Part shown: positions 1-64,000 of the stretch, piece by piece
Layout of the letters: each line of letters opens with the position of its first letter
How positions within the stretch are numbered: position 1 is the stretch's first letter
From: an uncultured Chloroflexia bacterium
GTDB lineage: Bacteria > Chloroflexota > Chloroflexia > Chloroflexales > Roseiflexaceae
Direction of reading: 5' to 3'
Assembly (NCBI GenBank): GCA_963704535.1
Contig: OY969916.1
Location: 3,830,841-3,894,840, forward strand
Length of the DNA stretch: 64,000 nucleotides
Notes under the pieces: generated by a model
Seen by the model: only the letters and a program-made list of their open reading frames with translations
What the model was told of the DNA's origin: nothing
The model's database searches: none
Made by a program: the position numbers and the translations under genes

Positions 1-969
1 CTGATCCGCTGTATTGAGCTCGATTGGAAAGCGCTCCGGGTGCGCCAGTGCCCAGGCCAGCTTGGGATCCACCTGGAGCGGCAGGTCGCCGGCTGGGTTA
101 TACGGTAGCTCGGCGGTGGTGAAACCGTAGTGCCGCAGCAGCCAGTCGGCCTCCTTGAGCCGCTGCTCACGTATGAACGGCGTCGGCTGCTGCTGCTCCA
201 GCGGCGTGCCGGGCGCCGGCCGGAACGCGCCGAAATAGACCCGGCGCAGCTCCAGTTCGCTGTACAACCAGGTTGCCGTTAGCAGCAGCTCGCGGTCGCT
301 CTCGCCCGCCGCCCCGACGACGAACTGTGTCGCCAGGCCGCTCCCCAGCAGTGCCGATCCTCCCGGCCCTCCAGCCCGCTGCAAGTCGCGTGCCCAGATC
401 AGCCGGGTCATCAGGTCGCTGGACCAATCGCGCTCCGGCGAGATCCGCGCCAGGCGCTCGGCCGAGGGCGCCTCCAGATTCAGGCTCAACCGATCGGCCA
501 GCCGCGCAGCCCGCTCGACCTCGCCGTGCGACGTGCCGGGCAGCAGCTTCACGTGGATGTAGCCCGTGTAGCTGTGGCGCTGCCGCAGAAACTCGACGCC
601 GTCGAGCATCCGGCCCACCGCGCCCTGGACATCGCCGTCGACCCCGGTCGAGAGAAACAGCCCCTGGGCTGCTCCACGCTCGTAGCGCGGCAGGAAGAGC
701 GTCGCCAGCTCCTCCGGCGTCAGCGTGGCGCGCGGCGTGTCGCTGCCCGATCGCAGCGGGCAGTAGGTGCAGTTCCAGGCACACGCGCTACTCATCAGCG
801 TGCGAAACACCGGCCTTGACTTGCCGTCCGGGCCGCCTTCGGTGGCGATCCCAGCGTCGCTCCAGACCGCCTTCTTGGGCGTGTAGCGGCGCCCGCCCTG
901 GCTAAACGTATCGCAGGCGTCGAAGCGGGCCGCCGGCGACAGAATATCGAGTTTGTGCTCCAGGTCCAT
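1..969 (-). CDS. Radical SAM protein (putative DNA modification/repair radical SAM family), partial; C-terminus lies beyond the window start
   Basis: Translating the minus strand from 969 gives MDLEHKLDILSPAARFDACDTFSQ...SACAWNCTYCPLRS..., which contains a CxxxCxxC radical-SAM cluster motif. The frame is open to position 1. An alternative start exists at 1016. The listed ORFs 167..784(-) and 273..905(+) are off-frame and Arg/Ala-rich. Confidence 0.6.
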   Translation of the reverse strand, partial: MDLEHKLDILSPAARFDACDTFSQGGRRYTPKKAVWSDAGIATEGGPDGKSRPVFRTLMSSACAWNCTYCPLRSGSDTPRATLTPEELATLFLPRYERGAAQGLFLSTGVDGDVQGAVGRMLDGVEFLRQRHSYTGYIHVKLLPGTSHGEVERAARLADRLSLNLEAPSAERLARISPERDWSSDLMTRLIWARDLQRAGGPGGSALLGSGLATQFVVGAAGESDRELLLTATWLYSELELRRVYFGAFRPAPGTPLEQQQPTPFIREQRLKEADWLLRHYGFTTAELPYNPAGDLPLQVDPKLAWALAHPERFPIELNTADQ

Positions 970-1228
970 AGCGATGATACGGCAGGTGTTACCTGCTCCA
1001 CTCGTCGATAGCCGCATGGGCTGAATGCTGGTCGTTGTGGTGAATGTTTGGTGATTATACCACTGCGTGTGGAGTCTGGCACAGGTGTGCGTGGGGACAA
1101 GTGCTCATTGCATCTCTCCCCCAATGAATGACGCAACCACGCGACCGGTATATCGTATATACTCATGGGCCAAACACTGACGCCTTGCCAGTGTCGAACT
1201 CGGCACCTCCCAGAAAGGAAGTAGTACC

Positions 1229-2461
1229 ATGTCAGGGCTACTGTTAATCCCGGCCATCATCTTCGGCGTCTTGCTGCTCGTCGTCTTCATGTCCGGGTTC
1301 CTCCGCTATATCCCCAACAACAAGGTTGGCATTGTGGAGAAGCTTGTAAGCGGTCGCGGGTCGGTGAAATCCGGATTTATTGCCCTAAAAGGTGAGGCCG
1401 GTTTCCAGCCTGATGTTCTTCGTGGTGGCTGGCACGTGTTCATCCCTTTCCAATACCGCATTCACAGCGTCCCGCTTGTGACCATTCCCCAGGGCAAGAT
1501 CGGCTACATCTTCGCGCGTGACGGTCTACCGCTCCAGCCCGCACAGTCATTGGCTTCCAATGTTACGGCCAATAATTTTCAGGATGTGGGAACCTTTTTG
1601 CAAAACGGTGGGCAACAGGGACCACAACGCCAGATTTTGCGTGAAGGTACGTATGCCTTAAATCTGGCGGAATTCGTCGTGATTACCGAAGATAGCGTCT
1701 TTTATCTACCGTTGAGCCGCGAGGAAGAAGCTACGTTCAAGCGCATGGCCGAAGTCATCAAAGAGCGCGGCGGTTTTCAGCCGGTGATTATCAAGGGCGC
1801 CGATGACCTTGTCGGTATTGTCACTGTCCACGATGGCCCATCGCTCCCCCAGGGGGAGATCATCGCACCGACGGTCGGCAACGAATCCGCCGACCAGGAG
1901 ACCTATCACAACACCTTTCAAGACCCCGAGCGCTTCCTGAAGGCCGGCGGTATGCGTGGGCGACAGCTTCAGGTACTGGTCGAGGGTACATACTATATCA
2001 ATCGGCTGTTTGCCACCGTCGAGATGATACCGAAAACGGTGGTCGAGGTCGGTAATGTGGGCGTGGTCGTGTCGTACACAGGTGACGTCGGCGCGGACCT
2101 GTCGGGCGAGGAGTACAAGCACGGCGAGATGGTGAAGCAGGGCAGCCGCGGCGTGTGGAATACGCCCCTGCTGCCGGGCAAGTACGCGTTTAACACCTAT
2201 GCCGGCAAAGTGCTCATGGTGCCCACGACCAATATCATCCTCAAGTGGAATAAGAGCGAAAGCGGCGCGCACCGATTAGATGAGAACCTGTCGGAAATCT
2301 CGCTGATCACCAAGGACGCCTTCGAGCCATCACTGCCGTTGTCGGTCGTCGTGCATATCGACTACCGGCAAGCGCCGCTGGTCATCCAGCGCTTCGGCGA
2401 TGTCAAGCGGCTGGTCGAGCAGACCCTTGACCCGATGGTTTCGGCATATTTTAAGAACTAG
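1229..2461 (+). pseudogene. Flotillin/SPFH (band-7) family protein, N-terminal 410-aa fragment truncated at the element junction
   Basis: It has an N-terminal TM helix and an SPFH-like body. It is collinear with, and ~95 % identical to, residues 1-410 of the full-length 681-aa paralog at 30978..33023. It ends ...SAYFKN* exactly where the serine recombinase gene abuts. The continuation KNVGQ... is found at 34064. Confidence 0.7.
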
Positions 2462-4094
2462 AGGAATTAGATCGCAGCAAGGGAATACTCACTACGTCGT
2501 CACGTAGGATACATTGTAGCCGAAGCCATATCTCCCCGGATTTCCTTACAACCTCCACCCGAACATCAAGCCCATCCACCACCGTCCGCTTGGCGTCAAA
2601 CCGCTCCTCAATCGCTGCTAAGTGCTCCCCGAGCTGGTATGAGAAGGCAATCAGGCTGTTGATTGTGTCATCGGTTAAGGGCGTCTCTTTTTCTTGTTCT
2701 AATTTCCTAATTTCCTCAGTTGTAAGCTGAAGTTTGCGATTCTGTTCGGAAATCAGCTCCTCAACTATCCCTTCGGGCATGCCTTTCGCGTACAGTGTTC
2801 CAATCCTTTTCAGCTCTGCTTCAATCTCTCCCTTGTGTTCGTAGAGCGTTCGGAGGCGTTCCAAAACGCCGCTCCCGGCGTCCCGCTGTCCCTGCTGGAT
2901 TTCTTGCAGCTTGCGCTCAAGGATTGCAGGATTGGCTATCTCCTCTTTTACCCAAGACCAAACCCTATTATCAAGCTCTGTGACATGGACTGGCGGCATG
3001 TCACAGCTATGCGCCCGATTGTGGGCTGCGGTTCGCCCAGGACAGCGGTAGAAATGCCAAGCATATTCAGTAATCGTGCCGTCTTTCAGCTTATGCGCCT
3101 TGCCCGTACTGATTGAGCGCATCTTGTACCCACATTCACACGTCACCCGTCTGCCTACAAGATAGTCAAAGCGCGCTCCCCGGTTTGACAGGGGACGCCC
3201 TTGATCCATGCGGCGTTGGGCAGCGTTGAATAATTCCTCATCAACAATGCGAGGCACCGGGACACCGACCCACGTATCCCGATCCCGATTGGCAAGTGGC
3301 TGACCGTTGACTGCCTTATAGCGGAACTGGTAAAAAATACCGTTATATGCGCTATGCCGAATAATTTTGTGAATCGTTGCCCTGCTCCACTGAGCGTACC
3401 CGCGTATTTTCATGTGGACTCGGCCGGGGATGAGGTCTTGCGGCGTTGGAATACCACGTTCTGTTAACCGCTCGGCAATTCGTAGAGTTGAGAGCGGCCC
3501 TGATTCCCCATCGCCGACAACATACCAGGTAAAAACTTGGCGGATAATCTTTGCCTGTTCCTCATTGACCACAAGGCTTGCGTTTCTTCCCTGTCCGACT
3601 TTGTTATATCCGTATGGTGGGCGGCCAAGCCCTATCCACTTACCGGCAGCAACTTTATTCTTCCTGCCCTGATCAGTACGCTCGACAATATCATCTGCTT
3701 CTATCTCAGCCATGATGTACTGGAGGTCTTCAGGGAGGCGCTGGCGGGCTGTCTTCCCGCTGATTTGCCGGGTTGACGCATAGTGAATGTCCTTGCCTGC
3801 CCTTCTGATGCGCTCACGAAGCACCACTGAGTTCACATAGTTACGATGTAGCCGGTCAAACTTCCACGTCACGAGCACATCTGCCTCATCACGCTCAAGC
3901 ATCTGACAGGCTTCTTCTAACCCATCACGTTCCAGCTTGCGGCCGGTCATATCATCTTTAAACTCGGCAACAATGGCTAGCCCTGTCTCAGCATCATATT
4001 GCCGCATCTGTTCAAGCTGGTAGTCAAGGGAGTAGAGTTCAGCCTGGCGGGGAGTGGACACGCGGGCGAGGTTGATAGCACGCTTGGAGGACAT
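2451..4094 (-). CDS. Large serine recombinase (resolvase/invertase N-domain, recombinase domain, zinc ribbon/coiled-coil)
   Basis: The N-terminus is MSSKRAINLARVSTPRQ..., a catalytic-Ser resolvase motif. A recombinase domain follows (GRPPYGY...), then a Cys-containing segment (CECGYKM...C) and a coiled-coil C-terminus. Its last 3-4 codons and stop cross the presumed attL into host sequence. Confidence 0.85.
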   Translation of the reverse strand: MSSKRAINLARVSTPRQAELYSLDYQLEQMRQYDAETGLAIVAEFKDDMTGRKLERDGLEEACQMLERDEADVLVTWKFDRLHRNYVNSVVLRERIRRAGKDIHYASTRQISGKTARQRLPEDLQYIMAEIEADDIVERTDQGRKNKVAAGKWIGLGRPPYGYNKVGQGRNASLVVNEEQAKIIRQVFTWYVVGDGESGPLSTLRIAERLTERGIPTPQDLIPGRVHMKIRGYAQWSRATIHKIIRHSAYNGIFYQFRYKAVNGQPLANRDRDTWVGVPVPRIVDEELFNAAQRRMDQGRPLSNRGARFDYLVGRRVTCECGYKMRSISTGKAHKLKDGTITEYAWHFYRCPGRTAAHNRAHSCDMPPVHVTELDNRVWSWVKEEIANPAILERKLQEIQQGQRDAGSGVLERLRTLYEHKGEIEAELKRIGTLYAKGMPEGIVEELISEQNRKLQLTTEEIRKLEQEKETPLTDDTINSLIAFSYQLGEHLAAIEERFDAKRTVVDGLDVRVEVVRKSGEIWLRLQCILRDDVVSIPLLRSNSSSS

Positions 4095-4618
4095 GGGAGG
4101 CTCCTTTCAGTGGCTCAAGGCAAGAGCCCTTGCGGATTGTACCTTCTAGAAAGACAGCACGGTTTTCCTTGCGCTCAACCACCGATACGCTCATCCGTTC
4201 GCCCTTAGTCTACCACTAAAATACTAGTTGTCAACACATTCTAAAGTTGTGATTCAGGCTACGAATGTTGACCTGCTCCGATATGCGGTTGTATAAGTCA
4301 GCATGGCTTGTCTATTTCTGCCTGAATGCGAGCCGTTTACCTTACAGACCCGCAGCACTGCCGGTTTGTTGTTAGCAGTACTGGGGTAGTGACATTTCAT
4401 CGTACCCTGTGTTAGAGTGCAAATCGGAAGCAGAATTAGCCTGAACACAAGTGCGTCTTCAGGGTTGTTTCCGCTTCCATCGTGGCTTGCATGCAGTGAC
4501 GATCGCTCATTCCTCCTCATCAACGAGGCGGCGTTTTGGATTCCGATCCATCGGAATGCAATGCGCCGCTTACGGGAGCGGCGAGTAGCTGCCGCGTCAA
4601 ACGCGGAGGAGGAAATCG

Positions 4619-5206
4619 GTGGATATTCGCATACCAGAGGAGCTGCGGACGAGCATTCCGCAACTAGACACGGCATCCGAGCAGGAAGACCCAATGGTCT
4701 GGGCCAGGTTCTCTAGTGAGGCCCTTGGCACAACGTGGTACATCATTGCCGCGACGTTTCTGGAAACCGACGCCATTTTCTATGGCTACATTGTCGGCTG
4801 GGACGAGGAGTTGACCTACTTCAATCGCTCTGACTTGGAGTTGCTCGCAGCCCAGGAAGATGCAGCGATTGAGTACGATGCAACCTTCACACCCTGCCGT
4901 CTCTCTGAGGTGGTAGCGCGTGAGCGAGGCGATGGCCCCAAGTTCCCACTCGGGCGACTTGTTGCCACGCCTGGTGCTCTGGCAGCGTTTGAGGCGAATA
5001 AGCAAAGTCCGACCATCTTTGTACGCCGGCACCTGAAAGGCGACTGGGGCGAAGTGGACGTACACGATGTGCAGGAGAACGAGTTCTCCCTCATTAACGG
5101 CCTACGGCTCTTGTCGGCCTACACCCTGAAGGATGGCACCCGTATCTGGATTATTACCGAGGCGGATAGGTCGGCAACGACTATTTTACTGCCAAGTGAA
5201 TACTAG
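4619..5206 (+). CDS. DUF2958-like plasmid/ICE-associated protein
   Basis: The segment TTWYIIAATFLETDAIFYGYIVGWDEELTYFNRSDLELL matches the WYxxE...FGxVxGxExELGYFSLxEL signature as recalled from memory. The C-terminal half (GDWGEV...WIITEADRS.TTILLPSEY) resembles a plasmid-borne domain. Confidence 0.4.
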   Translation: MDIRIPEELRTSIPQLDTASEQEDPMVWARFSSEALGTTWYIIAATFLETDAIFYGYIVGWDEELTYFNRSDLELLAAQEDAAIEYDATFTPCRLSEVVARERGDGPKFPLGRLVATPGALAAFEANKQSPTIFVRRHLKGDWGEVDVHDVQENEFSLINGLRLLSAYTLKDGTRIWIITEADRSATTILLPSEY

Positions 5207-5549
5207 GCACGAAACACGATGCAAGCTTGGGGCTGGTACAGGACACACCTGGCCAGCCCTTTTTCGTGGTCACTTGCTCTTGTTCTTACTGGTGATAACG
5301 CCCGTTATCAGAATAGGCTTTTCCTGTACACCCCCATCTCCCACAACTATCCACAGCCCAGATGTGCTATACTTGTGGCTTCAGTTCTGCCACTTAGGAG
5401 TGCGGGTTTGCCAATGAACGACGAACTTCGGTAGATAGTCATTGAGCCGCTGCGTCGCAGGAATGAGCAGCCTGCTGGGCTACACACCCAAGCCCTCGCG
5501 TAGCGGATCATTGTGTGTAGGCATGTAGTAGCAGTCAAGGTACCATGTT

Positions 5550-5858
5550 TTGATCGCCCTCGATAGCTCGTATGTAATCCAATCGATACTTCATTCGGAG
5601 ATGACAATGAGCACTATAAAATTCAGACCATCGGATTTTATGCGTGCAAGGCGCCCCACATTATTTTCAGATACAACGGTAAAAGAAAGGTTTATACTCT
5701 CTGAAAGTATGTTGGAGTACCACCTTGACACCCTAACCAGTCGGAAGCAGGAAAACGACTTTGAGAACTATTGCCGGCGTTTGGCTGAAAAAGAGATATG
5801 CCCTAATTTGCTGCCTCAGTCTGGGCCGGTTGGCGGCGGGGACAGCAAAGTAGATAGT
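5550..5858 (+). pseudogene. Mrr_cat-like (PD-(D/E)xK) nuclease-fold protein, 5' portion; the gene is interrupted by an IS insertion and resumes at 8214..8507
   Basis: The frame continues exactly across the 3-bp TSD (AGT=Ser) from ...GGGDSKVDS to SENYPVADAIAQ.... The reconstructed ~200-aa product has an E...GGGDSKVD...SAKKK layout and a C-terminus (YDLIYFITNQF...IALHGIEV) that resemble the Mrr catalytic domain. The region is AT-rich. Confidence 0.4.
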
Positions 5859-6133
5859 AGACATTATCAAGGTTGGCGGTATACTGTCCGGGATGTTCTT
5901 TCACGGAGTGAAATAATGCCAAAGTTCGACACCATTTTGCAGAATGAGCGGCGCTTACGCGCCTTTACCGGCCTGGATACAGCCACCTTCACAGCCTTCT
6001 TACCCGATTTTACCAAGGCAATGCAACACTATCTCAAGGGCACGACCCTTGATGGCTACGTCCGAGAAGGCGACCGCGCGATTACCTACGCCAACAGCCC
6101 GCTACCCACAGCCTCTGATCGGCTGCTATTCAT

Positions 6134-7461
6134 CTGTAGTTTTGCAAAGTTGAACCACACGCGCTCCTGTAGTAGGATAGCCCCATGCGGATCCGTGCCA
6201 GATGAATCACCACCAGGAGCGGGTATGCCAGCGATTGTTGAGTTCCCAAGCGTCGTGCAAGACCTCCTGGTCCAATACGCAGACCTGTTTGCCAACCAGC
6301 CCGAGCGCCAGCACTTCGCTGAGTATCTGACCGGCCTGTTCATTGCTGAACGCAAAACCGTCAGCGGTATCAACCGCGAGTTTGCAGTCACGACAGACCA
6401 GTCCTGCCTGAACCGCTGGATCACTGAGGTTGAGTGGGAGGAAAAGGCGCTCAACCAGCGGCGCCTCGAGCTGCTGCAACGCGACTCTGCCACCCACTAC
6501 ACCAAGAATGGCGTCATCGCGATTGATAACACCCTCATCGATCACGACGGCAAGCTGATTGAAGATGTCGGCTGGTTCTGGGATCATGCTGAGAAGCGGC
6601 ACCTGATTGCCCACGACTACTTGATCGCCAACTACGTCTGCGCTTCCGGCAAGCACTATCCGCTGGAGTTCCGCCGCTTTCGCAAGAAGGACACCTGTGC
6701 CGCCACAGGCAGTCTCTTCAAGAACCACACCGTCCTGTGTCAAGAACTGGTCGATTGGGTCGTGGAACAGAACATACCGGGCGATTTCACCTTCGATAGT
6801 TACTTCACCCATGCCGACATTCTCAACCACATCGACGGTTATGGCCGCAATTACGTCGGTGATCTGAAGTTCAATCGTACTATCAACGTCGATGGACGCG
6901 ACTGGAAAGCCAGTGAATGGGTGAAGGCCGAACTGGGACCGCTGTGTCGGCGCAAAACGACCGTCGACGGCAAAGAGCAATGGTACTTCACCAAAAGTAT
7001 TCGCATTCCGGGCGTCACGCACACGGTGCGGATTGTGGTGCTGTGGAAAGGGCAACGGGATGCCGAACCACGCAAGATCTTGATTACCAATCGCACCTAT
7101 TGGGAAGTGCATCGCATCCTCAAGACGTATCGCAAACGCTGGACAGGAACGGAGACCTTCCATCGGGACGGGAAGCAGCATCTCGGCATGGGCGATTGTC
7201 AGCTCAGGAAGGGCGAGAGCCAGACACGGCATATGTATCTCGTATTCCTGGCGTACAGCGCCTTGATGACCCAGTTGCGGCACGACCGTGCGCAGGAATG
7301 GGCTCAGGCACGCCTAATGACCATCGGCGAGTCCTGTCGCGCCATGTCTCGCGAGACCTTGGGCAAAACGATCGCCTGGGTGGTTGAGCAGGTTCAGCAA
7401 GGGCAGAGTCTGTCCGATATCAAGGCCCATTTGGCCCTACCCTAACTTTGCAAAACTACAG
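6134..7461 (+). mobile_element. IS701-family (IS4 superfamily) insertion sequence, copy 1, nested inside the IS5-family element
   Basis: It has perfect 18-bp IRs, CTGTAGTTTTGCAAAGTT and AACTTTGCAAAACTACAG. It is flanked by a duplicated TTCAT that is present only once in the intact IS5-family copy (…gctattcatcctcacc…). Confidence 0.75.
6225..7445 (+). CDS. IS701-family DDE transposase (copy 1)
   Basis: It is identical in length to the transposase at 18184..19404, with 2 aa differences. An N-terminal motif QHFAEYLTGLFIAERKTVSG is present. The 631-aa ORF at 5550..7445 in the track is an in-frame chimera of the nuclease fragment, IS5 orfA and this transposase. Confidence 0.8.
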   Translation: MPAIVEFPSVVQDLLVQYADLFANQPERQHFAEYLTGLFIAERKTVSGINREFAVTTDQSCLNRWITEVEWEEKALNQRRLELLQRDSATHYTKNGVIAIDNTLIDHDGKLIEDVGWFWDHAEKRHLIAHDYLIANYVCASGKHYPLEFRRFRKKDTCAATGSLFKNHTVLCQELVDWVVEQNIPGDFTFDSYFTHADILNHIDGYGRNYVGDLKFNRTINVDGRDWKASEWVKAELGPLCRRKTTVDGKEQWYFTKSIRIPGVTHTVRIVVLWKGQRDAEPRKILITNRTYWEVHRILKTYRKRWTGTETFHRDGKQHLGMGDCQLRKGESQTRHMYLVFLAYSALMTQLRHDRAQEWAQARLMTIGESCRAMSRETLGKTIAWVVEQVQQGQSLSDIKAHLALP

Positions 7462-8213
7462 TTCATCCTCACCTATCTCAAGCAGAATGCTATCCAAGAG
7501 GTGCATGGGCAGCTCTTCGGCATGAGTCAGTCAAATGTCAGTAAATGGGTGCGGCTATTACTGGATATTCTTGAACGATGCCTTGGCCGCCCAACGGCTG
7601 TTGCCAGCACGCAGCGCAGCAGAACTGGCAGCGCGGTTACGAGACGAAACGCTCGAACTCGATCCAGAGGCTCCCCTTTTTTCTGTCACGACGCTACAGA
7701 GCGACCGATAGCACGACCAAAAGATGCGGAGGAGCAGGAAATCTACTACAGCGGCAAGCAGAAAGACCATACCATCAAGAATGTGCTCATTGTGGATGCG
7801 GCTGGGCGTATTTGGTTTTTGAGCGCCACATATGCCGGCAAAGTTCACGATAAACGGATTGCGGATGAAGCCCAATATCGGCTGCCGGAAGGCAGCGTGT
7901 TGGGGCAAGATAGTGGATTTCAGGGTTTCACACTGCCGGATGTGTTCATCCTCCAACCAAAAAAGAAGCCACGCAACGGCACGCTGACCGAGGACGAGAA
8001 AGCAGAGAATCGCTGGATCTCGCACATCAGAGTGCTGGTCGAGCATAGTATCGGTGGTGTGAAAGTCTATCGGATAGTTCACGATGTAATTCGTCACTGG
8101 TGTCCTTCCATCCGCGATCAGGTAATGCAGATTTGCTGTGGCCTCTACAATCTGCGGCTACGTCATCAGATGGCGGATACAAGCCTATCTGAATCTTGAT
8201 AATGTCTAGTGAG

Positions 8214-8507
8214 AATTATCCGGTTGCGGATGCAATAGCTCAGAGGTGGTATGAGGGGATTCCGCACGAAGCTGGAACGGAAAAATGGGCCTTTGCCTTT
8301 AGTGCAAAGAAAAAATGGCATGACAAGGTGGTGTCTGATGTAGACAAGATCGCCAAACTTCCACGCAAATATGACCTCATTTACTTCATCACGAATCAAT
8401 TTGTTTCTGATAAAAAACGAGCAGAGACTGAACAAAAGTTGATAGCTTTGCACGGAATTGAGGTGCGAAATTCTAGACAGAACCTGGTTAGTGAGACGCA
8501 CATGTGA
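8214..8507 (+). pseudogene. 3' portion of the IS-interrupted Mrr_cat-like nuclease gene
   Basis: The frame is continuous with 5550..5858 once the IS and its TSD are removed. See the feature at 5550. Confidence 0.4.
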
Positions 8508-11196
8508 TCATGGACACGAAGAATTAGCAATAGACACGCTGCATATCCATGTACCTGTTAGACCTGAAGTTCGTTTGGGGCCACTTGACGCATCGAGAGA
8601 AGCAGAGCTTAATGCACTAGAAGAAAAGTTCAAACAACCGGAGAAATGTTATAGAACGACGTATCAATTAATAGAGGATTATATTCAGGCTGCCAAGCTT
8701 TCACGAGGTATGGCCCATCCGAGACATCGTGTTTTCGGGTATTTGTCATACGCGAAACAGCTAGCCTACCAGACAAATAATGTTCAACAGATAATTCGTG
8801 TTATCTATAATGAGGCTTGGACGGCGTTCTGGTGGTTCGATGATGTTGATGAACTTAATAGAAGATATGATGAAATCGAACCCTTATGTCTGAAATCGAT
8901 TTATATTTCGGATTTGGAACACTTACATAACTTATGGCAATTAATGTATACCTTTGTAAGAAGGGATTTATTGAAAATCGATAAGAAAAAGCCGAGTAAA
9001 CGAACACATAATTTATTGCAATTAATCGAAGCATTCGCAACAAATGAGTCTAAGCCAAATACGGCACTTCATGCGCGTACGATAATGCATCTCACAAAAT
9101 TACTGCTTGGAGCTACTGAAAAATCAGATATCGTCCGAGAAGAATTAACTAGGCTCAAGATGTGTTTTAAGGAAATAGACGGTTTGGCTTCATATCCTGT
9201 TTTGTCATTTATTGAAGTTTTGGCTGAAATAGGTAATTCATTTTCTGATTATGTCGAGTATGACGATATAATGGAAGATTTATGTATAATTGCGGCAAAG
9301 AGAGAAGGAGAAGTACAAGAGGGAACACTACTGTTTCAGCGTGGTATACAAAAGCTTGAGAAACGCAAGTACCTGGAAGCTTTGAAATTACTCGGCCGTG
9401 CCCGAGAAAAGTTTGTGAAAGATGAAGCACAGGCAGAAATGGTGCAAACTGCTATTGCTTGTGGAGTGGTATATGAAGCAATGGGATTATTGTGGGCAGC
9501 ACGAATGGAGGTACTAGTAGCGGCATCTATTGCTCTTAGCAAGCTTGATTCGCAAGGTATAATACCACATATTGCATTAACCTGTACTCAGCGGATGATA
9601 TGGCTAGAGCTTCAGTTTGGGCGAATCCCTTGCGTTCTCGAATGGTATCGGCTTAGTGTGGCTCTGGCAAGGGCACTAGAATTAGATGATGAAGAGGATG
9701 TGGCATTTGAGAACCAACGTGCATTGCAAGATGCAGTGTTGGGGATTTTGATGTTAAGGCTGAAACCGGAGGAATTGATACATTTTGAGATACTCCCCGC
9801 TATTTTAGATGAATTACAACTATTCTCGGCAAGTGCTGCCCTCCTCTATGGTCTTGGACATGAAGAAGTGCTGCGTGAAGAGGGGTTGTTCACATCCCAA
9901 GATAGTAAGAGTGATGTTCTAAATTTCTTTGTTCGCCTGAGAGATCAACCTGCAAGTTCTGACCTGCCTGATAAACCAATCTTTCACGCACAACGACAAA
10001 CATTGTATGTAACTATTTTGATGGGCTGTAGGGTAGAGATTTCTGTTCAGAACTCTTTCGACTGTCTCAGTCTTGCTGAGAATATACTCGCTGTACTAGA
10101 GGCTTTCCTTGCCACTATCGATTATTCCGACTTCGCCTTTTATCGACCGAGTTTGCGAATTACCATAGAACAATCTGAATATGTGTCGTTCCCTGGATAC
10201 GCGTGGATTAATGAGGCAATAACCGGAAAAGCAGTCGAAATACGAATTAATAACTCAACCAGCTATTATCGAGATCTAATGGTGCGCTCTCAAGCTGAGT
10301 TTAGAGATTGGCTGGTGGAGATACTATCTCTTGTTCTCGGCGCTGCTACAATTCCCCGAGACAGTAATGTAGAAAATCCGCTCGAAAAGCTTGCGAAAGA
10401 GGGTGCCTTTTCACGAGCATTATCGTTTTCTCCCACATCAATTTGGCTTAATAATGTTTTGGGTGACAAACCAAAATATGCCATCTCTGCTTGGACTAAA
10501 CCGGAAGACCAGAAAGTATATCACTTGAAGCGCAGGGAGGCTTGGGATATCTCTGTTCCGGTTTTGTCAAATCAGATCCAAGATGATACGAAAGATTTAT
10601 CAAGCAAATTTACATACGACCGAAACGTAATCAAACATAAGGATCATCTTGTTTTATCCCATGTCAACATCGATTTGTGGAATAAAGCTAAATGGGGAGG
10701 GACCGGGTTCATATATGTACCCGATGGTAGCGACGAGCCTATGCTTGGTGTAATTTTTGGTGATTACGAGATTGGAAAACAGATATTTCGAGAATGGCAG
10801 CAGAGCATTGGCGAAGTGGATGAATTTGAGGAGCTACGTGTTTCGATTATTCAAGATATAGAACCAAATTCGCCAAAATATAAAGTTGTGATTGGTACAG
10901 AGGTTGACAACGTATTGAAGCGGCGTGGGCAAGAACACACAGCGACAACCAAAATGTTTGTTATGATGTCTCGAATTAACACTATGGAGCCAGATCCCAA
11001 TTCCAAGTACTTGGAGAATTTCAAGAGGCTATATGGTATTCACGGTTGCTATCGTATTATACCATGTGGCAATTTTAATGGGAGAGCTTTTGATTTTGCC
11101 CCCGAGCTTTCAATTCTCAAAAAAAAGATCCACTTTCGGGACTTGAAAGACATAACCCAAAATGATCTCGACATAGTAGCGTTGCGCGATGTTTAG
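8458..11196 (+). CDS. Large hypothetical protein (912 aa; alternative start at 8710 gives 828 aa), α-helical/TPR-like, with no recognisable catalytic motif
   Basis: It is a long uninterrupted ORF in a markedly AT-rich segment. It overlaps or abuts the nuclease gene, so the two form a likely two-gene operon. No Walker A motif was found. Confidence 0.5.
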   Translation: MRCEILDRTWLVRRTCDHGHEELAIDTLHIHVPVRPEVRLGPLDASREAELNALEEKFKQPEKCYRTTYQLIEDYIQAAKLSRGMAHPRHRVFGYLSYAKQLAYQTNNVQQIIRVIYNEAWTAFWWFDDVDELNRRYDEIEPLCLKSIYISDLEHLHNLWQLMYTFVRRDLLKIDKKKPSKRTHNLLQLIEAFATNESKPNTALHARTIMHLTKLLLGATEKSDIVREELTRLKMCFKEIDGLASYPVLSFIEVLAEIGNSFSDYVEYDDIMEDLCIIAAKREGEVQEGTLLFQRGIQKLEKRKYLEALKLLGRAREKFVKDEAQAEMVQTAIACGVVYEAMGLLWAARMEVLVAASIALSKLDSQGIIPHIALTCTQRMIWLELQFGRIPCVLEWYRLSVALARALELDDEEDVAFENQRALQDAVLGILMLRLKPEELIHFEILPAILDELQLFSASAALLYGLGHEEVLREEGLFTSQDSKSDVLNFFVRLRDQPASSDLPDKPIFHAQRQTLYVTILMGCRVEISVQNSFDCLSLAENILAVLEAFLATIDYSDFAFYRPSLRITIEQSEYVSFPGYAWINEAITGKAVEIRINNSTSYYRDLMVRSQAEFRDWLVEILSLVLGAATIPRDSNVENPLEKLAKEGAFSRALSFSPTSIWLNNVLGDKPKYAISAWTKPEDQKVYHLKRREAWDISVPVLSNQIQDDTKDLSSKFTYDRNVIKHKDHLVLSHVNIDLWNKAKWGGTGFIYVPDGSDEPMLGVIFGDYEIGKQIFREWQQSIGEVDEFEELRVSIIQDIEPNSPKYKVVIGTEVDNVLKRRGQEHTATTKMFVMMSRINTMEPDPNSKYLENFKRLYGIHGCYRIIPCGNFNGRAFDFAPELSILKKKIHFRDLKDITQNDLDIVALRDV

Positions 11197-11672
11197 TCTA
11201 ACCTTTTCATAAAGACATGAAAGGATCGTCGTGATCCGACATAGTAGACTTTATCAAGATGTAAGTAATTGATCCTCTAGCATTTTGATGACAAAGACGA
11301 CTTGCCATTAGCGGAATTTACCACCGTACAGGCTAGTTTTCCATTACAATATCGTTGCGACGAGCCTTCTATTCCCATAATCCCTATTTCCGGTCCAGTT
11401 CCACGATGTTACGTTCTATGGCCCAATTTCGCACGAATGCTCCATAGCGCAAGCGCCACCACCACGAATGAAAATACTGTGCTATCCTCACTTCAGACCA
11501 TGTGCGTGTCAGACGTCGACAACGATCTGGTGCCGGGGAGTCCGGGCACGAATGTGATCTAGCGCCTGTAGGTATCACCGTCTGTTGCCCCATCTTTTTG
11601 GGAGCACGCAAGGGAAACTCTTACTTGTTGACCCAGGCGCTCCGTGCATGGTCACGTTGCAAGGAGGTCAGG

Positions 11673-12917
11673 ATGCACATCTTGTATCAGCGCTGTTGTG
11701 GTTTGGACGTGCATAAACAGCGGGTCAGCGCCTGCTTGTTACTGCCGGGCAATGATCGTCGTCAGCAGAAGGTTGCACGCTCCTTTGGGACCACCACCAG
11801 CCAACTCCAAGCCCTCAAGGAGTGGTTAGTCGCAGCAGACTGCACTCACGTCGCCATGGAAAGCACCGGGCCATACTGGAAACCAGTCTACAACATCTTG
11901 GAAGACAGCTTTACTCTGATCCTGGCGAATGCCCAACACATTAAGGCCCTACCAGGACGCAAGACCGATGTTGGTGATGCCGAATGGATTGCAGATCTGC
12001 TCCAGCATGGTCTGATACGCAGTAGTTTCATTCCATCGCGACCCCTGCGTGAACTGCGCGAACTGACCCGCTATCGCAAAACCTTGATCCAAGAACGCTC
12101 CGCAGAAATCAACCGGGTGCAGAAAGTGCTGGAGGGAGCCAATATCAAACTCGGCTCAGTCGCAACCAATGTTTTGGGGGTGTCTGGACGGGCGATGCTG
12201 GATGCGCTGGTCAACGGCACCACAGATAGTAACGTTTTAGCCGACTTGGCTCAGGGCAGGTTGCGCAAGAAGATACCCGAACTCCAAGCCGCCTTGAACG
12301 GGCTGATCGCAGATCATCAACGCTTCGTGCTGGGCCAACAGTTAGCGCATATTGATAGTTTGAACGCGATGATCGTCACGTGCAGCGCTGAGATAGAGCA
12401 GCGCTTTGCCGACCATCAGGAGCTGATCAGACGGCTCTGCACGATACCGGGGGTCGGGCAACGAACAGCCGAAACGCTGCTGGCAGAGATTGGTACGGAT
12501 ATGAGTCGCTTTCCGAGTGCCAAACATCTGGCCTCCTGGGCTGGTTTGTGTCCAGGCAATCACGAGAGCGCGGGGAAGCGTAAATCAGGCAAAACGCGCA
12601 AAGGCAGCCGCTGGTTGCGGGAAGCGTTAGTAGAGGCGGCACGAGCTGCGGCACGAACCCGCACCACCTACTTGGCAGCCCAATATCATCGTTTAGCTGC
12701 ACGACGAGGCGGTAACAAGGCCGCCGTGGCGGTCGCACATACGATTCTGGTCATCAGCTATCATCTCATCCGTGATGGAGGCGAGTACGAAGATTTGGGG
12801 GCGACGTACTACGACGAAATGGATCGCGAGCGAGTTCAGCGGCGTTTAGTGCGCCGTCTTGAAGCGATGGGCTGTCGGGTCACGCTCGAACCAGACCAGC
12901 CGGCAGCAACAGCATAA
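11673..12917 (+). CDS. IS110-family transposase (DEDD type)
   Basis: It begins [23 protein letters not shown]..., which is the IS110 N-terminal DEDD domain. The C-terminus has the ...[16 protein letters not shown]...[15 protein letters not shown] helix-hairpin-helix region. An AGGAGG RBS lies at 11662. IS ends are not defined because IS110 lacks IRs. Confidence 0.85.
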
Positions 12918-13079
12918 CGCTTCACAGTTGACAATTGATAACCCCAACGATGGCTCCTTCTGGTCTGCCGATGCTGGACGGAGGTGGGTCTGGAGAGGGT
13001 GTGTGCATTGGAAGAGGTTATTGCACCCCAAACGCCCTGCACAACCCGTATTTTCAAGGGAATCGTTGCCAGATCCCGA

Positions 13080-13744
13080 TTATGGTTGAGCTTCGCTGGG
13101 AGGAAGTAGGAGTTGTTTCACGATAGCTAGGTGATCATCTACTGTTGCGACTTCGAGGCAATCTAAGAGACAGGTAGTACTATCAAGATATGCTTCCAGC
13201 GTATGCAGCCATGCCGAAGTAAGAGAAATCGCATGAGCCACATTGTAGTCAGAACTTAAAAATTTGCCTGCCATATTAGATTGATTGTTTGTTTCGTAGG
13301 TAGCCATACGGAAACTAACTTCAATACTCGCGCGAGCACTGGCGATGGCATTGGCCAGGACGTTGGCGCGGGCACTGGCACGGTCGCTCTTTACGGTGCG
13401 GGCCAGGTCAGTGGCGCGGGCACTGGCGCGGGCAAGGGCGACAGCGATGTCGCTGACACGGATATATTCGCTGGCACGGGCGAGATCGCTAGCGAGATCG
13501 CTGGTGACGTCGTTAGTGAATGCGCTGCTAAGGGCGGGACCATCGTCGCGGATGAGGGTATCGTAGCCGGTAGATATCAACTGCCATAGTGCCTGGGTCA
13601 TTGCCATTGCACGCATGCTGTAGTACGAAGTCGAGCTTATGGATTGTTGATATTGGGCTGCCCATTGCACGAAGGCAGTTAGCTCTTCACTGGTCTGTAT
13701 CATTTCTTGCAATTGTACACACCATATGTTAAACAAGCGTGTAA
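13080..13744 (-). pseudogene. Repeat-containing coding fragment, possibly the displaced 3' part of the NACHT gene split by the IS5-family insertion
   Basis: It is a minus-strand ORF immediately downstream of the IS5-family element. It contains a tandem ~15-nt DNA repeat (ggcgcgggcactggc...) that encodes an ARASA-like repeat. The N-terminal 70 aa of the listed ORF read through IS sequence. Confidence 0.3.
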
Positions 13745-14752
13745 CATTGTGGTAGTCCAACATACTAGTGGTAAGCAGAATCACTTCACGCCATCGCTTA
13801 TCTGCTGCATGGGATAGGCTCTTTCTGCCAATCCGCTTTCCGGTATCAAGCCGCTGCGGCGGCATGCGAGAGGAGGCGAAGATAGCGTTCGATAAACGCC
13901 AGCTTGACCAGTCCCAAGTAGTTGAGTGCCAGCTTCTCGTAGCGCGTCGCGATCGCACGACACTCTTTCAGCCAGCCCACGCACTGCTCGATCGTAGAGC
14001 GACGGCGATACAGCACGCAATCATAGGTCACTGGGCGACCAGGTTTTGGTTTTCCACTGCGCCGTTTGGGTGGAATGATTGGTTTGATACCACGCGAGCG
14101 CAACCAGTGGCGGATGCGCTGAGCGTCGTAGGCGCGGTCGGCCGCCAAGCGACGTGGTCGTCGTCGGATGCGTCCGCTAGCGCGTGGGATGGCCACCTGC
14201 TCCATCACGGTTTCGACCTGTGTTGATTCGTGAGTTTGCCCAGGCGTGAGACAGACATCGAGCGGCACGCCGTTGCCGTCACTCAGCAGATGGATTTTGG
14301 TGCTAAAGCCACCCACCGATCGTCCGAGTGCGTGGTTGCCGGGTTCGGAGTTGCCGTCAGGTCCGCTTTTTTCGGCTCCAGCAGCGGCGCGGTGGGCACG
14401 CACGATCGTGCTATCGAGCGACCATTGCTCCCAGTCGATAATGCCTTGTGCATCCAGTTTGGTTTGGAGCGTCTTGAGGATGCGATCCCAGATGCCGTTG
14501 CGGCGCCAGGTGGTGTAGCGGTCATAGATTGTTTTCCAGTTGCCATAGCGTTCAGGAATATCGGGCCAGGGCGCGCCGGTGTGCAAACGCCAGAGGATGC
14601 CGTTGATAATCGGACGGTGCTCTTTGTAAGGATGACCAGTCTTGCCATCATTGGTCGGTAAATCTGGCTCAATCAGCGCATACTGTTCGTCAGTCAGTTC
14701 GTAGCGTGCCATCATTGCTCCGGTCTCATTATGGTAAACCTATAGTCTACCA
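13745..14752 (-). mobile_element. IS5-family insertion sequence (approximate ends)
   Basis: It is ~1 kb and carries one DDE transposase. It has imperfect terminal IRs, TTGTGGTAG... at 13746 and ...CTATAGTCTACCACAAC at ~14752. Confidence 0.55.
13846..14715 (-). CDS. IS5-family DDE transposase
   Basis: The sequence MMARYELTDEQYALIEPDLP...GAPWPDIPERYGNWKTIYDRY...RAYD...TIEQCVGWLKECRAIATRYEKL carries the typical IS5/IS4 DDE_Tnp_1 hallmarks. Confidence 0.8.
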   Translation of the reverse strand: MMARYELTDEQYALIEPDLPTNDGKTGHPYKEHRPIINGILWRLHTGAPWPDIPERYGNWKTIYDRYTTWRRNGIWDRILKTLQTKLDAQGIIDWEQWSLDSTIVRAHRAAAGAEKSGPDGNSEPGNHALGRSVGGFSTKIHLLSDGNGVPLDVCLTPGQTHESTQVETVMEQVAIPRASGRIRRRPRRLAADRAYDAQRIRHWLRSRGIKPIIPPKRRSGKPKPGRPVTYDCVLYRRRSTIEQCVGWLKECRAIATRYEKLALNYLGLVKLAFIERYLRLLSHAAAAA

Positions 14753-14769
14753 CAACCGCTACCGGATTG

Positions 14770-16155
14770 TCAGAAAGAGCCTACAACACCGTACAATATA
14801 GATGCCTCTGAGTGATCAGCAATATAGCGGGCGGCAAAGTATTCGTGAAAGGTCAGATGCGAGAAGCTGTAGATGCCATGTGCTCGCTCAATTATCAGCC
14901 CGTGCTGCGCTTCAATTGCGCGTAACACTGCCTCCCCATCGATGTCTTCTGTAGCATCTATCGGTGGCAATCGCCGAAGAAAGCGGACAATACACTCCAC
15001 CAGCTTGCGCTTGTGCATAAACAGTTCGCCACGCTCGAACGTTTCGGCGGCGAGTTCCATGAGCAGTTGGCGTTTGTAGCCAAGTGACAGTTTGCGGTAA
15101 ACTGTATCGCGTTGAATACGACGTGAGCTATCCCACTTCTTTAGCAGCGCATCGATCGCCTCTTCGTAGAGTTCGGCCCGACGCCGTGGAAATGCCATTG
15201 TTTCTTCAAACGTAAGGCAAAGCATGGTAAGTAGCAGCGGTCGGCGGCTGAGATCACGTAAGCGATCGTTTTCCGGCTGGTTGAATGCTTTCCAAAATGC
15301 CGCGTATGTATCCTCGTCGTCTTGAAACCAGCGTGCAACGAAGGTTTGCACCTGTTCATGTGTGAAGTCCGCCAATTCGCAGTAACTAAATCCCTCAAAC
15401 GTGTAATCGGTGGCCGCTGCTCGGCACGTAATCACGACACGAGTTTTGCCGTATTGCATGGCAAAGTCACGTACAGAATTGATGATCAGATCTCGTGCGC
15501 CACCTTCGAGATTGACCTCGTCCAGCCCGTCGAAGAGCACAATCGCCTTCCCTTCTTCGAGGATACGTTCGACGAACGGCTGTGCATCGGGGAAACCGCA
15601 GATCGCGAACTGACGCACCATGAAAGGAAGCAGGTCGGTCTTGGCGTCTGACCAGACCTTGAGGGAGACAAAGATGGGGATAGTATCCAGCTTCCCTCTA
15701 ATCGCCTGGTCGACTAGGTATTTGAGAAATGTTGTTTTGCCCGAGCCAGGTTGCCCCAGAATAAACAATCTGCTCTGTGCTCGCACCAAGTCGATGCCAG
15801 GATGCCGTTTTTGGTTTTGCTCAGGTAGAACCTCAGTCTGCGTTTGCTTTTGAAGCTCCTCGATCCCATGACGCCGCCACGCGATCGGCTTATCGAGGAG
15901 ATAGAGGTCCGTGAAGATATTATTGAGCGGGACTGGCTTGCTCATGCCGAAGATTTGCATAGCCCCGTACTGCTGGTGCAGCTCTCGGCGGTAGGTACGT
16001 GAGGCGAGAACCCAGTCAACACGTTCCCAGCCTGCCTCTTTGATCTCCTCGGCGTGTTTCCTCAGGCACTTGACGAGCCAGCCGACGACGTCTTTGCCAT
16101 AGTTTTCCCAAGCCCAGACACCTACGGGTATTAGAAAGGACTCGATACCAGTCAT
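14770..16155 (-). CDS. NACHT-domain STAND NTPase, ending right after the NTPase module at the IS5-family insertion
   Basis: It has a Walker A (GQPGSGKTTFLKYL), a Walker B (IVLFDGLDEV) and a sensor motif (RPLLLTMLC). No C-terminal repeat array follows before the stop, and the IS abuts 18 bp downstream. Confidence 0.7.
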   Translation of the reverse strand: MTGIESFLIPVGVWAWENYGKDVVGWLVKCLRKHAEEIKEAGWERVDWVLASRTYRRELHQQYGAMQIFGMSKPVPLNNIFTDLYLLDKPIAWRRHGIEELQKQTQTEVLPEQNQKRHPGIDLVRAQSRLFILGQPGSGKTTFLKYLVDQAIRGKLDTIPIFVSLKVWSDAKTDLLPFMVRQFAICGFPDAQPFVERILEEGKAIVLFDGLDEVNLEGGARDLIINSVRDFAMQYGKTRVVITCRAAATDYTFEGFSYCELADFTHEQVQTFVARWFQDDEDTYAAFWKAFNQPENDRLRDLSRRPLLLTMLCLTFEETMAFPRRRAELYEEAIDALLKKWDSSRRIQRDTVYRKLSLGYKRQLLMELAAETFERGELFMHKRKLVECIVRFLRRLPPIDATEDIDGEAVLRAIEAQHGLIIERAHGIYSFSHLTFHEYFAARYIADHSEASILYGVVGSF

Positions 16156-16619
16156 CGGCGTGCTCCTCGTAACAGTGCGGATGGGTCTAATGATAGCACT
16201 CCGCGCAAGAGGGACCAGCCACGCAGGGGAGCGAAGCCCCTAACCAGAGCTGACTGTTACCCATATCTTCCAGACGTGAGCAGAATGGGCTGGATCAACA
16301 GGAAATGGCCCTGAAGTGGGGTCGTGCAAGCAGCAGTTACCTGACAAACAGCCCACTTACGCGCCAAATCCATCACCTAGAAAACATATGGGTAATAGTC
16401 AGCTAACCAGAGAGGGGAAGATAGAACGACCGATTCTGTGTCGTGGGTTCCCATAATACCTGTTCCTGGTACCACTCCGTGTGAGATTGCCCATAGACAC
16501 GCGGCAGACTGGTTCCATATAATAGGAAAATACCGGTGTTATTGGAACCAGTTTTTGCCGACATTTCTGTTTGTATCCCCTGCCCGGCGGTGCTAGGATA
16601 CGGAGAGACCAAACGATCT

Positions 16620-17501
16620 ATGACAGAGACAACCCTTTCCCTTGAACAAGCCCTCGCTGATTTTCTCAAAGCCCTGGCGGGCAAGAATAGAAGTGTCGCA
16701 ACTATCAGCGCCTACCGAACCGACAGCCACCAGTTTATCACTTGGCTGCATGAGAACAACATGGTCGTGCTCTCCCCTGTCCAGGTCGAGCGGGCCGACA
16801 TCACCGACTATATGGCCTCCCTTGCCGAACGCAAGCTCTCCGGCGTCTCCAGAGCACGGAAAGTCGCCGCCCTCAGAGAGTATTTCCGCTATCTTGCAGA
16901 GCATGAGCGTATCAGCAAGTCACCGATGACCGGCGTTGAGACGCCCAGACGGGAGAAGCACAGCCGAACGGCCTTGACCCGCGACGAATACAGCCTACTT
17001 CTCTCCCTCGCCGGTGCCAGCATCCGCGACTATGCCATTGTGCAAGTCTTCCTTCAGACCGGCCTGCGCGTCTCTGAGTTAGTCGCACTCCGCATTGACG
17101 ATGTTGACCTCACGAGCCGTGTGCTCCACGTTCGCGCCGGCAAAGGAATGGCTGCGCGCAGTATTGAACTGGAGCGCAAAGCGACCCAGGCAATCAAGAA
17201 TTACCTGGCCACCCGGTCAACCATCGCGGATGACCAGCTCTTTCTGAACCGCGACAATGAGCCAATCTCCGGGCGAGGTGTCAGAAAGCTCGTGACAAAA
17301 TACCTTCGTCTGGCCGGCATCAAGAAGAAGGCGAGCTGCCACTCGCTCAGACACACCTTTGCCACGGCCAAAGCCCAGCAAGGCATCAGCGCCTACCGGC
17401 TCAAAGAGTGGCTCGGCCACCAGTCTCTTGAGACGACCCAAATCTATATTCACCTGTCCAAACAGAACGCAGCCAGAGAAATGGAGCAAACGAGCTTATG
17501 A
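16620..17501 (+). CDS. Tyrosine recombinase, XerC/XerD-like
   Basis: It has a phage-integrase SAM-like N-domain. The catalytic residues sit in ...RVSEL...HSLRHTFAT...GHQSLETTQIYIHLS (R, H-x-x-R, Y). It is divergently oriented from the NACHT gene. Confidence 0.8.
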   Translation: MTETTLSLEQALADFLKALAGKNRSVATISAYRTDSHQFITWLHENNMVVLSPVQVERADITDYMASLAERKLSGVSRARKVAALREYFRYLAEHERISKSPMTGVETPRREKHSRTALTRDEYSLLLSLAGASIRDYAIVQVFLQTGLRVSELVALRIDDVDLTSRVLHVRAGKGMAARSIELERKATQAIKNYLATRSTIADDQLFLNRDNEPISGRGVRKLVTKYLRLAGIKKKASCHSLRHTFATAKAQQGISAYRLKEWLGHQSLETTQIYIHLSKQNAAREMEQTSL

Positions 17502-18096
17502 CGGCATACCGGACATCAATGACAACCTGTTCCTCGATCTCCGCAGCAGCACAAGCCGCGAAGGCCCGGCGGCAAGCGGTGTTACGAAGGGTCCAAGCAC
17601 AGCGAGCGATAGCACATAAACGGACAGTTGCAGACTGGATGAGAGACGGGCTGGTGATAACGGGCAGCGAGTTGAGAGATAAGTATGTAGTTGGCAGACG
17701 TGCTGCTGGACAGCGCATATGAGATACCTCCCTCCCAATCACTTCACTCCATCCACGCACCACACTTGATCCCTGGTGTATACTAGAGATGCAGGAGTCA
17801 CACTCCCACATACTCCTCGTTCGCTTTCACTGAACTTCGTTACAGCCACACGGTCTACCCCTGCGGCAGAGTGGGAGAGTTAGGCAGTGCAATGTGGCAC
17901 ATGCACCGCCTGAAGAGGAGTCGTGCACGGGCGAGGCCACCAAGAGTTGTCAAGGAAACGCTTGACACTCAGATCGCGTTTTACGGCTTTCTGATGGGTT
18001 TTACACTGCAAACTAATACTAGAAGGAATCTGTGTCAATGGCTAGAGCAAGCAGTAACAGCAAACAATTAGCCCCGAACGATGCCCATCTAACTGT

Positions 18097-19418
18097 AGTT
18101 TTGCAAAGTTGAACCACACGCGCTCCTGTAGTAGGATAGCCCCATGCGGATCCGTGCCAGATGAATCACCACCAGGAGCGGGTATGCCAGCGATTGTTGA
18201 GTTCCCAAGCGTCGTGCAAGACCTCCTGGTCCAATACGCAGACCTGTTTGCCAACCAGCCCGAGCGCCAGCACTTCGCTGAGTATCTGACCGGCCTGTTC
18301 ATTGCTGAACGCAAAACCGTCAGCGGTATCAACCGCGAGTTTGCAGTCACGACAGACCAGTCCTGCCTGAACCGCTGGATCACTGAGGTTGAGTGGGAGG
18401 AAAAGGCGCTCAACCAGCGGCGCCTCGAGCTGCTGCAACGCGACTCTGCCACCCACTACACCAAGAATGGCGTCATCGCGATTGATAACACCCTCATCGA
18501 TCACGACGGCAAGCTGATTGAAGATGTCGGCTGGTTCTGGGATCATGCTGAGAAGCGGCACCTGATTGCCCACGACTACTTGATCGCCAACTACGTCTGC
18601 GCTTCCGGCAAGCACTATCCGCTGGAGTTCCGCCGCTTTCGCAAGAAGGACACCTGTGCCGCCACAGGCAGTCTCTTCAAGAACCACACCGTCCTGTGTC
18701 AAGAACTGGTCGATTGGGTCGTGGAACAGAACATACCGGGCGATTTCACCTTCGATAGTTACTTCACCCATGCCGACATTCTCAACCACATCGACGGTTA
18801 TGGCCGCAATTACGTCGGTGATCTGAAGTTCAATCGTACTATCAACGTCGATGGACGCGACTGGAAAGCCAGTGAATGGGTGAAGGCCGAACTGGGACCG
18901 CTGTGTCGGCGCAAAACGACCGTCGACGGCAAAGAGCAATGGTACTTCACCAAAAGTATTCGCATTCCGGGCGTCACGCACACGGTGCGGATTGTGGTGC
19001 TGTGGAAAGGGCAACGGGATGCCGAACCACGCAAGATCTTGATTACCAATCGCACCTATTGGGAAGTGCATCGCATCCTCAAGACGTATCGCAAACGCTG
19101 GACAGGAACGGAGACCTTCCATCGGGACGGGAAGCAGCATCTCGGCATGGGCGATTGTCAGCTCAGGAAGGGCGAGAGCCAGACACGGCATATGTATCTC
19201 GTATTCCTGGCGTACAGCGCCTTGATGACCCAGTTGCGGCACGACCGTGCGCAGGAATGGGCTCAGGCACGCCTAATGACCATCGGCAAGTCCTGTTGCG
19301 CCATGTCTCGCGAGACCTTGGGCAAAACGATCGCCTGGGTGGTTGAGCAGGTTCAGCAAGGGCAGAGTCTGTCCGATATCAAGGCCCATTTGGCCCTACC
19401 CTAACTTTGCAAAACTAC
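18097..19418 (+). mobile_element. IS701-family insertion sequence, copy 2
   Basis: It has the same 18-bp perfect IRs as copy 1 and is 1322 bp long. No obvious TSD is present (flanks ...atctaa / tagaca...). Confidence 0.8.
18184..19404 (+). CDS. IS701-family DDE transposase (copy 2)
   Basis: It is near-identical to 6225..7445. Confidence 0.8.
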   Translation: MPAIVEFPSVVQDLLVQYADLFANQPERQHFAEYLTGLFIAERKTVSGINREFAVTTDQSCLNRWITEVEWEEKALNQRRLELLQRDSATHYTKNGVIAIDNTLIDHDGKLIEDVGWFWDHAEKRHLIAHDYLIANYVCASGKHYPLEFRRFRKKDTCAATGSLFKNHTVLCQELVDWVVEQNIPGDFTFDSYFTHADILNHIDGYGRNYVGDLKFNRTINVDGRDWKASEWVKAELGPLCRRKTTVDGKEQWYFTKSIRIPGVTHTVRIVVLWKGQRDAEPRKILITNRTYWEVHRILKTYRKRWTGTETFHRDGKQHLGMGDCQLRKGESQTRHMYLVFLAYSALMTQLRHDRAQEWAQARLMTIGKSCCAMSRETLGKTIAWVVEQVQQGQSLSDIKAHLALP

Positions 19419-19477
19419 AGTAGACAGTAGGTGGTTGGGAACGATCGAATAATCTCTTACTATACAAGGAGGGACAC

Positions 19478-19891
19478 ATGCGTCACAAATCCATTTTCCT
19501 CGCCTTGGCTCTTGCCATGCTCATCGGCTCGGTTTTGATGCTTGGTACACCTACGCAGAGGGCATATGCCTCTGCACAGAAGACATATATCTCAAGCTGT
19601 CGTAATCTTGGGGTATATACCGATTGGTACAACAATAAACCATCAATCTACATCTGGAACGGAGCAGTACGCCCTGTCCCATCGAAAATGAGTATCAGCT
19701 TCTATGGCCCATTCGGATGGGAGCCTGTCCCATCTCCAAGCGATTGGGGTGTGCGTACTGATGCTCCCCAGGTCGAAAATAGGAATGGATGGTATATCTA
19801 CTTCATCGCAACAAGATGGATCTACTTGACAACACCCCATTCACTGTTTTGGAACGATGATTGGCGATGGAGAGTGACGTATTGTAGCTAA
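19478..19891 (+). CDS. Small secreted Trp/Tyr-rich protein (signal peptide)
   Basis: It starts MRHKSIFLALALAMLIGSVLMLGTPTQRAYASAQ, a signal peptide. It lies in an AT-rich segment between IS701-family copies, and an AGGAGG-like RBS (caaggaggg) is present. Confidence 0.4.
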   Translation: MRHKSIFLALALAMLIGSVLMLGTPTQRAYASAQKTYISSCRNLGVYTDWYNNKPSIYIWNGAVRPVPSKMSISFYGPFGWEPVPSPSDWGVRTDAPQVENRNGWYIYFIATRWIYLTTPHSLFWNDDWRWRVTYCS

Positions 19892-20135
19892 TATCGGCCT
19901 CAAATAGAATTATCGAAAGGGGGTGTGTGAAACACCTCCTTTTTGCACCCAGATCGGTGTTTATACTTCTTGTTAAGCGTCAATAACTTCCTGTATCGAG
20001 TTGTCAAATTATGTAACTTTAATTATAGCAAACCTACCAGAGTCGTAAAAGGGAGTATGGGGTAGCTCCCACAGAAACCATCCCTCACTTTACAACTCAG
20101 ATAGGAATGCTATATAATGACATTTATTCACAAAT

Positions 20136-20525
20136 ATGTCAATTAATTTGCTGAAGTCCACAAGAAAAGCCTTCTTTCTGTTTATTATAATCTGGTATTC
20201 GTTATTAGTTCCTTCATATTATGCTTACGGAATAATGCCCATTGTACACATGGGTCAGCGGTCATGGCCTCTCTATTTCTTCTTGATGGATGCATTCGCC
20301 TTAATTTCAGCCGTTTTTGTAATATTAATAATCACAATAGATTATTATAAAAGGAGACGTCTTTCTTCTGAGTGGATTATTCTAATTTTACTATTGATTC
20401 ATCCTCTTGTTACAACTTACATGACTTACGTGGATTTGACCACAAAACTATGTAATACATATGCTTGCAAATCAGCTATCCCTAGCCCAGACTTAAGATC
20501 AATATATTTCAGTTGGGAAAAATAA
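20136..20525 (+). CDS. Small integral membrane protein (3-4 TM)
   Basis: It is an AT-rich ORF with hydrophobic helices (FFLFIIIWYSLLV, FALISAVFVILIITI, IILILLLIHPLV). Confidence 0.3.
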   Translation: MSINLLKSTRKAFFLFIIIWYSLLVPSYYAYGIMPIVHMGQRSWPLYFFLMDAFALISAVFVILIITIDYYKRRRLSSEWIILILLLIHPLVTTYMTYVDLTTKLCNTYACKSAIPSPDLRSIYFSWEK

Positions 20526-21382
20526 TAGAGTTTATCGAGATTTAGGTTAACAGTTGACATGGCGATAAGTGCATTCGCAGATTGTGATGGCGCAACAGAT
20601 TACGACATCGTGGATATTGTTGGACGCGGAGGCGGATTTGTCACATCACAATTACGCAGCGTTTGACGCTACTAATGATGTTGTAGATTACAGTTGTGTT
20701 CGATTGCTACCCGCCCCTCTGGCGTGTCGCACCTGGGCTTCCTATGTGGAAGTTATGCTCTTGGATAACGTTTTAAACCATGTAACAGTTTCTTTACCGT
20801 ATCGCTTCAAACCCACTACAAGCATGCTCTTGCCATCACACGGGAGCATCACTAGAGACATACAGCGCGTGCATCAAGTGGCGGCAAAACATATTGTCGC
20901 GGAGCATACCCAGGCGATAAAAGCAAAGACAGCAGCATCGCCGATCAACGATGTCTATGGTCACGAACATGAGGAATTCTGTCGCCACACCGCTGCTACC
21001 CTGGCGAGTCTGAACGGGAAGGGCATCCACGCCGATGCCTCAGTAGATAAAGTCAGGGTGAAAGGCCCCGCTATCCCTAAGTATAGGTGCATCTCATCCC
21101 TAAATACCCTACATAACGATAGTTCTCAACGAGCTAAAACAACGATAGCATGATGTCGCTACCAGAGCGATCTGTCAAGCCTTCTGTGGGGAAATCTTTG
21201 AGCTACTGGTTCGATATGTAACAAGAAAGGAGGCATCCACATTACCCATACGAAGGGAGCACAGCTCGTCACTGGCAGCAAGTTCAAGAGTATAACAGCG
21301 AAGGAGTAAGGTACGAGGCAAGTCTCGCTCAGATATCGCGGAGCGATGCTTATCCACTCTCTACACAATAAGGAGGTACCCC

Positions 21383-21856
21383 ATGAAACTCGGCACAGTC
21401 AAGGCGTATGGGCTTATTGTCACACTGCTCTGCTCTATGGTGATGGGGGTAGGCATAGTGCCTGTCAAAGCTCAAGAGATACACACAGCAACCCGCTCTA
21501 CGTTGGCCAGCGCGAACTCGTCTAATCTACACGTCGGTGTCACAAGTATTACGACTAACACCCTACAGAATACGTACCAATACCTGGTTTATGGAGATAG
21601 GCTTTTCATGACCTACGGAGGACCGTGGTGGGACTATTGTCACCACGTTGTGCATTTCAGCTATCCGCGATCGTTAGACGGCCGTATTGTCGGTTTCGCG
21701 GTATTCGGGCCTGGCAATCCATCCTCCTGGGGTTCGCCGGGTAACGGTCAGCTAAATGCAGGCTACCGCTACGTACCAGGGCCTGGGTTGGAGTGCGTCC
21801 CAGACTTCACGAACCGCCCTGGGGACTTTAAATTATGGTTATCAATTAGGTCATAG
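21383..21856 (+). CDS. Small secreted protein (signal peptide, Gly/Pro/Trp-rich)
   Basis: It starts MKLGTVKAYGLIVTLLCSMVMGVGIVPVKAQE. An RBS aaggagg lies 8 nt upstream. Confidence 0.4.
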   Translation: MKLGTVKAYGLIVTLLCSMVMGVGIVPVKAQEIHTATRSTLASANSSNLHVGVTSITTNTLQNTYQYLVYGDRLFMTYGGPWWDYCHHVVHFSYPRSLDGRIVGFAVFGPGNPSSWGSPGNGQLNAGYRYVPGPGLECVPDFTNRPGDFKLWLSIRS

Positions 21857-22502
21857 CGTCCCCAGAAGCAACCTGGGTGTGTGACAGGAAACAAGCGGTA
21901 AGTACCAGCGTATCCTATCCTCAGACTGATTACAATGCACCCGTTTGTTTCCTGTCACCACATTCTTGGACATCTTTCCTGATGTAGTTATGAGAAACAA
22001 GAAAGAAATGATAGTACGAATTAGATAGAAAAGCAATACCGGACAAAGTAAATTGGGACTAAATGCAGTCAATCGACGATGATATGCAGTATAGTGGAGC
22101 ATATGATCACACGATGTCGTATAGGTCGAATTGAACTGAAAACGCTTTGCACATTTACGCGGCATTGTGTCCATTTAGGGTGTGTTTGGTTTCATTTGCG
22201 ACCGAGAAAATCCCATCCGGTATTGATAGAAAAGAGAATTTAGGAGATGTATCACTTTGCTTTTAGTGAATAAATATCGAGAACTACCAAAGAACCCCCG
22301 AGAGAAACACATCTTTTCTTTATACATTGTTTATCCGAGTTAACAAATTTTCCTGATGTGATAATTACTTCTTTATTAAGAAAAGGCTGTAAATCTTGTT
22401 TGCTAGTGCCTACGCTAATACGGTAAAAGTGCGATTTTTTATTAAACGGATCAAACACACCATCACCTTTATATTCGACGCAGTAGCCATCTTTGGTAAG
22501 AT

Positions 22503-24030
22503 TACTCGACTGTTGTGTTTTGCCCTTTCGAGCTGACTATGCTACCTTAAATGCCCAGGACTGGATGGCATGAAAGGATGGACGCCTGATGCAACTGCCG
22601 CTTGTTGCGCCCGCACCACTCGTGACAACTCATGCGAGCGCCTTCCGCGACCTGTTTGCCAATCGCTGCCAGTTTCAGCATTTTCAGCACTACCTGACTG
22701 GACTGATGGTCCTGTCGAACAAAAGCCTGACCAATATTGCCCGCTGTGTCCTGGAAAGCGCCGATAAAACAAACCTCTCGCGGTTTCTGGCCCAGGCACC
22801 CTGGAGCGAAGCGCACCTCAACCAGCGCCGTATCCGTTACATGCTGGAGCAGACCAAGCACCAACGTCGACCAAAAGCCGAGTCGGCACTGGTGCTGGAT
22901 GACACCTTGTGTGAGCACGTCGGCAGCTTGTTTGCCTATATCGATCGGCATTACAACCATAGCGATCAGACCTACCCACTGGCGCATAATCCGGTCACCA
23001 GTTTCTACGTCAGTGGTCCGGTTCGCTTTCCGCTCGATCTGCGCCTGTATCGGCGCTATGAGGAGCTGACGCAGTGGGAGGCCTTTGTAACCAAACATTT
23101 CCCCACCCAGATCATCCCCACTCAGAAGAAGCCTCGCGCGCAATTGCACAAGCAGCTCGATCCGGTCCTGCTGACCGACCCGGCGTTTGCGGCCTTGCAC
23201 GCACAGTTTCAAACCAAAATCGCACTGGGCATCGACTTGGTGACGACCGCCATCCGGCGCAAAGTGCCCTTTGACGTGGTACTGTTCGATGGCTGGTATC
23301 TGGCCGAAGAGCTGGTCACGGTCTTGGAACGTCGTCGCAAAGCCTGGGTCAGCATCCTCAAGAAAAACCGCAACCTGGAAACCAGCAGTTTTGTGCTCAA
23401 CGATACTGATGGGCATCCAATCCAGTTGGGTGGGCCACACATCTCGGTGGAGCAGCTGATCAGCCACATTCCGGCCAGCGCGTACCGAGCCGTGAGGGTT
23501 GCTGGCACGACCTACTGGTGCTTCAGTCTGGTCGTGCGCATCCCCACGCTGGGGCGGGTGCGGCTGGTGATCAGCTTTGCCAACGCCGAGTTGACTGGTA
23601 CCTACGCACTGTTGGTGACGAATCGGCGTGAGTGGAGCGCCTTGAAAATCATCGTGACCTATTTGCAACGCTGGCCAACCGAGACCTTTTATCAGGACGG
23701 CAAGGGACATCTGGGCCTGGACGCCTATCGCATGCGCAGCGCCGAAGCCATTGGGAAACATTGGTGTCTGGTGTTCGTGGCGTATTCGTTCTTGCATCTG
23801 GCATGTCTCGGAGCGTCACCGACAAAAGGGAGCGTCCCCGTCAAAACCATCGGGGAAGCGTGTCGTCAGCAAGCCCAGGCGCTGATTGAGAAGCTACTGC
23901 TCTACGTCCATGAACGCCTCCTGCTCGGGCAGAGCGCCGAAGAGGTGTTCGCCCACGTGTTTGCTAAACAGCAACTGCTCCTGCCCACCTGACCAATACA
24001 ACCTATGACCAAAACACAACAGTCGAGTAA
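22503..24030 (+). mobile_element. Second, distinct IS701-family insertion sequence
   Basis: It has perfect 20-bp IRs, TACTCGACTGTTGTGTTTTG and CAAAACACAACAGTCGAGTA, and a 4-bp TSD AGAT. Confidence 0.8.
22589..23992 (+). CDS. IS701-family DDE transposase
   Basis: It carries the N-terminal signature QHFQHYLTGLMVLSNKSLTNIARCV. The C-terminus (…YLQRWPTETFYQDGKGHLGLDAYRMR) parallels …YRKRWTGTETFHRDGKQHLGMGDCQLR in the other IS701 transposase. Confidence 0.85.
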   Translation: MQLPLVAPAPLVTTHASAFRDLFANRCQFQHFQHYLTGLMVLSNKSLTNIARCVLESADKTNLSRFLAQAPWSEAHLNQRRIRYMLEQTKHQRRPKAESALVLDDTLCEHVGSLFAYIDRHYNHSDQTYPLAHNPVTSFYVSGPVRFPLDLRLYRRYEELTQWEAFVTKHFPTQIIPTQKKPRAQLHKQLDPVLLTDPAFAALHAQFQTKIALGIDLVTTAIRRKVPFDVVLFDGWYLAEELVTVLERRRKAWVSILKKNRNLETSSFVLNDTDGHPIQLGGPHISVEQLISHIPASAYRAVRVAGTTYWCFSLVVRIPTLGRVRLVISFANAELTGTYALLVTNRREWSALKIIVTYLQRWPTETFYQDGKGHLGLDAYRMRSAEAIGKHWCLVFVAYSFLHLACLGASPTKGSVPVKTIGEACRQQAQALIEKLLLYVHERLLLGQSAEEVFAHVFAKQQLLLPT

Positions 24031-25389
24031 GATTACCCAAAACATTCGTTTCTTGCCATCCTGATCCTCTAGGGCATTCTTTGGTAATTTTGTAATCCCC
24101 CTGAGATCTCTTTAATGGAAAAAATTGAGGAGTATCAAGATAAATATCTCTTACGAAAAAGAGTATTCCTATCACAATGATCATTAAAATTGACGCCATT
24201 GTTTTTAACACGTTCCGTGACTATTATAGAGGAAAGTGTTTATAAAGGCAAAGGTGAGATGCGGTTGTGGTGAGACACAGGTATGGAATAAAAACGATGG
24301 CATGATTCACTTGATTAATACCTTGCTATCCAAGCTTTAGTTGCTAAAGGCGGGCCGCCGGAATCAATTACAGAAACAGATATGCGTAACTTTTTGTATG
24401 TTCCTAGTCTTCCTGATGTGGATCTAATTATCCGTTCAGGTGGCGAACGACGAATAAGCAACTTTCTGATATGATTTATGTCACTGAAAAGTACTGGCCT
24501 GAACTGGGTCAGCGTGATATTGAAGCAGGTATACAATATTTTAATCAGGCCATACAAGCTGTACAAGAAGACAGTGAAACATGATTCCGACAGTTATACC
24601 TTTTCATCGCCTGCACCAACTGGAATCATCCATACCGAGGATAACCCAACGGTCATCATCATTGCCGACACGTACGATCCGGTAGGACATCGAGCCCCAC
24701 TTGATGGTGGACGATAGATGAAAGGAAACCAGCATATGAGCGAACTTACCCGCTATCGTTCCCAGGAGTTGACGCGGCAGCAGCGCGACCAAATTCAGCA
24801 CATTGCCGAGGTGACACAGGCAGTGCAATGGGAGATCGGCCGCATCCATACCGAGGGTGCGAAGATGGCCGTCAAAACGCTGACGCAGACAACCGAGCGC
24901 ATTCAAGCTGCCGCCAGAAATGGTATGAGCGACGCGCAGGTTGAAAGCCTGATAGAACAGCAGAAACAGTATCTGCTGACCATGCAGCGCATTGCCAGCC
25001 AAGGCGCCGGTGGGCTCACAGGGGTGGTGGCTAATCTGCCTGCACTGCCAGAACCACGCTAGTCTTGATCGCGAACAATCGGCCCGCAGTTTGGCAGAAA
25101 GGAGAGTCCAATGGACCCGTTCAGCCTCCTTGTCTTAGGGGGAGCCGCAGTGGTAGGACTGCTGATAGTGGCGAGCAAGCGGGACAAGCCCTCGCAAAGC
25201 GACAGTTCCCACGATGAGATTCGCCGTATCGGCAATTCGACGATTGACCGGATGCAGCGCACCTCCAGCGATTTTCGTGACCACATTGACCGCGAAACGC
25301 GAAATCACCGCTAACGGACTACTGCTCTCATGGCCGGGCGGCGCCCCTGGTCACGCGGCTGTGTTATCACCACATCACGGAGGACTACC

Positions 25390-25851
25390 ATGACCCGCAA
25401 ACCCCAGGAAGATCTGTTCTCGTCCACTGCCCTTGCCCTGCCAGCCTACACCCCGTCGAGCAGTCTGGTCCCACTTGAACGCAGCCGCGAGCTGGTGAAG
25501 GCCGAGCGCAAAGTCAGCGAGGAGGCGCACAAGCAGCGCCTGGTGATCGCTGAACAGCAGGGCAAAACCAGTGTTGCCATCGCGGCCCAGGCCCAGATCC
25601 GGGTGGCAGCGGCCCAGGCGTTTGTTTCCTGTGCCGAGAGCATTTGGGAGATACAAAAGAGCCCTGGCCGGGACCCAGGGCTGCAAGTCTACGTTGACCA
25701 GTTTGCCGACCACACCCTCCGCGCTGCCGGGACCCACATCCTCGCCGCAACCAACATCGGCGCAAGCCGCATCAACGCGGAAGTTGACCGCCCGCTCTAC
25801 GTGTCAACCGAGGAGGAGCGGCGCGGACTCCTGGCCCGCCTGCGGGGGTAA
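25390..25851 (+). CDS. Hypothetical protein (plasmid-module gene)
   Basis: It is a GC-typical ORF in an operon-like array with overlapping or abutting stops and starts (25851/25854; 26288/26328). Confidence 0.3.
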   Translation: MTRKPQEDLFSSTALALPAYTPSSSLVPLERSRELVKAERKVSEEAHKQRLVIAEQQGKTSVAIAAQAQIRVAAAQAFVSCAESIWEIQKSPGRDPGLQVYVDQFADHTLRAAGTHILAATNIGASRINAEVDRPLYVSTEEERRGLLARLRG

Positions 25852-25853
25852 GT

Positions 25854-26288
25854 ATGGATACCATTGACAAGCTTCACGAGGCTCTCTGGGGCGATTTCTC
25901 CCCGCAGGGCCAACCCCAGTACTGCGCGTATGCGCTCAGGTTCAAGCAGTGGACCGAGACGTTATGTATCTCAGTCGGCGGAGCGGTGCAACAGCACCAG
26001 GACAGCGCGGGCGGTGCGGTGGCCGTCAATCAGGCCAAGCTGCTGCTCCTTGACAAATACTTCGAGTGGCGATCCGCAGCACCCAAAGCCCATCGTAATC
26101 GCGTTGGTGACACATCCCACACCTGTCTGTTCCACGTGTTTGACGAGACCTATCGAACCCTGCGGGCAATCGAACTGTCCTTGACTCCGCCGTTGCTATT
26201 TCTGCCTGCGTCGTCGCCGGCACCAGTGCAACCCGTGTATAAGCTCAGTGGTATTCCGCTCGGGGAGATTGACGAGGATGAGGCATGA
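25854..26288 (+). CDS. Hypothetical protein (plasmid-module gene)
   Basis: Its start codon is adjacent to the upstream stop, and coding-like composition is consistent. Confidence 0.3.
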   Translation: MDTIDKLHEALWGDFSPQGQPQYCAYALRFKQWTETLCISVGGAVQQHQDSAGGAVAVNQAKLLLLDKYFEWRSAAPKAHRNRVGDTSHTCLFHVFDETYRTLRAIELSLTPPLLFLPASSPAPVQPVYKLSGIPLGEIDEDEA

Positions 26289-26327
26289 AGTCTCATCCCG
26301 TACCACCAGGCAGCCAGACATGTATGG

Positions 26328-27839
26328 TTGCCAGACAGCAGCCGGAGCATGGGTATTCACCTGATGGCTGGCCGGGGATCAGGCAAGTCGCGGCTGATGG
26401 GCCGCATCATTGGCTGGTATGATCTCATCCGCAGTGTTCCACTGGTCATCCTTGATCCGGCCGGGCCGACGATTGACAACCTGCTCGATAAAATCCTCCG
26501 GCTGCCACAGCGCCAGCAAGAAACGCTGCTCTCGCGAGTTGTGTACGTGGATATGAGCGGGAAGGGGACCAGGGTTATCCCGTTCCCGCTTTACTACCGC
26601 TTGGGCGAGGAGAGTCTGTATGAAGTCTCCCAGCGCTTTCTGGATACGGTGCAAAGTGCCGACCCCAATTTGCTGAGTGCTGCCGTGCAGGGCTGGAATG
26701 CCTTGTGGCGGATTGGCACCTACACGGGTATGGTGCTTACTGGGCTTGGCTACCAAATCACCGAGGCGGAAGACTTACTGGCCAACCCGAACGCCTGGAC
26801 TGACCGGCTGCACCAGGCGCTTCAGAGGAATCCAGACGACCTGCTGTCAGCGGTTGCCTTTTTTACCAAGGAATACCCGCATCTGGATAAACGCGAGCGG
26901 GAAATGCTCACCCGGTCGTTTCTCACCAAAATCACGCCGTTTTCGCTGGACCGGCGGCTGACCGCTATGTTCGGCGCGAGTACGCCGGGGATTAATTGGC
27001 GAACCATGATCCGAAACCGGCAAGCAGTCTTATTGGATTTCCGGCGCGTCACCGATCCCCAAGAGCGCCGTTTCAAAATGCTGTGGGTGTTCCAGTCGTT
27101 TTTTGCCTTTATCAAATATCGTGGCGCAGGCCGGCATGTTCCCATCTCATTCATTGTGGACGAACTGGCTAATCTGTCCCACACGCAGGTGCAAGGGGAA
27201 AGCCCATTTGCCAAGGCGCTTGATGAACTCGTCAATGTCTATGCCAGAAACGGCATGATCTGGCTGACGTTGGCCCATCAGGAGCTGTTTCAGCTTGAGG
27301 AACGCATTCAGCCGACGCTGATGAGCCTGGGCACGCAAATCCTGGGCGTGACCTCAGACCGCAATGCAGCACTGGCGATGGCCAGGCAACTCTTTCCGGT
27401 TGATCCGCACCGGGTCAAACGCTATGATGCAGTCTACGCTAGTTTTCAGGGTATCGCCTCGGTCATTGATCAGCGGCCCGTAAATTTCACTCCAGAGGAG
27501 CAGCACTATCTTGCCAGCAACGTCTTTACCGGCAAACGGTTATTTGAGTTTGTCGTCCGACCGGCAGCAGCAGAAGGGGATATTGCCCAAACGCTTTATC
27601 ACATCACCATCAAGAACGTTGATACCGGCCAATGGGTGCAGGAGTGGGCAGTCGCTACGCTTCGCGACCGACTGCGTGACCAGACCGGCATACCAGTCAG
27701 TGACATTCTTGCCGAGATTGCCCAGCGCCGCGATGCTATAATCACTGCATCCCCTGCCTATGCCGACGATATTCCGCCAAACCGATCAGAAGAAGCCGAC
27801 GACGAAGAGGAGCGCCTCAGTGATGAGCGAGTTTGGTAG
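26328..27839 (+). CDS. P-loop ATPase, type IV coupling protein-like (TraD/VirD4/TraG-like) or HerA-like
   Basis: It has a Walker A (AGRGSGKSRLMG), a VILDPAG segment and a Walker B (ISFIVDELAN). It overlaps the downstream Replic_Relax gene by 17 nt. Confidence 0.45.
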   Translation: MPDSSRSMGIHLMAGRGSGKSRLMGRIIGWYDLIRSVPLVILDPAGPTIDNLLDKILRLPQRQQETLLSRVVYVDMSGKGTRVIPFPLYYRLGEESLYEVSQRFLDTVQSADPNLLSAAVQGWNALWRIGTYTGMVLTGLGYQITEAEDLLANPNAWTDRLHQALQRNPDDLLSAVAFFTKEYPHLDKREREMLTRSFLTKITPFSLDRRLTAMFGASTPGINWRTMIRNRQAVLLDFRRVTDPQERRFKMLWVFQSFFAFIKYRGAGRHVPISFIVDELANLSHTQVQGESPFAKALDELVNVYARNGMIWLTLAHQELFQLEERIQPTLMSLGTQILGVTSDRNAALAMARQLFPVDPHRVKRYDAVYASFQGIASVIDQRPVNFTPEEQHYLASNVFTGKRLFEFVVRPAAAEGDIAQTLYHITIKNVDTGQWVQEWAVATLRDRLRDQTGIPVSDILAEIAQRRDAIITASPAYADDIPPNRSEEADDEEERLSDERVW

Positions 27840-28776
27840 CAAGGCGACGAAGCGCTTGCCGCAGCTCCAGCGTGCGAGCAAAGAGAGTTTGCCGAGCTTT
27901 CGGCTCACTGAGCGGGATAATGCCATCATGGAAAAGGTCTACACCTATCGCGCGCTGACCACCGAGCACATTGAAGCACTCTGCTTTTCGCCAACCACAC
28001 GGTCCAAGTGTAAGTTGCGGCTCAAGCTGCTCTATCATCACGGCTTTCTGCTGCGCACTGAGCAGCCGCAAAGTCTGATAGAAGGAAGAAAACCGTTTGT
28101 TTATTGGCTGGACAAAAAAGGTGCTGAACTGATCGCCATCAATGAGGGGATTGAATTCTCAGAGGTAGCGTGGCGACCAAATATCCATAAAGTCGGGCCG
28201 CAGTTTCTCTACCATTTGCTGGATACCAACACTGTGCGGATAGCCATCACGGTGGCAGCAGAGCAGCACGGTATGACCATCGTGGACTGGCGGGACGAGG
28301 AGACGCTGCGCAAAGACCACGCCAACGACTTCGTGACCATCAAGGGACCGCAGGGCGGCGAGCAGAAAACGACGGTCATTCCTGACGACTATTTCGTGCT
28401 TGAGGTGCCTATCCCAGCAGAAGGAAGATCAATTTACCCCAGGCTATTTGTCGAGATTGACAGGCGTACTGTGACCGGCGAAGCCTCCGTCTCCAACCAG
28501 AGCCAACGCGATTGGGCACACAAAGTCCAGGCATACGTCGCCTACTACCACTCTGACGCGCATAAAAAGCGGTATGGCAGTACGGCTGGTCGCGTCATTA
28601 CGATCACCACCGGCGAGAAACGCGCTATGAACTTGAAGGCAATCACGGAGCGGGCAGGGGGGAAGGCTCGCTTCTGGTTCACGACCTTTGAACAGATAAC
28701 ACCAGAGGCAATCCTCACTGCGCCGATTTGGGCGGTTGCCGGCCGCGAGAGCCGGTATACGCTCACCGCCGAATAG
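27823..28776 (+). CDS. Replication-relaxation (Replic_Relax) family protein
   Basis: It contains the winged-helix signature LTERDNAIMEKVYTYRALTTEHIEALCFSP...CKLRLKLLYHHGFLLR. Confidence 0.55.
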   Translation: MSEFGSKATKRLPQLQRASKESLPSFRLTERDNAIMEKVYTYRALTTEHIEALCFSPTTRSKCKLRLKLLYHHGFLLRTEQPQSLIEGRKPFVYWLDKKGAELIAINEGIEFSEVAWRPNIHKVGPQFLYHLLDTNTVRIAITVAAEQHGMTIVDWRDEETLRKDHANDFVTIKGPQGGEQKTTVIPDDYFVLEVPIPAEGRSIYPRLFVEIDRRTVTGEASVSNQSQRDWAHKVQAYVAYYHSDAHKKRYGSTAGRVITITTGEKRAMNLKAITERAGGKARFWFTTFEQITPEAILTAPIWAVAGRESRYTLTAE

Positions 28777-29844
28777 CAAAGAAATCGCCTGACCTGCCCC
28801 TGGCGTGATAGCGTGTACAGAGTGAGAAAGTGCTATCATTGCGTCGTGCTTGCTCAAAACCCAAGTGCCAAGCCGTGCTTAGCAAGAGCACCGCTAAACC
28901 CCGTTCCAAGTGCCGTAGAAGAACAAGGCTGGGTGCATGGTCAGGCGATTGTATCGTGAACGATACCTGTCAGTTGTACACGGTTGCCAATGAGAGCGGG
29001 GCAATAATCCGGGAAGAGTTTTGTAAGAAGCTGAAAAACGAACACGTGCGTCGTCGTTCACCTATCCCTCGAAGCAGGCTGGCGTCTGAAGCTACCATTG
29101 CTGTTTCAACCAGTGGCCATAGGCGCGCGGTCTTGACGTGGCGCGCAATCTGTAGGGTATCCCGCACGGGAGGACGCGGAGCGGGACGGGCATACGGCAG
29201 CCAGTGCATGGAAGTAGCATCCCCCCCGTGCGGGTGCGTGGAAGTGTAGCGCGCCGTCAAGACCAAGACGAGCGCGCGCCGTGTGGCTGCGCAGCCGCAA
29301 TGTGGATTGTTCGAGGTCCGGGTATGGGGCACCGGCAGGCAGGGCAGCGGGTGCCAGTTTGCGTCACGTTCTAGAATAGCCGGAGCTGCTCGGCTGGCTG
29401 CTCCTTTGGCTTTTCCTTTTTGGCCTTGCGCGGCTTCTTCTCGGGCTCCCCTTTGCCTCCCTGTGAGCTGCCAGTGGGCTGCTGCATGATGTAGTCCAGT
29501 ATGCGGCTGATTTGTGACCATTGTTCGGTACTCATGGCTTTCCTCCTGGTGAGCCATTACACAGCGTAGTACAGTCCCCAGCCGAAAGCGGGCAGGGAGA
29601 GCGTTTTTGTTTCCGCCGCGCCGTAAACTTTGCAGGAGGCGAAGTGAGCGTACCGAAGGGGATAGGGAGCGGAAACCATGTCTTCTGACCAGCTCTTTCG
29701 GGGTGGAGCGGGTGAGGAGTGGTGGTTGGAAAGACGGTCAGAAGACGGTTGGAGCGACCTATACGCGAACGAGCCGACTGCTAGCATAGACATTATCAAG
29801 GTTGGCGGTATACTGTCCGGGATGTTCTTTCACGGAGTGAAATA

Positions 29845-30306
29845 ATGCCAAAGTTCGACACCATTTTGCAGAATGAGCGGCGCTTACGCGCCTTTACCGG
29901 CCTGGATACAGCCACCTTCACAGCCTTCTTACCCGATTTTACCAAGGCAATGCAACACTATCTCAAGGGCACGACCCTTGATGGCTACGTCCGAGAAGGC
30001 GACCGCGCGATTACCTACGCCAACAGCCCGCTACCCACAGCCTCTGATCGGCTGCTATTCATCCTCACCTATCTCAAGCAGAATGCTATCCAAGAGGTGC
30101 ATGGGCAGCTCTTCGGCATGAGTCAGTCAAATGTCAGTAAATGGGTGCGGCTATTACTGGATATCTTGAACGATGCCTTGGCCGCCCAACGGCTGTTGCC
30201 AGCACGCAGCGCAGCAGAACTGGCAGCGCGGTTACGAGACGAAACGCTCGAACTCGATCCAGAGGCTCCCCTTTTTTCTGTCACGACGCTACAGAGCGAC
30301 CGATAG
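29845..30306 (+). CDS. IS5-family transposase OrfA (HTH)
   Basis: It is 153 aa. The downstream orfB lies in the -1 frame. Confidence 0.7.
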   Translation: MPKFDTILQNERRLRAFTGLDTATFTAFLPDFTKAMQHYLKGTTLDGYVREGDRAITYANSPLPTASDRLLFILTYLKQNAIQEVHGQLFGMSQSNVSKWVRLLLDILNDALAAQRLLPARSAAELAARLRDETLELDPEAPLFSVTTLQSDR

Positions 30307-30794
30307 CACGACCAAAAGATGCGGAGGAGCAGGAAATCTACTACAGCGGCAAGCAGAAAGACCATACCATCAAGAATGTGCTCATTGTGGATGCGGCTGG
30401 GCGTATTTGGTTTTTGAGCGCCACATATGCCGGCAAAGTTCACGATAAACGGATTGCGGATGAAGCCCAATATCGGCTGCCGGAAGGCAGCGTGTTGGGG
30501 CAAGATAGTGGATTTCAGGGTTTCACACTGCCGGATGTGTTCATCCTCCAACCAAAAAAGAAGCCACGCAACGGCACGCTGACCGAGGACGAGAAAGCAG
30601 AGAATCGCTGGATCTCGCACATCAGAGTGCTGGTCGAGCATAGTATCGGTGGTGTGAAAGTCTATCGGATAGTTCACGATGTAATTCGTCACTGGTGTCC
30701 TTCCATCCGCGATCAGGTAATGCAGATTTGCTGTGGCCTCTACAATCTGCGGCTACGTCATCAGATGGCGGATACAAGCCTATCTGAATCTTGA
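30141..30794 (+). CDS. IS5-family transposase OrfB (DDE_Tnp_4/Harbinger-like DDE domain), probably expressed as OrfAB by a programmed -1 frameshift at CCCTTTTTTC (~30259-30268)
   Basis: The genuine DDE region begins at ~CHDATERPIARPKDAEEQEIYYSGKQKDHTIKN. The upstream part of this frame is Arg-rich junk. The slippery T-run sits at the point where the two frames exchange sense. Confidence 0.65.
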   Translation: MGAAITGYLERCLGRPTAVASTQRSRTGSAVTRRNARTRSRGSPFFCHDATERPIARPKDAEEQEIYYSGKQKDHTIKNVLIVDAAGRIWFLSATYAGKVHDKRIADEAQYRLPEGSVLGQDSGFQGFTLPDVFILQPKKKPRNGTLTEDEKAENRWISHIRVLVEHSIGGVKVYRIVHDVIRHWCPSIRDQVMQICCGLYNLRLRHQMADTSLSES

Positions 30795-30977
30795 TAATGT
30801 CTCATGAACAGGCGGCGAAACAAAACCCCCGCCGCGATGAACGCAACGAGGGCGATGCTTTTTACAGCGTGTTTGCGCTGGAAATCGGCGCCTGAGAGCA
30901 AAACAAATGCTGCTACAGCCACAAGACTATAGCAGCATTCATTCAGGTGTTGGAAAGGTGTTGCCGCCCCTACTCTG

Positions 30978-33023
30978 CTAGTTTGCCCCGTTCACCGGTT
31001 TGAGCGGTGTGGTCGGCGTTGTGGCCGGAGCGACAGGCGCGTCCTTGGGCGGCTCGGCCAGTAGGCGCTGCACAATCTGGTCACGCATCGCAGCGACCTC
31101 CGGCCGTGAAGCGTTGGCATTGCCACCGCTGTTGACCTGCACGCCCATCTTCTCGGAGAGCAGCATGGCCAGCAGCCCCTCCATCAAGCTGCTGCCGCTT
31201 GAAGCGCCGTTGCCGTTTCCACCACCCGAGATCGAGATGCGCGGCACCACATCCACCTTCGCCGCCTCGATCGCCTCGGCGAAGCGGTTCATCACCTGCT
31301 GGGTGACCTGGAACTGCGGTCCACCATAGGCGCGGACTTTCTCTTCGATCGCGATTGCCTCGGCAATACCCACACGCGCTGCCTTCTCGGCCTCCGCCTC
31401 GGCGAGTGTCCGAATGGTAGCGGCTTGCTGCACTGCACGCTGATAGTCGGCCTTGCCCTGGTTGCCCTGGACGGTAATGCTGATTTCCGACTCGGTGAGC
31501 GCCTGCTGCTGGCGGGCGCGCGACTCGGCCTCGCGTAGCTCGCGCTCCTTGACCGCCGCCTTCTCCTGACGATTGTAGGTTTCAATCTGCTCTTCAGCGA
31601 TTTGCCGCGACCGCAACTGCGTCAGGATTTGTTCGATCTTCTGGTCCCCGGCTGATGAGGCCGGTGTACCAATTAAGACCTCTTCAAGCTCCAGATTGTA
31701 GCGGGCAAATTTCTCGCGCATCTGCTCACCCGCCAAACTCTGGATGACACTGCGCTCCTGAATGAGCTGAATAAGTGTCCTCACCTGCCCGACGTTTTTA
31801 AAATATGCACTTACCATTGGGTCAAGGGTCTGCTCGACTAGCCGCTTGACATCGCCGAAGCGCTGAATAACGAGCGGTGCCTGCCGATAGTCGATATGCA
31901 CGACGACTGAGAGCGGCAGCGATGGCTCGAAGGCGTCCTTGGTGATGAGCGAGATTTCCGATAGGTTCTCATCCAATCGGTGCGCGCCGCTTTCACCCTT
32001 ATTCCACTTGAGGATGATATTGGTCGTCGGCACCGTGAGCACTTTGCCGGCATAGGTGTTGAAGGCGTATTTGCCTGGCAGCAGGGGGGTACTCCACACA
32101 CCACGGCTGCCTTGCTGTACCATTTCGCCGTGCTTATACTCCTCGCCAGAGATATCCACACCGACATCTCCGGTGTACGAGACAACCACGCCCACGTTGC
32201 CGACCTCGACCACCGTTTTCGGTATCATCTCGACGGTGGCAAACAGGCGGTTGATATAGTAGGTACCCTCGACCAACACCTGAAGTTGCCGGCCACGCTG
32301 CCCGCCCGCCGCGAGGAAGCGCTCAGGGTCTTGAAAAGTGTTGTGATAGGTCTCCTGGTCGGCCGATTCGTTGCCGACTGTCGGTGCGATGATCTCCCCC
32401 TGCGGCAGCGAGGGGCCGTCGTGGACGGTGACGATACCGACCAGATCATCGGCGCCCTTGATAATCACCGGCTGGAAGCCGCCACGCTCTTTGATGACCT
32501 CGGCCATGCGCTTGAATGTAGCTTCCTCCTCGCGGCTCAGCGGTAGATAGAAGACGCTATCTTCGGTAATCACCACGAATTCCGCCAGATTTAAGGCATA
32601 CGTACCTTCACGCAAAATCTGGCGTTGCGGCCCTTGTTGCCCGCCGTTTTGCAGAAACGTTCGCACGTCCTGAAAGTTGTTCGCCGTAACATTGGATGCC
32701 AATGACTGTGCGGGCTGGAGCGGTAGCCCATCACGCGCGAAGATGTAGCCAATCTTGCCCTGGGGAATGGTCACGAGTGGGACGCTGTGAATGCGATATT
32801 GGAAGGGGATGAACACGTGCCAGCCGCCACGAAGGACATCAGGCTGGAAACCGGCCTCACCTTTTAGGGCAATAAATCCGGATTTCACCGACCCGTGACC
32901 GCTCACGAGCTTCTCCACAATGCCAACCTTGTTGTTGGGGATGTAGCGGAGGAACCCGGACATGAAGACGACGAGCAGCACGACACCGATGACGATCGCG
33001 GGGATCAACAGTAGCCCTGACAT
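30978..33023 (-). CDS. Flotillin/SPFH-family protein (YqiK/FloT-like), full length 681 aa, carried inside the element
   Basis: It has an N-terminal TM helix, an SPFH domain, an EA-rich coiled-coil (AEAEAEKAARV) and a Gly-rich C-terminus. It is ~95 % identical and collinear to the two split halves that flank the element. Confidence 0.8.
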   Translation of the reverse strand: MSGLLLIPAIVIGVVLLVVFMSGFLRYIPNNKVGIVEKLVSGHGSVKSGFIALKGEAGFQPDVLRGGWHVFIPFQYRIHSVPLVTIPQGKIGYIFARDGLPLQPAQSLASNVTANNFQDVRTFLQNGGQQGPQRQILREGTYALNLAEFVVITEDSVFYLPLSREEEATFKRMAEVIKERGGFQPVIIKGADDLVGIVTVHDGPSLPQGEIIAPTVGNESADQETYHNTFQDPERFLAAGGQRGRQLQVLVEGTYYINRLFATVEMIPKTVVEVGNVGVVVSYTGDVGVDISGEEYKHGEMVQQGSRGVWSTPLLPGKYAFNTYAGKVLTVPTTNIILKWNKGESGAHRLDENLSEISLITKDAFEPSLPLSVVVHIDYRQAPLVIQRFGDVKRLVEQTLDPMVSAYFKNVGQVRTLIQLIQERSVIQSLAGEQMREKFARYNLELEEVLIGTPASSAGDQKIEQILTQLRSRQIAEEQIETYNRQEKAAVKERELREAESRARQQQALTESEISITVQGNQGKADYQRAVQQAATIRTLAEAEAEKAARVGIAEAIAIEEKVRAYGGPQFQVTQQVMNRFAEAIEAAKVDVVPRISISGGGNGNGASSGSSLMEGLLAMLLSEKMGVQVNSGGNANASRPEVAAMRDQIVQRLLAEPPKDAPVAPATTPTTPLKPVNGAN

Positions 33024-33479
33024 GGCCTACTTCCTTTCTGGGAGTGCCGAGTTCGACACTGGCAAGGCGTCAGTGTTTGGCACATGAGTATATACGGAAT
33101 GCCGGCAGTGCGGTTGCATCATTCATTGCAGGAGTGTAGCGGTTTGAACAACACCCACACTATAAACGTTCGGCAGGCTATAATTTAGATGGGTACGTCA
33201 ACGTTCTACGCAGCTTTACTTTGCGTCATTCCTACACTAAGCAGCACAAAGGCTTCCAATGTAAAATCGATGCTTCGTGATCTGTTTTCTAATGTCCAAA
33301 AGTAAAGAAACGCACGAAAGTCACTACCACACGTAGTAGAATAGATCATAAAAAAGCTACGGCTCACGAAGAACCGTAGCTTATCATTGGCCCCATCTCG
33401 CATGCCGAAGATTGGGACTACGCCGTTACCCCTGTCTCTCACAAGCTGAGTTGTTGAGCGCAGACAGGGGCGCCGCTGT

Positions 33480-33839
33480 CTAGCCCATCGGGCTCACCAA
33501 TTGAAAGTAGTTGCCATCCGGATCGGCCAAGGTCGCTATCCATCCGCCGCCCATTTCATAGGGTGCCTTGATTACCACGCCGCCAAGCGCTTTGATCCGC
33601 TCGAACTCCTCCTTGACCTGGCTGGTCTCAAAATTAAGCATCACCCGTCCGGGGTCCTTGGCGTTCCCTCCCATTTCGGAATGCTCTAAGACCGACAGAT
33701 ACGCACTGCCGACTTGCCAGCCATAGAAGCCATTCTCACTATCAACCATGTCGGCCGGCTTTCCGATGACCTTCTCATAGAAGTTCGCCAACTCCTTCGG
33801 TTGTTTGGTTCCGAGCATGACCGAATTCAAATTCAACAT
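33480..33839 (-). CDS. VOC/glyoxalase-bleomycin-resistance family protein
   Basis: It is 119 aa, reading MLNLNSVMLGT...GWQVG...ATLADPDGNYFQLV, a typical VOC βαβββ layout. Confidence 0.6.
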   Translation of the reverse strand: MLNLNSVMLGTKQPKELANFYEKVIGKPADMVDSENGFYGWQVGSAYLSVLEHSEMGGNAKDPGRVMLNFETSQVKEEFERIKALGGVVIKAPYEMGGGWIATLADPDGNYFQLVSPMG

Positions 33840-34063
33840 GCTGAACCTCTCCTTTCTGCAAGATTATCCATGCCACCACTCGCGATAGAAGAACGTCTGT
33901 TCTCCTATGATACCATGTACGTCAAGGTACAATCCAGAAGACGGCTCTACTCTTTCCGAGATGGTATTTGGTTGGCGTTAAATCTGTGCTGCTAGGAGCA
34001 GCAATGTGTTGTACTGACCCTATGCAGCGCGAAGGAGTATCGTTGCTGTGAAAGAAAACACAA

Positions 34064-34912
34064 GTGTTTGTTGACTGTTTTCTCTATTCCAAGAATGTGG
34101 GCCAAACCCGCACGCTCATCCAGCTCATTCAGGAGCGCAGCGTCATCCAGAGCCTGTCGAGCGAGCAGATGCGCGAAAAGTTTGCCCGCTACAACCTGGA
34201 ACTGGAGGAGGTCTTGATTGGCACGCCGGGCTCGTCGCACGGCGACAGCAAGATCGAACAAATCTTGACGCAACTTCGCTCGCGGCAAATCGCCGAAGAG
34301 CAGATTGAAACCTACAATCGCCAGGAGAAGGCGGCGGTCAAGGAGCGCGAGCTGCGCGAGGCCGAGTCGCGCGCCCGCCAGCAGCAGGCGCTCACCGAGT
34401 CGGAAATCAGCATTACCGTCCAAGGCAACCAGGGTAAGGCCGATTACCAGCGCGCGCTTCAGCAGGCAGCCACCATTCGAGCACTCGCCGAGGCGGAAGC
34501 CGAGAAGGCAGCGCGTGTGGGTATTGCCGAGGCAATCGCGATCGAAGAGAAAGTCCGCGCCTATGGTGGACCGCAGTTCCAGGTCACCCAGCAGGTGATG
34601 AATCGCTTCGCCGAGGCGATCGAGGCGGCAAAGGTGGACGTGGTGCCGCGCATCTCGATTTCCGGTGGCGGAAGCGGCAACGGCGCTTCAAGCGGCAGCA
34701 GCCTGATGGAGGGGCTGCTGGCCATGCTGCTCTCCGAGAAGATGGGCGTGCAGGTCAACAGCGGTGGCAATGCCAACGCTTCACGGCCGGAGGTCGCCGC
34801 GATGCGTGACCAAATTGTGCAGCGCCTGATGGCCGAGCCGCCGAAAGACGCGCCTGCCACTCCGGCTACAACTCCGACCACACCGCTCAAGCCGGTGAAC
34901 GGGGCAAACTAG
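34064..34912 (+). pseudogene. Flotillin C-terminal 282-aa fragment; the 3' half of the gene interrupted by the element
   Basis: It continues ...KNVGQTRTLIQLIQERSVIQ... from the 1229..2461 fragment. It is 95 % identical to residues ~410-681 of the internal paralog. Confidence 0.7.
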
Positions 34913-35032
34913 TACGCTAGCGACATTCAAGGTCCTTTCCAACACCTGAATGAATACTGCTACAGCTTTTGAAGCTGTAGCAGTATTTGTTTCGGCGCTA
35001 TACGATCCGTGGCGGCAACTCGATAGCGCGTC

Positions 35033-36740
35033 ATGTGGTATGATATACTTCCTTTAACGAACGACGGATCGGGAAGGCCTCCTATGCTCCAGCGTCTGTT
35101 CAAATGGGGCAAAACGTCTACCAGGCAGACGGCGCAGCTTGGGCGCGAGTTCAAAGTGGGCGATGTCGTCGAGCAGCGCTTTGAAGTCGAGCAGGTGCGC
35201 CGCGGCTACATGGGCATCGTCTATATTTCCTACGATCGCCAGCGCCGCCAGCGCGTAGTCCTGAAGACGTTTCAAAATAAATTCCTGTGGGATGATCAGG
35301 CGATCGCCCGCTTCAACGCCGAGGCCGAGCTCTGGATTCGGCTTGGCAGCCATGCCAATATCGTCCGCGCCTACGACCTGCGCACCTTCCTCGGCAAGCC
35401 CCACGTCGTCGCCGAGTATGTCCACGGCGGCCCGGTTCGCGCGCTGGTCGGCCACCTGAAGCTCCAGGAGGCGATCGATTACGCCATCCAGGTGTGCTGG
35501 GGGATGACCCACGCCGTCGAGCACGCCGCGATCATGCACCGCGATCTTAAGCCGGACAATATCATGGTCACGCTGGACGGCCAGGTCAAGGTCACAGATT
35601 TTGGGTTGGCCAGGGTCTTGCCGATCTGGCAATGGGCCGAGCACCTCCGCTCCGCCCACAGCCAGGCCTCCCGCATGCGCGCCCAGACCGCGCCCGATGT
35701 TCTTGGCGGCACGCTGCCGTATATGGCGCCCGAGTTGCTCCAGGAGTCGCCCTACATCGGCACCTGGACGGACATCTACGCATTCGGCGTGATGCTCTAC
35801 GAGTTTTTCACCGGCAAGCTGCCGTTTGAACTCGATGCGCGATGAGTCGCTCGTTCGGATGCACCTCAATGTCGCCCCACCCGACCCGCGCAAGTTCAAG
35901 CCGCAGTTGGACGAGGAGATCGGGCGCATCGTGCTGCGCTGCCTGGAGAAGCGGCCGTTCGAGCGCTTTCAGAACTTCCGTGAGGTCGAGGCCGAGCTAC
36001 AGGCGCTGCGTGAGCGGCTCTTCCAGCGGCACTATACCGTTGTCTGGCCTGCCGGCGACAGCGCGGAGCGCGAGCACCTGACCGAACGCGGGCTGGCGCA
36101 TATGGAGTTGGGCGAGTATAGCGAGGCGTTGAGTTCCTTCCGCCAGGCGCTGATGCTCGATAAGAACCGGCCCGACGGCTGGCTCAACCTGGCCCGCGCG
36201 CGCCTCAAGCTTTGGCAGTACAACGAGGCGCTCCACGCGGCCGAGGAGGGCCTCCAGCGGGCGGTCAGCCGCAACGAGTTCGGCCAGCTTTACGGCGTCT
36301 GCGGCGAGACCTACGCGGCGATGTTGATGCCTGAACAGGCGATGGAGGCGTACGACAAGGGACTCTCCTATACTCCCAGCGCGCCCAGTCTGTGGCGCCA
36401 GCGTGGGGTGTTGTGGCAGCGGATGGGAATGCTGCGCGAGGCGCGCCAATGCCTTGAGCGAGCCCTCTCCTTCGACAAGCTCGACTCCCTGTCCTGGCGG
36501 CTGCTCGGCGACGTCCTCTACGAGGAGGAGCGAGCCAAGCGGGCCTACAAGGCCTATACCGAGTCACTCAAGCTCGATCCGCGCTCGGCGGTCGGGTGGG
36601 CGCGCTATGGCACTTGCCAGCTCAAGCTTGCCCGATCGAAGTCGGCGCTGCGCTCCTTCGAGATGGCCCTCAAGCTGGACCCCGATCTGGAAGAGGCCCA
36701 CGCCGGCCTACGCACGACGCGCCAGATCCTCGGCAAGTGA
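35033..36740 (+). CDS. Ser/Thr protein kinase with C-terminal TPR repeats; a single apparent frameshift at ~35826-35845 splits it into two ORFs
   Basis: The kinase signatures are HRDLKPDNIMV, DFGLAR and TLPYMAPE. The first frame stops at ...KLPFELDAR*. The second frame continues with the kinase C-lobe and TPRs. Confidence 0.75.
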
Positions 36741-36933
36741 TCCCGACCGGCATCCGCATCGTCATTGCCCGCTCCTCCTCGCTCTGCTATAATACCGCCC
36801 ACGATACCGGCACTTGATGAATGACGGAGGGGCATGCGGGCACCGGCCCGCAACACAACCTCACCGACATTCTTGTAATGAGCCACGAGCGTACCCGCTC
36901 TGGTCCTTGGTTCGTCGAAGGAGGCCAGGTTAT

Positions 36934-38175
36934 ATGCAACGGCGTGTCGTCGTGACGGGGATGGGCGCGGTGAGCCCGCTTGGGCTGGATGTCCCCACGC
37001 TCTGGCAGGGGATATGCACAGCCGCCAGCGGTGTCGGCCCCGTGACCCTGTGCGAGACCGAGGGGCTGGAGTCGCGGATCGCCGGCGAGGTCAAGGGGTT
37101 TGAGCCGCAGAATTACATGGATCGCAAAGAGATCCGCCGGAACGACCGATTCATCCATTTCGCGATCGCCGCGGCGGCCGAGGCGCTGCGCTCGGCCGAG
37201 CTGGCGATCACACCCGAAAACGCCGAGGAAATCGGCGCGATCATCGGCAGCGGCATCGGCGGGATCGGGACGTTCTCCGAGGGCCACGCGACCCTGCGCG
37301 ACCGTGGTCCCGGTCGTGTCAGCCCGTTTCTGGTGCCCGCGATGATCACCAATATGGCCGCCGGGCAGGTGTCGATCCTGTATGGGCTCAAAGGCCCTAA
37401 CTTCTGCCCGACCTCGGCCTGCGCCACCGGCGCTCACGCGATCGGCGAGGCCGCCGAAATAATCCGGCGCGGCTGGGCCAAGGCCATAGTCGCCGGTGGC
37501 AGCGAGGCGCCGATTACGCGGCTCGGCATCGCCGCGTTCGTCAGCGCCCGCGCGATCTCGACCCGCAACGACGACCCAGCCACGGCCTCGCGCCCGTTCG
37601 ATGCCACCCGCGACGGCTTCGTGCTCTCCGAGGGCTGCGCCTTGCTGGTTCTGGAGGATCTTGAGCACGCCCTGGCCCGCGGCGCCCGTATCCTGGGCGA
37701 GGTCGTCGGCTACGGCCTCTCGGCCGACGCCTATCACATCACGCAGCCGCCCCCCGGCGGGGAGGGCGCGCTGCGAGCGATGCGGATGGCCCTAAAGACC
37801 GCTGGCCTCTCGCCCGACGACATCGGCTACATCAACGCCCACGGCACCAGCACGTCGGTCGGCGATATCGCCGAGACCAGGGCGATTAAGAGCTTGCTCG
37901 GCGAGCGCGCGGCGAGCGTGCCGGTTAGCTCCAGTAAGTCGCAGTTTGGGCACCTGATCGGCGCCGCCGGCTCGATCGAAGCGATCGTCACGATCCTGGC
38001 GATCCAGAATGATCTGCTGCCGCCGACAATCAATTATGTGACCCCTGATCCGCAATGCGACCTGGACTATGTCCCGAACGCCGCGCGTCCCAGCCGGATC
38101 GACATTGCCCTGAGCAATTCTTTTGGTTTCGGTGGGCACAATGTCTCGCTGATCTTCCGTCGCTACTCAGCGTAA
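36934..38175 (+). CDS. fabF: 3-oxoacyl-[ACP] synthase II (β-ketoacyl-ACP synthase II)
   Basis: The N-terminus reads MQRRVVVTGMGAVSPLG. An active-site Cys lies in PTSACATGAH, and a His in HGTSTSVGD..GHLIGAAG. The RBS is GGAGG at 36921. The track ORF from 36814 is over-extended. Confidence 0.9.
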   Translation: MQRRVVVTGMGAVSPLGLDVPTLWQGICTAASGVGPVTLCETEGLESRIAGEVKGFEPQNYMDRKEIRRNDRFIHFAIAAAAEALRSAELAITPENAEEIGAIIGSGIGGIGTFSEGHATLRDRGPGRVSPFLVPAMITNMAAGQVSILYGLKGPNFCPTSACATGAHAIGEAAEIIRRGWAKAIVAGGSEAPITRLGIAAFVSARAISTRNDDPATASRPFDATRDGFVLSEGCALLVLEDLEHALARGARILGEVVGYGLSADAYHITQPPPGGEGALRAMRMALKTAGLSPDDIGYINAHGTSTSVGDIAETRAIKSLLGERAASVPVSSSKSQFGHLIGAAGSIEAIVTILAIQNDLLPPTINYVTPDPQCDLDYVPNAARPSRIDIALSNSFGFGGHNVSLIFRRYSA

Positions 38176-38183
38176 CCAGGCAG

Positions 38184-38229
38184 GAAAAAGGGGGTTTGAG
38201 GGGGCAGCCCCCTCAGTCTCCCCCACCCA
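38184..38229. repeat. Core palindrome of a REP/MITE-like repeat family (GGAAAAAGGGGGTTTGAGGGGGCAGCCCCCTCAGTCTCCCCC)
   Basis: The same ~45-bp GC-rich palindromic core recurs at 39014, 43105, 44187 and 61862. Confidence 0.6.
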
Positions 38230-38235
38230 CACGAG

Positions 38236-38958
38236 ATGCCGTCACTAAACACATTGATCCAGCGCCTGGACGTGACGTTCGCCGATCAGCGGCTCTTGCG
38301 GAGTGCGCTGGTGCATCGCTCGTTTGTACACGAACATCCCGATCAGGCGCTCGATCTCGTCGATAGTGAGCGGCTGGAGTTCCTCGGCGACGCGATCTTG
38401 AACTTCCTCACAGCCACGCTCCTGTTTGAGCGCTTCCCCGATCGTGGCGAAGGTGAGCTGACCGGCCTACGCTCGGCACTGGTGAAGACCAGCACACTGG
38501 CCGGCTTCGCCCGTGACCTTAACATCGGCGCCTATATTCAGCTCAGCAAAGGTGAGGAGCAGAGTGGCGCTCGTGAGCGCGCGGCCCTGCTGGCCGATAC
38601 GTTTGAAGCCTTACTCGCAGCGGTCTATCTAGATCGCGGTCTGGACGCCGCCCGCGCCTTCGTCTCGCCCTTTCTTGAGCACCAGATTGAGCGGATCACC
38701 ACCCACGGCCTGGCGCTTGACTACAAAAGCCGCCTCCAGGAGTGGATTCAGGCCGAGCGGAATATCACCCCGCGCTACCGGATCATTTCGGTTGTCGGCC
38801 CGGATCATCGGCGCGAGTTTACCGTCGAGGTACACGCCGGCGATGCGCTGCTGGGAAGCGGCCAAGGCGGGAGCAAGCAAGCCGCGACTCAGGCAGCCGC
38901 CCAGGCGGCGCTTGAGCAGCTCAACACAACCAGTACTCAGAGTGTTGGAGATGAGTGA
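38236..38958 (+). CDS. rnc: Ribonuclease III
   Basis: It has the RNase III signature ERLEFLGDA and a C-terminal dsRBD. It follows fabF, which is a conserved linkage. Confidence 0.9.
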   Translation: MPSLNTLIQRLDVTFADQRLLRSALVHRSFVHEHPDQALDLVDSERLEFLGDAILNFLTATLLFERFPDRGEGELTGLRSALVKTSTLAGFARDLNIGAYIQLSKGEEQSGARERAALLADTFEALLAAVYLDRGLDAARAFVSPFLEHQIERITTHGLALDYKSRLQEWIQAERNITPRYRIISVVGPDHRREFTVEVHAGDALLGSGQGGSKQAATQAAAQAALEQLNTTSTQSVGDE

Positions 38959-38974
38959 TTGAAGGTGGATGCTT

Positions 38975-39091
38975 AGACAAGGTTTCGGAAGATGCTGTTC
39001 GACTTTACAATGTGGGTGGGGGAGACTGAGGGGGCAGCCCCCTCAAACCCCCTTTTTCCAGAACTGTAAAGCACCAAGGAACCATGTCTTA
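38975..39091. repeat. MITE-like element (~117 bp) with terminal inverted repeats AGACAAGGTT / AACC(A/T)TGTCT and the palindromic core
   Basis: It has the TIRs, the central palindrome and a ttacaa/ttgtaaag sub-repeat. Its right end overlaps the start codon of the downstream reductase gene. Confidence 0.55.
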
Positions 39092-39933
39092 TGCGCGTAC
39101 TGATCACAGGAGGCTCCGGGTATCTCGGGTCCGAGATCGTCGGCCAGGCGCTAGCTGCGGGCTGGGAAGTCGTTGCCACGTACTTTTCGCGGCGCCCCAC
39201 GAGCCCTGGCGCGCAGTATCTGCCGTTGGATATTCGCGATGCGCCGGATGTCGAGCAGGCTTTCGCCGACATCCGTCCCGATATCGTCATTCATACGGCC
39301 TACCGCCAGGCTGGCCCCGACCTCTGGTCGGCGACCGTCGATGGGTCAAGCATCATCGCGCTAGCGGCGCGGCAGCTTGGCGCCAGCCTGATCCATCTCT
39401 CCAGCGATGTCATTTTCGATGGCGAGGGCCAGCGGTGGTATACCGAGCAGGATGATCCCCGCCCGATCACCCCGTACGGCGAGGCCAAGGTCGCCGCCGA
39501 GCACCGTGTTGCCGCCGCGCACCCAGGCGCGCTGATCGTCCGAACCTCGCTGATCTACGGCGGTGCCGAGCCTAGTAAGCACGAGCAATTGGTGCTCGAC
39601 GCCGCCGATGGCCACGTCGATCCGATCTTTTTCAGCGATGAGCTGCGCTGCCCGATCGCGGTCGGGGATCTGGCCGCAGCTCTGCTGGAGTTGGCGCCGC
39701 TGGATGTGTCCGGGCCATTGCACGTCGCCGGAGCCGAGGCCGCCAGCCGCTATGCGTTCGCGCAATTGGTGGCGGCCGCCCATGGTCGTTCGGCTGACCG
39801 GCTGCGTTCTGGGTTCAGCGCTGCAAGTGGCGTGCGCCGGCCACGCAATTGCGCCCTCGACAGCCGCAAGGCCCAGGCGATGCTGCGAACGCGCCTGCGC
39901 GGGGTGAGCGAAGTACTGAAACCTGACACATAG
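39091..39933 (+). CDS. NAD(P)-dependent sugar-nucleotide reductase/epimerase, RmlD-like (dTDP-4-dehydrorhamnose reductase family)
   Basis: It starts MRVLITGGSGYLGSEIV, a Rossmann GxxGxxG motif. The sequence ...IVIHTAY...Y..K matches the short-chain dehydrogenase/reductase family. Confidence 0.65.
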   Translation: MRVLITGGSGYLGSEIVGQALAAGWEVVATYFSRRPTSPGAQYLPLDIRDAPDVEQAFADIRPDIVIHTAYRQAGPDLWSATVDGSSIIALAARQLGASLIHLSSDVIFDGEGQRWYTEQDDPRPITPYGEAKVAAEHRVAAAHPGALIVRTSLIYGGAEPSKHEQLVLDAADGHVDPIFFSDELRCPIAVGDLAAALLELAPLDVSGPLHVAGAEAASRYAFAQLVAAAHGRSADRLRSGFSAASGVRRPRNCALDSRKAQAMLRTRLRGVSEVLKPDT

Positions 39934-39935
39934 AG

Positions 39936-40607
39936 ATGGAGGAGTTTCCCATGGAGAACACATCAGAATCGCTATCGCACTTGATCGCCGATTTGCATAG
40001 CTCAGATGAATTTGCCCGCGCCCAGGCAGCTTTCGCCCTGGGCATGCTTGGCGAGCCTGCGGTGGCGCCGCTGGTCAAATTGCTCGACAATGGCGACCGT
40101 GACGTGCGGATGCGCGCGGCCTGGGCGCTTGGCGTGATCGGGCAGCCGGCGCTTGGGGCGCTGCTCGATCTCGCCGAAGGCCCGGACCTTGATCTGCGGG
40201 TTGAGGCCATCCGTGTGCTCGGCGTTATTGGCGAAGGGCGCGCGCTGAATCAACTGTTTCACGCACTCGCCGACCCTGACCCTCGCATTGCCCAACGCTC
40301 GGCGACGGCGCTTGGGAAGATCGGTGATCCCCGCGCGTTTCATCCGCTGCTCACCGCCCTGCGCCATCCCTCCCCCGACGTGCGCTACGCGGTATGTATC
40401 GCGCTTGGCCATCTCCACGTCCCCGATGCAACCTCATCGCTGGAAGATCTGGCCCGCGAGGATACCAGCAAAACCTCCTGGGGAGCGTCGGTGGCCGAGG
40501 CCGCGCAACGGGCGATTCAGGAGCTGGCCGCCTCACGGCCCAATCAGGCCGATGTCGAGTTCGCCCGCGTCAGCGCGCTACTTCAACGCCGCGACCCCGA
40601 CGAATAG
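39936..40607 (+). CDS. HEAT-repeat (PBS-lyase-like) protein
   Basis: It has repeated ~30-aa units of the form ...R..AA.ALG.IG.P.A...L...L.D.D..VR. Confidence 0.6.
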   Translation: MEEFPMENTSESLSHLIADLHSSDEFARAQAAFALGMLGEPAVAPLVKLLDNGDRDVRMRAAWALGVIGQPALGALLDLAEGPDLDLRVEAIRVLGVIGEGRALNQLFHALADPDPRIAQRSATALGKIGDPRAFHPLLTALRHPSPDVRYAVCIALGHLHVPDATSSLEDLAREDTSKTSWGASVAEAAQRAIQELAASRPNQADVEFARVSALLQRRDPDE

Positions 40608-40770
40608 CGGCGCTGCGGCCTGCCAAGCCAGCGCGGCACGGCCTGAGAGCTAGAGAGCAGCAGTGGGGCCATATCGAGGCTCTTGACATCTGCTGTGCTC
40701 AGGCTCCCAGAGCCAGGATATTAAGATTGTTAAGATTTTGCCATTCTACGTATTCTGGTGGCCTCCGCCG

Positions 40771-40799
40771 TTGACGCTCTCCATGCTTTCTGCTATAAT
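40771..40799 (+). promoter_or_regulatory. σ70-like promoter (TTGACG-17 bp-TATAAT) ~375 nt upstream of the ABC substrate-binding protein gene
   Basis: It has consensus -35 and -10 hexamers with a 17-bp spacer. A long leader follows. Confidence 0.3.
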
Positions 40800-41173
40800 C
40801 GCGCCACATAATATACCTCACCTGATTATATTTACCGACGCTGCGCTGATGATACGATAGTTTTACCTGGCGTTTGCATAGCTGATCTATGCGAAAAGCG
40901 CCTCTGGTGGCAGAGTTCGCCATTCATCGGCACATGTGCAATGCTGTTTGCGCGGCATCATGTTCCGCGAATATTGGCTGTCTGCCCCAGAACGAGTTGT
41001 GCTTTTGGCGTCGATGAATCTACTATCGCCACACATTTAGAGGGTAACGTACGTCCCGTAGAGCGCGATGGTGCGTAGAAGGGGGGTGGTTGACCGGCAA
41101 GTTGTGTTCACCTGACGGTAGCTTCGAGTTGAAGCCAATACAGATTCCTCCGATTGCGAAAGGAAACGGTTCT

Positions 41174-43033
41174 ATGCGATTCACGCGCATCTCATCGCGG
41201 CGCGGCATTGGTCTGGCGCTGCTCCTTGCCCTGGTAGTTCCGATTCTCGTCGCCTGTGGTGGTGGCACCGGAGCTCAGCCGACGGCTGCTCCAGCCCAGC
41301 CGACAGCCGCCCCGGCCACTGAGCCGACAGCCGCCCCGGCCGCCGAGCCGACAGCCGCCCCGGCCGCCGAGCCAACAGCCGCTCCAGCCGCCGAGCCGAC
41401 AGCCGCCCCGGCAACCGGTGATGCGGGCGGCGTACTCAAGATCCTGTACTGGCAGGCGCCCACGATCCTGATGCCGCACCAGGGCCAGGGCACTAAGGAC
41501 TTCGATGTCGCCTCCCCGATCCTCGAGCCGCTGGCCCGCTACAACGAGAAGGGTGAGCCGATCCCGTACCTGGCCGAGGAGATCCCAACGCCTGAGAATG
41601 GCGGCGTCTCTGCCGACTCCACGACGGTGACGTGGAAGCTGAAACCGGGCCTCAAGTGGTCCGACGGCAGCGACTTCAGCGCCGACGACGTGGTCTTTAC
41701 CTGGGAGTTCTGCGCCGACTCGGCCACCGCCTGCACCACCCAGTCGTCCTTCCTGCCGATCAAGTCGGTTGAGGCCGTCGATGCCACCACCATCAAGATC
41801 ACATACAAGGAGCCGAACCCCGACTATCTGGTCTCGTTTGTCGGCCCTCAGGGTATGATCATCCAGCGTAAGCAGTTCGAAAGCTGCATCGGGGCGGCGG
41901 CGGCGACCTGCCCAGCCAACAACAGCCCGATCGGCACCGGACCCTACAAGCTGCAAGACTTCAAGCCCGGCGATACGGTGATCTACGCCAAGAACGAGAA
42001 CTACCGCGACGCTGCTAATGTCGCCTTCGATACGGTCGAGATCAAGGGCGGCGGCGATGCAGTCTCGGCGGCCCGCGCCGTCTGCGAGACCGGCGAGGTC
42101 GATTACGCCTGGAACCTCCAAGTTGAGAAGGCTGTGATCGAGCAGATCTTCACCGGCGGCAAGTGCGACTTCCTCACCGCCGGCTCGACCGGCATCGAAC
42201 GTATCGTGATCAATTTCGCCAACCCCGACGAGGCGTTGGGCGACAAGCGGGCCGAGCCGGATCAGCCCCACCCGATCCTGAGCGACCCCAAGGTTCGCCA
42301 GGCCCTCTCGCTGGCGATTGACCGCCAGACCATGGCCGATCAGGTCTGGGGCGTCGGCGGCAAGCCGACCTGTAACTCCGTTACCCAGCCGGCGGATATC
42401 AACTCGCCCAATACCGAGTGCCCCTACGACCCGGAGAAGGCCAAGCAGTTGCTCGAAGAGGCCGGTTGGGTCGATTCCGACGGCGATGGCATCCGCGAGA
42501 AGGACGGCAAGCCGTTCCAATTGCTGTACTCGACCTCGATCAACGCGCTGCGCCAGAAGGAGCAGGCGCTGGTGAAGGCCAACTGGGCAGCGGTCGGCAT
42601 CCAGGCCGAGCTGAAGGCGGTCGATGCGGGGGTGTTCTTTGCCAGTGACGAGGGCAACCCCGATACCTTCGGCCACTTCTTCGCCGATGTCCAGATGTAC
42701 ACCAACAGCCCGACTTCGCCGGACCCGACCACCTACTTCAACGACTTCACCTGTTCGCAGGTCGCGTCGAAGGAGAACGGCTGGAAACTCGGCAATAACG
42801 GCCGCTACTGCAGCAAGGAGTTCGACGCAGTCGTCGAGCAAATCAAGAAGGAGCTCGACCCTGTCAAGCGCAAAGCGCTCATGATCCAGGCCAACGACAT
42901 CCTGGTCAATGACGGGGCCATCCTACCGCTGATCGACCGCTCGACGCCCGAAGGCAAGTCCAAGGCGCTGACCGGGCCGACCGGCACCACGTTCGACTCG
43001 GTGCTCTGGAATATCGGCACCTGGAAGAAGTAG
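41174..43033 (+). CDS. ABC transporter substrate-binding lipoprotein, family 5 (peptide/nickel/oligosaccharide type)
   Basis: It has a lipoprotein signal (LLLALVVPILVACGGG), a Pro/Ala/Thr-rich repeat linker and an SBP_bac_5-like body. The track start at 41090 is probably over-extended. Confidence 0.85.
   Translation: MRFTRISSRRGIGLALLLALVVPILVACGGGTGAQPTAAPAQPTAAPATEPTAAPAAEPTAAPAAEPTAAPAAEPTAAPATGDAGGVLKILYWQAPTILMPHQGQGTKDFDVASPILEPLARYNEKGEPIPYLAEEIPTPENGGVSADSTTVTWKLKPGLKWSDGSDFSADDVVFTWEFCADSATACTTQSSFLPIKSVEAVDATTIKITYKEPNPDYLVSFVGPQGMIIQRKQFESCIGAAAATCPANNSPIGTGPYKLQDFKPGDTVIYAKNENYRDAANVAFDTVEIKGGGDAVSAARAVCETGEVDYAWNLQVEKAVIEQIFTGGKCDFLTAGSTGIERIVINFANPDEALGDKRAEPDQPHPILSDPKVRQALSLAIDRQTMADQVWGVGGKPTCNSVTQPADINSPNTECPYDPEKAKQLLEEAGWVDSDGDGIREKDGKPFQLLYSTSINALRQKEQALVKANWAAVGIQAELKAVDAGVFFASDEGNPDTFGHFFADVQMYTNSPTSPDPTTYFNDFTCSQVASKENGWKLGNNGRYCSKEFDAVVEQIKKELDPVKRKALMIQANDILVNDGAILPLIDRSTPEGKSKALTGPTGTTFDSVLWNIGTWKK
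41278..41412 (+). repeat. 21-bp tandem repeat (≈6 units) encoding (A)EPTAAP linker repeats
   Basis: The unit gccgagccgacagccgccccggcc is repeated. The antisense ORFs in the track are artefacts of it. Confidence 0.7.
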
Positions 43034-43039
43034 CAGACT

Positions 43040-43160
43040 GAGGGATTGGAGATTGGGGTGAGAGATGATCTCTCAATCTCCAATCTCCAATCACTAAGCA
43101 TTCCGTGGTGGAAGGGGGGTTTCTTGAGGGGAGCCCCTCAAAATCCCCCTTTTCAGACAT
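43040..43160. repeat. Degenerate copy of the REP/MITE-like repeat with an extra GATTGGAGATTGG/CAATCTCCAATC inverted repeat
   Basis: It has the core GGGGGGTTTCTTGAGGGGAGCCCCTCAAAATCCCCCTTTT and lies between the SBP and permease genes. Confidence 0.45.
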
Positions 43161-43182
43161 CTTCTAAAGGTTAGGACCGGCT

Positions 43183-44133
43183 ATGACACAATATCTGATC
43201 CGGCGGGTCTTGATCGCCATCCCGACGTTGCTGATCATCAGCTTCGTGATCTACGCCATCCTGGCGCTAGCCCCCGGCGACCCACTGGCCCAGTTCGCCG
43301 CCAACCCCGCCGTTCCACCTGCCGTTCGCGAGAATATCAAGCGCTCACTCGGCCTCGACCAGCCCTGGTACATCCGCTATGGCAAGTGGCTTACGTCGCT
43401 GGCCCAGGGTCAGTGGGGCTACTCCTTCGCCAGCAAGATCCCAGTCATCGACTTGATCAAGCAGCGTATGCCCCAAACCTTGATCGTCCTCGGTGTCGCC
43501 TACCTGATCGCCCTCCTGCTCGCTATCCCGATCGGCATCATCTCAGCGGTCAAGCAGTACTCGCTGTTCGATCAGGTCGCCACAACCTTCGCCTTTATCG
43601 GATTCTCGGTGCCCAACTTCTTCACCGGGGTGCTGCTGTTGCTGATCTTCAGCTACACGCTGAGATGGCTCCCCTCGATCTACGATACTCAGTTGAGCCG
43701 GCTGACGCTGGGCCAGCAGATTCAGCAGATGATCTTGCCAGTGACGGTACTGGCGCTTTCGCAGGCTGGCGGGATCACCCGCTTTATGCGCTCGGCGATG
43801 CTCGACAATTTGCCGCTCGATTACGTTCGCACTGCGCGGGCCAAGGGGCTGGCTGAGCGGATAGTAGTCATTCGCCATGTGCTGGCCAATAGCCTGATCC
43901 CGGTGATCACGCTGATTGCGCTGGGCATACCGGGGATCTTCGCCGGGGCGATCATCACCGAGCAGATCTTTCGGATCAACGGGCTGGGTGAGCTGCTCAT
44001 CCGCTCGATCCAGAACTCCGATACGCCAGTGGTGATGGCGCTGACGTTCATTTTCGCCTGTCTGGTGGTGCTGTTCAATCTGATTGCTGATATCCTCTAC
44101 GGCGTCCTCGACCCACGTATCCGCTATAGCTGA
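43183..44133 (+). CDS. ABC transporter permease, DppB/OppB-like
   Basis: It has six TM segments and an N-terminus typical of binding-protein-dependent permeases (RRVLIAIPTLLIISFVIYAI). Confidence 0.85.
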   Translation: MTQYLIRRVLIAIPTLLIISFVIYAILALAPGDPLAQFAANPAVPPAVRENIKRSLGLDQPWYIRYGKWLTSLAQGQWGYSFASKIPVIDLIKQRMPQTLIVLGVAYLIALLLAIPIGIISAVKQYSLFDQVATTFAFIGFSVPNFFTGVLLLLIFSYTLRWLPSIYDTQLSRLTLGQQIQQMILPVTVLALSQAGGITRFMRSAMLDNLPLDYVRTARAKGLAERIVVIRHVLANSLIPVITLIALGIPGIFAGAIITEQIFRINGLGELLIRSIQNSDTPVVMALTFIFACLVVLFNLIADILYGVLDPRIRYS

Positions 44134-44156
44134 TTGGGGATTGGAGATTGGCTACT

Positions 44157-44274
44157 AAGACAAGGTTCTTTGGAGCTTTACAGTTCTGAGAAAAAAGGGG
44201 TTTGCGGGGCAGCCCCCCTCAGTCTCCCCCACTCACATTGTAAAGTAGAATGGCGCCACCCGACACCTTGTCTA
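44157..44274. repeat. MITE-like element (full copy with TIRs AAGACAAGGTT / ACCTTGTCT)
   Basis: It lies between the two permease genes. The core is GAAAAAAGGGGTTTGCGGGGCAGCCCCCCTCAGTCTCCCCC. Confidence 0.55.
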
Positions 44275-44319
44275 ATCACCAATCGCTCATCACAAATCGC
44301 CCGGTAGAGAGAGTATAGT

Positions 44320-45278
44320 ATGGCTAAAGCAAATCCAGCAGTTGAGGCAGGTGCGTCATCGAATGCGCCGGCGATATTACGGGCAGGTGTCTTAGGGCCG
44401 CCGCGCACGCTATGGGGGGATGCCTGGCGCCGCTTCCGGCGGCATAAACTGGCCATGCTCGGCGCCACTATCCTAATCTTCTTCATCCTCTCCTCCCTGC
44501 TTGGCCCGCTGATCTATCGCGTCGATCGTGAAGCACTTGATTTCAGCGCCACCACCTCCGGCTCCTCCCTCAAGCATCCCATGGGCACCGATGACCTGGG
44601 CCGCGATATCCTGGCGCGCGTGCTCTTCGGCGGCCGTATCTCCCTCTCCGTCGGCATGGTCGCCATGCTCATCGCCATTACCGTCGGCACCACGATCGGC
44701 GCGGTGGCCGGCTTCTTCGGCGGCTGGATCGACAACCTGCTCATGCGCTTCACCGATATGTTCCTGGCGCTGCCGCAGCTTCCGCTGCTGCTGCTCACGA
44801 TCTATCTGTTCCGCGAGCCAGTCAAGAGGCTGCTCGGTCCCGAGACCGGCATCTTCGTGATCGTGGTGGGCATGCTCAGGGGTGTTGCAGTGGATGACGA
44901 TCGCGCGGATTGTGCGAGGCTCGTTCCTATCGCTGAAGCAGCGCGAGTTCGTCGAGGCGGCTACCTGCCTGGGCGTGCGGCGCGGCGCGATCATGTTCCG
45001 CCACATCCTGCCCAATGTGCTCAGCCCGATCCTGGTCGCGGCGACACTGGAGGTCGGCAACGCGATCATCGGCGAGTTCGACTCTGTCGTTCCTAGGGGT
45101 TGGCTTCCCGCCCGATACCCCGACCTGGGGGCGGCTGATCTTCGACGCCGGCAACTATATGAAGCAGGCGCCGCATATGGTGCTATGGCCCGGCGCGATG
45201 ATTTTCTTGACCGTGCTCAGCATCAACTACATGGGCGACGGCCTGCGCGATGCCCTTGATCCACGGTCGCGCCTCTAA
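44320..45278 (+). pseudogene. ABC transporter permease, DppC/OppC-like, interrupted by two apparent frameshifts (~44880 and ~45078)
   Basis: The three consecutive ORFs 44320.., 44882.. and 45015.. together form one DppC-like sequence (...IVVGML|WMTIARIVRGSFLSLKQ...AIIGE|STLSFLGVGFPPDTPTWG...). Confidence 0.7.
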
Positions 45279-45385
45279 CCACGCGCCGGCCGCACAGCCT
45301 TCACCACAAGCAGTGAAGCACAAAAGGAGCGCGGGGACTTCCCCGCGCTCCTTGCTTTCCACTCCACCGATTGAGAACCATCGCC

Positions 45386-46225
45386 CTAGATATACTCAAG
45401 CTGGCTGACCCGCCTGCGCCACTCTGCTTTGATCTCGACCGGCGTTCCCTGGCTGGCTAGAAAATCAAACAACATCCGATTGAAGATATTGGGCTGATCA
45501 AGAAATGGGAAATGATTCGACTTAGACAGCTTAATAACCTGTTGCAAGTATCCATGATCCTCATGGAGAAAGGTCGCCTGCTCCGCGCTGACGATCGCGT
45601 CCTTTTCTCCATACACCGCCAGCAGCGGCAGCTCCAGCCGCGCCAGCTCAGGGCGCAGATCCGTCTCCAGAATCGAGTCGAGCACCCGCCCCACAACCGT
45701 CTCAGTCAAGCTCTCGGTATCTTCGACGATCTCGTTGAGGACTTCCCGATACTCCACTTCCAGCTGGCGTACCAGGCGTGCCCAGACATTCGTGGGCGTG
45801 CTGCGGCCAAACAGCCGTGAAAGCGCCCCTGGACGCGAGATACTCTGGATGTGGGCGCCCTGAATCGGGGTGTTGACTGCCATGACTTTCAGGAACCGCT
45901 GCGGCTGCTCGCTGGCGGCCCGGATGGCGACCATCCCGCCAAGCCCGTGGCCCGCCAGGTTGACTTTGTTCAGCCCCAGATTGTCCATGAAGCCATACAA
46001 CATATCCACATATTCCGAGAGCGAGAATGCACTATCGTGACGGTCCGACTCGCCAAAGCCCCAGAAGTCGATCGCGTAAGCACGGTAGCGCTCGGAAATA
46101 TGGTCCATCGTCGGCAGCCAGTAGCGCCAGGAGCCGAGCCAACTATGCAGGAAGATGATCGGCTGGCCTCGTCGCCCTACCACTTCGTAATGGATCAATC
46201 GGTTGTTCAGATGAATTGCGCTCAC
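45386..46225 (-). CDS. α/β-hydrolase-fold protein; the nucleophile-elbow motif reads GHGLGG (Gly in place of the canonical Ser)
   Basis: The sequence IIFLHSWLGSWRYW...VNLAGHGLGGMVA has the fold signature. Confidence 0.65.
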   Translation of the reverse strand: MSAIHLNNRLIHYEVVGRRGQPIIFLHSWLGSWRYWLPTMDHISERYRAYAIDFWGFGESDRHDSAFSLSEYVDMLYGFMDNLGLNKVNLAGHGLGGMVAIRAASEQPQRFLKVMAVNTPIQGAHIQSISRPGALSRLFGRSTPTNVWARLVRQLEVEYREVLNEIVEDTESLTETVVGRVLDSILETDLRPELARLELPLLAVYGEKDAIVSAEQATFLHEDHGYLQQVIKLSKSNHFPFLDQPNIFNRMLFDFLASQGTPVEIKAEWRRRVSQLEYI

Positions 46226-46251
46226 AGCACCAACCTGCCCAAATCGCTCCG

Positions 46252-46620
46252 CTACGCCTTCAGCAGCTCCGCCACCCGCCGCACTAACACATCAGGCGCA
46301 TAGGGTTTGATAATATAGTCACTGGCCCCGGCGGCCCATCCTTCCTCAACCTCGGCGCGCTGACCCCTGGCCGAGAGCAAGATGACCGGCGTCGTCTCCA
46401 TACCTGGCGTTTCTCGAATGCCGCGACACACCGCGATGCCGTCCATCTGCGGCATCTTAATGTCGAGCACCACGAGATCCGGCTGCATTTGGCGAGCCAT
46501 GCTCAGTCCATCTGCGCCGTTGCGTGCTTCACTTACCTCATGACCACCCAGCGCGCGTAGGGCGTAGGACGTCATAAACAGGACATCGGGTTCGTCATCT
46601 ATGACCAGGATACGTGCCAC
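46252..46620 (-). CDS. Single-domain response regulator (CheY-like receiver)
   Basis: The phospho-acceptor Asp sits in ILVIDDE...DLVVLDIKMPQMDG, followed by K in YIIKP. Confidence 0.8.
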   Translation of the reverse strand: MARILVIDDEPDVLFMTSYALRALGGHEVSEARNGADGLSMARQMQPDLVVLDIKMPQMDGIAVCRGIRETPGMETTPVILLSARGQRAEVEEGWAAGASDYIIKPYAPDVLVRRVAELLKA

Positions 46621-46654
46621 AAGGGCCCCCGCTATTGTATGCCCACACCGCAGG

Positions 46655-49600
46655 CTACATCGACTGCGGCTGCTCCGGCTGCTCCAGCTGCTCCGGCTGC
46701 GTCACCGGGAGAATAAAACTAAACGTGCTGCCGACGCCCGATTCGCTCTGCACCCACATCTCGCCCCCATGCAGCTCGACAAACGACTTCGCGATCGAAA
46801 GCCCAAGGCCGGTGCCGCCCACTTCGTCGCGGAGCGGGTTGTCGGCGCGGTAGAAGCGGCGGAACAGGTGTTGCTGCTGCTCTGGCGAGATCCCGACCCC
46901 ATTGTCATCGACCTCGGCCTGGAGCAGACCGGCCGGGTTCACAAACGCCCGCAGTGTTACGCGGCCTTGCGGGTACGTGTACTTCACCGCATTCGAGACG
47001 ACGTTCAAGACGACCTGGGTGATCCGCCGTAGATCGGCGGTGATCTGAGGCAGCTCCTCTTTGATGTCGATCTGGACGTTGAGTGATTTTCGGTCGACCT
47101 CGGCACGCAGTGTTTGGAGCACGTCCTGGAAGACATTCTCGATGCTAACCTGCTCGAAACTGAGTTTGATCTTGTCGGCGTCGATACGTCCGATCTCCAG
47201 AATGTCGTTAATCAGATCCATCAGCCGGTTGGCATTATTCTTGACAACTCCCAGGAACGAGAGCTGCCCCTCGCCGATCGGGCCGGCCGCGCCCAGCAAC
47301 AACAGGTCCACATACCCCTTGATCGATGTGAGCGGCGTGCGTAGTTCGTGCGAGACGCTGGAGATAAAGTCGCGCTTGGCCCGATCTGCTTCGATCTCCC
47401 GTGTCACATCGCGAAGCACCGCCACACTCCCGTAGCGAACCCCATCCGGTCGGATCACCGCCGCGAAGTTCATCGCGATCGACTGCGTCGGGTTCGGGAT
47501 CTCCAGCATACCGACATGGCTCTTGCCCCGCTCGTCAAGCGCGCGCAGCCCATCATACAGCCCGGTGTGGATCAGTTCTGCTCGTCGAGTTGATGATCCC
47601 GGCTCGTGATACTCCTTCAGATGGCCCAGCGGCTGTTTCAACGCGAAGGATGCCGGGATACCCAGCACTTGCTCGGCGGCCGGGTTGAACAGCACGACGT
47701 GCTGCTGTTCGTCCAGCACGATCACACCTTCGGTCACGCTCTGGAGGATCGCCTGGCTCTTGCTGGTTTCCTCGCGCTGCTGCTCGTAGGCCTCGGCCAG
47801 CTGTGACGCCAGGTCGTTGATATACGAGTACAGTTCGGCGTTATGAATCACGATCGCGATCTCATTGGCGATCGTACTGAGGAGCTGCAACTGGGCCTCG
47901 CCGAAATAGTCGAGTTTCGGGCTCGACAGGATCAGCACGCCGAGCGGCTCATCTTTGGTGATCAGCGGGACGGCGATCACTGAGCGCACTTCGTCGGCGC
48001 GCCCCTCCTCGCGCAGCCAGCGCCCGTCGTCGCGGACATCGCCGATGTAGATGCCCTTCTCCTGGCTCAACACCCACCCGGCCAAACCTGATCCCTGTGA
48101 GAAGCTGATCGGGATGTTGGTCGACTCGACGGTGCCGTCGGCGGTGAGTACGGCGCGACAGATCAGTGTCCCGGTGCGCGGGTCGCGCAACATAATCGAG
48201 CCGCGCTTGACGCCGACGGAAAGGGAAGCCAGGCCAAGCGCCTTGGTCAGCGTCTCCTCCAGGTCCAGGTTCTCGGTCAGCTCCACGGTGATCTCGTGGA
48301 CCGCCTGGAGGCGTTCTTTCTCGGCCGAGAGCTGGATGTTGGCATCGGCCAGGGCGGCGGTTCGCTCGGCGACCCGGCGCTCCAACTCGGCCGCGTATTG
48401 CTGCTGCTGCTCGACCAGCCGCGCGTTGCGCAGCGCCTGCGCCGCCTGGCTCGCCAGCGCGAAGGCCAGTTGTGCATCCTCCTCATCATACGCGCCGATT
48501 GTGCTGCTGTCCACCGTCAACAGGCCGATCACCTCGTCGTCCAGCAGCAGTGGCGCGCCAATCCAGCCGTGGCAGTGATCGGTCCCTGCCAGCGGAATCC
48601 AGTACGGAGTGTCCTGGGCGTCGTCGAGCACCAGCGGCCGGCGTGTCTGGATGATATGCGCCATGTTGGCATCATCTTCCAGCTTGACGCTGAATTGTTC
48701 GATCTGGGCACGTACCGCTTCCTCGAAGCCGCGTGTCGCGGCGATACGTACGACATTGTCCTCACGCAGCATCAGTGAGGCGGTATCGTAGGGCACCACG
48801 CGCGCTAGCTGATCAAGAATCAGCGCCGTGATCTCGTCCGGTTTGAGGACGCTCGTCAGGGTTTGGGCCACTTCGCGCAGCGTATCGGCGACCCGCCGCC
48901 GCGTCTGCTCGCTCTGGAACAGGCGCGCGCTCTCCAGCGCCTGCCCACATTGGTTGGTCAAGATCGAGAGCAGCGAGATCTCGCGCTCCTGCCAGGTGTG
49001 GGGTCCCCGCGAGCCGAGCCAGATCGCCCCGATTGGCTGATCGTGTGATCCGATCACGGCGCCGAGCGCGCTCTTCAGGTGCATCTGTGTCCCCAGCGCT
49101 GACTCTTCGACCTCGGCCGCAATATTGTTGAAGACCAGCGGACGATCACTGGACAGCAAGCGCCGCGTCATCCCATTCGTGGCGATCTGGATGGTCCGGT
49201 CGGTCGTCTCGAGGTCCTCATTGTCGAGGATGATCTGCTGGGAGATGTTCAATTCTGTATCAAACAGGAACACCGCCGAGACATCGGCGCGCATGAGCTC
49301 CAGCGCGCTCGACGCCACAATTCCGAGAATTTCGCCCGTGTCGAGCGTCCCAGTCAGGGCCACGCTGATCTCGTGCAGTGCTGTGAGCTCCAGCACGCTC
49401 TGGCGCGTTTCGCCCAGTAAGCGCGCGTTCTCCAGCGCGATCGCGCCCCACGAGGCGATCGTCCCTAGCAGCCGGATGTCTTCCTGTGAGTAGGCCGTAT
49501 CGCGCTCGTAGTCCTCGATCCCAATCGCGCCGATGACTCGGTCAGCGGCGATCATGGGCACGCCTAGCCACGAGAGAGAACGGTCGCCGATCGGGGATAG

Positions 49601-52600
49601 ATCACGTGCCTGAATCTCAGCCTCGCGTTGAGGCCCCTGGAGCAACAGCGGCTCGCGCGATCGGATGACATAGGCCGTGGGGCTGTTCGTGAGGAGCACT
49701 GGATCGACGGTGATTCGCTGACCGCGCAGATATTGCAGCGGGAACGAGATCTCCCCGCGTCGCTCATCATACAACGCAACGTAGAAATTGTTCGTGTCAA
49801 GCAAGCGGCTGGTCTGGCGGTAGAGCAGCTCGATCAGATCGTCATAGCGTGTCGCAGCGCTAAGCTCCTGGCCGATCTCATTGAAGGTCGCCAACTCCTC
49901 GATCCGCCGGCCACGCTCCTGGAACAAGCGAGCGTTGTTGATCGCGATCGCAGCCTGGCTCGCGACCGTCGAGACAAACCGCAGATCATCCTGCGAGAAA
50001 GCGTGCTGCTCATAGCTCTGAAGATTGATCACGCCCAACACGTCGTTGCCGGAAATGATCGGCACGACCAGGAACGACTGCTCGAACTGATTCTCAGGCC
50101 CGATACGCCCGCTGCGTACGTCGAGCCCCATCTGGTCGGCCTGCTCAATCGTGTCGAGCAGCAGCGTCTGTCGATTGCGGATGACCCAGCCGTTAGTTCC
50201 AAACTGCAGTGGTGTCGGTGTGAACGAAAGCCGTTGCCCCTGGTCATAGAAGACCGGGAACCAGATCACATCGGTGCGTGCGTCGTAGAGGCCGATCATG
50301 GAGGTGCTGACGTCGATCACGCGACCGAGTTCACTGTGGAGCCGCTCCAGCACATCTTGAAGGTCCAGGGTTGACGTGACCGCGCTGCCGATATCCTTGA
50401 TAGCGATGACCTCGCGAAGCCGGCGCTCGCGCTCGTCGAACAGCCATGCGTTTGCGATCGCCGTCGCCGCCTGGCTCGCTACGGTGGCCAAGAAGCGCAG
50501 ATCGTCTTCGTCATAGGCGTTCGGCTCATAGCTCTGCACATTGAGGATGCCAAGCACCTGGTCGCCGCGGATGATCGGCACGCCCAGCCACGAAGAGATC
50601 TGTCGCTCACCCAGCACCGGCAGCCCCGTCGAGATCGCGTCCACCTCCTGCTGGGAGCGCAGCAGCAGTGGTCGTCGCTCCATAATCACGCGGTTAACCA
50701 GGCCTGCCCCATCGTCGATCACGATCTCTTCGTCATCCCGGATCGGCACTCCATCGACCCAGCAGACCGGGAAACTCAGACGCCGTGTCTCTCGATCATA
50801 TAGCGCGATAAACGAGTTTGCCGTATTGAGCACCTCGCTGATCCCCTGGTGCAGTGCGGTGAGCAGTTCGTCTTGCTCCAGGGTCGCGCTGATCTCCTGG
50901 CTGATATGATTGAGGGTCGTCAGCTCGGAGATCCGTCGCTCGCGTTCTTCGAACAGACGCGCGTTCTCTAGCGCCATCGCCGCCTGGTCGGCCATACCAG
51001 CGAGCAGCGTTACTTCGTCGGCGCTGAAGTCACGCTGGTAGATGGTCATGACACTCAAGACGCCGATCGTCCGCTCGCGGTAGACCACCGGGACGCCCAT
51101 GAATGAAGTGTACTGATGGACGCGATTGAACTCTGGATAAAGCGAGCCGCCCTCGTGCGCCACATCGGCCACGATCAGCGGCCGGCCAGTCGCGGCCACC
51201 TGCCCCGTCAACCCCTGGCCGACAGGTGGGCGCAACTCACGAGCAACCTCCTCCGGGATGCCGAGCATCGCCGCCGGCACCAGAACATCATCGCTCGTGA
51301 TCGTCCACAGCGCGACGGTATTGACGATCAGCTGGCGGCCGACCACCTCCATCAGCATATCGAGCACCTCGCGCGGCTTGAGCGACGAACTCAGGACGCG
51401 CGCGGCCTCCAACAGCGTCTCGAGCTCGCCAACCTTGCGCTGTAGCGCGGTGGCGCTGCGCTGGATCTCCTCGAACAGCCGGGCTTTCTCGATCGCCGTG
51501 GCCGCCTGATTAGCAATGGTCTGGCAGAGCTCGATCTCCTGCGGGCTGAAATTGCGCTGGCGCCCGACGCTGTCCAGTTGGATCGTTCCGACGATGCTCC
51601 CGCCGACGATCAGGGGAATCATCGCGACCGAGCGCACGTCCAGCGTACGCAGCACCTCTTGTGACTGTATGAATCGAGAGTCGGCCAGGACGTCGAAGGA
51701 GATCAGCGGCCCCTGGTGCTTGTCGAGCCAGGCAGTAAGTGGATTGTCTTGCAGGGGGATTTGCAAGCTCGCCGTCAGATCAGTCGAGATATACTCCGCC
51801 GCTAGGGTTGCGAAGCCGGTCGCACGATCGTACAAGAACATCCCGGCCTGGTCGGCGCCCGTAGCGCGTGCCATAGCCTCAGTCGCGGCCTGTAGGATCT
51901 CAGTGATCTCCAGGGTTGCGACCGCCACCGACGAAACGCGGTTGAGCAAGCCAAGCTGGTCGACCTGCTCCTGCGCTCGCGCGAAGAGCCGCGCATTCTG
52001 CACCCCCAGCGACACCTGCGCACCAACGCTGACGAGGAAGCCCTCATCGCGTGCGTTGAACACATAGGCCCGATGGCTGGTCACGGCAAGTGAGCCGATC
52101 GGCGTGCCGTCATAGGCGAGAATGGGAATGCCCAGGTACGAGCGTGTGATGCTATCTTCCTGGGAGCTAATGAACATCACCTGTAGGTTGTCGTAGGCGC
52201 TGATCTCCTGCTTGATATCGCCGAGCCGTAGCGGGCGGCTATTGCGGATGATCCAGCCTGCCAACGTCCCCTCGCTGAAATCTTCCGCGAGCGGTCGCTC
52301 GGTATCGAGCAGCGCCTCAGTGCCGTCGATCACCAGCACGCGTGTGGTCTGGCGCTCACGGTTGAGCAGTGTCATACTGACGCCGCCGGCTCCGAGCACC
52401 TCACGCAAGACATGGTCGATTCCCTCGACCATCGGGCGCAACTCAAGCGTCGAGTTGGTCACGCGGCCGATGCGCCCCAGGGCGTCGAGTTCGGCGATCT
52501 GTCGCTCGCGTTCAGCGAAGAGACGGGCGTTCTGAGCCCCCAGCGCAACCTGGCTGGCGACCGTCGTCATAAACGCAAGTTCACGCTCGCTATAGCGGTT

Positions 52601-55600
52601 CGGCGTATAGCTCTGCACCGCCAGTACCCCGACGACCTCGCCCTCGCCAACGAGCAGTGGTACGCCCAGCCACGAGGCCGACCTCCGCTCGACATTGCCG
52701 AAAGGTGCCGGTTGGAGGCCGTACGTCTCACCCTCGACTCGCAGGTCGCCAAACAAGAGCGGCTGGCGATGCGTGATAATCCATTCCACCAGGCTGCCCG
52801 AGGGCGGCGGCTCGCTATGCTGGCGGTAGGTGCGCTGCCCCTCATCCACCAGTAGCGCGCCGGTAAATTCATTCCGGTCGCTATGGTAGACAAAGCCGCA
52901 GAACGCGTCGATGGTCAGGAAGTCGGCCAGGCAGTCATAGATCTGGCCCAGGAGCCGCTCGATGTCGAGGGTCGAGCTAATAATAGTCCCGATCCGGTTA
53001 ATGACATCCAGCTCATTGATCCGCCGCTCACGCTCGTGGAACAGCCGTACGTTCTCCATCGCCACCGCGAGCTGATTGGCCAGCGTTGAGAGGAAGCGGG
53101 CGTCACGGTCGGTGAACGCATACGGCGCGAAGTTCTGGACCGAGAGCACGCCGATGACCTGGTTCTGGCTGCGCAGCGGGATGCCGATCCACGAGCGGAT
53201 CTGCTCGCCGAGCGTGACCGCCTGGACCGGGAGCCGATCCTCTTCCGCCAGGTAGTCGTGGATGTGGATGACCTCGCCTGAGTTGATCACCCAGCTCGTC
53301 AGGCCACTCTTCGGCAGTGTGGTCTTATGGCGTTTCGCCAGGATCTCGCCTTCACGCTTGAACAGCTCGAAGTTCAGCAACTCGCGCTGCGAATCATAGG
53401 ACGCCACATAGAAGAAGGACGGCGTCCCCATATAAGCCACGATCTCGTTATAAACGCGCTCCAGCAGGTCGTCCAGGTCAAGCGTCGATACCGTCGCAGC
53501 GCCGACCTGGAACAGCGCCGTCATCTGGTCGGCCTGGCTGCGGGCCTCGCTCAACAGCCGCGCGTTCTCAACTGCAATCGCGGCCTGGCTGGCAAAGATC
53601 TCGAGCGGCTCGGCCGAGCGGCGCGTTGGGCGCTGGTGGTCGTACGGGTCATCGACCGCCATCATACCGATCAGCTTGGCGCGGGTATTATAGAGCGGGA
53701 CGAACAAGGCATCGTCGAGCCCCCACTCGGGGCTCTGCGGCGATTTGGTCGTGCCGAGGTCCATACTGTCGCCCTGGTCGATCCCCACCACAATCTCGCG
53801 CATGATATCGCCGGGCACAAAGAAGCAGCGACCGAGCCGGAAGCGCTTATCCATAAAGCGGTGAGCCAACTCGACCGGGAATGGTGACTTCCGCCGGCGC
53901 TCGATCTCGGCCAGCGGCAGGCCCGCGCCGGTGATCGCGTACATCAGCAAAGCGTCGTCCAGATCGACGAGGTGGAAGATCACCGAGCGAAAGCGTGCCG
54001 TCTCGACCACACTGAACGCAATCTGCTCCAGCACATCCTCGAGCGAGCGGTCGGCGCGCAACGCCTGGCCGATGTCGAGCACCTCGTTCAGCATGCTGGC
54101 CCGCTGCTGAAGCAGGGCGCGCTGGCGGTACTGTTCGTTGTAGCGCTGGGTGTTGCCGATCGCCAGCGCGGCCTGGTCGGCTAGCGCGCGCACAAACTCA
54201 AGCGCATCGTGGTTGAATGAGCGTGGGATCTGGCTGTGCAGATTGACGACGCCGACAACCTCGGCCTCATAGAAGATCGGCACCGCCAGCACCGACGAGA
54301 TCATCGGCCCGATACTGCTCAGGCGATCGTCGCTCGCGACTTCGTCGACGAGAGCCGGCTCACCGCTTGCCATCGCCAATTCAGCCGTCGTTTTCCCGCT
54401 GCTGACGACCTGGTGGAGCAACTGCTCATAATCCGCCTCGTTGTAGCCGATCGCGGCGATCACCCGGATCGGCGCCTCCTTGCCGTCTTCATTTAAGAGC
54501 TGGCCGTTGGCCGTCGCAAGCAGGCGCGTCCCCTCGTCCTGGGCGAAAGCGCGCAGCGCCTCCTCGAAGGCCAGGCCCTCGCGCAGCGCGATATAGCCGA
54601 TCGTCGCCGGGGTCGCGCGCAGCGCCTCCTCCAGCGCAAAGCCAAGGATATGGCCAAGCGAGAGATTCGCGGTAAGCTGGCGGCTGATCCGCTGGAGCGC
54701 CGTCAACTGTTGAACACGGCTGCGCAGGTGGGCATCGGCCTGCTCGAAGCGCCGGACATTGGAGATCGCCTGGGCCGCCTGACCGGCGATAATCGTGAGA
54801 ATCCGTTCGTCCGCTACCGCGAAATGAGCGGGCCGATCGCTGAGCAATCCCAAGGTGCCGACGAGCTGATCGCCCACCTGGAGCGGCAAGCCAAGATAGC
54901 TCTGGACTGTTGACCCATCGGCGAGTTTCGAGAACAGGGGGCGCACCGGGGGGCGGCGGAAATCCGCCAGGCGTAACGCCCGCCGATGCCGCGCGATCCA
55001 GCCGGTCAGCCCATCGGCGATCTGGTAAGTCGGCATCTGCGCGTCATCGTAGCGAATGCCGCGTGTAAGCGCGCCGCGCAGGAGCTGCGACTCGGCGTCA
55101 TACAGACAGATCTCGGCCCCGACGAAGGGCACGAGTGACTGGACGCCCTCCACAATCGCTTCGAGCATCTCCTCCAGTGTCAGATCAGCTTCAAGTCGCC
55201 GGCTGATCGTCTGAAGCTTCTCCAGCTCACTCGCACGGCGCTGCTCGCTGATATACAGTTGCGCGTTGACGATCGTGGCGGCGACCTGGCTGGCCAGGGT
55301 CTGGGCCAGATTGACCTCTGCGCGGCTGAAACGGTGGCGTCGATCACCATAGCCGATACTCAGCAGTCCAACCGCGCGATCCTTGACCCTGAGCGCCAAC
55401 AGCAGCGCGCTACAGTAGCCAAACCGGCGCAGCACCTCGCTCCCCTCGTCGGTCTGCGGGGCGGCCGGGTCCGGCGCGAGCGCTAGTGTTTCGCCGGAAT
55501 GCAGCAGCTTCGCGAGCACACCATGGGCTTTCATATGATAGCGTGGCCCGCCCGTATCCTCGCGCCCATCGGCCGTATAGGAGGCCACCTCGCGGAGCAC

Positions 55601-56800
55601 TGCCGTGTTGTGTTGCTCACTCAGGTGCAGGATGCAACGATCCGCACTCATCGCCAGCGCGATATTCTCGGCCACACGCGTCAGCATCGGCTCGATCTGC
55701 AGCGTCGAGCTCAACACTTGTCCATTCTCATAAAGCACGAACAGCTCACGAGCCCGCTGCTGCTGCTGGGCAAAGAGCTGTGCGTTGCGGATGACCAACG
55801 CGGCCGGCTTGGCGAACGCCTCGATCAGCAGCTTATCTGACTCACTGAAACGCGCCTCTTCCCGATCATGGGTCAGCGCCAGCACGCCGATCAACTCATC
55901 CTGAACCAGCAGCGGCACGCCAATACCGGCATGCAGCGTTTCCTCGGCGAAATGGGGCAACTGGTAGGGATAGTGCTGGTAGTCCTCGATCAACAGTGTC
56001 GTACGCTGTAGCGCGACCTGGCCGGACAATCCCTGCCCGCGCGTCAGCCGTGTGCCGACATAATCGCGGTTGAGCCCGTGCCCCACAATCAGCTCCAGGT
56101 TCCCATCCTCGACTGCGGTGTAGATAGCGCCGCCGGAGGCCCCGCACAGCTCGATCGCCCGCTCAAGCAGTGACCGGAGCATTTCATGGAGATTAATCTG
56201 GCCGGTCAGATCGAAATTCAGCGCCGACGCGGCCGCGAGCGTGGCGCGTTCGCGCTGGCGCTCGGCGTCACGCTGCTGCATGCTGATCAGTAATTCGATC
56301 TGGAACCGGAGCGCCTGGAGGAAGGGTGGGGTAAGCGACGACTCGGCGGTGGGGGGGACACCAAGCAATAGTGCCCCGATCGGCTGGTCATCGCGGTGCA
56401 GCGGGATCTCGATCGCATCTGCCGGAAGGCCGTTGCCGTTACGCGCCAACATCTGCTGGCGCAGCTCGTCGTCAAGCCCCCAGCCTGCCGATACGCTCGT
56501 ATCAGCGCTGGTATGGAGCAGGAAGAGTCCCCATGGACATGGAAGACGGGCGCAACCAAGATCAGCGATGCGTTGCGCGAGGCCCTGTGCATCGTGAATA
56601 GTTGCGCTGTCTCTCCCATAGATCGCCAGCTCGGTCAGAAACTCCCAGGCCCGAACCAGCGATGACTCTACTGTTGTCGTGTCCATATCCAGGGACTTGC
56701 TCCTTCCAGGGATCGGTTGATGCGAACCGTCGCTGGATGGTGGTACGTTGGTGTGAACGTCGTAGGAGCTGAGAACCACAGCCCATTGCCACGTCCCCAC
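46655..56800 (-). CDS. Giant multi-GAF sensor histidine kinase (3381 aa; ~16 tandem GAF domains, one PAS, HisKA, HATPase_c)
   Basis: The C-terminus has PAS (ILQSVTEGVIVLDEQ...), an H-box (SHELRTPLTSIKGY), an N/G1 box (DDNGVGIS) and a G2 box (GGTGLGLSIAK). The GAF inter-domain linker (...NARLFEERERRIxEL) recurs about 16 times. An alternative start lies at 56686. Confidence 0.85.
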   Translation of the reverse strand: MGTWQWAVVLSSYDVHTNVPPSSDGSHQPIPGRSKSLDMDTTTVESSLVRAWEFLTELAIYGRDSATIHDAQGLAQRIADLGCARLPCPWGLFLLHTSADTSVSAGWGLDDELRQQMLARNGNGLPADAIEIPLHRDDQPIGALLLGVPPTAESSLTPPFLQALRFQIELLISMQQRDAERQRERATLAAASALNFDLTGQINLHEMLRSLLERAIELCGASGGAIYTAVEDGNLELIVGHGLNRDYVGTRLTRGQGLSGQVALQRTTLLIEDYQHYPYQLPHFAEETLHAGIGVPLLVQDELIGVLALTHDREEARFSESDKLLIEAFAKPAALVIRNAQLFAQQQQRARELFVLYENGQVLSSTLQIEPMLTRVAENIALAMSADRCILHLSEQHNTAVLREVASYTADGREDTGGPRYHMKAHGVLAKLLHSGETLALAPDPAAPQTDEGSEVLRRFGYCSALLLALRVKDRAVGLLSIGYGDRRHRFSRAEVNLAQTLASQVAATIVNAQLYISEQRRASELEKLQTISRRLEADLTLEEMLEAIVEGVQSLVPFVGAEICLYDAESQLLRGALTRGIRYDDAQMPTYQIADGLTGWIARHRRALRLADFRRPPVRPLFSKLADGSTVQSYLGLPLQVGDQLVGTLGLLSDRPAHFAVADERILTIIAGQAAQAISNVRRFEQADAHLRSRVQQLTALQRISRQLTANLSLGHILGFALEEALRATPATIGYIALREGLAFEEALRAFAQDEGTRLLATANGQLLNEDGKEAPIRVIAAIGYNEADYEQLLHQVVSSGKTTAELAMASGEPALVDEVASDDRLSSIGPMISSVLAVPIFYEAEVVGVVNLHSQIPRSFNHDALEFVRALADQAALAIGNTQRYNEQYRQRALLQQRASMLNEVLDIGQALRADRSLEDVLEQIAFSVVETARFRSVIFHLVDLDDALLMYAITGAGLPLAEIERRRKSPFPVELAHRFMDKRFRLGRCFFVPGDIMREIVVGIDQGDSMDLGTTKSPQSPEWGLDDALFVPLYNTRAKLIGMMAVDDPYDHQRPTRRSAEPLEIFASQAAIAVENARLLSEARSQADQMTALFQVGAATVSTLDLDDLLERVYNEIVAYMGTPSFFYVASYDSQRELLNFELFKREGEILAKRHKTTLPKSGLTSWVINSGEVIHIHDYLAEEDRLPVQAVTLGEQIRSWIGIPLRSQNQVIGVLSVQNFAPYAFTDRDARFLSTLANQLAVAMENVRLFHERERRINELDVINRIGTIISSTLDIERLLGQIYDCLADFLTIDAFCGFVYHSDRNEFTGALLVDEGQRTYRQHSEPPPSGSLVEWIITHRQPLLFGDLRVEGETYGLQPAPFGNVERRSASWLGVPLLVGEGEVVGVLAVQSYTPNRYSERELAFMTTVASQVALGAQNARLFAERERQIAELDALGRIGRVTNSTLELRPMVEGIDHVLREVLGAGGVSMTLLNRERQTTRVLVIDGTEALLDTERPLAEDFSEGTLAGWIIRNSRPLRLGDIKQEISAYDNLQVMFISSQEDSITRSYLGIPILAYDGTPIGSLAVTSHRAYVFNARDEGFLVSVGAQVSLGVQNARLFARAQEQVDQLGLLNRVSSVAVATLEITEILQAATEAMARATGADQAGMFLYDRATGFATLAAEYISTDLTASLQIPLQDNPLTAWLDKHQGPLISFDVLADSRFIQSQEVLRTLDVRSVAMIPLIVGGSIVGTIQLDSVGRQRNFSPQEIELCQTIANQAATAIEKARLFEEIQRSATALQRKVGELETLLEAARVLSSSLKPREVLDMLMEVVGRQLIVNTVALWTITSDDVLVPAAMLGIPEEVARELRPPVGQGLTGQVAATGRPLIVADVAHEGGSLYPEFNRVHQYTSFMGVPVVYRERTIGVLSVMTIYQRDFSADEVTLLAGMADQAAMALENARLFEERERRISELTTLNHISQEISATLEQDELLTALHQGISEVLNTANSFIALYDRETRRLSFPVCWVDGVPIRDDEEIVIDDGAGLVNRVIMERRPLLLRSQQEVDAISTGLPVLGERQISSWLGVPIIRGDQVLGILNVQSYEPNAYDEDDLRFLATVASQAATAIANAWLFDERERRLREVIAIKDIGSAVTSTLDLQDVLERLHSELGRVIDVSTSMIGLYDARTDVIWFPVFYDQGQRLSFTPTPLQFGTNGWVIRNRQTLLLDTIEQADQMGLDVRSGRIGPENQFEQSFLVVPIISGNDVLGVINLQSYEQHAFSQDDLRFVSTVASQAAIAINNARLFQERGRRIEELATFNEIGQELSAATRYDDLIELLYRQTSRLLDTNNFYVALYDERRGEISFPLQYLRGQRITVDPVLLTNSPTAYVIRSREPLLLQGPQREAEIQARDLSPIGDRSLSWLGVPMIAADRVIGAIGIEDYERDTAYSQEDIRLLGTIASWGAIALENARLLGETRQSVLELTALHEISVALTGTLDTGEILGIVASSALELMRADVSAVFLFDTELNISQQIILDNEDLETTDRTIQIATNGMTRRLLSSDRPLVFNNIAAEVEESALGTQMHLKSALGAVIGSHDQPIGAIWLGSRGPHTWQEREISLLSILTNQCGQALESARLFQSEQTRRRVADTLREVAQTLTSVLKPDEITALILDQLARVVPYDTASLMLREDNVVRIAATRGFEEAVRAQIEQFSVKLEDDANMAHIIQTRRPLVLDDAQDTPYWIPLAGTDHCHGWIGAPLLLDDEVIGLLTVDSSTIGAYDEEDAQLAFALASQAAQALRNARLVEQQQQYAAELERRVAERTAALADANIQLSAEKERLQAVHEITVELTENLDLEETLTKALGLASLSVGVKRGSIMLRDPRTGTLICRAVLTADGTVESTNIPISFSQGSGLAGWVLSQEKGIYIGDVRDDGRWLREEGRADEVRSVIAVPLITKDEPLGVLILSSPKLDYFGEAQLQLLSTIANEIAIVIHNAELYSYINDLASQLAEAYEQQREETSKSQAILQSVTEGVIVLDEQQHVVLFNPAAEQVLGIPASFALKQPLGHLKEYHEPGSSTRRAELIHTGLYDGLRALDERGKSHVGMLEIPNPTQSIAMNFAAVIRPDGVRYGSVAVLRDVTREIEADRAKRDFISSVSHELRTPLTSIKGYVDLLLLGAAGPIGEGQLSFLGVVKNNANRLMDLINDILEIGRIDADKIKLSFEQVSIENVFQDVLQTLRAEVDRKSLNVQIDIKEELPQITADLRRITQVVLNVVSNAVKYTYPQGRVTLRAFVNPAGLLQAEVDDNGVGISPEQQQHLFRRFYRADNPLRDEVGGTGLGLSIAKSFVELHGGEMWVQSESGVGSTFSFILPVTQPEQLEQPEQPQSM

Positions 56801-56856
56801 CGAGGCTGCGCGGCGGGGAACGGAAGGTCAGGAACTGGGTATCCTCTGCTAGCTCG

Positions 56857-57801
56857 TTACGCTCGCCCATAGCTAACATGGCTCTTGCGGCCCAGCTCAC
56901 GTGCCTCGGCCAGGGCCTTTTGGCGGGCATCCTCAGCAGTTTCACTGAGTTCGCGGATGTCATAGAATGGTCCGTCTTCGCTGGACAGCACGCCGATCGA
57001 CAGCGACATCAGCGGAACCCGGCGCTGGATGCCCTGCTCATCCGTTGATCATAATACCGCCTGCCGCCGATCCTTGTAATTGTAGTGCAGGCCGATCTCG
57101 GCATCGAAACGATCACGCAGCCGCTCACAGATCGCGCGCAGATGTTCCGGCGTCGATGTGACCACAAAGTCCGGGCCGACGACCATCTGGCCGATGAAAT
57201 CATCGGAGCCGCCCAGCTCATTGACCACCTCATTCAGCAGCAGAGCCGTGAACTTGAGCACATCTTCGCCGACCACCGCCCCATACGTCTGGGTGAAGGT
57301 CTCAAACCCATTGATATGGGCCTGGGCCATCGCCCAGCCGGTGCTCGAAAGCATCTGGCGATACTGGTCGTTGATCAGTTCAGCCGTCGGCAGATTGGTC
57401 ACCGGGTGGGCCAGGTTCTTCTGGCGGGCGCGGTCAAGCGCCCCCTTGACGATCGTATGAACCTCTTCGATATCGAACGGTTTGACGATGTAATACTCCG
57501 CCTGGACTTCACCAAGGCCCTTGAGCCTGTCTTGTTTCTCACCCCGTGCAGTCAGAAAGATGATCGGAATATGCCGCGTACGTGCGCTATGCCGAAGCGA
57601 CTTGCCGATCTCATACCCCTCCATATCAGGCAGATTGACATCCAGCAGCGCGAGATTCGGCGGAGTCTTACGGCACATTTCGAGCGCGATCTGTCCGCGC
57701 ATCGCCGTCAGCACCTCATATCCCTGAGAGGTGAAATAGATCTTGAGCAGGCTTGAGATGTCGGGGGCGTCTTCAACAACAAGAATCTTTTCCTTGCTCA
57801 C
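56857..57801 (-). CDS. Response-regulator receiver fused to a degenerate GGDEF domain (VGPDF in place of GG[DE]EF), with an in-frame TGA at complement(57046..57048)
   Basis: The REC region is ILVVEDAPD...LALLDVNLPDMEG...YIVKP. The GGDEF-like region is INGFETFTQTYGAVVGEDVL...GQMVVGPDFVVT. After the TGA, the same frame continues ...RVPLMSLSIGVLS...AEDARQKALAEARELGRKSHV, a GGDEF C-terminal consensus, to a TAA at 56857. Confidence 0.55.
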
Positions 57802-57813
57802 AGGGCTATCCTC

Positions 57814-59206
57814 CTAGTGCCGCACCCGCGTGGCCTTTGGCAGCGACATTTGAAGCGGCTCAATATCGGTAACTTTCGGCGCGTCCGGGTCCATTTGCTT
57901 TGGCCACAAGTAGATCTCGCGGACCGGTTCGCCGTTTTCATCGGTCTCAGATTCCTCGGTGTTTGTGACGTGCCGCACATTGCGGCCAATTACCGATTCT
58001 GGGTCGGCATAGATCAGCGTCGTATTCGATCCGATCATCCGCGCCGGGTAGATCACAAATCCGCTCCCGATCTTGACAGTTATGACCGACCGCCGAGCCA
58101 AGCACCGGCAGACCGACCTCCTCCAGCTTGGGACGCTCGGCGCCTTTACGGTGGTGGAAGGTATGCAGTGGGCGGTTGCGCAGGTCGAAGTCGGTGAAGA
58201 TATTGCCGGCGCCGATAAATGTATTACGCCCGACAACGCACATCTGGAGACAGCTCAACTGCGCGATCATCGAGTTTTCCATCAGGGTGGTCATAAACAG
58301 AGCGGCATTCCAGGGTAGGTAACAGCGATCGCTGATCACGCTGAGCATCACCTGGCTGCCCTGCATGATCGTGACATTGTTGCCGATTAGACTATTGGTA
58401 ATCACCACCCCGGCGCCGATGTTGACATTATTACCGATGACCGTCGGCCCATGAATCACCGCTGTCGGGTCGATCGAGCAGTTCTTACCGACCTTGACCA
58501 GCCGTGAGCTGGACAGGAAATGGTTGCGCCAGCGCGGCGCAAAGGGATTGAGCTTATGCCCCAGTGTCGTCAGCGAGATCGCCAGCTTCTCCTTCCAACT
58601 GTCTTCGACGCGCTGCTCATGCACGCGGCCCCAACCGAACACGCCGAACGGTGAGTTCGCCAGGAACACATGCACCCAGCTCTCGATCGAGAGAAACACT
58701 CGTAGGGGAACCTGGAAGATCAGATCGCCCTGGTTGGGCGCCATATAGCTGGGGATATGATAATATCCCATCTCGCGCGGGCAGGTGTCGATCACCAACG
58801 GCTTTGGCTCTTCGGTCACGCCGTTCGGGTAATAGAACAGATCGGCTACATAGACATTGCGTTGCGGTTCGAGGGTGATACCGTCCTGCAAACGCAAGGC
58901 GTGGGCCGTGATCGAACGATCGTCGCGGGCGAAGGCGATCTGGCAAGCGTGGCCGCTAGCCTTCGCCTGCGCGATGAACGTATCGATCAGCAGGTCGTTG
59001 AAAAAGAGGTTGTCCCGATGGACGAGCAGTTCCTCGCGCTCGCTGGGGATCTCAGACAGGGAGTCCACTTCCAGTGCACCACGGCAATGGTGGGTCAACA
59101 AATCGCGCTGGAGCAACCAGAGCGGCTTGTTGAGGATTCGCAGGTCGCGTGCCGGCTCGCCGAAGGGGGGAATGGGTGTGCGCTCTCGGATAACGATGCG
59201 TTTCAT
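57814..59206 (-). CDS. Left-handed β-helix (hexapeptide-repeat) protein of unknown function, with an apparent frameshift near 58080
   Basis: It has the hexapeptide repeats IGNNVNIGAGVVITNSLIGNNVTI. The reading frame of 57947..59206 degenerates after ~58090, while the coding-like sequence continues in the frame of 57814..58236. Confidence 0.45.
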
Positions 59207-59503
59207 AACTAGCGGCTCCCCTTTCTTTCGGCCGGAGGGCGATGACGCTGGGGTGGACCTCCTCCGGGGCCCGTGCCCCTTTACTATACAGGATAGCGCC
59301 GGATTATCTCAAGCCCTACAGATTACATTCGCATTACGCGATAGCGTCAAGCAAGCGCTCGATGCCTTCCAGGCGCGCCTCCGTGCGTTAGTCCACCGGG
59401 TCCTTGTCGATTGCGAATATGCAGCTGTTGTGACCCATGCGCCCGGCACTCGATCTCTTCGAGATGGAACGAGTGACCGCCAGTAACCCAGGTAAGCGCT
59501 TCC

Positions 59504-60037
59504 TCAAGAATCCCTTGTGCCAGGTGGCAGCAGGGACTGATCGCTCTTGCGACCCCAGCATGGTGGACATTTCTCGATGATGTAGATGAACTGACCTTTG
59601 CGCTCCTCAACTCGCGTGGGCTGGTCGCTGAAGCGGTCAAACGTCTGTGCGGTCGCGTTGAGCACGATCTTCATCTTCATCGTCATGGGCATGAGTTTAA
59701 GCGCTAGGTCGGCCATGCCGAGCAGCGGCCCAAACTCCTTGAGGCCCAAGTTGAAGGCGTAGCGGCCGGCGCGCAGCTCCATGCCGCGCGCTCCACGCGG
59801 ACCATACATGGTCTCTGTGGACTGTGAGATGGTGGACAGGTCCACGAAGGGGAACTCACGTTTCAGGTTGCTGGCGGGGTAGTTGTTGACCAGGTGGCGT
59901 GCGCCGGCTAGGTTCAACAACGCGTTCACCCCATTGCGACCCATGACGTCCTCAAGGCTGATCAGGTACAAGCGCCCAATCAGGTTGGGATAGAATCGCG
60001 GTTCAAGTTCGTTCGCGTTGCCGCGCTCGTCTGGCAT
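59504..60037 (-). CDS. V4R-domain protein (4-vinyl-reductase-like small-molecule-binding domain)
   Basis: It has a C-terminal CPPCWG motif and a ~177-aa size. The start is taken at the internal Met (MPDERG...), and the track start at 60133 is less likely. Confidence 0.45.
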   Translation of the reverse strand: MPDERGNANELEPRFYPNLIGRLYLISLEDVMGRNGVNALLNLAGARHLVNNYPASNLKREFPFVDLSTISQSTETMYGPRGARGMELRAGRYAFNLGLKEFGPLLGMADLALKLMPMTMKMKIVLNATAQTFDRFSDQPTRVEERKGQFIYIIEKCPPCWGRKSDQSLLPPGTRDS

Positions 60038-60274
60038 TGCCCGGCTCCTTACGGGTCTATGGCTGGAATGCAGGCTGAAATCTACGGCCCAGAAAGCTTT
60101 GCTCATTTTACACGATGGTGTAGCGGTCGTCAACAGCGGGGGGGGGACTTCAGGGGGGAGTCCGGCTAGTACTTATCGTTCCGGGTGGGTTGGACCCGGT
60201 GTTCGCAAAGCTGATATGATATAGGACTTCCAGGCTATGGTCATCAACTTGGAAAACGATATAATCGAGGCCGA

Positions 60275-61732
60275 TTGAATTGTGTTCCTGGGATCGATCT
60301 CATGTCTCTCAATAGTCCTTCCACGCGCGAGCATACTATCAGGGGTAGCGCACTCCTGGCCGAATTGACGTTGGATCGTTTCATGGTCGGGCTGGCGGCA
60401 CTGCTTGTGTTTGCCACCGCACTCTGCATGGGCGTGCAGAGCGATACATGGTGGCAGGTGCGAACCGGCCAGTGGATCGTGCAGCGCGGTTACATCCCGA
60501 CGACTGATCCATTCAGCTCGACGGTGTACGGCAGGTACTGGCCAAACCACGAATGGCTCGCGCAGGTTATCTTCTATATCTGCTACACGTTTGGCGGATT
60601 GCTGCTGCTACTCGTCACCTGCACCGCCCTCGTCGCCCTGACGTGGTGGGGCGTGTACCGGCTCTGCGATGGTCCTCCGCGCGTGCGGGCGCTGGCGGTG
60701 CTGCTGGGCGTCGCGGCGCAGGCGGTGGTCTGGAGCGCGCGGCCGCATCTCTTCTCGCTTGCCTTCCTGGTCGTCACCCTGCTGCTGCTGCCCGATCGAC
60801 GGCGTCACTGGCTGTACCCGCCGTTGTTTCTGCTGTGGGCCAATATCCACGCCGGCGTAGCGTTCGGCGGCGTTGTGCTGTTTCTGGCGTTTGTGGTCGC
60901 GCTGGTCCACGATCGCCGGCAGAGCCGCCACTGGCTGGCGGTGGGTGTTGTGAGCGGCCTCGCGACGCTGCTGAACCCGCTTGGTCCTAGCCTGTGGACG
61001 TATGTGCTCGGCTCGTTGAGCGATGTGACGCGAACCTACTTACAGGAGTGGCAGCCGCCGAATCTGAGCTGGCCATCGAGCTATCCGTTTTTTGTCCTGG
61101 TGGCCATCAGCGTGGTTTCGGTGCTGCGCGCACGTAGAACCTGGAGCGGCCAGCGTGACTGGACGCTGCTGCTGCTGGCGCTACTGTTTGCGATGATGGG
61201 CTTCCGCTCGATCCGGCACACGGCCTTTTTCGCTGTCGTCGCCGCGCCGCTGATAGCGCGCCAGTTCGCCACGCTCCCGCTCAGTACGCGGCGGGCGACG
61301 TCGCTGGGCGCGCTGCATCTGGTGGCGCTGGCGGGGCTGGCGTGCGGGAGCCTCTTCGTGGTCCGCCAGACGTGGGCGAGCGTGCCGGAGCAGCCCTTGC
61401 CGCCGGGCGTGGTCACGGCGGTGCGGCGCTGTGAGGGAACGCTCTTCAATACCTATGATACCGGCGGGCCGCTGCTCTGGCTGGTCCCCGAGCGGGCCGT
61501 CTTTATCGATAATCGGCAGGACCCGTACCCGACCGAGCTGCTGCTCCAGGCCGCTGTCGCCGAGCAGAGCGGCGAGTACCGGGATTTGTTCGCGAAGTAC
61601 CAGGTCGCCTGTGCGCTGGTGCCGTCGGATCAGCCGATCTACAAGCGCCTCAGGACCGATGGCTGGGAGGAGCTATACTTCGATGCTAAATTTGCTGTGC
61701 TGCAACGAGGTAGCAAAGCGGCGGGGATGTAA
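60275..61732 (+). CDS. Polytopic integral membrane protein (≥10 TM), possibly a GT-C-type glycosyltransferase or membrane polymerase
   Basis: It has many hydrophobic helices and a conserved-looking periplasmic loop (WWQVRTGQWIVQRGYIPTTDPFS). It has no soluble domains. Confidence 0.45.
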   Translation: MNCVPGIDLMSLNSPSTREHTIRGSALLAELTLDRFMVGLAALLVFATALCMGVQSDTWWQVRTGQWIVQRGYIPTTDPFSSTVYGRYWPNHEWLAQVIFYICYTFGGLLLLLVTCTALVALTWWGVYRLCDGPPRVRALAVLLGVAAQAVVWSARPHLFSLAFLVVTLLLLPDRRRHWLYPPLFLLWANIHAGVAFGGVVLFLAFVVALVHDRRQSRHWLAVGVVSGLATLLNPLGPSLWTYVLGSLSDVTRTYLQEWQPPNLSWPSSYPFFVLVAISVVSVLRARRTWSGQRDWTLLLLALLFAMMGFRSIRHTAFFAVVAAPLIARQFATLPLSTRRATSLGALHLVALAGLACGSLFVVRQTWASVPEQPLPPGVVTAVRRCEGTLFNTYDTGGPLLWLVPERAVFIDNRQDPYPTELLLQAAVAEQSGEYRDLFAKYQVACALVPSDQPIYKRLRTDGWEELYFDAKFAVLQRGSKAAGM

Positions 61733-61824
61733 CGACCATGGTCGTACCATTACACCATCGATGAACGTTTTATATACGAGAGCTATTCTGGGATTTAAAT
61801 CTATACATCTTTATTAGGTTGTCA

Positions 61825-61942
61825 GGCAAGGTTTCGGGCGGCGCCATTCTCCTTTATACTGTGAGTGGGAGAGACTGAGGGGGCTGCCCCCTCAAACCCC
61901 CTTTTTCCCAGAATTGCAAAGCTCCCAAGAACCTTGTCTTAC
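61825..61942. repeat. MITE-like element (full copy)
   Basis: It has the TIRs GGCAAGGTTT / AACCTTGTCTTA and the core GGGAGAGACTGAGGGGGCTGCCCCCTCAAACCCCCTTTTTCC. An AGGAGG RBS lies immediately downstream. Confidence 0.55.
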
Positions 61943-61956
61943 GCAGGAGGCTACCC

Positions 61957-64000
61957 CATGACCCGCACTGTTCGCGCCCTGACCCGTTCCATTATGGCGC
62001 TGGTCACTGTGCTGACGCTGGCGGCGACGCTGGCGCAACCGGCACCGATGCTACGCGCTCAGGAAGACACACCGCCGACCCCACCAAGCCCCACGGTTTC
62101 GGTTGCCGATCAATCCGCATCGTCTGAGCCTTACATCAGGGTCAAAAATCCTGATGGGACGATGGGCGATGATCAGCCAGAGCCTTCTATTCCCCCACCT
62201 GAAGCTACACCTGAGAATGTGGCGGCGGAGCCACAGGTGCAGGCAGCCCCCGCGACTGGCCCCAACAATGCCGCAGCCGCGCCGCAGCTTCTAGTGGCGC
62301 CGCAAGCCGGCACGCCGATCACCCCGTTCCTAGTCAATGTCGTATCTAAGTCGACGGCGCAGTCGGGGACCGACCTGACCTACACGATCTTTTTTACGAA
62401 CACCGGCAGCACCACTTATCAGAACGTGTGGCTACAGAATAACCTGGGCGTCGATGAGTACTTTCTCAACTGCCTAGGCAGTGATCTAAGCACGTGCCCG
62501 TTTACTTACAGCGGCGATTTGTACGCTGACCCCAATCAGAAACCGACGTTGCTAAGTGTCAACCCCGGCGGCCAGTACGACAGCAACCGCGAGTTTATCT
62601 GGAGTCTTGGCACCGTCGCTCCGGGAAAGAAGGGCCGGATCAGCTACACGCTACGTATCAGCCACGACAACTACCCACGAGCGGGGCAGCCGGTGCGGCT
62701 GCTGGGCAATACCGTGGCGCTGTACAAGGATGGCGCAATCAACACGGCCAATAAGTTGAACGAGGACCAGTGGGCTGTGCTGATCGTCGGGCCGGTCTTC
62801 TATACCACCAAGACCGCGTCGAAGTCGCAGGTGCTCCAGGGAGATGAGATCCTGTACGAGATTACCGTCGGCAACGCCACCGGCCCGAATGATAAGCCGA
62901 ATGGCAAGATCCGCTCGGATGCCCGCACGGCAACCAAGATCAAGGTGATCGACAGAGTTCCACTCAAGCTTGATCCGGCCACGATCGTCTTTCAAAGCAG
63001 CCCGGCGGGAACATATAACCCAGCCGACGGCTGGATCACCTGGGACCTGGGGAGTGCAACGCTCGCACCTGACACGTCGATTAAGCTGAGTTTTACCGCT
63101 AAGGTCAGGAGCGATAACCAGCTTACCGAGTGTGAAAACGTCATTAACGAGGAGGTTTTCGCGACCAGCGATGAGATTCCACGCGCCTTCGGCAGCAACG
63201 ATGTCCGGTACATCAGGGGCGAGATCCCTGCGGTGTCGTTCATCTACCCGCCAGTGGCCCTGGCCGTGGGGCATAATCCCGGCTCGATCTACGTCCAGGA
63301 GACCGCGACCTGGTCGATTATCGTGAGTAACTACTGGAAGACGGCGATCAACGGCGCGGAGGTGCAGTGGTATGTGCCGGAGAACTTTACCTACGTCAGC
63401 AGCAACCCGCCGGGGGAGTACGATGCCATAAACAAGAAAGTGATCTGGAGAAACCGGAACTTGCCGGTCAAGGCCAGTTTCTCCACTCCAGGGCAGATCC
63501 AGCTCAATGTGACCGGGCGAGCCGGTCGATCGATCGACGGCGCGAAAAATAAAAGCTACACCTTGGTCACCGTGCCCCCTGATGTGCCCAGTGGGTGTCT
63601 GCGCGGCATCGAAGACGGCATCGCCGTCGAGCCGCTGCTGTCGGCGTTCAAGACAGTCGATGCGACGACGTGGAAATTGGCGGGCACGACCGTGGTCTAC
63701 ACCGTCGATCTCTACAATAAGGGATCGCAGGCGATGAACGACGTGGCCCTGGAAGATTGGTTGCCGTCGCCGCGCCTCATTCCATTTACCTTTCAATCGA
63801 TGGTAAACGGCGGCGGCCCACCACCGGCGAGTATTAGTCCCGCAAATCCAGTGTACGGCGATCGGCAGAAGGTACGCTGGGAGGGTTTGACGATCCCGGG
63901 CGGCACGATCTCAAACCCCAGCAAGACGACCCTGCGCTTTATCGTCAAAGTGGATGGCATTCCTGGGGACTGTTCCGACAACATCGTTTATCCCGACAGC
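61957..64000 (+). CDS. Secreted DUF11-repeat (conserved repeat domain) cell-surface protein, partial; continues beyond the window end
   Basis: It starts MTRTVRALTRSIMALVTVLTLAATLAQPAPM, a signal peptide. Repeated ~110-aa units read ...GD.I.Y.I...N.G...A..V.L.D.LP... . The frame is open to position 64000. The antisense ORF 62651..63796 is an artefact. Confidence 0.6.

Follow-up and report, generated by a model that had tools for sequence, protein, structure and literature searches.

A serine-recombinase element integrated within a flotillin gene carries its own full-length flotillin copy

Large serine recombinase (LSR) prophages and elements with intragenic integration sites include phiC31, Bxb1 (in groEL1) and A118 (in comK). 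LSRs normally recombine attP with attB alone, and commonly disrupt genes without repair. Other elements rebuild the end of their target, as seen for e14 or phage 21 in icd and for dusA- and tRNA-targeting islands. SCCmec-type composite islands, which use Ccr LSRs, accumulate SCC-like cassettes without a recombinase, in tandem at one att site, while certain tyrosine recombinases (Mx8 intP/intX, SSV1-type) are encoded by a gene spanning attP. Surveys of LSR att sites are available (e.g. PMC10083194). LSR excision of gene-intervening elements accompanies differentiation in the case of skin in sigK, SPbeta in spsM, gin in gerE and XisF/fdxN (PMC5025042, PMC5499854, PMC5595907). Perkons, a tailed phage of Psychrobacillus, is described as integrating in the flotillin-like floA, with the att core inside the integrase ORF (PMC13245101).

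A flotillin gene split by an integrated element

The window (the whole stretch of 64,000 nucleotides analysed) derives from a filamentous member of the Chloroflexota. It contains a 681-codon flotillin (SPFH) gene interrupted at ...YFKN|VGQ.... An earlier note had reported two flotillin halves in the same orientation, split precisely at this point and 31.6 kb apart. Both ORFs are present (1229..2461 and 34064..34912, + strand) and the split is seen in translation, with the left ORF ending ...SAYFKN* and the right ORF resuming ...SKN|VGQTRT; the insert counts 31,638 bp with one core copy. The observation is real and its interpretation holds. The true flotillin parts are 1229-2457 (+, codons 1-409 and two bases of codon 410) and 34096-34912 (+, codons 410-681, then the gene's own terminator to ~34992), with the called left ORF terminating in an element-derived stop at 2459-2461. 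This host gene (H) is free of frameshifts and stops in both halves, and its upstream region (promoter/5′UTR, 1116..1228, +) is 88-90% identical to 33134-33024, upstream of an intact paralog within the insert on which Pfam Band_7 is recognised. The insertion is followed on its right by housekeeping genes (FabF, RNase III, RmlD). The insert has a lower GC content than the host (52% excluding its flotillin copy vs 61.7% for the host flanks).

Both junctions share the AAGAA core claimed previously (unstranded; 2453..2457 in attL, 34091..34095 in attR), with no flotillin bases lost or gained. The B arm of attB is kept in attL (2437..2452, +; GGTTTCGGCATATTTT), followed by the P′ arm of attP (2458..2482, +), which overlaps the last recombinase codons; its CTAATTC motif is conserved in the homologous LSR genes of L081 and L103, again at the 3′ end. 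The P arm is kept in attR (34067..34090, +; TTTGTTGACTGTTTTCTCTATTCC). The element-side arms do form an imperfect inverted repeat, as had been proposed: centred on the first AA of the core, attP is complementary at 11/16 positions, a value reached at only 0.05% of window positions, while attB is complementary at 9/16 about the same centre (1%). Since the two inverted repeats have this centre in common and TCC|AA is kept in all related arms, we infer that crossover occurs at the first AA. On sequence grounds, it is attP × attB integration that split the gene.

The LSR gene (2451..4094, −) encodes 547 aa in the integrated state and matches Pfam PF00239, PF07508 and PF13408 (Resolvase, Recombinase, Zn_ribbon_recom). 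NCBIfam similarity is weak and far below cut-off, to CcrB and CcrA (best) and to XisF. Its last codons had been said to run across the junction; indeed, the TAA stop (2451-2453) straddles it, two of its bases being flotillin-side DNA. In the circular form the ORF is computed to run across attP to 570 aa. Sister LSRs have the crossover at the identical codon of the recombinase gene, and comparison of homologue C-termini indicates that alteration of the recombinase C-terminus by integration is family-wide. The excised (570-aa) form was not found in the protein collection, and no recombination directionality factor was identified for the element.

A small ORF adjoining the LSR (4619..5206, +) has no family match, with its C-terminal part kept beside the LSR of L103 (tblastx 49% over 93 aa). 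Insertion sequence (IS) copies are numerous in the element, which may no longer be mobile. An IS5-like IS (5858..8207, +; Pfam DDE_Tnp_4) is broken at 6134-7462 by a second IS (DDE_5/DDE_Tnp_1). Self-BLAST matches 5858-6134 plus 7462-8207 to an uninterrupted IS5-like element (29787..30802, +), and 6134-7462 to a second copy of the DDE_5 IS (18093..19421, +), at 99.9-100% identity. Further transposases belong to the IS110 family (11502..12917, +; Pfam PF01548, PF02371), the IS4/IS5 family (13846..14715, −; Pfam DUF4096, DDE_Tnp_1) and a DDE type (22589..23992, +). The remaining genes include a 912-aa ORF (8458..11196, +; 41% GC, no family match), a NACHT/STAND NTPase (14770..16155, −; Pfam NACHT) that is a possible defence gene (its NCBIfam match to antiphage EruA is weak and far below cut-off), and a Xer-like tyrosine recombinase (16536..17501, +; Pfam Phage_integrase; NCBIfam XerC, XerD and XerA all below cut-off). 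Judging by its family matches, a Replic_Relax protein (27760..28776, +; Pfam PF13814; PHROG 'replication initiation by nicking') is the plasmid- or ICE-like replication/transfer module of the element. No phage genes were found in the element using Pfam and PHROG.

The element-borne flotillin, its right flank and its relatives

The full-length 681-aa flotillin reported inside the element is present at 30978..33023 (−), within a transcription unit (30901..33171, −; C hereafter) that comes with an upstream region and a terminator hairpin of its own. The earlier figure of ~95% identity to the disrupted gene needs correction: alignment to the rejoined host gene gives 656/681 aa (96.3%) and 1851/2046 nt (90.5%). 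Homology between C and H continues ~113 bp upstream and ~80 bp downstream, including the terminator hairpin, and GC3 is similar (0.727 for C vs 0.739 for the host gene). The dN/dS is 0.058 between C and H, and 0.034 between C and the element-borne copy of L102 (dS ~0.93). With dN/dS at ~0.03-0.06, C is under strong purifying selection.

The closest sequence to H is C, and vice versa. Their synonymous differences are over-dispersed (variance 14.2 vs 5.2, P<1e-4), and the longest identical run is also longer than expected (P=0.014). Beside the att site, identity is 91% between C and the L102 host allele and likewise 91% between H and L085, but only 79% between H and C. Set against the host halves, C is a mosaic, which points to gene conversion.

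The present right end of the element is a later-acquired glyoxalase cassette (G; 33306..34090, −; glyoxalase/VOC gene 33480-33839, Pfam Glyoxalase) added at the att site. This 0.8-kb cassette is 94-98% identical in at least five other, unrelated contexts, with homology stopping at the crossover, and is always bounded by attP-like sites without an LSR. A relic attP-like site (33274..33383, −) comprises a P-type arm (33274-33297), a TCC|AA junction, a P′-like arm (TTTCGTGCGTTTCTTTAC) and a terminator hairpin (33356-33380). Homologous counterparts exist in the L102 element (its terminal arm and spacer) and in the cassette junctions; the site is interpreted as the former right end. Small cassettes also form arrays (L094-L096), with no LSR within the sequence at hand. 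In L099, cassette G adjoins a Replic_Relax homologue (60% aa), with no flotillin between the two.

An empty site of the kind anticipated by the earlier note is found in the close relative L085, where the flotillin is uninterrupted (ATGGTTTCGGCCTATTTTAAGAATATAGGCCAAACTCGCACG) and differs from the attB rebuilt from the junctions at 4 of the ~42 positions compared over the att site. Further uninterrupted alleles are P0074, P0075 and P0082. The identical codon is cut in at least four further metagenomic variants with differing arms (P0076, P0090/L102, P0107, P0109, P0112); P0076, from another metagenome, has a like 410-aa truncation, and four other variants contain 3′ junction ORFs resembling that of 34096..34912.

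Comparison of element interiors concerns one other element, L102, from another metagenome, with the first 313 codons of its flotillin copy visible. This diverged element displays, in order, an inverted flotillin, a homologous spacer, the P arm, the core and the flotillin 3′ half. A few hundred bp separate its flotillin gene from the right arm, and the spacer between flotillin start and right arm is homologous to that of the window. The earlier description of the carried gene as a replacement paralog gains support from this shared layout, with functional replacement being an inference from sequence. Given that related elements elsewhere have a like layout, the element probably provides a replacement for the gene it disrupts, and C would compensate for the broken host gene.

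The sister element L081 (LSR 66% identical; 5.2 kb, both ends defined; at TATTTCAAGAT) inserts 4 codons before its target's stop and rebuilds the 3′ end (IIGN* to ILPN*). The earlier statement that most gene-targeting integrases regenerate the target 3′ end hence applies mainly to tyrosine integrases, and also to L081, but does not extend to LSRs in general, as these often leave the gene unrepaired. The more distant LSR relative L103, in attP form, has no flotillin near its att site, suggesting that carriage of a flotillin goes with a flotillin target.

Self-complementation and competing explanations

Taken as a whole, the reading we consider reasonably probable is that of an LSR-moved integrative element that complements itself via its carried flotillin, with gene conversion and cassette addition. 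The sequence shows an element moved by its own LSR, whose attP (P arm, AA crossover and P′ arm) recombined with a quasi-palindromic attB at flotillin codons 409/410, splitting the gene into an N-terminal stub of 410 aa and an orphaned C-terminal half. A complete, inward-reading flotillin unit just inside the original right arm is carried by the element family; it would have been acquired once, long ago, and has been held under strong purifying selection. By supplying the product in trans, it may render mid-gene integration cheap for the host; if true, the insertion complements itself. The element copy and host halves have probably swapped sequence by gene conversion, which would help explain the lack of decay in the latter. 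In the window lineage, the 0.8-kb glyoxalase cassette with its LSR-less attP-like site was gained at the att site, such that the present right arm is that of the cassette and the old arm survives as the internal relic at 33274-33383. Precise excision would restore the host gene, and the carried copy is thus not strictly needed. Stable carriage also requires the window's LSR not to act on an attB-like site inside C (31782-31815), which is of the class used by the L102 element.

It is unlikely that the internal flotillin is an accidental passenger, functionally unlinked to the site and brought, for example, with an IS5-like element or from a former host. The uninterrupted IS5-like copy is indeed separated from the unit's 3′ flank by ~100 bp, in an element full of IS copies, L099 and L103 lack flotillin near the att site, and the composition of the gene is host-like rather than element-like. 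A chance acquisition is nevertheless hard to reconcile with L102, in which position, orientation and homologous spacer by the right arm are alike at dS ~0.9, or with the strong purifying selection on a unit that is complete from upstream region through terminator. Furthermore, the trait so far co-occurs only with flotillin-targeting elements.

The chromosomal flotillin could instead be the functional gene, with LSR excision restoring it in a programmed manner in part of the filament's cells and the internal copy secondary. This skin/sigK, SPbeta/spsM or XisF/fdxN type of arrangement has precedents (PMC5499854, PMC5025042, PMC5595907) and would suit a mid-gene insertion with an intact LSR at one end, kept in several diverged lineages of a filamentous host. 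The undamaged host halves, in which relative-rate counts reveal no excess of amino-acid changes (10-13 for H vs 7-11), also fit, but conversion from the internal copy explains intact halves equally well. Excision products were not found in the protein collection, and neither a directionality factor nor a developmental signal was identified. Presence or absence of the insertion in close relatives (P0076/P0075, 5/276 aa apart) fits ordinary mobility, and to our knowledge none of the known elements of this type carries a copy of the interrupted gene. We hence regard programmed excision as rather improbable.

A shufflon-like inversion switch is very improbable. Here, att-type sites at the identical codon of the internal gene and the orphan 3′ half would recombine to swap C-terminal halves. 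C is inverted relative to the orphan half and close to it (2.3 kb; ~1.5 kb in L102), a conserved arrangement; an attB-like site lies within the internal copy, and natural alleles exist (P0089) that combine an H-type 5′ with a C-type 3′ part. In contrast, such a switch would pair an attB-like site with attR, contrary to normal LSR behaviour, and leaves the 5′ stub 31 kb away without a role; the inverted configuration was seen in no contig, and mosaic alleles are explained by homologous recombination. Finally, an assembly artefact (chimeric join or mis-assembled duplication), conceivable given two 90%-identical flotillin copies no more than 34 kb apart, as well as IS copies that are 100% identical and could mislead an assembler, is effectively refuted by Logan contig L101 from a different run (99.9% identity across the left junction), by the same truncation and junction types in at least five sequence variants from other samples, and by the precise common core.

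Comparison with known systems

The self-complementing element we favour has the three-domain recombinase build of phiC31/Bxb1/A118-type systems, short quasi-palindromic attB and attP with only a few central bases in common, and a precise cut that disrupts the target gene without duplicating it. Unlike these, it carries a full-length, selectively kept paralog of the disrupted gene, and its cargo is plasmid-/ICE-like (Replic_Relax), with no phage genes found. It shares with e14/phage 21, the dusA and tRNA islands and L081 the logic of keeping the target functional, but its cut falls at codon 410 of 681 and no target sequence is regenerated at the junction, where the stub runs into a stop; the whole gene is carried separately, in inverted orientation.

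As in SCCmec, a small recombinase-less, att-bounded cassette joined at the att site and left the former arm as a relic, and the best NCBIfam similarities of the LSR are to CcrB and CcrA, albeit far below cut-off. The cassette junctions resemble complete attP sites (P′-like arm plus P arm) rather than the attB-derived repeats of SCCmec, and an LSR is absent from the sequence at hand for the cassette arrays (L094-L096). The recombinase ORF end is altered by integration (547 aa integrated, 570 aa predicted circular) as in Mx8 and SSV1-type integrases; those are tyrosine recombinases, whereas in the window LSR only the last 23 codons change.

The skin, SPbeta, gin and fdxN elements likewise lie mid-gene with an LSR at the edge and intact host halves, and XisF has weak, far-below-cut-off NCBIfam similarity to the window LSR. 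They differ in being excised by programme, for which no evidence was found in the window element, which is present or absent among close relatives; nor are they known to bring along a copy of the gene they interrupt.

Perkons is a tailed phage whose host belongs to a different phylum and whose target is a 328-aa FloA rather than a 681-aa YqiK-like protein; the available portion of its description does not mention a carried flotillin copy (PMC13245101). Both elements nonetheless target the SPFH/flotillin family and place the att core within the recombinase ORF, towards its 3′ end, such that integration changes the recombinase C-terminus (PMC13245101).

Interruption of the flotillin gene and its att sites

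The host flotillin gene is split into two plus-strand pieces, as the earlier note had proposed. The first ORF (1229..2461) encodes 410 aa ending in ...DPMVSAYFKN*, and the second (34064..34912) resumes with ...FLYSKN|VGQTRTLIQ... and runs to a normal C-terminus. An AAGAA core is common to both junctions (2453-2457 and 34091-34095), and the insert measures 31,638 bp including one core copy. Joining 1229-2457 to 34096-34912 (hereafter H) gives a 2046-nt ORF that aligns without gaps to the flotillin gene carried inside the element (hereafter C; 30978..33023, minus strand), with 1851/2046 nt (90.5%) and 656/681 aa (96.3%) identical. C is full-length at 681 aa, as the earlier note described, while the ~95% identity to H given there is corrected to 96.3% at the amino acid level.

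The gene for a large serine recombinase (LSR; 2451..4094, minus strand) occupies the left end of the element and does run across the junction, with the core contributing one base of its TAA stop and the flotillin side the other two. The imperfect inverted repeat claimed for attP was recovered with 11/16 matches about the first AA of the core, a value reached by 0.05% of window positions. attB is an imperfect palindrome on the same AA centre (9/16 matches, reached by 1% of window positions). Short imperfect palindromes, a small shared core (AAGAA) and exact hybrid junctions are hence all present, as in serine-integrase att sites. Excision is predicted to yield a rebuilt attB reading ...TATTTTAAGAATGTGGG... 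and a circle with the attP ...CTATTCCAAGAACTAGAGG.... Target rebuilding is absent at the junction: the 5' stub stops one codon past the crossover, and the 3' half carries no flotillin N-terminus. An interrupted coding sequence and an LSR at the element edge are features also of developmentally excised gene-intervening elements (skin, SPbeta and the fdxN element), although programmed excision would be needed for the flotillin element to belong to that class. The GC content of the element is 52%, compared to 61.7% for the flanks. To the right of the flotillin gene lie a Ser/Thr kinase, FabF (exceeding its NCBIfam cut-off), RNase III and dTDP-4-dehydrorhamnose reductase, indicating that this side is ordinary chromosome.

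Assignment of the target as a flotillin is based on a Band_7 match (PF01145, E=1.1e-14, residues 271-486), with the hydrophobic N-terminus and AEAEAEKAA-type region of SPFH proteins. Close relatives of C are annotated 'membrane protein YqiK' in their sources. No match was found among NCBIfam or PDB sequences, and the assignment is thus at the family level.

The left junction is not a product of assembly, as contig L101 from a separate run in the Logan collection is 99.9% identical across it (window 2023-4250). An uninterrupted flotillin gene of the kind the earlier note called for was found in a relative (contig L085), with 86-89% nucleotide identity to the host halves; its site reads ATGGTTTCGGCCTATTTTAAGAATATAGGCCAAACTCGCACG, compared to ATGGTTTCGGCATATTTTAAGAATGTGGGCCAAACCCGCACG for the rebuilt attB of the window. 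Flanking DNA and proteins were compared with those of L085 and of 80 flotillin loci in representative genomes, which gave zero common flanking genes. Hence, uninterrupted alleles exist, and the available relatives did not include the identical empty locus. By its flotillin relatives, the organism falls among the Kouleothrix- and Roseiflexaceae-like filamentous Chloroflexota. Each of the 80 related loci is the sole flotillin locus of a separate assembly, except for one Kouleothrix aurantiaca gene spread over two contigs, and none has an LSR nearby.

The same break recurs in other samples. A 410-aa stub (P0076) differs at 12/276 residues from H and at only 5/276 from P0075, which is uninterrupted. 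Four further 3'-half ORFs, cut at the same codon, start with arm-derived peptides (...VVYFLHSKN|VGQV, ...GFVDSFLYSKN|VGQT, ...FVICFLNSKN|VGQV and ...YRNCFLYSKN|VGQV). ORFs in the protein collection starting M(V/I)(S/A)AYFKN were weighed as evidence for a second break point and dismissed as the result of gene calling on truncated contigs. A search of the protein collection revealed no excised form, which is weak negative evidence, and searches of viral contigs for the LSR and flotillin returned nothing. Taken together, the integration event is firmly supported.

The recombinase family and the contents of the element

The 547-aa LSR contains a Resolvase domain (PF00239, E=1.9e-26, residues 8-153) with an N-terminal ...LARVSTPRQ motif, and in the PDB it matches catalytic domains from invertase, resolvase and the TP901-1 integrase. 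The C-terminal part matches Recombinase (PF07508, E=2.6e-16) and a zinc ribbon (PF13408) at 24.4 bits, slightly below the 25.3 cut-off. Homologues with 45-69% identity share the same three Pfam domains and are common in metagenomes. Their C-termini are of two kinds. Many, like that of the window LSR, terminate immediately behind ...S(S/T)S, and these represent the integrated state, with the target supplying T|AA or T|GA. Others (P0005, P0022 and P0024) run on with W(N/T).... The window ORF read across attP of the circle (2451-2453 and 34014-34090) is predicted to encode 570 aa, ...SSSSWNRENSQQTLVFSFTATILLRAA, with the tail ...ILLRAA. Integration would thus shorten the LSR ORF from a predicted 570 to 547 aa, and the same contrast between integrated and unintegrated forms is seen across homologues.

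Further members of the family differ in their targets and state. Contig L103 (LSR 62% identical) holds an intact attP, GATTTCTCTCGTTCTT|GGAATAAAGAAAAGAG, and L083 (58% identical) is a prophage adjoining a truncated dapA-like gene. In L081 (66% identical) both ends of a 5.2-kb element are visible (3646 and 8866), at a site, TATTTCAAGAT, with a motif resembling the flotillin TATTTTAAGAA. This element is inserted 4 codons ahead of the stop in the gene for a 323-aa secreted protein, changing ...YFKIIGN* to ...YFKILPN*. Repair of the target 3' end is therefore present in L081, in contrast to the flotillin element, which cuts at codon 410 of 681, so that both modes occur within one LSR family. The cargo of L081 (3646-8866) comprises GNAT acetyltransferases, a hydrolase and an HTH gene. 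LSRs catalyse recombination between attP and attB, and excision requires a directionality factor, for which no candidate was identified in the flotillin element. The 11.26-Mb contig from which a 100% identical LSR is on record also encodes, beyond the window, part of another recombinase (P0046; 354 aa) with 50% identity to the window LSR.

The flotillin element also carries a Replic_Relax protein, an Xer-like tyrosine recombinase and a NACHT NTPase. At least six IS copies are present, including two pairs with 99.9-100% identity and one IS nested in another; the near-identical copies point to recent transposition inside the island. The nested IS (5858-8207) consists of an IS5-like element interrupted by a 1329-bp DDE_5 IS, with uninterrupted copies of the two at 29787-30802 and 18093-19421. 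Phage structural genes were not found in the element, which has the appearance of a plasmid- or ICE-derived island laden with IS copies, its recombinase and att sites being intact. A 912-aa ORF (8458-11196) has 41% GC and a GC3 of 0.37, far under the composition of element and host, and returned no Pfam, NCBIfam or PHROG match; the other unknown ORFs, including that of a 503-aa protein, had no PHROGs or NCBIfam match.

The window also contains several repeats. A 3381-aa ORF (46655-56800, minus strand) contains ~13 diverged repeats of roughly 510-520 nt each. A 49-nt palindrome-containing intergenic repeat (GGAAAAAGGGGGTTTGAGGGGGCAGCCCCCTCAGTCTCCCCCACCCACA) occurs between host genes in both orientations (38183-38231, 39011-39059, 44190-44237 and 61860-61908), some copies being enclosed in larger repeats of 85-125 nt. 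A 12/24-nt tandem repeat (41270-41417) encodes a Pro/Ala/Thr/Glu-rich linker in the N-terminal region of an ABC-transporter substrate-binding protein (41090-43033).

The carried flotillin copy and the attB allele classes

A second element of this type is represented by L102, a 2.8-kb contig from another sample that is ~83% identical in nucleotide sequence to both window flotillin copies. It holds, in order, flotillin residues 1-313 running to the contig end (minus strand), the upstream region, a spacer, a P-type arm, TCC|AAAAAC and a flotillin 3' half (plus strand). The entire stretch from the flotillin start codon to the arm aligns with window 33015-33320, and the L102 arm has its homologue in the window at an internal site (33274-33297) rather than at the terminal arm. 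Gene and arm were therefore joined once, in a common ancestor. The two element-borne copies (C and L102) are separated by a dS of 0.93 with dN/dS 0.034, compared to a dS of 0.42 with dN/dS 0.058 between C and H. As judged from these comparisons, the conclusion that the flotillin gene is a conserved cargo of the element family is supported by two elements. C retains ~113-150 bp of native upstream sequence and a terminator hairpin; a scan for promoter consensus sequences found nothing. GC3 is 0.727 for C and 0.739 for H, compared to 0.55 for the LSR gene. Most likely, the carried copy would serve to compensate for the broken gene.

Although the element copy is old, H and C are mutually closest overall (6/276 and 6/194 amino acid differences). 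Their synonymous differences are clumped (window variance 14.2 vs 5.2 in permutations, P<1e-4; longest identical run, P=0.014), being concentrated near the break and least frequent at the gene ends. We read this pattern as probable gene conversion between C and the two host halves, weakest beside the discontinuity. Such conversion would help account for host halves without frameshift or stop, and for the lack of excess amino acid changes in H. Recent insertion, or selection acting via reversible excision, would explain the intact host halves too.

Divergence between H and C peaks at attB, where 18/60 nt differ, the maximum for the gene. Over the 120 nt past the crossover, H and C are 79% identical, compared to 91% for C and the L102 host allele and 91% for H and L085. 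The att region comprises two old allele classes, one encoding GQT-R-T and the other GQV-R-T. Reduced gene conversion beside the break accounts for the divergence peak just as well as does a weaker hypothesis, in which the carried copy would need to resist the recombinase of its own element. A recoded, immune attB arising as an adaptation after capture was rejected: the C variant falls in an old allele class that also includes L001, L004 and the host gene of L102, and it is this class that the L102 element targets. Two metagenomic flotillins add to the diversity of the family: P0089 is a natural mosaic allele with an H-type 5' part and a C-type 3' part, and P0077 is a C-type flotillin that leaves the family sequence at ~residue 285, suggesting a different disruption.

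The glyoxalase cassette and comparison with known systems

The right end of the element (33306-34092), including a glyoxalase/VOC gene (33480-33839), is 94-98% identical to contigs of many samples (L086-L100), and the homology ends at the crossover in every matching contig. Comparison of at least five unrelated left contexts gave 93-99% identity right of the crossover and 58-79% left of it. In all cases the cassette is preceded by a terminator hairpin and then TTTCGTG...TTCTT, resembling the 3' end of an LSR gene, and at one junction the last 14 nt are identical to L103 (14/14). In a cassette circle (33306-34090) the joined ends would read ...GTTCTT|GGAATAGAG.... With a P'-like arm next to a P arm, the junctions are attP-like, though devoid of a recombinase gene. 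An array in L094-L096 has three such junctions around an SRPBCC gene and a glyoxalase gene, beside sugar-use genes, and in L099 a Replic_Relax homologue (60% aa) comes after the cassette, the two having no flotillin gene between them. The hairpin GCTACGG-TTCTTCGTGAG-CCGTAGC (window 33356-33380; also L086, L087, L094 and L098) is present as its exact reverse complement in L097 and L099, with the flanks keeping their orientation.

The inner boundary of the cassette is a relic site (33274-33383), the arm that is terminal in L102. In the simplest reading, a cassette circle would have recombined at the att site of the element, akin to the accretion of SCC-like units. The window cassette may be a case of the tandem accretion known from SCC-like islands with Ccr-type LSRs, where recombinase-less cassettes bounded by att-type sites are added at an LSR att site; the observations bearing on this are the high cassette identity across contexts, the fall in flank identity exactly at the crossover and the match of the left arm to an LSR 3' end. 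We regard a putative serine-recombinase cassette system as a lead with good support at the sequence level. An origin of the junctions from the window LSR acting at another attB was rejected, as their flanks are unlike the flotillin B' arm. Integron attC sites do not fit either: by eye the junctions are attP-like with the boundary at the centre, and the only tyrosine recombinase is Xer-like, scoring 105 bits with the integron-integrase model against a cut-off of 265. A known RNA leader was dismissed, Rfam giving one sub-threshold match only.

A host normally loses a conserved gene when integration takes place midway through it, and the known escapes are to target the gene end and rebuild it, or to excise on cue. 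It is conceivable, if rather doubtful, that this serine-recombinase element family of filamentous Chloroflexota combines self-complementing gene targeting with cassette capture at the att site, both unreported. The element may cut a conserved gene midway while carrying a whole working copy, whose att region may be uncuttable by the element's recombinase since it belongs to the other attB class (GQV vs GQT). The att site may furthermore capture small recombinase-less cassettes with an attP-like site only, giving integron-like arrays by means of a serine recombinase. If so, pressure from the element would help maintain both attB classes in the population, and a complete, selectively maintained target copy would represent a third solution to mid-gene integration, directly comparable with the classical 3'-end repair of the sister element in the same LSR family. 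The two attB classes and several arm variants also provide natural related attB/attP pairs useful for research into the way serine integrases shift their specificity, and the occurrence of an attP-only glyoxalase cassette in many contexts hints at a serine-recombinase cassette system that would be relevant to gene flow in the large genomes of Chloroflexota. Within a limited library, no report was found in which an LSR element brings along its target gene in full. Gene-intervening elements with LSRs are well known in the literature, and phage Perkons, according to a 2026 paper (PMC13245101), integrates into floA with its att core located within an integrase ORF.

What the first reader, a model, noticed from the sequence alone, without database searches (positions are those of the whole stretch)
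5550..11196. AT-rich two-gene module (Mrr-like nuclease plus 912-aa helical protein) inactivated by a nested IS insertion: candidate uncharacterised defence system
Removing the 2352-bp IS-in-IS insert restores a ~200-aa ORF with a PD-(D/E)xK/Mrr_cat-like layout. It overlaps, or sits just upstream of, a 912-aa ORF with no recognisable enzymatic motif and TPR-like helical repeats. Both are markedly AT-rich relative to the ~62 % GC background. They lie inside a mobile element beside NACHT and recombinase genes, a typical defence-island context. I do not recognise this nuclease plus large-partner architecture as a named system.
Basis: inference. Interest (0 to 1): 0.65.

Follow-up and report, generated by a model that had tools for sequence, protein, structure and literature searches.

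The report
IS-disrupted nuclease–TPR defence-like pseudogene
The supposed two-gene module is the wreck of a single ~1,080-residue gene, broken by a nested transposon insertion and a frameshift; it belongs to a widespread, unnamed bacterial protein family that joins a restriction-enzyme-like nuclease to a large repeat domain and probably acts in phage defence.

Summary
The nested IS insertion is real. An IS5-family element (5859..8207, 2349 bp, TSD AGT) carries a second IS (6134..7461, TSD TTCAT). Precise excision restores the reading frame.

The "small nuclease" and the "912-aa partner" are one gene. Deleting one A from the run at 8468-8470 gives a continuous 1080-aa protein. More than 1,600 homologues are single ~1,100-aa proteins covering 99% of it. 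Both breakpoints fall inside invariant motifs. No partner gene is conserved in 80 loci from many phyla.

The window copy is dead. It has the IS insertion and a +1 frameshift, lacks the conserved C-terminal tail, and deviates at 22 of 166 highly conserved positions.

No Pfam, NCBIfam or PADLOC model and no PDB sequence matches the family. Predicted structure shows:
- a TPR solenoid
- a zincin-like domain without HExxH
- an α/β domain

There is no NTPase. Neighbours in other genomes include Hachiman, Gabija, Avs2, Mokosh and RM genes, integrases and transposons.

Best reading: a stand-alone sensor–nuclease defence protein, with Avs-like logic but no ATPase. The defence role is inferred, not shown.

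The parts
5607..5858 (+). 5' fragment of the gene. It encodes the start of the N-terminal nuclease-like domain up to ...GGGDSKVDS. The likely start is ATG 5607 (ATG 5601 is the alternative). The last 3 bases, AGT 5856-5858, are the left copy of the target-site duplication.
   Evidence: tblastn of 35 homologues gives an HSP at 5622-5867 matching their residues ~10-91. GGAG at 5597-5600 is read from the sequence.
5859..8207 (+). Composite insertion of 2349 bp. It is an IS5-family element (ends AGACATTATCAAG... / ...CTTGATAATGTCT) that is itself interrupted by a second IS.
   Evidence: Inverted repeats. An uninterrupted twin lies at 29788..30802, flanked by its own 3-bp duplication, CAT. Pfam hits on 7462-8196: DDE_Tnp_4 at 3.4e-29 and HTH_Tnp_4.
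6134..7461 (+). Inner IS of 1328 bp, with perfect 18-bp inverted repeats and a 5-bp target duplication, TTCAT (6129-6133 and 7462-7466). The transposase ORF is about 6207-7445.
   Evidence: The second copy at 18093..19420 is 1326/1328 identical. Pfam hits: DDE_5 at 6.4e-8 and DDE_Tnp_1 at 7.1e-8.
8208..8210 (+). Right copy of the 3-bp target-site duplication (AGT) made by the outer IS.
   Evidence: Comparison of the flanks of the two IS copies.
8211..8469 (+). Second gene fragment, in frame with the 5' fragment after excision. It encodes the rest of the nuclease-like domain (ENYPVAD...WAFAFSAKK...LIYFITNQF...GIEVR).
   Evidence: tblastn HSP at 8202-8468 matching homologue residues ~86-174. Reconstruction.
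8468..8470 (+). AAA run carrying a +1 frameshift. Removing one A joins ...GIEVR to ILDRTWL..., which is the invariant family motif VRILDRxW.
   Evidence: The tblastn HSPs break exactly at 8468/8470.
8581..9963 (+). All-helical TPR-like solenoid, about residues 210-670 of the repaired protein.
   Evidence: The AF2 model has pLDDT mostly 85-95 here. Foldseek hits the LGN/Pins, KLC1 and SPINDLY TPR domains at E 1e-4 to 5e-3. There is no conserved Walker A motif.
9991..10473 (+). α+β domain, about residues 680-840, with a thermolysin/M1-aminopeptidase-like (zincin) fold. Its helix carries AExxLxxxE instead of HExxH, so it is a probable pseudo-peptidase.
10639..11196 (+). C-terminal α/β domain, about residues 896-1080, plus the stop codon TAG at 11194-11196. 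The family's conserved ~25-residue tail (DDPIIPxGVxxPPV...) is missing.
   Evidence: AF2 model. Only generic three-layer α/β matches. A tail HMM finds nothing elsewhere in the window. Homologue residues beyond about -26 are unmatched.

Best explanation
Window 5607..11196 holds one gene, not two. It is a decayed copy of a stand-alone ~1,100-aa protein family. The family's domain order is: an N-terminal Mrr-like PD-(D/E)xK nuclease fold, a TPR solenoid, a zincin-like domain without the metal-binding motif, and a C-terminal α/β domain.

Shown:
- The window copy was interrupted by an IS5-family element that was itself hit by a second IS.
- It also carries a +1 frameshift at 8468-8470 and lacks the conserved C-terminal tail, so it cannot make the full protein.
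- Intact homologues are single ORFs with no conserved neighbouring gene. They are spread patchily over many bacterial phyla and plasmids.

Inferred:
- The intact protein is a single-polypeptide immune sensor-effector. The more variable TPR and C-terminal domains bind a phage-derived protein or ligand.
- Binding relieves autoinhibition, or drives oligomerisation, of the highly conserved N-terminal nuclease.
- The nuclease then cuts DNA and stops the infection, probably at the cost of the cell.
- This is the logic of Avs2-4, but without the STAND ATPase switch. Upx follows a similar logic with the opposite domain order.
- The active site would be D81/D85 in GGGDSKVD plus S118-x-K120. The missing acid would come from elsewhere, for example the invariant E88. 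This follows the S-x-K variant that I recall for Cfr10I-type enzymes.
For: One gene:
- The repaired 1081-aa sequence finds 1687 homologues. The best 120 are 1078-1217 aa and cover 99-100% of it.
- The alignment puts the IS junction inside the invariant GGGDSKVD-sE.YP motif and the frameshift inside the invariant VRILDRxW motif.
- Three colinear tblastn HSPs map to 5622-5867, 8202-8468 and 8470-11187.
- 309 species genomes encode a relative.
- The top 150 of 3133 cluster representatives match end to end.
- Across 80 loci the only conserved ORF is the gene itself; the best true neighbour cluster occurs in 6 loci or fewer.

Decay:
- The copy deviates at 22 of 166 columns that are at least 95% conserved. 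The homologue median is 2 and the maximum 9.
- The conserved tail is absent.

Folds:
- AF2 models: pLDDT 82.9, pTM 0.72; the domain-fusion model has pLDDT 74.7.
- Foldseek's top hit is Avs4 at E 6e-3. The middle domain hits TPR proteins.

Effector and sensor pattern:
- Mean pairwise identity is 66% for the N-terminal domain, 52% for the TPR, 38% for the zincin-like domain and 44% for the C-terminal domain.

Defence context:
- The 144 immediate neighbours hit MkoA/MkoC, ZacC, HamB, type I and III RM subunits, PD-T7-5, AbiO, Nhi and PDC families, plus integrases and transposases.
- The second neighbours hit Avs2, GajA, HamA, ZacB, HmaC, AbiEii and type I, II and IIG RM.
- One locus lies beside TIR, DAC and a 2025-aa NACHT gene, next to a Tn7-like tnsABCD module.
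- 14 plasmids carry the gene.

Precedent:
- A STAND-less sensor-nuclease acting as a defence protein has been shown for Upx (PMC13601566).
Against: - No experiment links any family member to defence.
- The neighbour enrichment is not tested against a control gene set. Many loci are metabolic or unremarkable.
- No sequence model recognises the nuclease domain. Pfam Mrr_cat hits 1 of 78 N-domains at E 0.06. hhalign against an E. coli Mrr profile is not significant (Prob 0.18%, E 0.34).
- The canonical (D/E/Q)xK acid is a Ser.
- The most conserved segment (residues ~69-110, holding GGGDSKVD) is the lowest-confidence part of both models (pLDDT below 50). The active-site geometry is therefore unverified.
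- The C-terminal domains have no confident structural relatives. The best Foldseek hit apart from Avs4 is at E about 0.05.
- The family is rare in viral contigs (5 loci in IMG/VR), which says little either way.
Confidence: 0.6

Rival explanations
1. One reading: a two-gene defence module in which a ~200-aa Mrr-like nuclease works with a separate 912-aa helical partner.
For: In the window, the repaired small ORF stops at 8505-8507 and overlaps a 912-aa ORF that starts at 8458. The public annotation calls an 828-aa protein from the downstream part (P0001).
Against: All homologues examined are single fused ORFs. The overlap is produced by one extra A inside an invariant motif.
Confidence: 0.02
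2. A Type IV (modification-dependent) or otherwise constitutive restriction endonuclease. The Mrr-like domain cuts foreign DNA directly, and the rest of the protein only targets or regulates it, with no sensing of phage proteins.
For: The best structural matches include Type IV and IIS enzymes: AspBHI, MspJI, FokI, and LlaBIII's Mrr-like domain. RM genes lie nearby in some loci.
Against: No DNA-reader or DNA-binding domain is detectable, whether Mrr_N winged helix, SRA or another. About 880 residues are TPR, zincin-like and α/β folds, which are typical of protein or ligand binding. The single best match is the effector domain of a protein-sensing Avs.
Confidence: 0.15
3. Not immunity. The protein is an accessory or addiction function of mobile elements (for example a toxin-like nuclease or a DNA-processing factor), or the nuclease-like domain is catalytically dead and the protein is a scaffold.
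For: The gene is often found on plasmids and beside integrases, IS elements and Tn7-like modules. Ser replaces the canonical acid in the (D/E)xK triad. No sequence model recognises the domain.
Against: No recombinase, transposase or antitoxin-like partner is conserved next to it. The putative active-site residues (D81, K83, D85, E88, S118, K120) are invariant across phyla, and this is the most conserved region of the protein. A dead domain would not be expected to show that.
Confidence: 0.2
4. The frameshift at 8468-8470 is an assembly error, so the gene is inactivated by the IS insertion only.
For: It is a single-base length change in a short homopolymer. No reads are available to check it.
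Against: A 3-base run is not a typical error site in a finished 11.26-Mb contig. The copy shows other decay: 22 of 166 conserved sites changed and the tail lost.
Confidence: 0.1

Closest known systems
Avs2-4 (antiviral STAND NTPases with N-terminal Mrr-like nuclease effectors)
   Different: There is no STAND/NTPase module. The region between the nuclease and the C-terminal domains is purely helical, and no Walker A motif is conserved. No PADLOC Avs model hits. The zincin-like and α/β C-terminal domains have no counterpart that I know of in Avs.
Upx (Gao 2020; Evans et al. 2026, PMC13601566)
   Different: The domain order is reversed: the Upx nuclease is C-terminal. No PADLOC model of any system, Upx included if the library holds one, hits the protein. 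The Upx sensor is reported to bind by β-augmentation, whereas this one is a TPR solenoid.
Mrr / MspJI / AspBHI Type IV restriction endonucleases (Pfam Mrr_cat, PF04471)
   Same: Same fold. By eye the motifs line up with E. coli Mrr: GTGDGGIDG ~ GPTGGGDSKVD; VYVQAKRW ~ AFAFSAKKxW; GVFITTSGFT ~ LIYFITNQFV; MVLVDGERL ~ VRILDRxWI (sequences).
   Different: The match is below every sequence threshold. Ser stands in place of Q/E in the QxK/ExK triad. About 20 residues are inserted between the D and the xK strands. No DNA-reader domain is present.
M1/gluzincin metallopeptidase catalytic domain
   Different: There is no HExxH...E zinc site. Foldseek support is weak (E 0.15). At most this is a pseudo-enzyme used for binding.

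Membership tests
PD-(D/E)xK / Mrr-like nuclease superfamily | Restriction-endonuclease-like α/β core fold | tested here: met
PD-(D/E)xK / Mrr-like nuclease superfamily | Catalytic D ... (D/E/Q)xK residues | tested here: inconclusive
   D81, D85 and K120 are invariant, but the triad reads S118-A-K120. The loop that carries GGGDSKVD is modelled at pLDDT below 50. An S-x-K variant with a relocated acid is something I recall for Cfr10I; I did not test it here.
Pfam Mrr_cat (PF04471) | HMM match above the gathering score | tested here: not met
   No Pfam hit at E<=1 for the whole protein. One of 78 N-domains hits at E 0.06. hhalign against an E. coli Mrr profile gives Prob 0.18%, E 0.34.
Avs (antiviral STAND) | Central STAND NTPase with Walker A/B motifs | tested here: not met
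   Residues 210-670 are all helical. A Walker A pattern occurs in 3 of 120 members, at non-homologous positions. No PADLOC hit.
Avs (antiviral STAND) | N-terminal effector plus C-terminal TPR-like sensor in one protein | tested here: met
Upx | N-terminal sensor followed by a C-terminal PD-(D/E)xK nuclease; sequence homology to Upx | tested here: not met
Type IV restriction enzymes (Mrr/MspJI type) | A modified-DNA reader domain (Mrr_N winged helix or SRA-like) fused to the nuclease | tested here: not met
   No such Pfam domain is found. The remainder of the protein is TPR, zincin-like and α/β folds.
Gluzincin metallopeptidases | HExxH plus a downstream Glu as zinc ligands | tested here: not met
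   HExxH occurs in 1 of 120 members. The equivalent helix carries AExxLxxxE.
Known anti-phage systems (PADLOC-DB v2.0.0, 2023) | Match to any system's protein model | tested here: not met
   No families at E<=1. Newer catalogues, such as current DefenseFinder, could not be searched.
Anti-phage defence genes in general | Protection against phage when expressed | not testable with these tools
   Only guilt by association is available: defence genes and mobile-element genes among the neighbours. There was no control set.
IS5 family (outer insertion) | DDE_Tnp_4 transposase, terminal inverted repeats, short target duplication, multiple copies | tested here: met
   DDE_Tnp_4 at 3.4e-29. 13-17-bp inverted repeats, 3-bp duplications (AGT and CAT), and a second copy at 29788..30802.

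The most novel reading that the evidence does not exclude
The intact family is a so far unnamed, widespread single-protein immune system: an "ATPase-less Avs". Evidence for its spread is at least 3,100 clusters at 50% identity and at least 309 species across more than 10 phyla. In this reading a TPR solenoid and a pseudo-zincin / α/β module sense a phage component and directly switch on an atypical S-x-K Mrr-like nuclease. That would show that pattern recognition coupled to nuclease suicide does not need an NTPase oligomerisation switch.
Probability: 0.35. Interest if true: 0.65.

Novelty: new variant of a known kind. Interest (0 to 1): 0.48.

Why it matters
For this genome it matters little. 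The locus is a dead gene in an IS-ridden integrative island.

For the field, the locus points to a large, rigidly conserved ~1,100-aa protein family with three properties:
- No Pfam, NCBIfam, PADLOC or PDB-sequence coverage.
- An invariant, atypical nuclease motif (GGGDSKVD ... SAK).
- Frequent placement next to known defence systems and mobile-element genes.

If intact members defend against phage, they would be a second STAND-less sensor-nuclease after Upx, built from different parts. That would give a compact test case for how a repeat-domain sensor can gate a nuclease without an ATPase. The pseudo-zincin and C-terminal domains would be new candidate recognition modules.

Tried and rejected
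- **Family libraries.** Pfam, NCBIfam and PADLOC scans of the repaired protein gave nothing at E<=1.
- **Per-domain Pfam scans.** Scans of 78 N-domains and 72 C-domains at E<=10 gave only noise.
- **PDB sequences.** A profile search of PDB sequences gave 0 hits at E<=10.
- **Full-length Foldseek.** The search returned only TPR proteins. I therefore modelled a fusion of residues 1-209 and 671-1080 to expose the terminal domains.
- Aligning the fusion against full-length homologues worked.
- **hhalign against E. coli Mrr.** The N-domain profile against an E. coli Mrr catalytic-domain profile was not significant. That Mrr profile was built from hits 70-99% identical to the query, so it is narrow and the test is weak.
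- **Conserved partner gene.** All-against-all BLAST of ORFs from 80 loci found none.
- **Lost C-terminal tail.** A tail HMM against the six-frame translation of the window found nothing.
- **Source contig.** Looking up the contig through P0001 failed, so the organism is unidentified beyond an 11.26-Mb contig.
- **Literature.** Searches for a named nuclease-TPR system found only Avs and Upx as analogues.
- **Motif checks.** HEPN (RxxxxH), Walker A and HExxH were checked and rejected as conserved features.
- **Programmed frameshift.** Rejected, because homologues are continuous ORFs.
Full report
**1. What is in the sequence**

ORF listing and repeat search show two nested pairs of inverted repeats in 5858..8208. 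The window holds a second, uninterrupted copy of the outer element at 29788..30802. It also holds a second copy of the inner element at 18093..19420, identical at 1326 of 1328 positions.

Comparing the flanks fixes the ends:
- The outer element runs 5859..8207, with ends AGACATTATCAAG... and ...CTTGATAATGTCT. It made a 3-bp duplication, AGT, at 5856-5858 and 8208-8210. Its twin made CAT.
- The inner element runs 6134..7461 and made a 5-bp duplication, TTCAT.

Pfam assigns DDE_Tnp_4/HTH_Tnp_4 to the outer transposase and DDE_5/DDE_Tnp_1 to the inner one.

Removing 2352 bp (element plus one duplication) restores the frame and gives ...GGGDSKVDSENYPVAD.... Its junction (5858+8214) was one codon off and would delete an invariant Glu.

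**2. One gene, not two**

After excision the small ORF stops at 8505-8507 and overlaps the 912-aa ORF. Reading the DNA, the two frames join if one A is dropped from the AAA run at 8468-8470. This turns ...LIALHGIEVR | NSRQNL... into ...LIALHGIEVRILDRTWLV... and gives a continuous protein of 1081 aa, or 1080 aa with the exact excision.

Four results test this:
- The repaired protein retrieves 1687 homologues. The 120 best are 1078-1217 aa and cover 99-100% of the query at 37-41% identity. All are named "hypothetical" and none has a Pfam domain, apart from two with a C-terminal SEC-C motif.
- In the alignment, the IS junction lies inside the invariant GGGDSKVD-sE.YP motif and the frameshift lies inside the invariant VRILDRxW motif.
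- tblastn of 35 homologues against the window gives three colinear segments, 5622-5867, 8202-8468 and 8470-11187.
- A profile search of 1.84 billion cluster representatives finds 3133 members at E<=1e-3 and 1245 at E<=1e-30. The top 150 match end to end.

**3. The window copy is a decayed pseudogene**

Besides the IS insertion and the frameshift, the copy lacks the ~25-residue tail conserved in the family (DDPIIPxGVxxPPV). That tail is found nowhere else in the window.

The copy also deviates at 22 of 166 columns that are at least 95% conserved among 119 homologues. The homologue median is 2 and the maximum is 9. Changes include R266Y, Y232C, G968D and AW1064-65LK.

Because the nearest relative is only ~41% identical, lineage divergence and decay cannot be fully separated. 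The excess is nevertheless large.

**4. No partner gene, patchy and mobile distribution**

Relatives occur in 309 of the species genomes scanned. The 80 loci fetched come from Cyanobacteria, Acidobacteriota, Chloroflexota, Pseudomonadota, Verrucomicrobiota, Planctomycetota, Bacteroidota, Bacillota, Nitrospirota, a CPR bacterium and others.

All-against-all BLAST of every ORF in these loci finds only the gene itself in all 80. The remaining recurrent clusters are frame-overlap artefacts inside the gene, or neighbours shared by 6 loci or fewer. Fourteen plasmids carry the gene. It is rare in viral collections.

**5. Neighbourhoods**

First neighbours, 144 ORFs:
- PADLOC hits: MkoA and MkoC, ZacC (E 0), HamB (4.5e-301), type III MTase, type I S subunit, PD-T7-5, HmaB, AbiO, Nhi, RmrA and several PDC candidates.
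- Pfam hits: five tyrosine integrases, four rve transposases and two resolvases.

Second neighbours, 138 ORFs: Avs2, GajA, HamA, ZacB, HmaC, AbiEii and type I, II and IIG RM. Complete Hachiman, Hma and type I sets therefore appear to sit next to the gene in some genomes.

One locus has a TIR gene, a DAC gene and a 2025-aa NACHT gene beside the gene, with a Tn7-like tnsABCD module a few kb away. Other loci are metabolic or plasmid-maintenance regions.

This is the pattern expected of a defence or accessory gene. I had no control gene set, so the enrichment is qualitative.

**6. Domains**

No sequence library recognises any part of the protein.

AlphaFold2 with 36 sequences gives pLDDT 82.9 and pTM 0.72. 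The model shows:
- an α/β N-domain (about residues 1-200)
- an all-helical region (about 210-670)
- an α+β domain (about 680-840)
- a poorly modelled linker
- an α/β domain (about 896-1080)

The full model matches only TPR proteins. To expose the end domains I modelled residues 1-209 fused to 671-1080, aligned against 51 full-length homologues (pLDDT 74.7).

- Last domain: only generic three-layer α/β matches.

Foldseek agrees on Avs4 (E 6e-3) and finds nothing else convincing.

There is no conserved Walker A motif, so there is no NTPase.

**7. Active site**

By eye the family lines up with E. coli Mrr:

| E. coli Mrr | This family |
|---|---|
| GTGDGGIDG | GPTGGGDSKVD |
| VYVQAKRW | AFAFSAKKxW |
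| GVFITTSGFT | LIYFITNQFV |
| MVLVDGERL | VRILDRxWI |

About 20 residues are inserted in the family, and Ser replaces the Gln/Glu of QxK.

hhalign does not find this significant. The GGGDSKVD loop is the least confident part of both models. Catalytic competence is therefore an inference. It rests on the strict invariance of D81, K83, D85, E88, S118 and K120, and on the N-domain being the most conserved region (66% pairwise identity, against 38-52% elsewhere).

From general knowledge, not tested here: Cfr10I-type enzymes use an S-x-K triad with the acid supplied from another element.

**8. Mechanism proposed (inferred)**

The proposal is a conserved effector plus more variable TPR and C-terminal sensor domains, in a stand-alone, horizontally mobile gene found near other defence genes. 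This is the design of the Avs2-4 nuclease effectors, but without the STAND switch. Upx shows that a STAND-less sensor-nuclease can be a working defence protein that senses phage terminase and kills through its nuclease (PMC13601566).

I therefore propose trigger binding by the TPR and C-terminal module, then release or assembly of the nuclease, then DNA cleavage and abortive infection.

Rivals:
- a direct-acting Type IV-like restriction enzyme (no reader domain found)
- a mobile-element accessory or addiction function, or a scaffold with a dead nuclease domain

**9. Context in the window**

The gene lies in a ~33-kb island of lower GC (0.526, against 0.616 in the flanks). The gene itself is the lowest, at 0.415-0.457.

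The island contains:

| Coordinates | Strand | Feature |
|---|---|---|
| 2454-4094 | - | large serine recombinase |
| 11502-12914 | + | IS110 transposase |
| 13849-14715 | - | IS4/5 transposase |
| 14773-16155 | - | 461-aa NACHT ORF |
| 16536-17498 | + | tyrosine integrase |
| 22589-23989 | + | further DDE_5 IS |
| 27760-28773 | + | Replic_Relax protein |

**10. Verdict**

The architecture is wrong: it is one gene, not two, and the gene carries further lesions.

The locus itself is a dead remnant. Its value is as a pointer to a large family that none of the libraries searched covers. That family is best described as a new variant of the single-protein sensor-nuclease kind of defence system. 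I found no experimental evidence for a defence role in any member.

Noticed in passing
window 1229-2458 (+) and 30981-33023 (-): A 410-aa SPFH/Band_7 ORF abuts the serine recombinase gene at the left edge of the low-GC island. It is 97% identical over its whole length to the N-terminal 410 residues of a 681-aa SPFH ORF on the opposite strand at the right edge. An inverted partial duplicate of one gene therefore brackets the ~30-kb island. This is not the arrangement expected from simple integration into a gene, and it could reflect a recombinase-mediated inversion or rearrangement.
   Followed up: partly
window 18093-19420 and 29788-30802: These are second copies of both IS elements that disrupt the gene. 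The inner IS copy is 1326/1328 identical. The outer IS copy is identical apart from one extra T in the disrupted copy, near 7567, inside the transposase reading frame. Near-identity suggests that both IS families have been active recently in this genome.
   Followed up: yes
window 11245-11261: The sequence TAGACTTTATCAAGATG resembles the outer IS terminal repeat (3 mismatches). It lies 50 bp after the gene's premature end and just upstream of an IS110 transposase gene (11502-12914). It may be a relic of another IS5-like end linked to the loss of the gene's conserved C-terminal tail.
   Followed up: partly
window 14773-16155 (-): A NACHT-domain ORF of only 461 aa lies directly beside an IS4/5 transposase gene (13849-14715). 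NACHT defence proteins are usually much longer, so this may be another truncated immune gene in the same island.
   Followed up: no
window 19478-21853: This is a second very low-GC patch (0.455 at 20-22 kb). It holds four same-strand ORFs of 129-194 aa with no Pfam hit.
   Followed up: partly
window 46655-56800 (-): A 3381-aa ORF lies in the high-GC part of the window. I did not examine it.
   Followed up: no
homologues P0049, P0084, P0103, P0114 (C-termini): A few family members carry an extra C-terminal extension ending in a SEC-C-type Cys/His metal-binding motif (CxCxSGKKxxxCH; Pfam PF02810).
   Followed up: no
L081 4990-7641 (Agrobacterium pAt2) and L090 1-9873: Some homologues sit next to proteins of conflict systems that are little characterised. 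Examples are a SMEK-domain protein with a radical-SAM gene on Agrobacterium pAt2, and TIR_2, DAC (DACNG/DACNH) and a 2025-aa NACHT protein near a Tn7-like element.
   Followed up: no

What the first reader, a model, noticed from the sequence alone, without database searches (positions are those of the whole stretch)
13080..16155. NACHT STAND NTPase apparently split by an IS5-family insertion, with a tandem-repeat tail displaced downstream
The 461-aa NACHT ORF ends 18 bp before an IS5-family element, without the C-terminal sensor repeats that bacterial NACHT proteins normally carry. Directly on the other side of the IS, on the same strand, is a coding-like fragment. It contains ~15-nt tandem DNA repeats that encode a short-period Ala/Arg/Ser repeat. 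Bacterial NACHT proteins are now known as antiphage sensors. This one sits in a mobile element near a nuclease module and a XerC-like recombinase.
Basis: inference. Interest (0 to 1): 0.5.

Follow-up and report, generated by a model that had tools for sequence, protein, structure and literature searches.

The report
NACHT immune-type gene broken by IS
A 702-codon gene for a bacterial NLR-like (NACHT) ATPase was recently cut in two by a 965-bp IS5-family insertion sequence; this is an ordinary, well-supported pseudogenisation of a member of a known family, whose tail carries the short coding repeat that varies across the whole family.

Summary
The minus-strand NACHT ORF (14770..16155, 461 aa) is the 5' part of a gene interrupted by an IS5-family element. 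The element is at 13817..14781 (965 bp), not 13745..14752. It has 19/20-matching terminal inverted repeats and a duplicated TA. The ORF does not stop 18 bp before the IS: its last three codons and its stop codon lie inside the IS end.

Deleting the IS plus one TA restores a 702-aa ORF. This ORF aligns end to end with intact 720-735-aa homologues at about 60% identity. The junction falls inside an invariant motif (H..D..WRE).

An identical IS copy with different flanks in another sample confirms the boundaries to the base.

The tail repeat has a 12-nt period (4 aa) with a 6-nt sub-period, not 15 nt. It belongs to a hypervariable helical segment found throughout this family, which combines NACHT with the C-terminal NCH2 domain (Pfam PF22727).

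No effector domain is recognisable, and no neighbouring gene is conserved. The gene is cargo of a 31.6-kb, IS-riddled integrative element that carries a serine recombinase. The "nuclease module" could not be confirmed.

Verdict: real, recent and ordinary.

The parts
14782..16155 (-). 5' segment of the NACHT gene (codons 1-458). The last two bases (TA, 14782-83) are the target dinucleotide.
   Evidence: ORF list; reconstruction; alignment to intact homologues.
14770..16155 (-). Truncated 461-aa ORF as it now reads: 458 native residues plus GSF and a stop codon supplied by the IS end.
   Evidence: The identical 461-aa product is on record for an 11.26-Mb contig (P0001) and in an independent read-set assembly (L001).
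15319..15768 (-). NACHT NTPase domain (residues 130-279). Walker A GQPGSGKT lies at 15733-15756 and Walker B LFDGLDEV at residues 207-214.
   Evidence: Pfam PF05729, E = 2.9e-12. Family-invariant G134/G137/G139/K140/T142 and D209/D212/E213 are retained.
13817..14781 (-). IS5-family insertion sequence, 965 bp.
   Evidence: Inverted repeats (pair I1; 2 matches against 0 expected). A 100% identical copy with different flanks exists (L082), and a 99.8% identical copy (L083).
13817..13835 (.). Terminal inverted repeat at the transposase-distal end: GGCTCTTTCTGCCAATCCG.
14763..14781 (.). Terminal inverted repeat at the transposase-proximal end. It supplies the TGA that ends the 461-aa ORF.
13815..13816 (.). 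TA target-site duplication, copy 1.
   Evidence: Only removal of the IS plus one TA restores the frame. Removing the IS alone leaves both TAs and gives a frameshifted 469-aa ORF. Removing both TAs runs into an early stop, by reading the sequence. The copy in L082 is also flanked by TA on both sides.
14782..14783 (.). TA target-site duplication, copy 2.
   Evidence: As for copy 1.
13846..14715 (-). Intact transposase gene, 289 aa (DUF4096 plus DDE_Tnp_1).
   Evidence: Pfam. NCBIfam NF033580 IS5 family at 297 bits against a cut-off of 110. Transposases 98.3% and 99.7% identical lie on the same 11.26-Mb contig.
13080..13814 (-). 3' segment of the NACHT gene (codons 459-702 plus stop), displaced by the IS.
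   Evidence: In frame after excision. It aligns to the C-terminal 250 residues of intact homologues, including the invariant H460, D463, W466, R467 and E468.
13188..13613 (-). Hypervariable low-complexity helical segment (residues 526-667). The 12-nt/4-aa repeat core lies at about 13326-13502.
   Evidence: TRF; autocorrelation. Segment length is 104-346 aa across 61 homologues. Long helices with pLDDT 60-82.
13101..13265 (-). C-terminal NCH2-like domain (residues 642-696).
   Evidence: The direct Pfam PF22727 hit is sub-threshold (17 bits, E = 0.0066). The region is aligned with homologues that score 38-45 bits against a cut-off of 27.
13080..13958 (-). Mechanical hybrid ORF (292 aa) that starts at a GTG inside the IS and reads out into the gene's 3' segment. 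There is no evidence that it is expressed.
   Evidence: The promoter scan is no better than chance.

Best explanation
This is one gene for a NACHT-clade STAND NTPase of the NACHT-NCH2 family, 702 aa when intact. A 965-bp IS5-family element inactivated it by transposing into a TA inside codon 458 and duplicating that TA.

Layout of the intact protein:
- A family-specific helical N-terminal region of about 115 aa with no recognisable enzyme.
- The NACHT nucleotide-binding domain, a helical domain, and a winged helix with the conserved histidine (H433, in SFSHLTFHEYF).
- A further helical domain.
- A hypervariable helical segment built on a 4-aa/12-nt repeat.
- A C-terminal NCH2 domain.

Inferred mechanism, by analogy with characterised bacterial NACHT proteins and animal NLRs: the C-terminal part holds the ATPase in an off state and perceives a trigger. 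NTP-dependent oligomerisation then activates an N-terminal output.

The insertion leaves a 461-aa product that stops just after the winged helix, and a promoterless 3' fragment. The sensor/regulatory half is therefore lost and the gene is most likely non-functional.

The event is recent. The IS is intact and identical to another copy, and neither gene half has any further lesion.
For: Shown:
- Exact IS ends, with inverted repeats matching 19/20. They are confirmed by an identical copy with unrelated flanks.
- Removing the IS plus one TA gives an uninterrupted 702-aa ORF.
- The restored protein aligns over 100% of its length with intact proteins P0002, P0003, P0005 and P0006 (721-735 aa) at 57-59% identity by BLASTP (58-62% in the MAFFT alignment). 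There is no indel at the junction, which lies in an invariant motif.
- All 75 columns that are invariant across 61 family members are kept.
- NACHT domain found by Pfam.
- AF2 model with mean pLDDT 81. The junction lies in a stretch with pLDDT of 94 or higher. The best structural matches are NLRC4, NLRP3 and NOD2, at E from 1e-10 to 1e-9.
- NCH2 is present at the same C-terminal position in homologues.
- The right-hand junction is reproduced in an independent read-set assembly that breaks 25 nt into the IS, as expected at a multi-copy repeat.
- Further near-identical transposase genes lie in the same genome.

Inferred:
- The sensing/oligomerisation mechanism, by analogy (bioRxiv 10.1101/2022.07.19.500537).
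- The loss of function.
Against: - No empty-site allele was found. The restored junction is absent from the metagenome collection, and the source genome is not in the genome collection.
- No expression data exist.
- The NCH2 match of this protein itself is below Pfam's threshold.
- No effector domain is identified, so the output step is unknown.
- No member of the NCH2-bearing family is known to me to have been tested for phage defence.
- NLRs truncated after the winged helix can be constitutively active, so 'non-functional' is not proven.
Confidence: 0.92

Rival explanations
1. The insertion created a working split or neo-functional arrangement. The 461-aa N-terminal/NBD/winged-helix product, freed of its C-terminal autoinhibitory half, is active. 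Alternatively, the 3' fragment is expressed from an outward-reading IS promoter as the 292-aa hybrid ORF, and the two products act in trans.
For: An open frame runs from a GTG inside the IS (13958) into the tail. The truncation point lies just after the winged helix. In NLRC4 and other NLRs, removing C-terminal regions relieves autoinhibition; this is established knowledge and was not tested here. Both halves are free of other lesions.
Against: The break lies inside an invariant, high-confidence helical region. No homologue has this split or ends here; the shorter database hits lie on contigs of only a few kb or have no contig on record, and were not checked individually. Promoter-like sites are no more frequent than in shuffled sequence. 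The hybrid ORF's first 48 residues are out-of-frame IS sequence. The absence of other lesions is equally explained by a recent insertion.
Confidence: 0.05
2. The two flanking ORFs are unrelated genes: a naturally short NACHT protein and a separate repeat protein. They merely lie on either side of an IS.
For: Short bacterial NACHT proteins exist, for example clade 14 with SNaCT domains. The 461-aa ORF is annotated as a stand-alone product in public records (P0001).
Against: The stop codon of the 461-aa ORF is IS sequence. TSD-aware excision joins the two in frame. The joined protein matches intact homologues collinearly across the junction and to the very C-terminus.
Confidence: 0.01
3. The IS at this position is an assembly artefact: a repeat collapsed or misplaced into an intact gene.
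For: The IS is multi-copy in the genome. Short-read assemblies break at it.
Against: An independent read-set contig (L001) carries the gene-IS junction and extends 25 nt into the IS. The perfect TA duplication and precise in-frame restoration are signatures of real transposition. The window comes from an 11.26-Mb contig, which implies long-read assembly; that last point is an inference.
Confidence: 0.02

Closest known systems
[quoted passage not shown]
   Same: Central NACHT module with Walker A/B and the winged-helix histidine. Tripartite N-terminal / NACHT / C-terminal layout. NCH2 at the extreme C-terminus in homologues. Some family members carry N-terminal CHAT (caspase-like), trypsin-like or HTH domains, which are effector and adaptor classes listed for bNACHTs. 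The family is common in filamentous or multicellular lineages: Chloroflexota, cyanobacteria, Thiotrichaceae and Pyrinomonadaceae.
   Different: This member has no recognisable effector. Its own NCH2 score is sub-threshold. The tested bNACHTs belong to other clades, such as clade 14 with SNaCT and clade 6 with NCH1 plus a nuclease. This copy is insertionally inactivated.
Animal NLRs (NLRC4, NLRP3, NOD2)
   Same: The predicted fold of residues about 115-520 matches their NBD-HD1-WHD-HD2 module (Foldseek E from 1e-10 to 1e-9). A profile also aligns the WHD histidine region to NLRP3.
   Different: 13-17% sequence identity. There are no LRRs and no CARD or PYD domain. The C-terminus is helical low-complexity sequence plus NCH2.
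IS5-family insertion sequences (the small single-ORF type with DUF4096 plus DDE_Tnp_1; NCBIfam NF033580)
   Same: Transposase profile score of 297 bits against a cut-off of 110. About 1 kb long, with short terminal inverted repeats and a 2-bp TA duplication. Multi-copy in the genome.
   Different: The subgroup (IS427- or ISL2-like, judged from size and TSD from memory) was not tested, because no ISfinder comparison was available.
Coding simple-sequence repeats of contingency loci
   Same: Tandem 6- and 12-nt units inside a coding region. A unit-number difference (+LDLD) separates two otherwise identical alleles of a homologue.
   Different: The units are multiples of 3, so changes alter length and not frame. 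This gives no on/off phase switching. Whether the variation is adaptive is untested.

Membership tests
NACHT clade of STAND NTPases | Profile match to the NACHT domain above the curated threshold | tested here: met
   PF05729 at 47.2 bits against a cut-off of 26.7, residues 130-279.
NACHT clade of STAND NTPases | Intact Walker A (GxxGxGKT/S) and Walker B (hhhhDGhDE) motifs | tested here: met
   GQPGSGKT at 134-141 and LFDGLDEV at 207-214. Both are family-invariant columns.
NACHT clade of STAND NTPases | NBD-HD1-WHD(-HD2) fold with the conserved winged-helix histidine | tested here: met
   AF2 model with pLDDT 81. Top PDB matches are NLRC4, NLRP3 and NOD2. H433 is invariant in 61 sequences.
NACHT-NCH2 family (Pfam PF22727 at the C-terminus) | NCH2 profile match above the gathering threshold in this protein | tested here: not met
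   17 bits, E = 0.0066, against a cut-off of 27, at residues 642-696.
NACHT-NCH2 family (Pfam PF22727 at the C-terminus) | Full-length collinear homology to proteins that do carry NCH2 above threshold | tested here: met
   42-49% identity over 98-99% of the query to P0015, P0029 and P0042. Their NCH2 scores are 28.9, 38.2 and 45.4 bits. The C-terminal LLxCLxLA...LxLPP motif is aligned.
Experimentally defined antiphage bNACHT systems / PADLOC or NCBIfam defence families (PDC-S60, EruA, DS8) | Profile score at family level | tested here: not met
   PDC-S60 at 34 bits, partial. EruA at 45.6 bits against a cut-off of 1000, and DS8 at 38 bits against 790. Only the shared NTPase core matches.
Experimentally defined antiphage bNACHT systems / PADLOC or NCBIfam defence families (PDC-S60, EruA, DS8) | Demonstrated protection against phage | not testable with these tools
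No paper found in the library tests an NCH2-type member.
IS5 family insertion sequence | DDE transposase matching an IS5-family model above its cut-off | tested here: met
   NF033580 at 296.8 bits against a cut-off of 110. Pfam DUF4096 plus DDE_Tnp_1.
IS5 family insertion sequence | Terminal inverted repeats and a target-site duplication that delimit a mobile unit found elsewhere with different flanks | tested here: met
   19/20 inverted repeats and a TA duplication. The identical unit in L082/L083 has other flanks and is also TA-flanked.
Conserved two-gene conflict system (NACHT plus partner) | A neighbouring gene conserved across homologous loci | tested here: not met
   None of the window's neighbours occurs in 80 homologous loci. 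The most widespread neighbour clusters are in at most 14 of 80 loci, and those loci were not examined further.

The most novel reading that the evidence does not exclude
The interesting object is the family's tail, not the IS hit. In NACHT-NCH2 proteins, the segment between the NTPase module and NCH2 is a coding micro/minisatellite with 6-, 12- and 6n-nt units that encode (A/D)L(A/D)R-type helical repeats. It changes length by unit gain and loss. It could act as a slippage-driven, self-diversifying sensor or spacer in an NLR-like immune protein of multicellular bacteria. That would be a repeat-based counterpart to the DGR-diversified sensors already described for such systems.

Supporting observations: the segment is 104-346 aa long in 61 homologues, while the N-terminal part stays at about 520 aa. 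TRF arrays of period 6n occur in the tail of 14 of 29 full-length homologue genes; outside the tail only two such arrays were found, both near the 5' end. Two alleles with zero substitutions differ only by +LDLD in this segment. I found no description of this in the papers searched.
Probability: 0.3. Interest if true: 0.5.

Novelty: new member of a known kind. Interest (0 to 1): 0.2.

Why it matters
For this locus, little: it is a textbook IS knock-out of one of many STAND NTPase paralogues in a large, IS-rich genome. The 461-aa annotation in public records should be read as a pseudogene fragment. It is useful as a clean, base-exact example (IS ends, TA duplication, restored ORF) and as a caution: guessing IS ends from the transposase ORF makes the excision test fail. 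The wider point worth following is the length-hypervariable coding repeat in the C-terminal half of the NACHT-NCH2 family. If it tunes recognition or autoinhibition, it would be a cheap diversification mechanism for bacterial NLR-like sensors.

Tried and rejected
The 8-bp TGTGGTAG/CTACCACA match there is internal to, or beside, the element. Deletions ending before 14770 never extend the ORF.
- A 15-nt repeat period: rejected.
- Search for the source genome or close relatives in genome contigs using peptides from the protein itself: no confirmed hit. The nearest homologues are from Chloroflexota MAGs.
- Search for an empty-site allele in metagenome contigs using the 24-nt restored junction: none.
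- Effector in the N-terminal 124 aa: no Pfam hit even at E <= 10. An exhaustive phmmer search of 1.84 billion representatives finds this region in proteins of about 680-1070 aa (those already seen are members of this family) and in short sequences that may be fragments. It sits at the N-terminus, or behind an extra N-terminal domain in some. It therefore does not look like a promiscuous adaptor.
- Conserved operon partner: none.
- 'Nuclease module'. The neighbouring 912-aa ORF has no Pfam, PADLOC or NCBIfam hit. The N-terminal domain of its full-length homologues has no Pfam or PDB sequence hit. The fold search of the full model returns only TPR-like solenoids. The invariant GGGDSKVDxE...FAxSAK motif looks REase-like to me, but that is an untested impression.
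- Promoter and terminator scans: no more sites than in shuffles.
- An early script wrote the wrong (frameshifted) 'restored' sequence to disk. This voided, which were redone correctly.
- Restoring the second IS target (L083) gives a 467-aa ORF of unclear integrity. No claim of target preference is made.
Full report
**What is at the coordinates.** On the minus strand there are three consecutive features:
- A 461-aa ORF at 14770..16155.
- A 289-aa ORF at 13846..14715.
- An open frame running from 13958 down to 13080.

The first ORF carries a NACHT domain (PF05729, 47 bits against a cut-off of 26.7, residues 130-279). The second is an IS5-family transposase: DUF4096 plus DDE_Tnp_1 and NCBIfam NF033580 at 297 bits against a cut-off of 110.

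The inverted-repeat search found 21-nt arms at 13815-13835 and 14763-14783 (pair I1). The pattern GGCTCTTTCTGMCAATCCG occurs exactly twice in the 64-kb window, where 0 matches are expected by chance. The element is 13817..14781 (965 bp), with inverted repeats matching 19/20 and TA on both sides.

Independent proof comes from another sample. A Logan contig (L082, SRR27973898) encodes the identical transposase. It is 100% identical to the window over exactly 14783..13815 and unrelated beyond that range. A 233-kb ENA contig holds the same insertion at 99.8% identity. The last 12 nt of the 461-aa ORF, encoding GSF and the stop codon, are therefore IS sequence. The "18-bp gap" does not exist.

**Excision test.**
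- Removing the IS plus one TA (13817..14783 or 13815..14781) gives one 702-aa ORF. The junction reads ...EASILYGVV|SHAADKRWREVILLTTS....
- Removing the IS alone gives a frameshifted 469-aa ORF.
- Removing both TAs runs into a stop after five codons, by reading the sequence.

TA is therefore a genuine 2-bp target duplication. Every trial deletion ending before 14770 left 461 aa.

**Homologues.** The restored protein finds 5608 relatives at E <= 1e-5. Four of the five closest after the self-hit, P0002, P0003, P0005 and P0006 (721-735 aa, 57-59% identity), cover 100% of the query; the fifth, P0004, covers 88%. In the alignment there is no indel at the junction, which lies within a block of invariant residues: H460, D463, W466, R467 and E468. 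Intact relatives do not end where the truncated ORF ends. All 75 columns that are invariant in a 61-sequence alignment are retained in the restored protein, including the Walker A and B motifs and H433 of the winged helix. Apart from the IS, neither half shows damage, so the insertion is recent.

The exact 461-aa product is on record on an 11.26-Mb contig (P0001). A 44%-identical intact paralogue (P0019, 761 aa) lies on the same contig. Transposases 99.7% and 98.3% identical are also on that contig. An independent short-read assembly of the locus (L001) breaks 25 nt inside the IS, as expected at a repeated element.

**What the gene is.** The AF2 model built from 61 sequences has a mean pLDDT of 81. 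Its parts are:
- Three N-terminal helices.
- The NBD, HD1 and winged helix.
- More helices.
- Four long helices spanning residues 522-630, with pLDDT 60-82.
- A confident C-terminal helical unit.

The break falls in a stretch with pLDDT of 94 or higher, just after the winged helix. Foldseek against the PDB returns NLRC4, NLRP3 and NOD2 first (E from 1e-10 to 1e-9).

The C-terminal roughly 60 aa correspond to Pfam NCH2 (PF22727). Homologues score 38-45 bits. This protein scores only 17 bits but aligns with them through the LLDCLxLA...LLLPP motif. The NCH domains were defined in the bNACHT survey (bioRxiv 10.1101/2022.07.19.500537).

The N-terminal 115 aa have no Pfam match, even at E <= 10. In an exhaustive phmmer search they match proteins of about 680-1070 aa (those already seen are members of this family) and short sequences that may be fragments. 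A minority of members add a domain in front of this region: CHAT, trypsin-like peptidase, AAA_35 or HTH. These are effector and adaptor classes listed for bacterial NACHTs.

No neighbouring gene is conserved. Matches to specific defence families (PDC-S60, EruA, DS8) are only NTPase-core similarity, far below the cut-offs. The sensing-oligomerisation-output mechanism is therefore inferred by analogy. The output of this effector-less architecture is unknown.

**The tail repeat.** TRF reports 12-nt units at 13326-13440 and 13480-13502. Against codon-shuffled controls, autocorrelation peaks at 12 nt (z = 5.7) and 24 nt (z = 4.7), with 6-nt harmonics. A 15-nt period is depleted (z = -2.5). The peptide reads DLAS DLAR ... 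ALAR ASAR ATDL AR.. ASAR ANVL ANAI ASAR.

This is a trait of the whole family:
- The segment between conserved R526 and Y667 is 104-346 aa long in 61 homologues. The part before it stays at about 520 aa.
- In 14 of 29 full-length homologue genes from genome loci, TRF finds arrays of period 6n in this tail. Only two such arrays lie elsewhere, both near the 5' end.
- Two alleles with no substitution at all, P0085 and P0386, differ only by +LDLD in this segment.

I found no published description of this.

**Context.** The gene lies in a low-GC stretch (0.42-0.57, against about 0.61 in the flanks). That stretch is a 31.6-kb insert, 2459..34096, which splits an SPFH/Band-7 gene. The 5' part is at 1229..2458 and the 3' part at 34097..34912. 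Rejoining them gives 681 codons with no internal stop.

The insert contains:
- A large serine recombinase at its left end (2451..4094).
- A replication-relaxation protein (27760..28776).
- The XerC-like gene (16536..17501).
- At its right end, an intact inverted copy of the SPFH gene (30978..33023; 97% aa identity over the first 410 residues).

The "mobile element" context is therefore supported. The element is riddled with ISs.

The neighbouring 912-aa ORF is itself the remnant of a gene of about 1100 aa. That gene is split by a nested IS pair and carries a frameshift. Its family has an invariant GGGDSKVDxE...FAxSAK motif in an N-terminal alpha/beta domain, a TPR-like centre and alpha/beta C-terminal domains. 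No profile or PDB sequence match supports calling it a nuclease.

**Verdict.** This is a real, recent and mechanistically ordinary IS knock-out of a member of a known family, the NACHT-NCH2 NLR-like NTPases. Its coordinates, the 18-bp gap and the repeat period are wrong, and the nuclease claim is unverified. Interest is low for the locus. The family-wide repeat-length variation in the C-terminal half is the only lead that might repay further work.

Noticed in passing
window 1229..34912 (insert 2459..34096): A 31.6-kb low-GC integrative element has a large serine recombinase at one end (2451..4094). It splits an SPFH/Band-7 gene at codon ~410 and carries an intact, inverted, 90%-nt-identical copy of that same gene at its other end (30978..33023). 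Rejoining 1229..2458 with 34097..34912 gives a clean 681-codon ORF. The element thus appears to bring a replacement for the gene it disrupts.
   Followed up: partly
window 5613..5867, 8202..8498, 8458..11196 (+): The 912-aa ORF next to the NACHT gene is the 3' part of a gene of about 1100 aa (homologues are 1060-1220 aa). The gene is broken by a nested IS pair and also carries a frameshift near 8465. Its family has an invariant GGGDSKVDxE...FAxSAK motif in an N-terminal alpha/beta domain, a TPR-like middle and alpha/beta C-terminal domains (AF2 pLDDT 85). No known family matches.
   Followed up: partly
window 5858..8207; 6134..7462; 18093..19421; 29787..30802: Nested insertions. A DDE_Tnp_4 IS of about 1 kb (IR AGACATTATCAAG, TAG flanks; second copy at 29787..30802, 99.9-100% identical) is itself interrupted by a 1329-bp IS701-like/DDE_5 element (IR CTGTAGTTTTGC, TTCAT flanks; second copy at 18093..19421, 99.85% identical). 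An IS110 element (11502..12917) and another DDE_5 transposase (22589..23992) lie in the same island.
   Followed up: partly
L082 1..1281; L083 2930..3898 and flanks: The same 965-bp IS (99.8-100% identical) sits in a different metagenome inside another P-loop STAND-like gene (GTGGIGKT...LLIFDNLED, weak AAA_16 match). Both known insertion sites of this IS are therefore in STAND NTPase genes. With n = 2 this may be chance. Restoring the second target gives a 467-aa ORF of unclear integrity.
   Followed up: partly
P0085 vs P0386 (locus L006, tail at nt ~1686-1732 of the gene): Two Acidobacteriota alleles of the NACHT-NCH2 family have zero substitutions and differ only by a 4-aa LDLD insertion in the 6-nt repeat tract of the tail. 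This is direct evidence of repeat-unit gain or loss on a short timescale.
   Followed up: yes
window 38183..38231 and 39011..39059: A 49-nt inverted repeat, 98% complementary and G/C-rich (GGAAAAAGGGGGTTTGAGGGGGCAGCCCCCTCAGTCTCCCCCACCCACA), brackets a 240-aa ORF (38236..38958). Each arm contains its own palindrome. Its nature is unknown.
   Followed up: no
window 46655..56800 (-): A 3381-aa ORF in the high-GC part of the window. It was not examined.
   Followed up: no

Follow-up and report, generated by a model that had tools for sequence, protein, structure and literature searches.

A MITE-like family of palindromic repeats in the intergenic spacers of a Roseiflexaceae-like Chloroflexota genome

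What are the GC-rich palindromes that recur between genes in a 64,000-nucleotide stretch (the window) of a Roseiflexaceae-like Chloroflexota genome, and by what route did they come to lie there? The initial annotation had listed five occurrences, and all five sites were found where it had placed them (Table 1). Three are full elements of 113–114 bp, which bears out the larger units with terminal inverted repeats that had been described, and the core of the 44-kb element is an indel variant, GAGGGGGGCTGCCCCGC. One is a core-only copy of 49 nt at 38 kb, and the 43-kb copy is a diverged relative, the hairpin of a sister subfamily. The sequence GAGGGGGCWGCCCCCTC occurs three times versus 0.03 expected, and the variant arm GAGGGGGCWGCCCCCTCAGTCTCCCCC, with at most one mismatch allowed, likewise three times versus 0 expected.

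Table 1 Repeat copies, their flanks and other features of the window
Feature	Coordinates	Strand	Remarks
IS5/DUF4096 element	13815..14783		Ends do not match the MITE
IS701-like element	18093..19421		Ends do not match the MITE
IS701-like element	22589..23992		Ends do not match the MITE
IS5-like element	29788..30802		HTH_Tnp_4 and DDE_Tnp_4
Core-only copy	38183..38231	-	49-nt GC-rich asymmetric hairpin that lacks both arms and terminal inverted repeats
TTA flank, left of 39-kb copy (putative target-site duplication)	38973..38975	+	Same sequence as 39089-39091
Full element, 113 bp	38976..39088	+	nhmmer E = 7e-40
TTA flank, right of 39-kb copy	39089..39091	+	Final A doubles as the first letter of the rmlD-like start codon (ATG)
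Diverged sister-subfamily hairpin	43105..43169	+	GGAAGGGGGGTTTCTTGAGGGGAGCCCCTCAAAATCCCCCTTTTC with conserved flanks; nhmmer E = 0.0055
Flank of 44-kb copy	44156..44158	-	TAA on + strand (TTA in element orientation); same as 44273-44275
Full element, 114 bp, reversed	44159..44272	-	nhmmer E = 2e-41
Second flank of 44-kb copy	44273..44275	-	TAA on + strand
Native terminator	45324..45353		-30 kcal/mol; TTTTGTGCTT tail
Left flank of 61-kb copy	61822..61824		TCA
Full element, 114 bp	61825..61938	+	nhmmer E = 1e-40
Right flank of 61-kb copy	61939..61941		TTA

The three units, about 120 bp each and ending in AGACAAGGTT-type terminal inverted repeats, are only 82–87% identical in pairwise comparison, so that no recent activity is visible. 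Each of the three full copies carries the inverted repeats (GACAAGGTT/AACCTTGTC; 9–11 bp) at its two ends with 0–2 mismatches, the left one of the 61-kb copy being mutated to GGCAAGG. Read along the 39-kb element, inverted repeat GACAAGGTT comes first; then come the left arm, the core hairpin followed by TTTTT, the right arm and, last, inverted repeat AACCATGTC. The arms are imperfectly complementary, and the 49-nt GC-rich central hairpin, followed by the T5 run, is highly conserved. The perfect palindrome reported earlier, AAAAAGGGGGTTTGAGGGGGCWGCCCCCTCAAACCCCCTTTTT, is absent even when three mismatches are allowed; the real core is asymmetric and reads GGGGG-AGACT-GAGGGGGC / GCCCCCTC-AAA-CCCCC. 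This core is nearly invariant in five of six copies, and among the three full copies it is conserved at 87% versus 78% for the arms (p about 0.04). The 38-kb copy aligns to model positions 39–86 only (nhmmer E = 1.4e-13) and shares 98% identity with the core of the 39-kb element and 96% with that of the 61-kb element. Six-frame translations of the element yield short peptides only, and at 113–114 bp it has no capacity to encode a transposase.

All five copies are intergenic, in a region (36.8–64 kb) of which pre-insertion intergenic DNA, counted from gene calls, makes up only about 7%. Pfam confirmed the identities of the flanking genes, which are co-directional on the + strand at all five sites; the tandem arrangement described earlier therefore stands and the convergent one (0 of 5) does not. 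The 38-kb copy fills the 60-nt fabF|rnc spacer, beginning 8 nt past the fabF stop and ending 4 nt ahead of the rnc ATG. The 39-kb element occupies the next spacer, bounded by the stop of rnc (38958) and the start of the rmlD-like gene (39091). When this element and one TTA were deleted in silico, a 15-nt rnc-rmlD junction was obtained (GAAGGTGGATGCTTATG...) in which a Shine-Dalgarno-like GGTGGA stands 5 nt ahead of the ATG of MRVLITGGSG; judged by this reconstruction, the insertion split the rmlD-like gene from its putative ribosome-binding site. The sister hairpin occupies the spacer between a solute-binding-protein gene and a permease gene, with TTTT behind it on the + strand, and the 44-kb element lies between two permease genes, inserted into the loop of a pre-existing GATTGG/CCAATC hairpin, the reconstructed empty site itself folding as a hairpin. 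A nearby permease gene carries frameshifts in the assembly, which could be long-read indel errors. The 61-kb element begins 90 nt past the stop of a membrane-protein gene, whose 485-aa product has several hydrophobic segments, and ends 6 nt ahead of AGGAGG, the ribosome-binding site of the DUF11 gene. An overlap of some copies with the ribosome-binding site or start of the next gene had been proposed; it applies to the 39-kb copy, through its flanking TTA, and the 38-kb and 61-kb copies stop short by the distances given above.

A six-frame query with the element retrieved the annotated proteins P0121, P0123 and P0124, all from the same 11,260,833-bp contig as the window. Because their similarity to the window (57–81% identity) is confined to the element, they represent other loci, and at least three further copies thus exist elsewhere on this contig, in keeping with the dispersed rather than purely local family that had been proposed; as a copy number, this count from protein-space searches is a weak lower bound. 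Further copies were found on at least three metagenome contigs, namely the ENA contigs L003 and L004 and the contig of the JGI protein P0126, the last recovered when one 39-aa frame of the element was used as query in an exhaustive phmmer search. L004 bears, in addition to its main-family copy, a sister-subfamily hairpin with similar flanks (L004:533-582). The main-family copies of L003 and L004 comprise the left arm and core and stop at the core edge; both contigs are short-read metagenome assemblies, and such copies may be chimeric joins at the repeat. A pattern scan of metagenomes gave a single match, an unrelated 21-mer coincidence in AT-rich DNA, and a scan of viral sequences and a blastn search of plasmids found no copies.

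Orthologous spacers in relatives lack the element. In an 88%-identical relative (P0002 contig), the fabF|rnc spacer, read from gene coordinates rather than DNA, is 7 nt long versus 60 nt here; in a relative of about 90% identity (L006), it holds a different, unrelated palindrome. On the contig L005 it consists of unrelated sequence, and the rnc|rmlD spacer there is without the element. These comparisons point to a present/absent polymorphism of the element at orthologous spacers.

Taken together, we consider it likely that the copies constitute a lineage-specific, non-autonomous DNA transposon (MITE) of this Roseiflexaceae-like Chloroflexota genome. The MITE-like character assigned by the initial annotation is supported by the inverted repeats, the TTA flanks seen in two full copies out of three, the lack of coding capacity, the dispersal and the absence from orthologous spacers. 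Clear target-site duplications had been said to be lacking; we find direct TTA triplets (TAA on the opposite strand) on both sides of two full copies, the third having TCA and TTA, with two of three bases alike, and the P0121 and P0123 peptides force T-N-A beside one end. Given this putative 3-bp TWA target, the MITE is probably of the DDE type, in the style of IS5 and PIF/Harbinger. Alternatively, the TTA could belong to the inverted repeat itself and have been inherited along with a fixed mismatch at its centre, instead of arising by target duplication. TGC was tried as the target duplication of the 39-kb copy and suits that copy alone, not the other two.

In the proposed mechanism, a full-length insertion sequence elsewhere in the genome would provide, in trans, a DDE transposase that cuts at the inverted repeats, and the unit would be pasted into a T-W-A target with duplication of 3 bp, as is done by IS5-family enzymes and by PIF/Harbinger enzymes with Tourist-type MITEs. 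The partner insertion sequence would have ends reading GACAAGGTTTCGG. Insertions would persist only in intergenic DNA, where very short operon junctions can be lengthened. After insertion the central hairpin would be transcribed; in the orientation trailed by T5 it looks like the native intrinsic terminators and may attenuate read-through, and in the opposite orientation it could act only as a stable stem.

We looked within the window for the partner. The IS5-like element (Table 1) occurs in two copies with 3-bp duplications, AGT and CAT, which indicates that this class of enzyme is active in the genome. As parent of the MITE it was rejected for now: AGACA and CAAGGTT are all that its ends have in common with those of the MITE, and the alignment of the two was no better than that of shuffled sequences. 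Neither this element nor the IS5/DUF4096 and IS701-like elements of the window have ends that match. An IS110 element is also found in the window.

As the core-only copy and the sister subfamily show, the central hairpin occurs as a module of its own, too. Neither the core-only nor the left-arm-plus-core copies are accounted for by a cut-and-paste MITE. In an alternative reading, which we regard as unlikely, mobility or selection acts on the 49-nt hairpin as such, a REP-like sequence handled in single-stranded form by an HUH tyrosine transposase (RAYT/TIRYT), and the 114-bp unit is a composite of secondary origin. The core-only copy, without inverted repeats or visible duplication, would be explained in this way, as would the armless sister subfamily, the copies on L003 and L004 that end at the core edge (unless these are assembly chimeras) and the better conservation of the core. 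The core sequence GGGGAGAC also fits GGGGWSAS, with an estimated chance match of about 2% per element, a motif reported in inverted repeats flanking TIRYT genes (PMC3733652), although the fit is no more than a resemblance. Against this reading, the full copies bear classical inverted repeats and TTA flanks, neither of which is produced by HUH elements; the GTAG or CGTC tag that is conserved at the foot of the 20–40 nt palindrome of REP/REPIN sequences (PMC3733652) is absent from either foot of the core; and a Pfam scan of a part of the window ORFs revealed no tyrosine transposase of the RAYT/TIRYT kind. Membership in a REP-like family, as the initial annotation had it, is therefore not upheld, and REP-like is possibly an apt description of the 49-nt core-only copy. 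A combination of the two readings is conceivable but doubtful, in which the hairpin is an independently spreading REP-like module, possibly HUH-handled, that was captured in the centre of a DDE-type MITE, with short junctions such as fabF|rnc being colonised time and again in this lineage by different palindrome families, so that palindromes become nested. If this were true, two mobilisation systems would move one portable terminator-like stem, each new palindrome landing in or beside the previous one, and some might be kept as substrates of RNase III or as terminators.

The hairpin could also matter as RNA. The 39-kb element folds as a single long hairpin of -46 kcal/mol (z = -3.1) and the 43-kb sister hairpin reaches -30 kcal/mol (z = -3.0). 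With about -27 to -28 kcal/mol and T5 directly behind it in the + orientation of the element, the core hairpin could be an orientation-dependent terminator or RNA stabiliser, as its predicted fold and T-run suggest. On the + strand the 38-kb copy reads as an A5-hairpin with no T-tract behind it. A consensus terminator scan called none of the copies. The rule that the T-tract orientation occurs only where termination is harmless was rejected: in the former operon junction of 15 nt the 39-kb copy points in the terminating direction, and the 61-kb copy is located in the DUF11 gene's 5' leader; the position of the 39-kb copy argues against strong termination. Rfam, suggested earlier as a source of possible matches, gave none in the window at gathering score, and at E ≤ 1 only a sub-threshold match of a miRNA model to the neighbouring GATTGG hairpin. 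We saw no RNA covariation in the arms, and selection on RNA structure there was accordingly rejected; together with the Rfam result, this fits a palindrome at the DNA level.

It is quite improbable that the copies are host regulatory hairpins, either terminators or mRNA-stabilising stems, that were spread or homogenised by recombination or gene conversion with no transposition. Their strictly intergenic positions, the conserved core, the resemblance of the hairpin with T5 to native terminators and the location of one variant behind the gene for the solute-binding protein in an ABC operon, where attenuating stems are classically found, would suit such an origin. However, unrelated loci have in common some 114 bp of similarity that includes inverted repeats and TTA flanks, the same sites in relatives lack the element or hold different palindromes, the arms have no compensatory changes, and the insertion that cut a gene off from its Shine-Dalgarno sequence looks like damage rather than design. 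That the copies are a local duplication or an assembly artefact restricted to this region is scarcely credible: although four or five of them lie inside 24 kb and the permease-gene frameshifts nearby may be long-read errors, this explanation is refuted by the copies found elsewhere on the same contig, and copies also occur in independent metagenomes, differ by 13–18% and have unrelated flanking genes.

Read as a MITE, the family adds a new example to a well-known class of selfish DNA without establishing a new type of system; from our literature searches, no MITE seems to have been described earlier in Roseiflexaceae-type Chloroflexota. In that group it provides a marker for genome comparison at the strain and species level, and it illustrates how tiny operon junctions are enlarged by nested palindromic insertions. 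Should the hairpin terminate or stabilise transcripts, expression of fabF-rnc-rmlD and of an ABC transporter operon would be rewired. For annotation, gene callers extend or invent ORFs over the element, as in P0121–P0124 and P0126.

Among known systems, Correia/NEMIS elements of Neisseria and ERIC/IRU elements of enterobacteria are likewise palindromic MITEs of about 100–150 bp that form long hairpins if transcribed and lie between co-transcribed genes, with documented orientation-dependent effects on mRNA stability or processing. Their sequences are unrelated to the present element and their hosts belong to a different phylum; Correia elements, moreover, contain promoters and IHF sites, and their target duplication is TA. 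The core stem is GC-rich like that of an intrinsic terminator, at about -27 kcal/mol and with TTTTT behind it in one orientation, but it is broken by a 5x3 internal loop, its T-run is only 5 long and two copies are oriented the non-terminating way. REP/BIME, REPIN (RAYT) and TIRtron (TIRYT) sequences are also GC-rich extragenic hairpins between operon genes, and the core-only copy resembles a REP singlet; in contrast to a REPIN, the long palindrome here has one central hairpin instead of two inverted REPs, and the full copies end in inverted repeats bordered by a 3-bp flank. No described MITE family was found to resemble the element in sequence. In form, the element is comparable to Tourist-type MITEs (PIF/Harbinger; rice mPing) and to IS5-derived MITEs (BrickBuilt of P. 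gingivalis, ATR of Neisseria), which are likewise small and non-coding with short inverted repeats and a TTA/TAA flank, the 3-bp TAA/TTA duplication being a signature of PIF/Harbinger-Tourist elements (PMC2836001). Its centre is GC-rich, whereas MITEs are usually AT-rich, and unlike in Tourist/IS5-type MITEs this centre is also a free-standing hairpin. An IS5-like DDE_Tnp_4 transposon with 3-bp duplications is present in this window too, and insertions are exclusively intergenic, as in BrickBuilt (PMC4596501).

The repeats form a genuine, dispersed family, specific to its lineage and best read as a MITE, whose central hairpin resembles a terminator. The five sites proposed in the initial annotation were all recovered, as three full units, one core-only copy and one weak relative, and repeat finding, self-BLAST and a profile of the three long copies returned the same inventory for the window. 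Scored with this profile in nhmmer, the full units gave E = 1e-40 to 7e-40 (pairwise identity 82-87%), the 49-nt core-only copy E = 1.4e-13 over model positions 39-86 only, and the 43.1-kb relative E = 0.0055; the first 35 kb of the window hold nothing comparable. For the central motif, GAGGGGGCWGCCCCCTC, the window has three occurrences where 0.03 would be expected; a longer variant arm is likewise present three times at ≤1 mismatch, with 0 expected.

Repeat copies and other features of the window, by window position
Feature	Position	Strand	Remarks
38-kb copy, core only	38183-38231	-	fabF stop 8 nt before, rnc ATG 4 nt after
39-kb copy, full	38976-39088	+	TTA at 38973-38975 and 39089-39091
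43-kb copy, variant	43105-43169	+	within SBP/permease spacer
44-kb copy, full	44159-44272	-	+ strand TAA at 44156-44158 and 44273-44275 (TTA in element orientation)
61-kb copy, full	61825-61938	+	TCA at 61822-61824, TTA at 61939-61941
Heptamer palindrome 1	43038-43098		-35 kcal/mol, z = -7.3; fills start of SBP/permease spacer
Heptamer palindrome 2	44131-44155 + 44276-44300		split by 44-kb MITE
IS5-like element	29788-30802		HTH_Tnp_4 + DDE_Tnp_4
IS5-like element, second copy	5859-8207		interrupted by IS701-like element
IS701-family element, 1329 bp	6134-7462		splits IS5-like copy 5859-8207; twin 99.85% identical at 18093-19421
IS701-like transposase, another	22589-23992
IS110 transposase	11502-12917
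IS5/DUF4096 element	13815-14783		GGCTCTTTCTG ends
Serine recombinase	2451-4094
Tyrosine integrase	16536-17501
NACHT NTPase	14770-16155
Inverted duplications, Band_7/SPFH-domain genes	1122-2458 vs 31794-33128; 30901-31778 vs 34112-34992		about 90% identity
Sensor histidine kinase gene	46655-56800	-	3381 aa; at least 15 GAF domains + PAS, HisKA, HATPase_c
Response-regulator gene	57049-57801	-	next to histidine kinase gene

The perfect 43-nt palindrome originally described is absent from the window even at 3 mismatches; the actual core is asymmetric and reads GGGGG-AGACT-GAGGGGGC-W-GCCCCCTC-AAA-CCCCC-TTTTT. A full unit consists of the inverted repeat GACAAGGTT, a left arm, the core, a right arm and the inverted repeat AACCTTGTC, and all three full copies fold as a single long hairpin (-40 to -48 kcal/mol). 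Compensatory changes are lacking in the arms, where the covariation term is positive; this is in keeping with a palindrome at the DNA level and speaks against selection for an RNA. The Rfam search proposed in the initial annotation gave no match for the window. Conservation is 87% in the core versus 78% in the arms (p about 0.04), and the core is nearly invariant in five of six copies.

Pfam confirmed the gene order fabF, rnc, RmlD-like reductase, HEAT-repeat protein, SBP_bac_5 binding protein, two ABC permeases and DUF11 protein; the protein encoded upstream of the 61-kb copy is hydrophobic. The flanking genes, described as convergent or tandem, are co-directional + strand pairs at every one of the five sites and convergent at none. 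All five sites are intergenic though pre-insertion intergenic DNA makes up only about 7% of 36.8-64 kb by our own count, implying selection or targeting. All MITE copies lie outside window positions 1-35000, a lower-GC island (42-57%) dense in mobile elements. No ATPase genes were found 3′ of the ABC permeases, the second of which (44320-45275) is split over three frames (positions 1-56, 62-124 and 125-183 of the BPD_transp_1 model), reflecting either a pseudogene or long-read assembly indel errors; in the case of indel errors, the lengths given for G/C homopolymers in the repeat cores may be unreliable as well. The 516-nt periodic repeats in the repeat search are due to the GAF-rich histidine kinase gene.

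Insertion was assessed at orthologous junctions. An RNase III identical to that of the window is encoded on the 11.26-Mb contig, and its named relatives are from Roseiflexaceae and Kouleothrix MAGs (62-71% identity). The fabF/rnc spacer, 60 nt in the window, measures 7 nt on the contig that encodes an 88%-identical RNase III. In a relative at about 90% identity (L006, 166-248), it opens with the same TAACCAG but holds a different palindrome of about 70 nt; this palindrome is near-perfect, built of GAGTTATGAGTT-type repeats and unrelated to the element, and the contig breaks after rnc at ...GTAAAAGGGGG. Which hairpin occupies the junction thus varies from relative to relative, and in a third the junction is only 7 nt long. 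A further relative, at 80% identity, shares the fabF-rnc-rmlD synteny, and the sequence of both its spacers is unrelated; the closest relative (same 90% cluster) has spacers of 61 nt and 184 nt as read from gene coordinates alone. Placed immediately before rnc, such a hairpin might serve as an RNase III substrate.

When the 39-kb element and one TTA were removed in silico, a 15-nt junction, TGA-ttgaaggtggatgcTT-ATG, was obtained in which 5 nt separate GGTGGA from the MRVLITGGSG start codon (ATG), indicating that the ribosome-binding site was parted from the rmlD-like gene by the insertion. The right end of this copy (39070-39093) reads CCAAGGAACC, against CCAAAGAACC or CCCAAGAACC in the others, and places AAGGA 10 nt before the rmlD-like ATG where the other copies have AAAGA or CAAGA; this single base is suggestive of a replacement ribosome-binding site, possibly a later adaptation. 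The 44-kb copy sits within the loop of an older GATTGG/CCAATC hairpin. A second palindrome family in the window comprises heptamer repeats GATTGGA/GATTGGG ... CCAATCT.

The initial annotation had proposed a dispersed family, and loci were found elsewhere on the 11.26-Mb contig and on other contigs rather than locally only. Gene callers sometimes run ORFs through repeats, and a six-frame translation of the element searched against a protein database matched three proteins from the 11.26-Mb contig: P0121 (a spurious protein), P0123 (tail-tube-like, its C-terminus formed by the element) and P0124 (an aminoacyl-tRNA-synthetase fragment). Their tblastn matches to the window are confined to the element (57-81% identity), so they mark other loci. 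P0121 is antisense to a Pro/Ala/Glu/Thr-type linker adjoining another MITE copy; a similar Pro/Ala/Glu/Thr-rich linker in the window is encoded by 24-nt tandem repeats (41270-41417) in the N-terminal region of the solute-binding protein. Copies were also found in other organisms: left arm and core on ENA contig L003, and core and left arm (977-1040) on ENA contig L004, which has in addition a sister-subfamily hairpin (533-582) that matches the 43.1-kb variant including its flanks; exhaustive phmmer added one copy on a JGI contig (P0126). On L003, GGATTGGGA and GGTCAGG-type repeats similar to the heptamer family lie 3′ of the MITE. Pattern scans gave one metagenome match, unrelated to the element, and none among the matches listed for species-representative genome contigs; copy number, taken from protein-space matches and individual contigs, is a weak lower bound.

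The core hairpin (about -27 to -28 kcal/mol) is followed by T5; a native terminator at 45324-45353 has -30 kcal/mol and a TTTTGTGCTT tail. Termination or 3′-end stabilisation in one orientation is a plausible transcriptional role, which we infer from sequence. The copies were not called by a simple terminator scan of the window. Copies in the terminating orientation lie 3′ of the binding-protein gene, where this is sensible, in the former rnc-rmlD junction and in the DUF11 leader, with no clean rule among the copies linking position to this orientation.

The inverted repeats and 3-bp TTA flank would indicate a cut-and-paste transposase of the DDE type, similar to those of IS5 or PIF/Harbinger; Tourist MITEs of PIF/Harbinger duplicate TAA/TTA (PMC2836001). 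Alternatively, TTA could belong to the inverted repeat as its outermost bases and not be a target duplication. The window encodes an enzyme of this class in its IS5-like element, whose two copies have 3-bp duplications of AGT and CAT. As a partner for the MITE, this element was provisionally rejected: AGACA and CAAGGTT are all that its ends (AGACATTATCAAGGTT) have in common with the MITE, no better than shuffles.

That the central hairpin can stand alone is shown by three kinds of copy: core-only, sister-subfamily and left arm plus core, though those with left arm plus core come from short-read assemblies and may have been joined chimerically at the repeat. Within the core, GGGGAGAC fits GGGGWSAS, a motif of the repeats on either side of TIRYT tyrosine-transposase genes (PMC3733652); we regard this resemblance as a lead. 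No GTAG/CGTC tag was seen on the core and no TIRYT-type tyrosine transposase among the window ORFs scanned. MITEs are a known kind of element; the only less ordinary points here are that the core is modular and that different palindromes have repeatedly colonised the same operon junctions.
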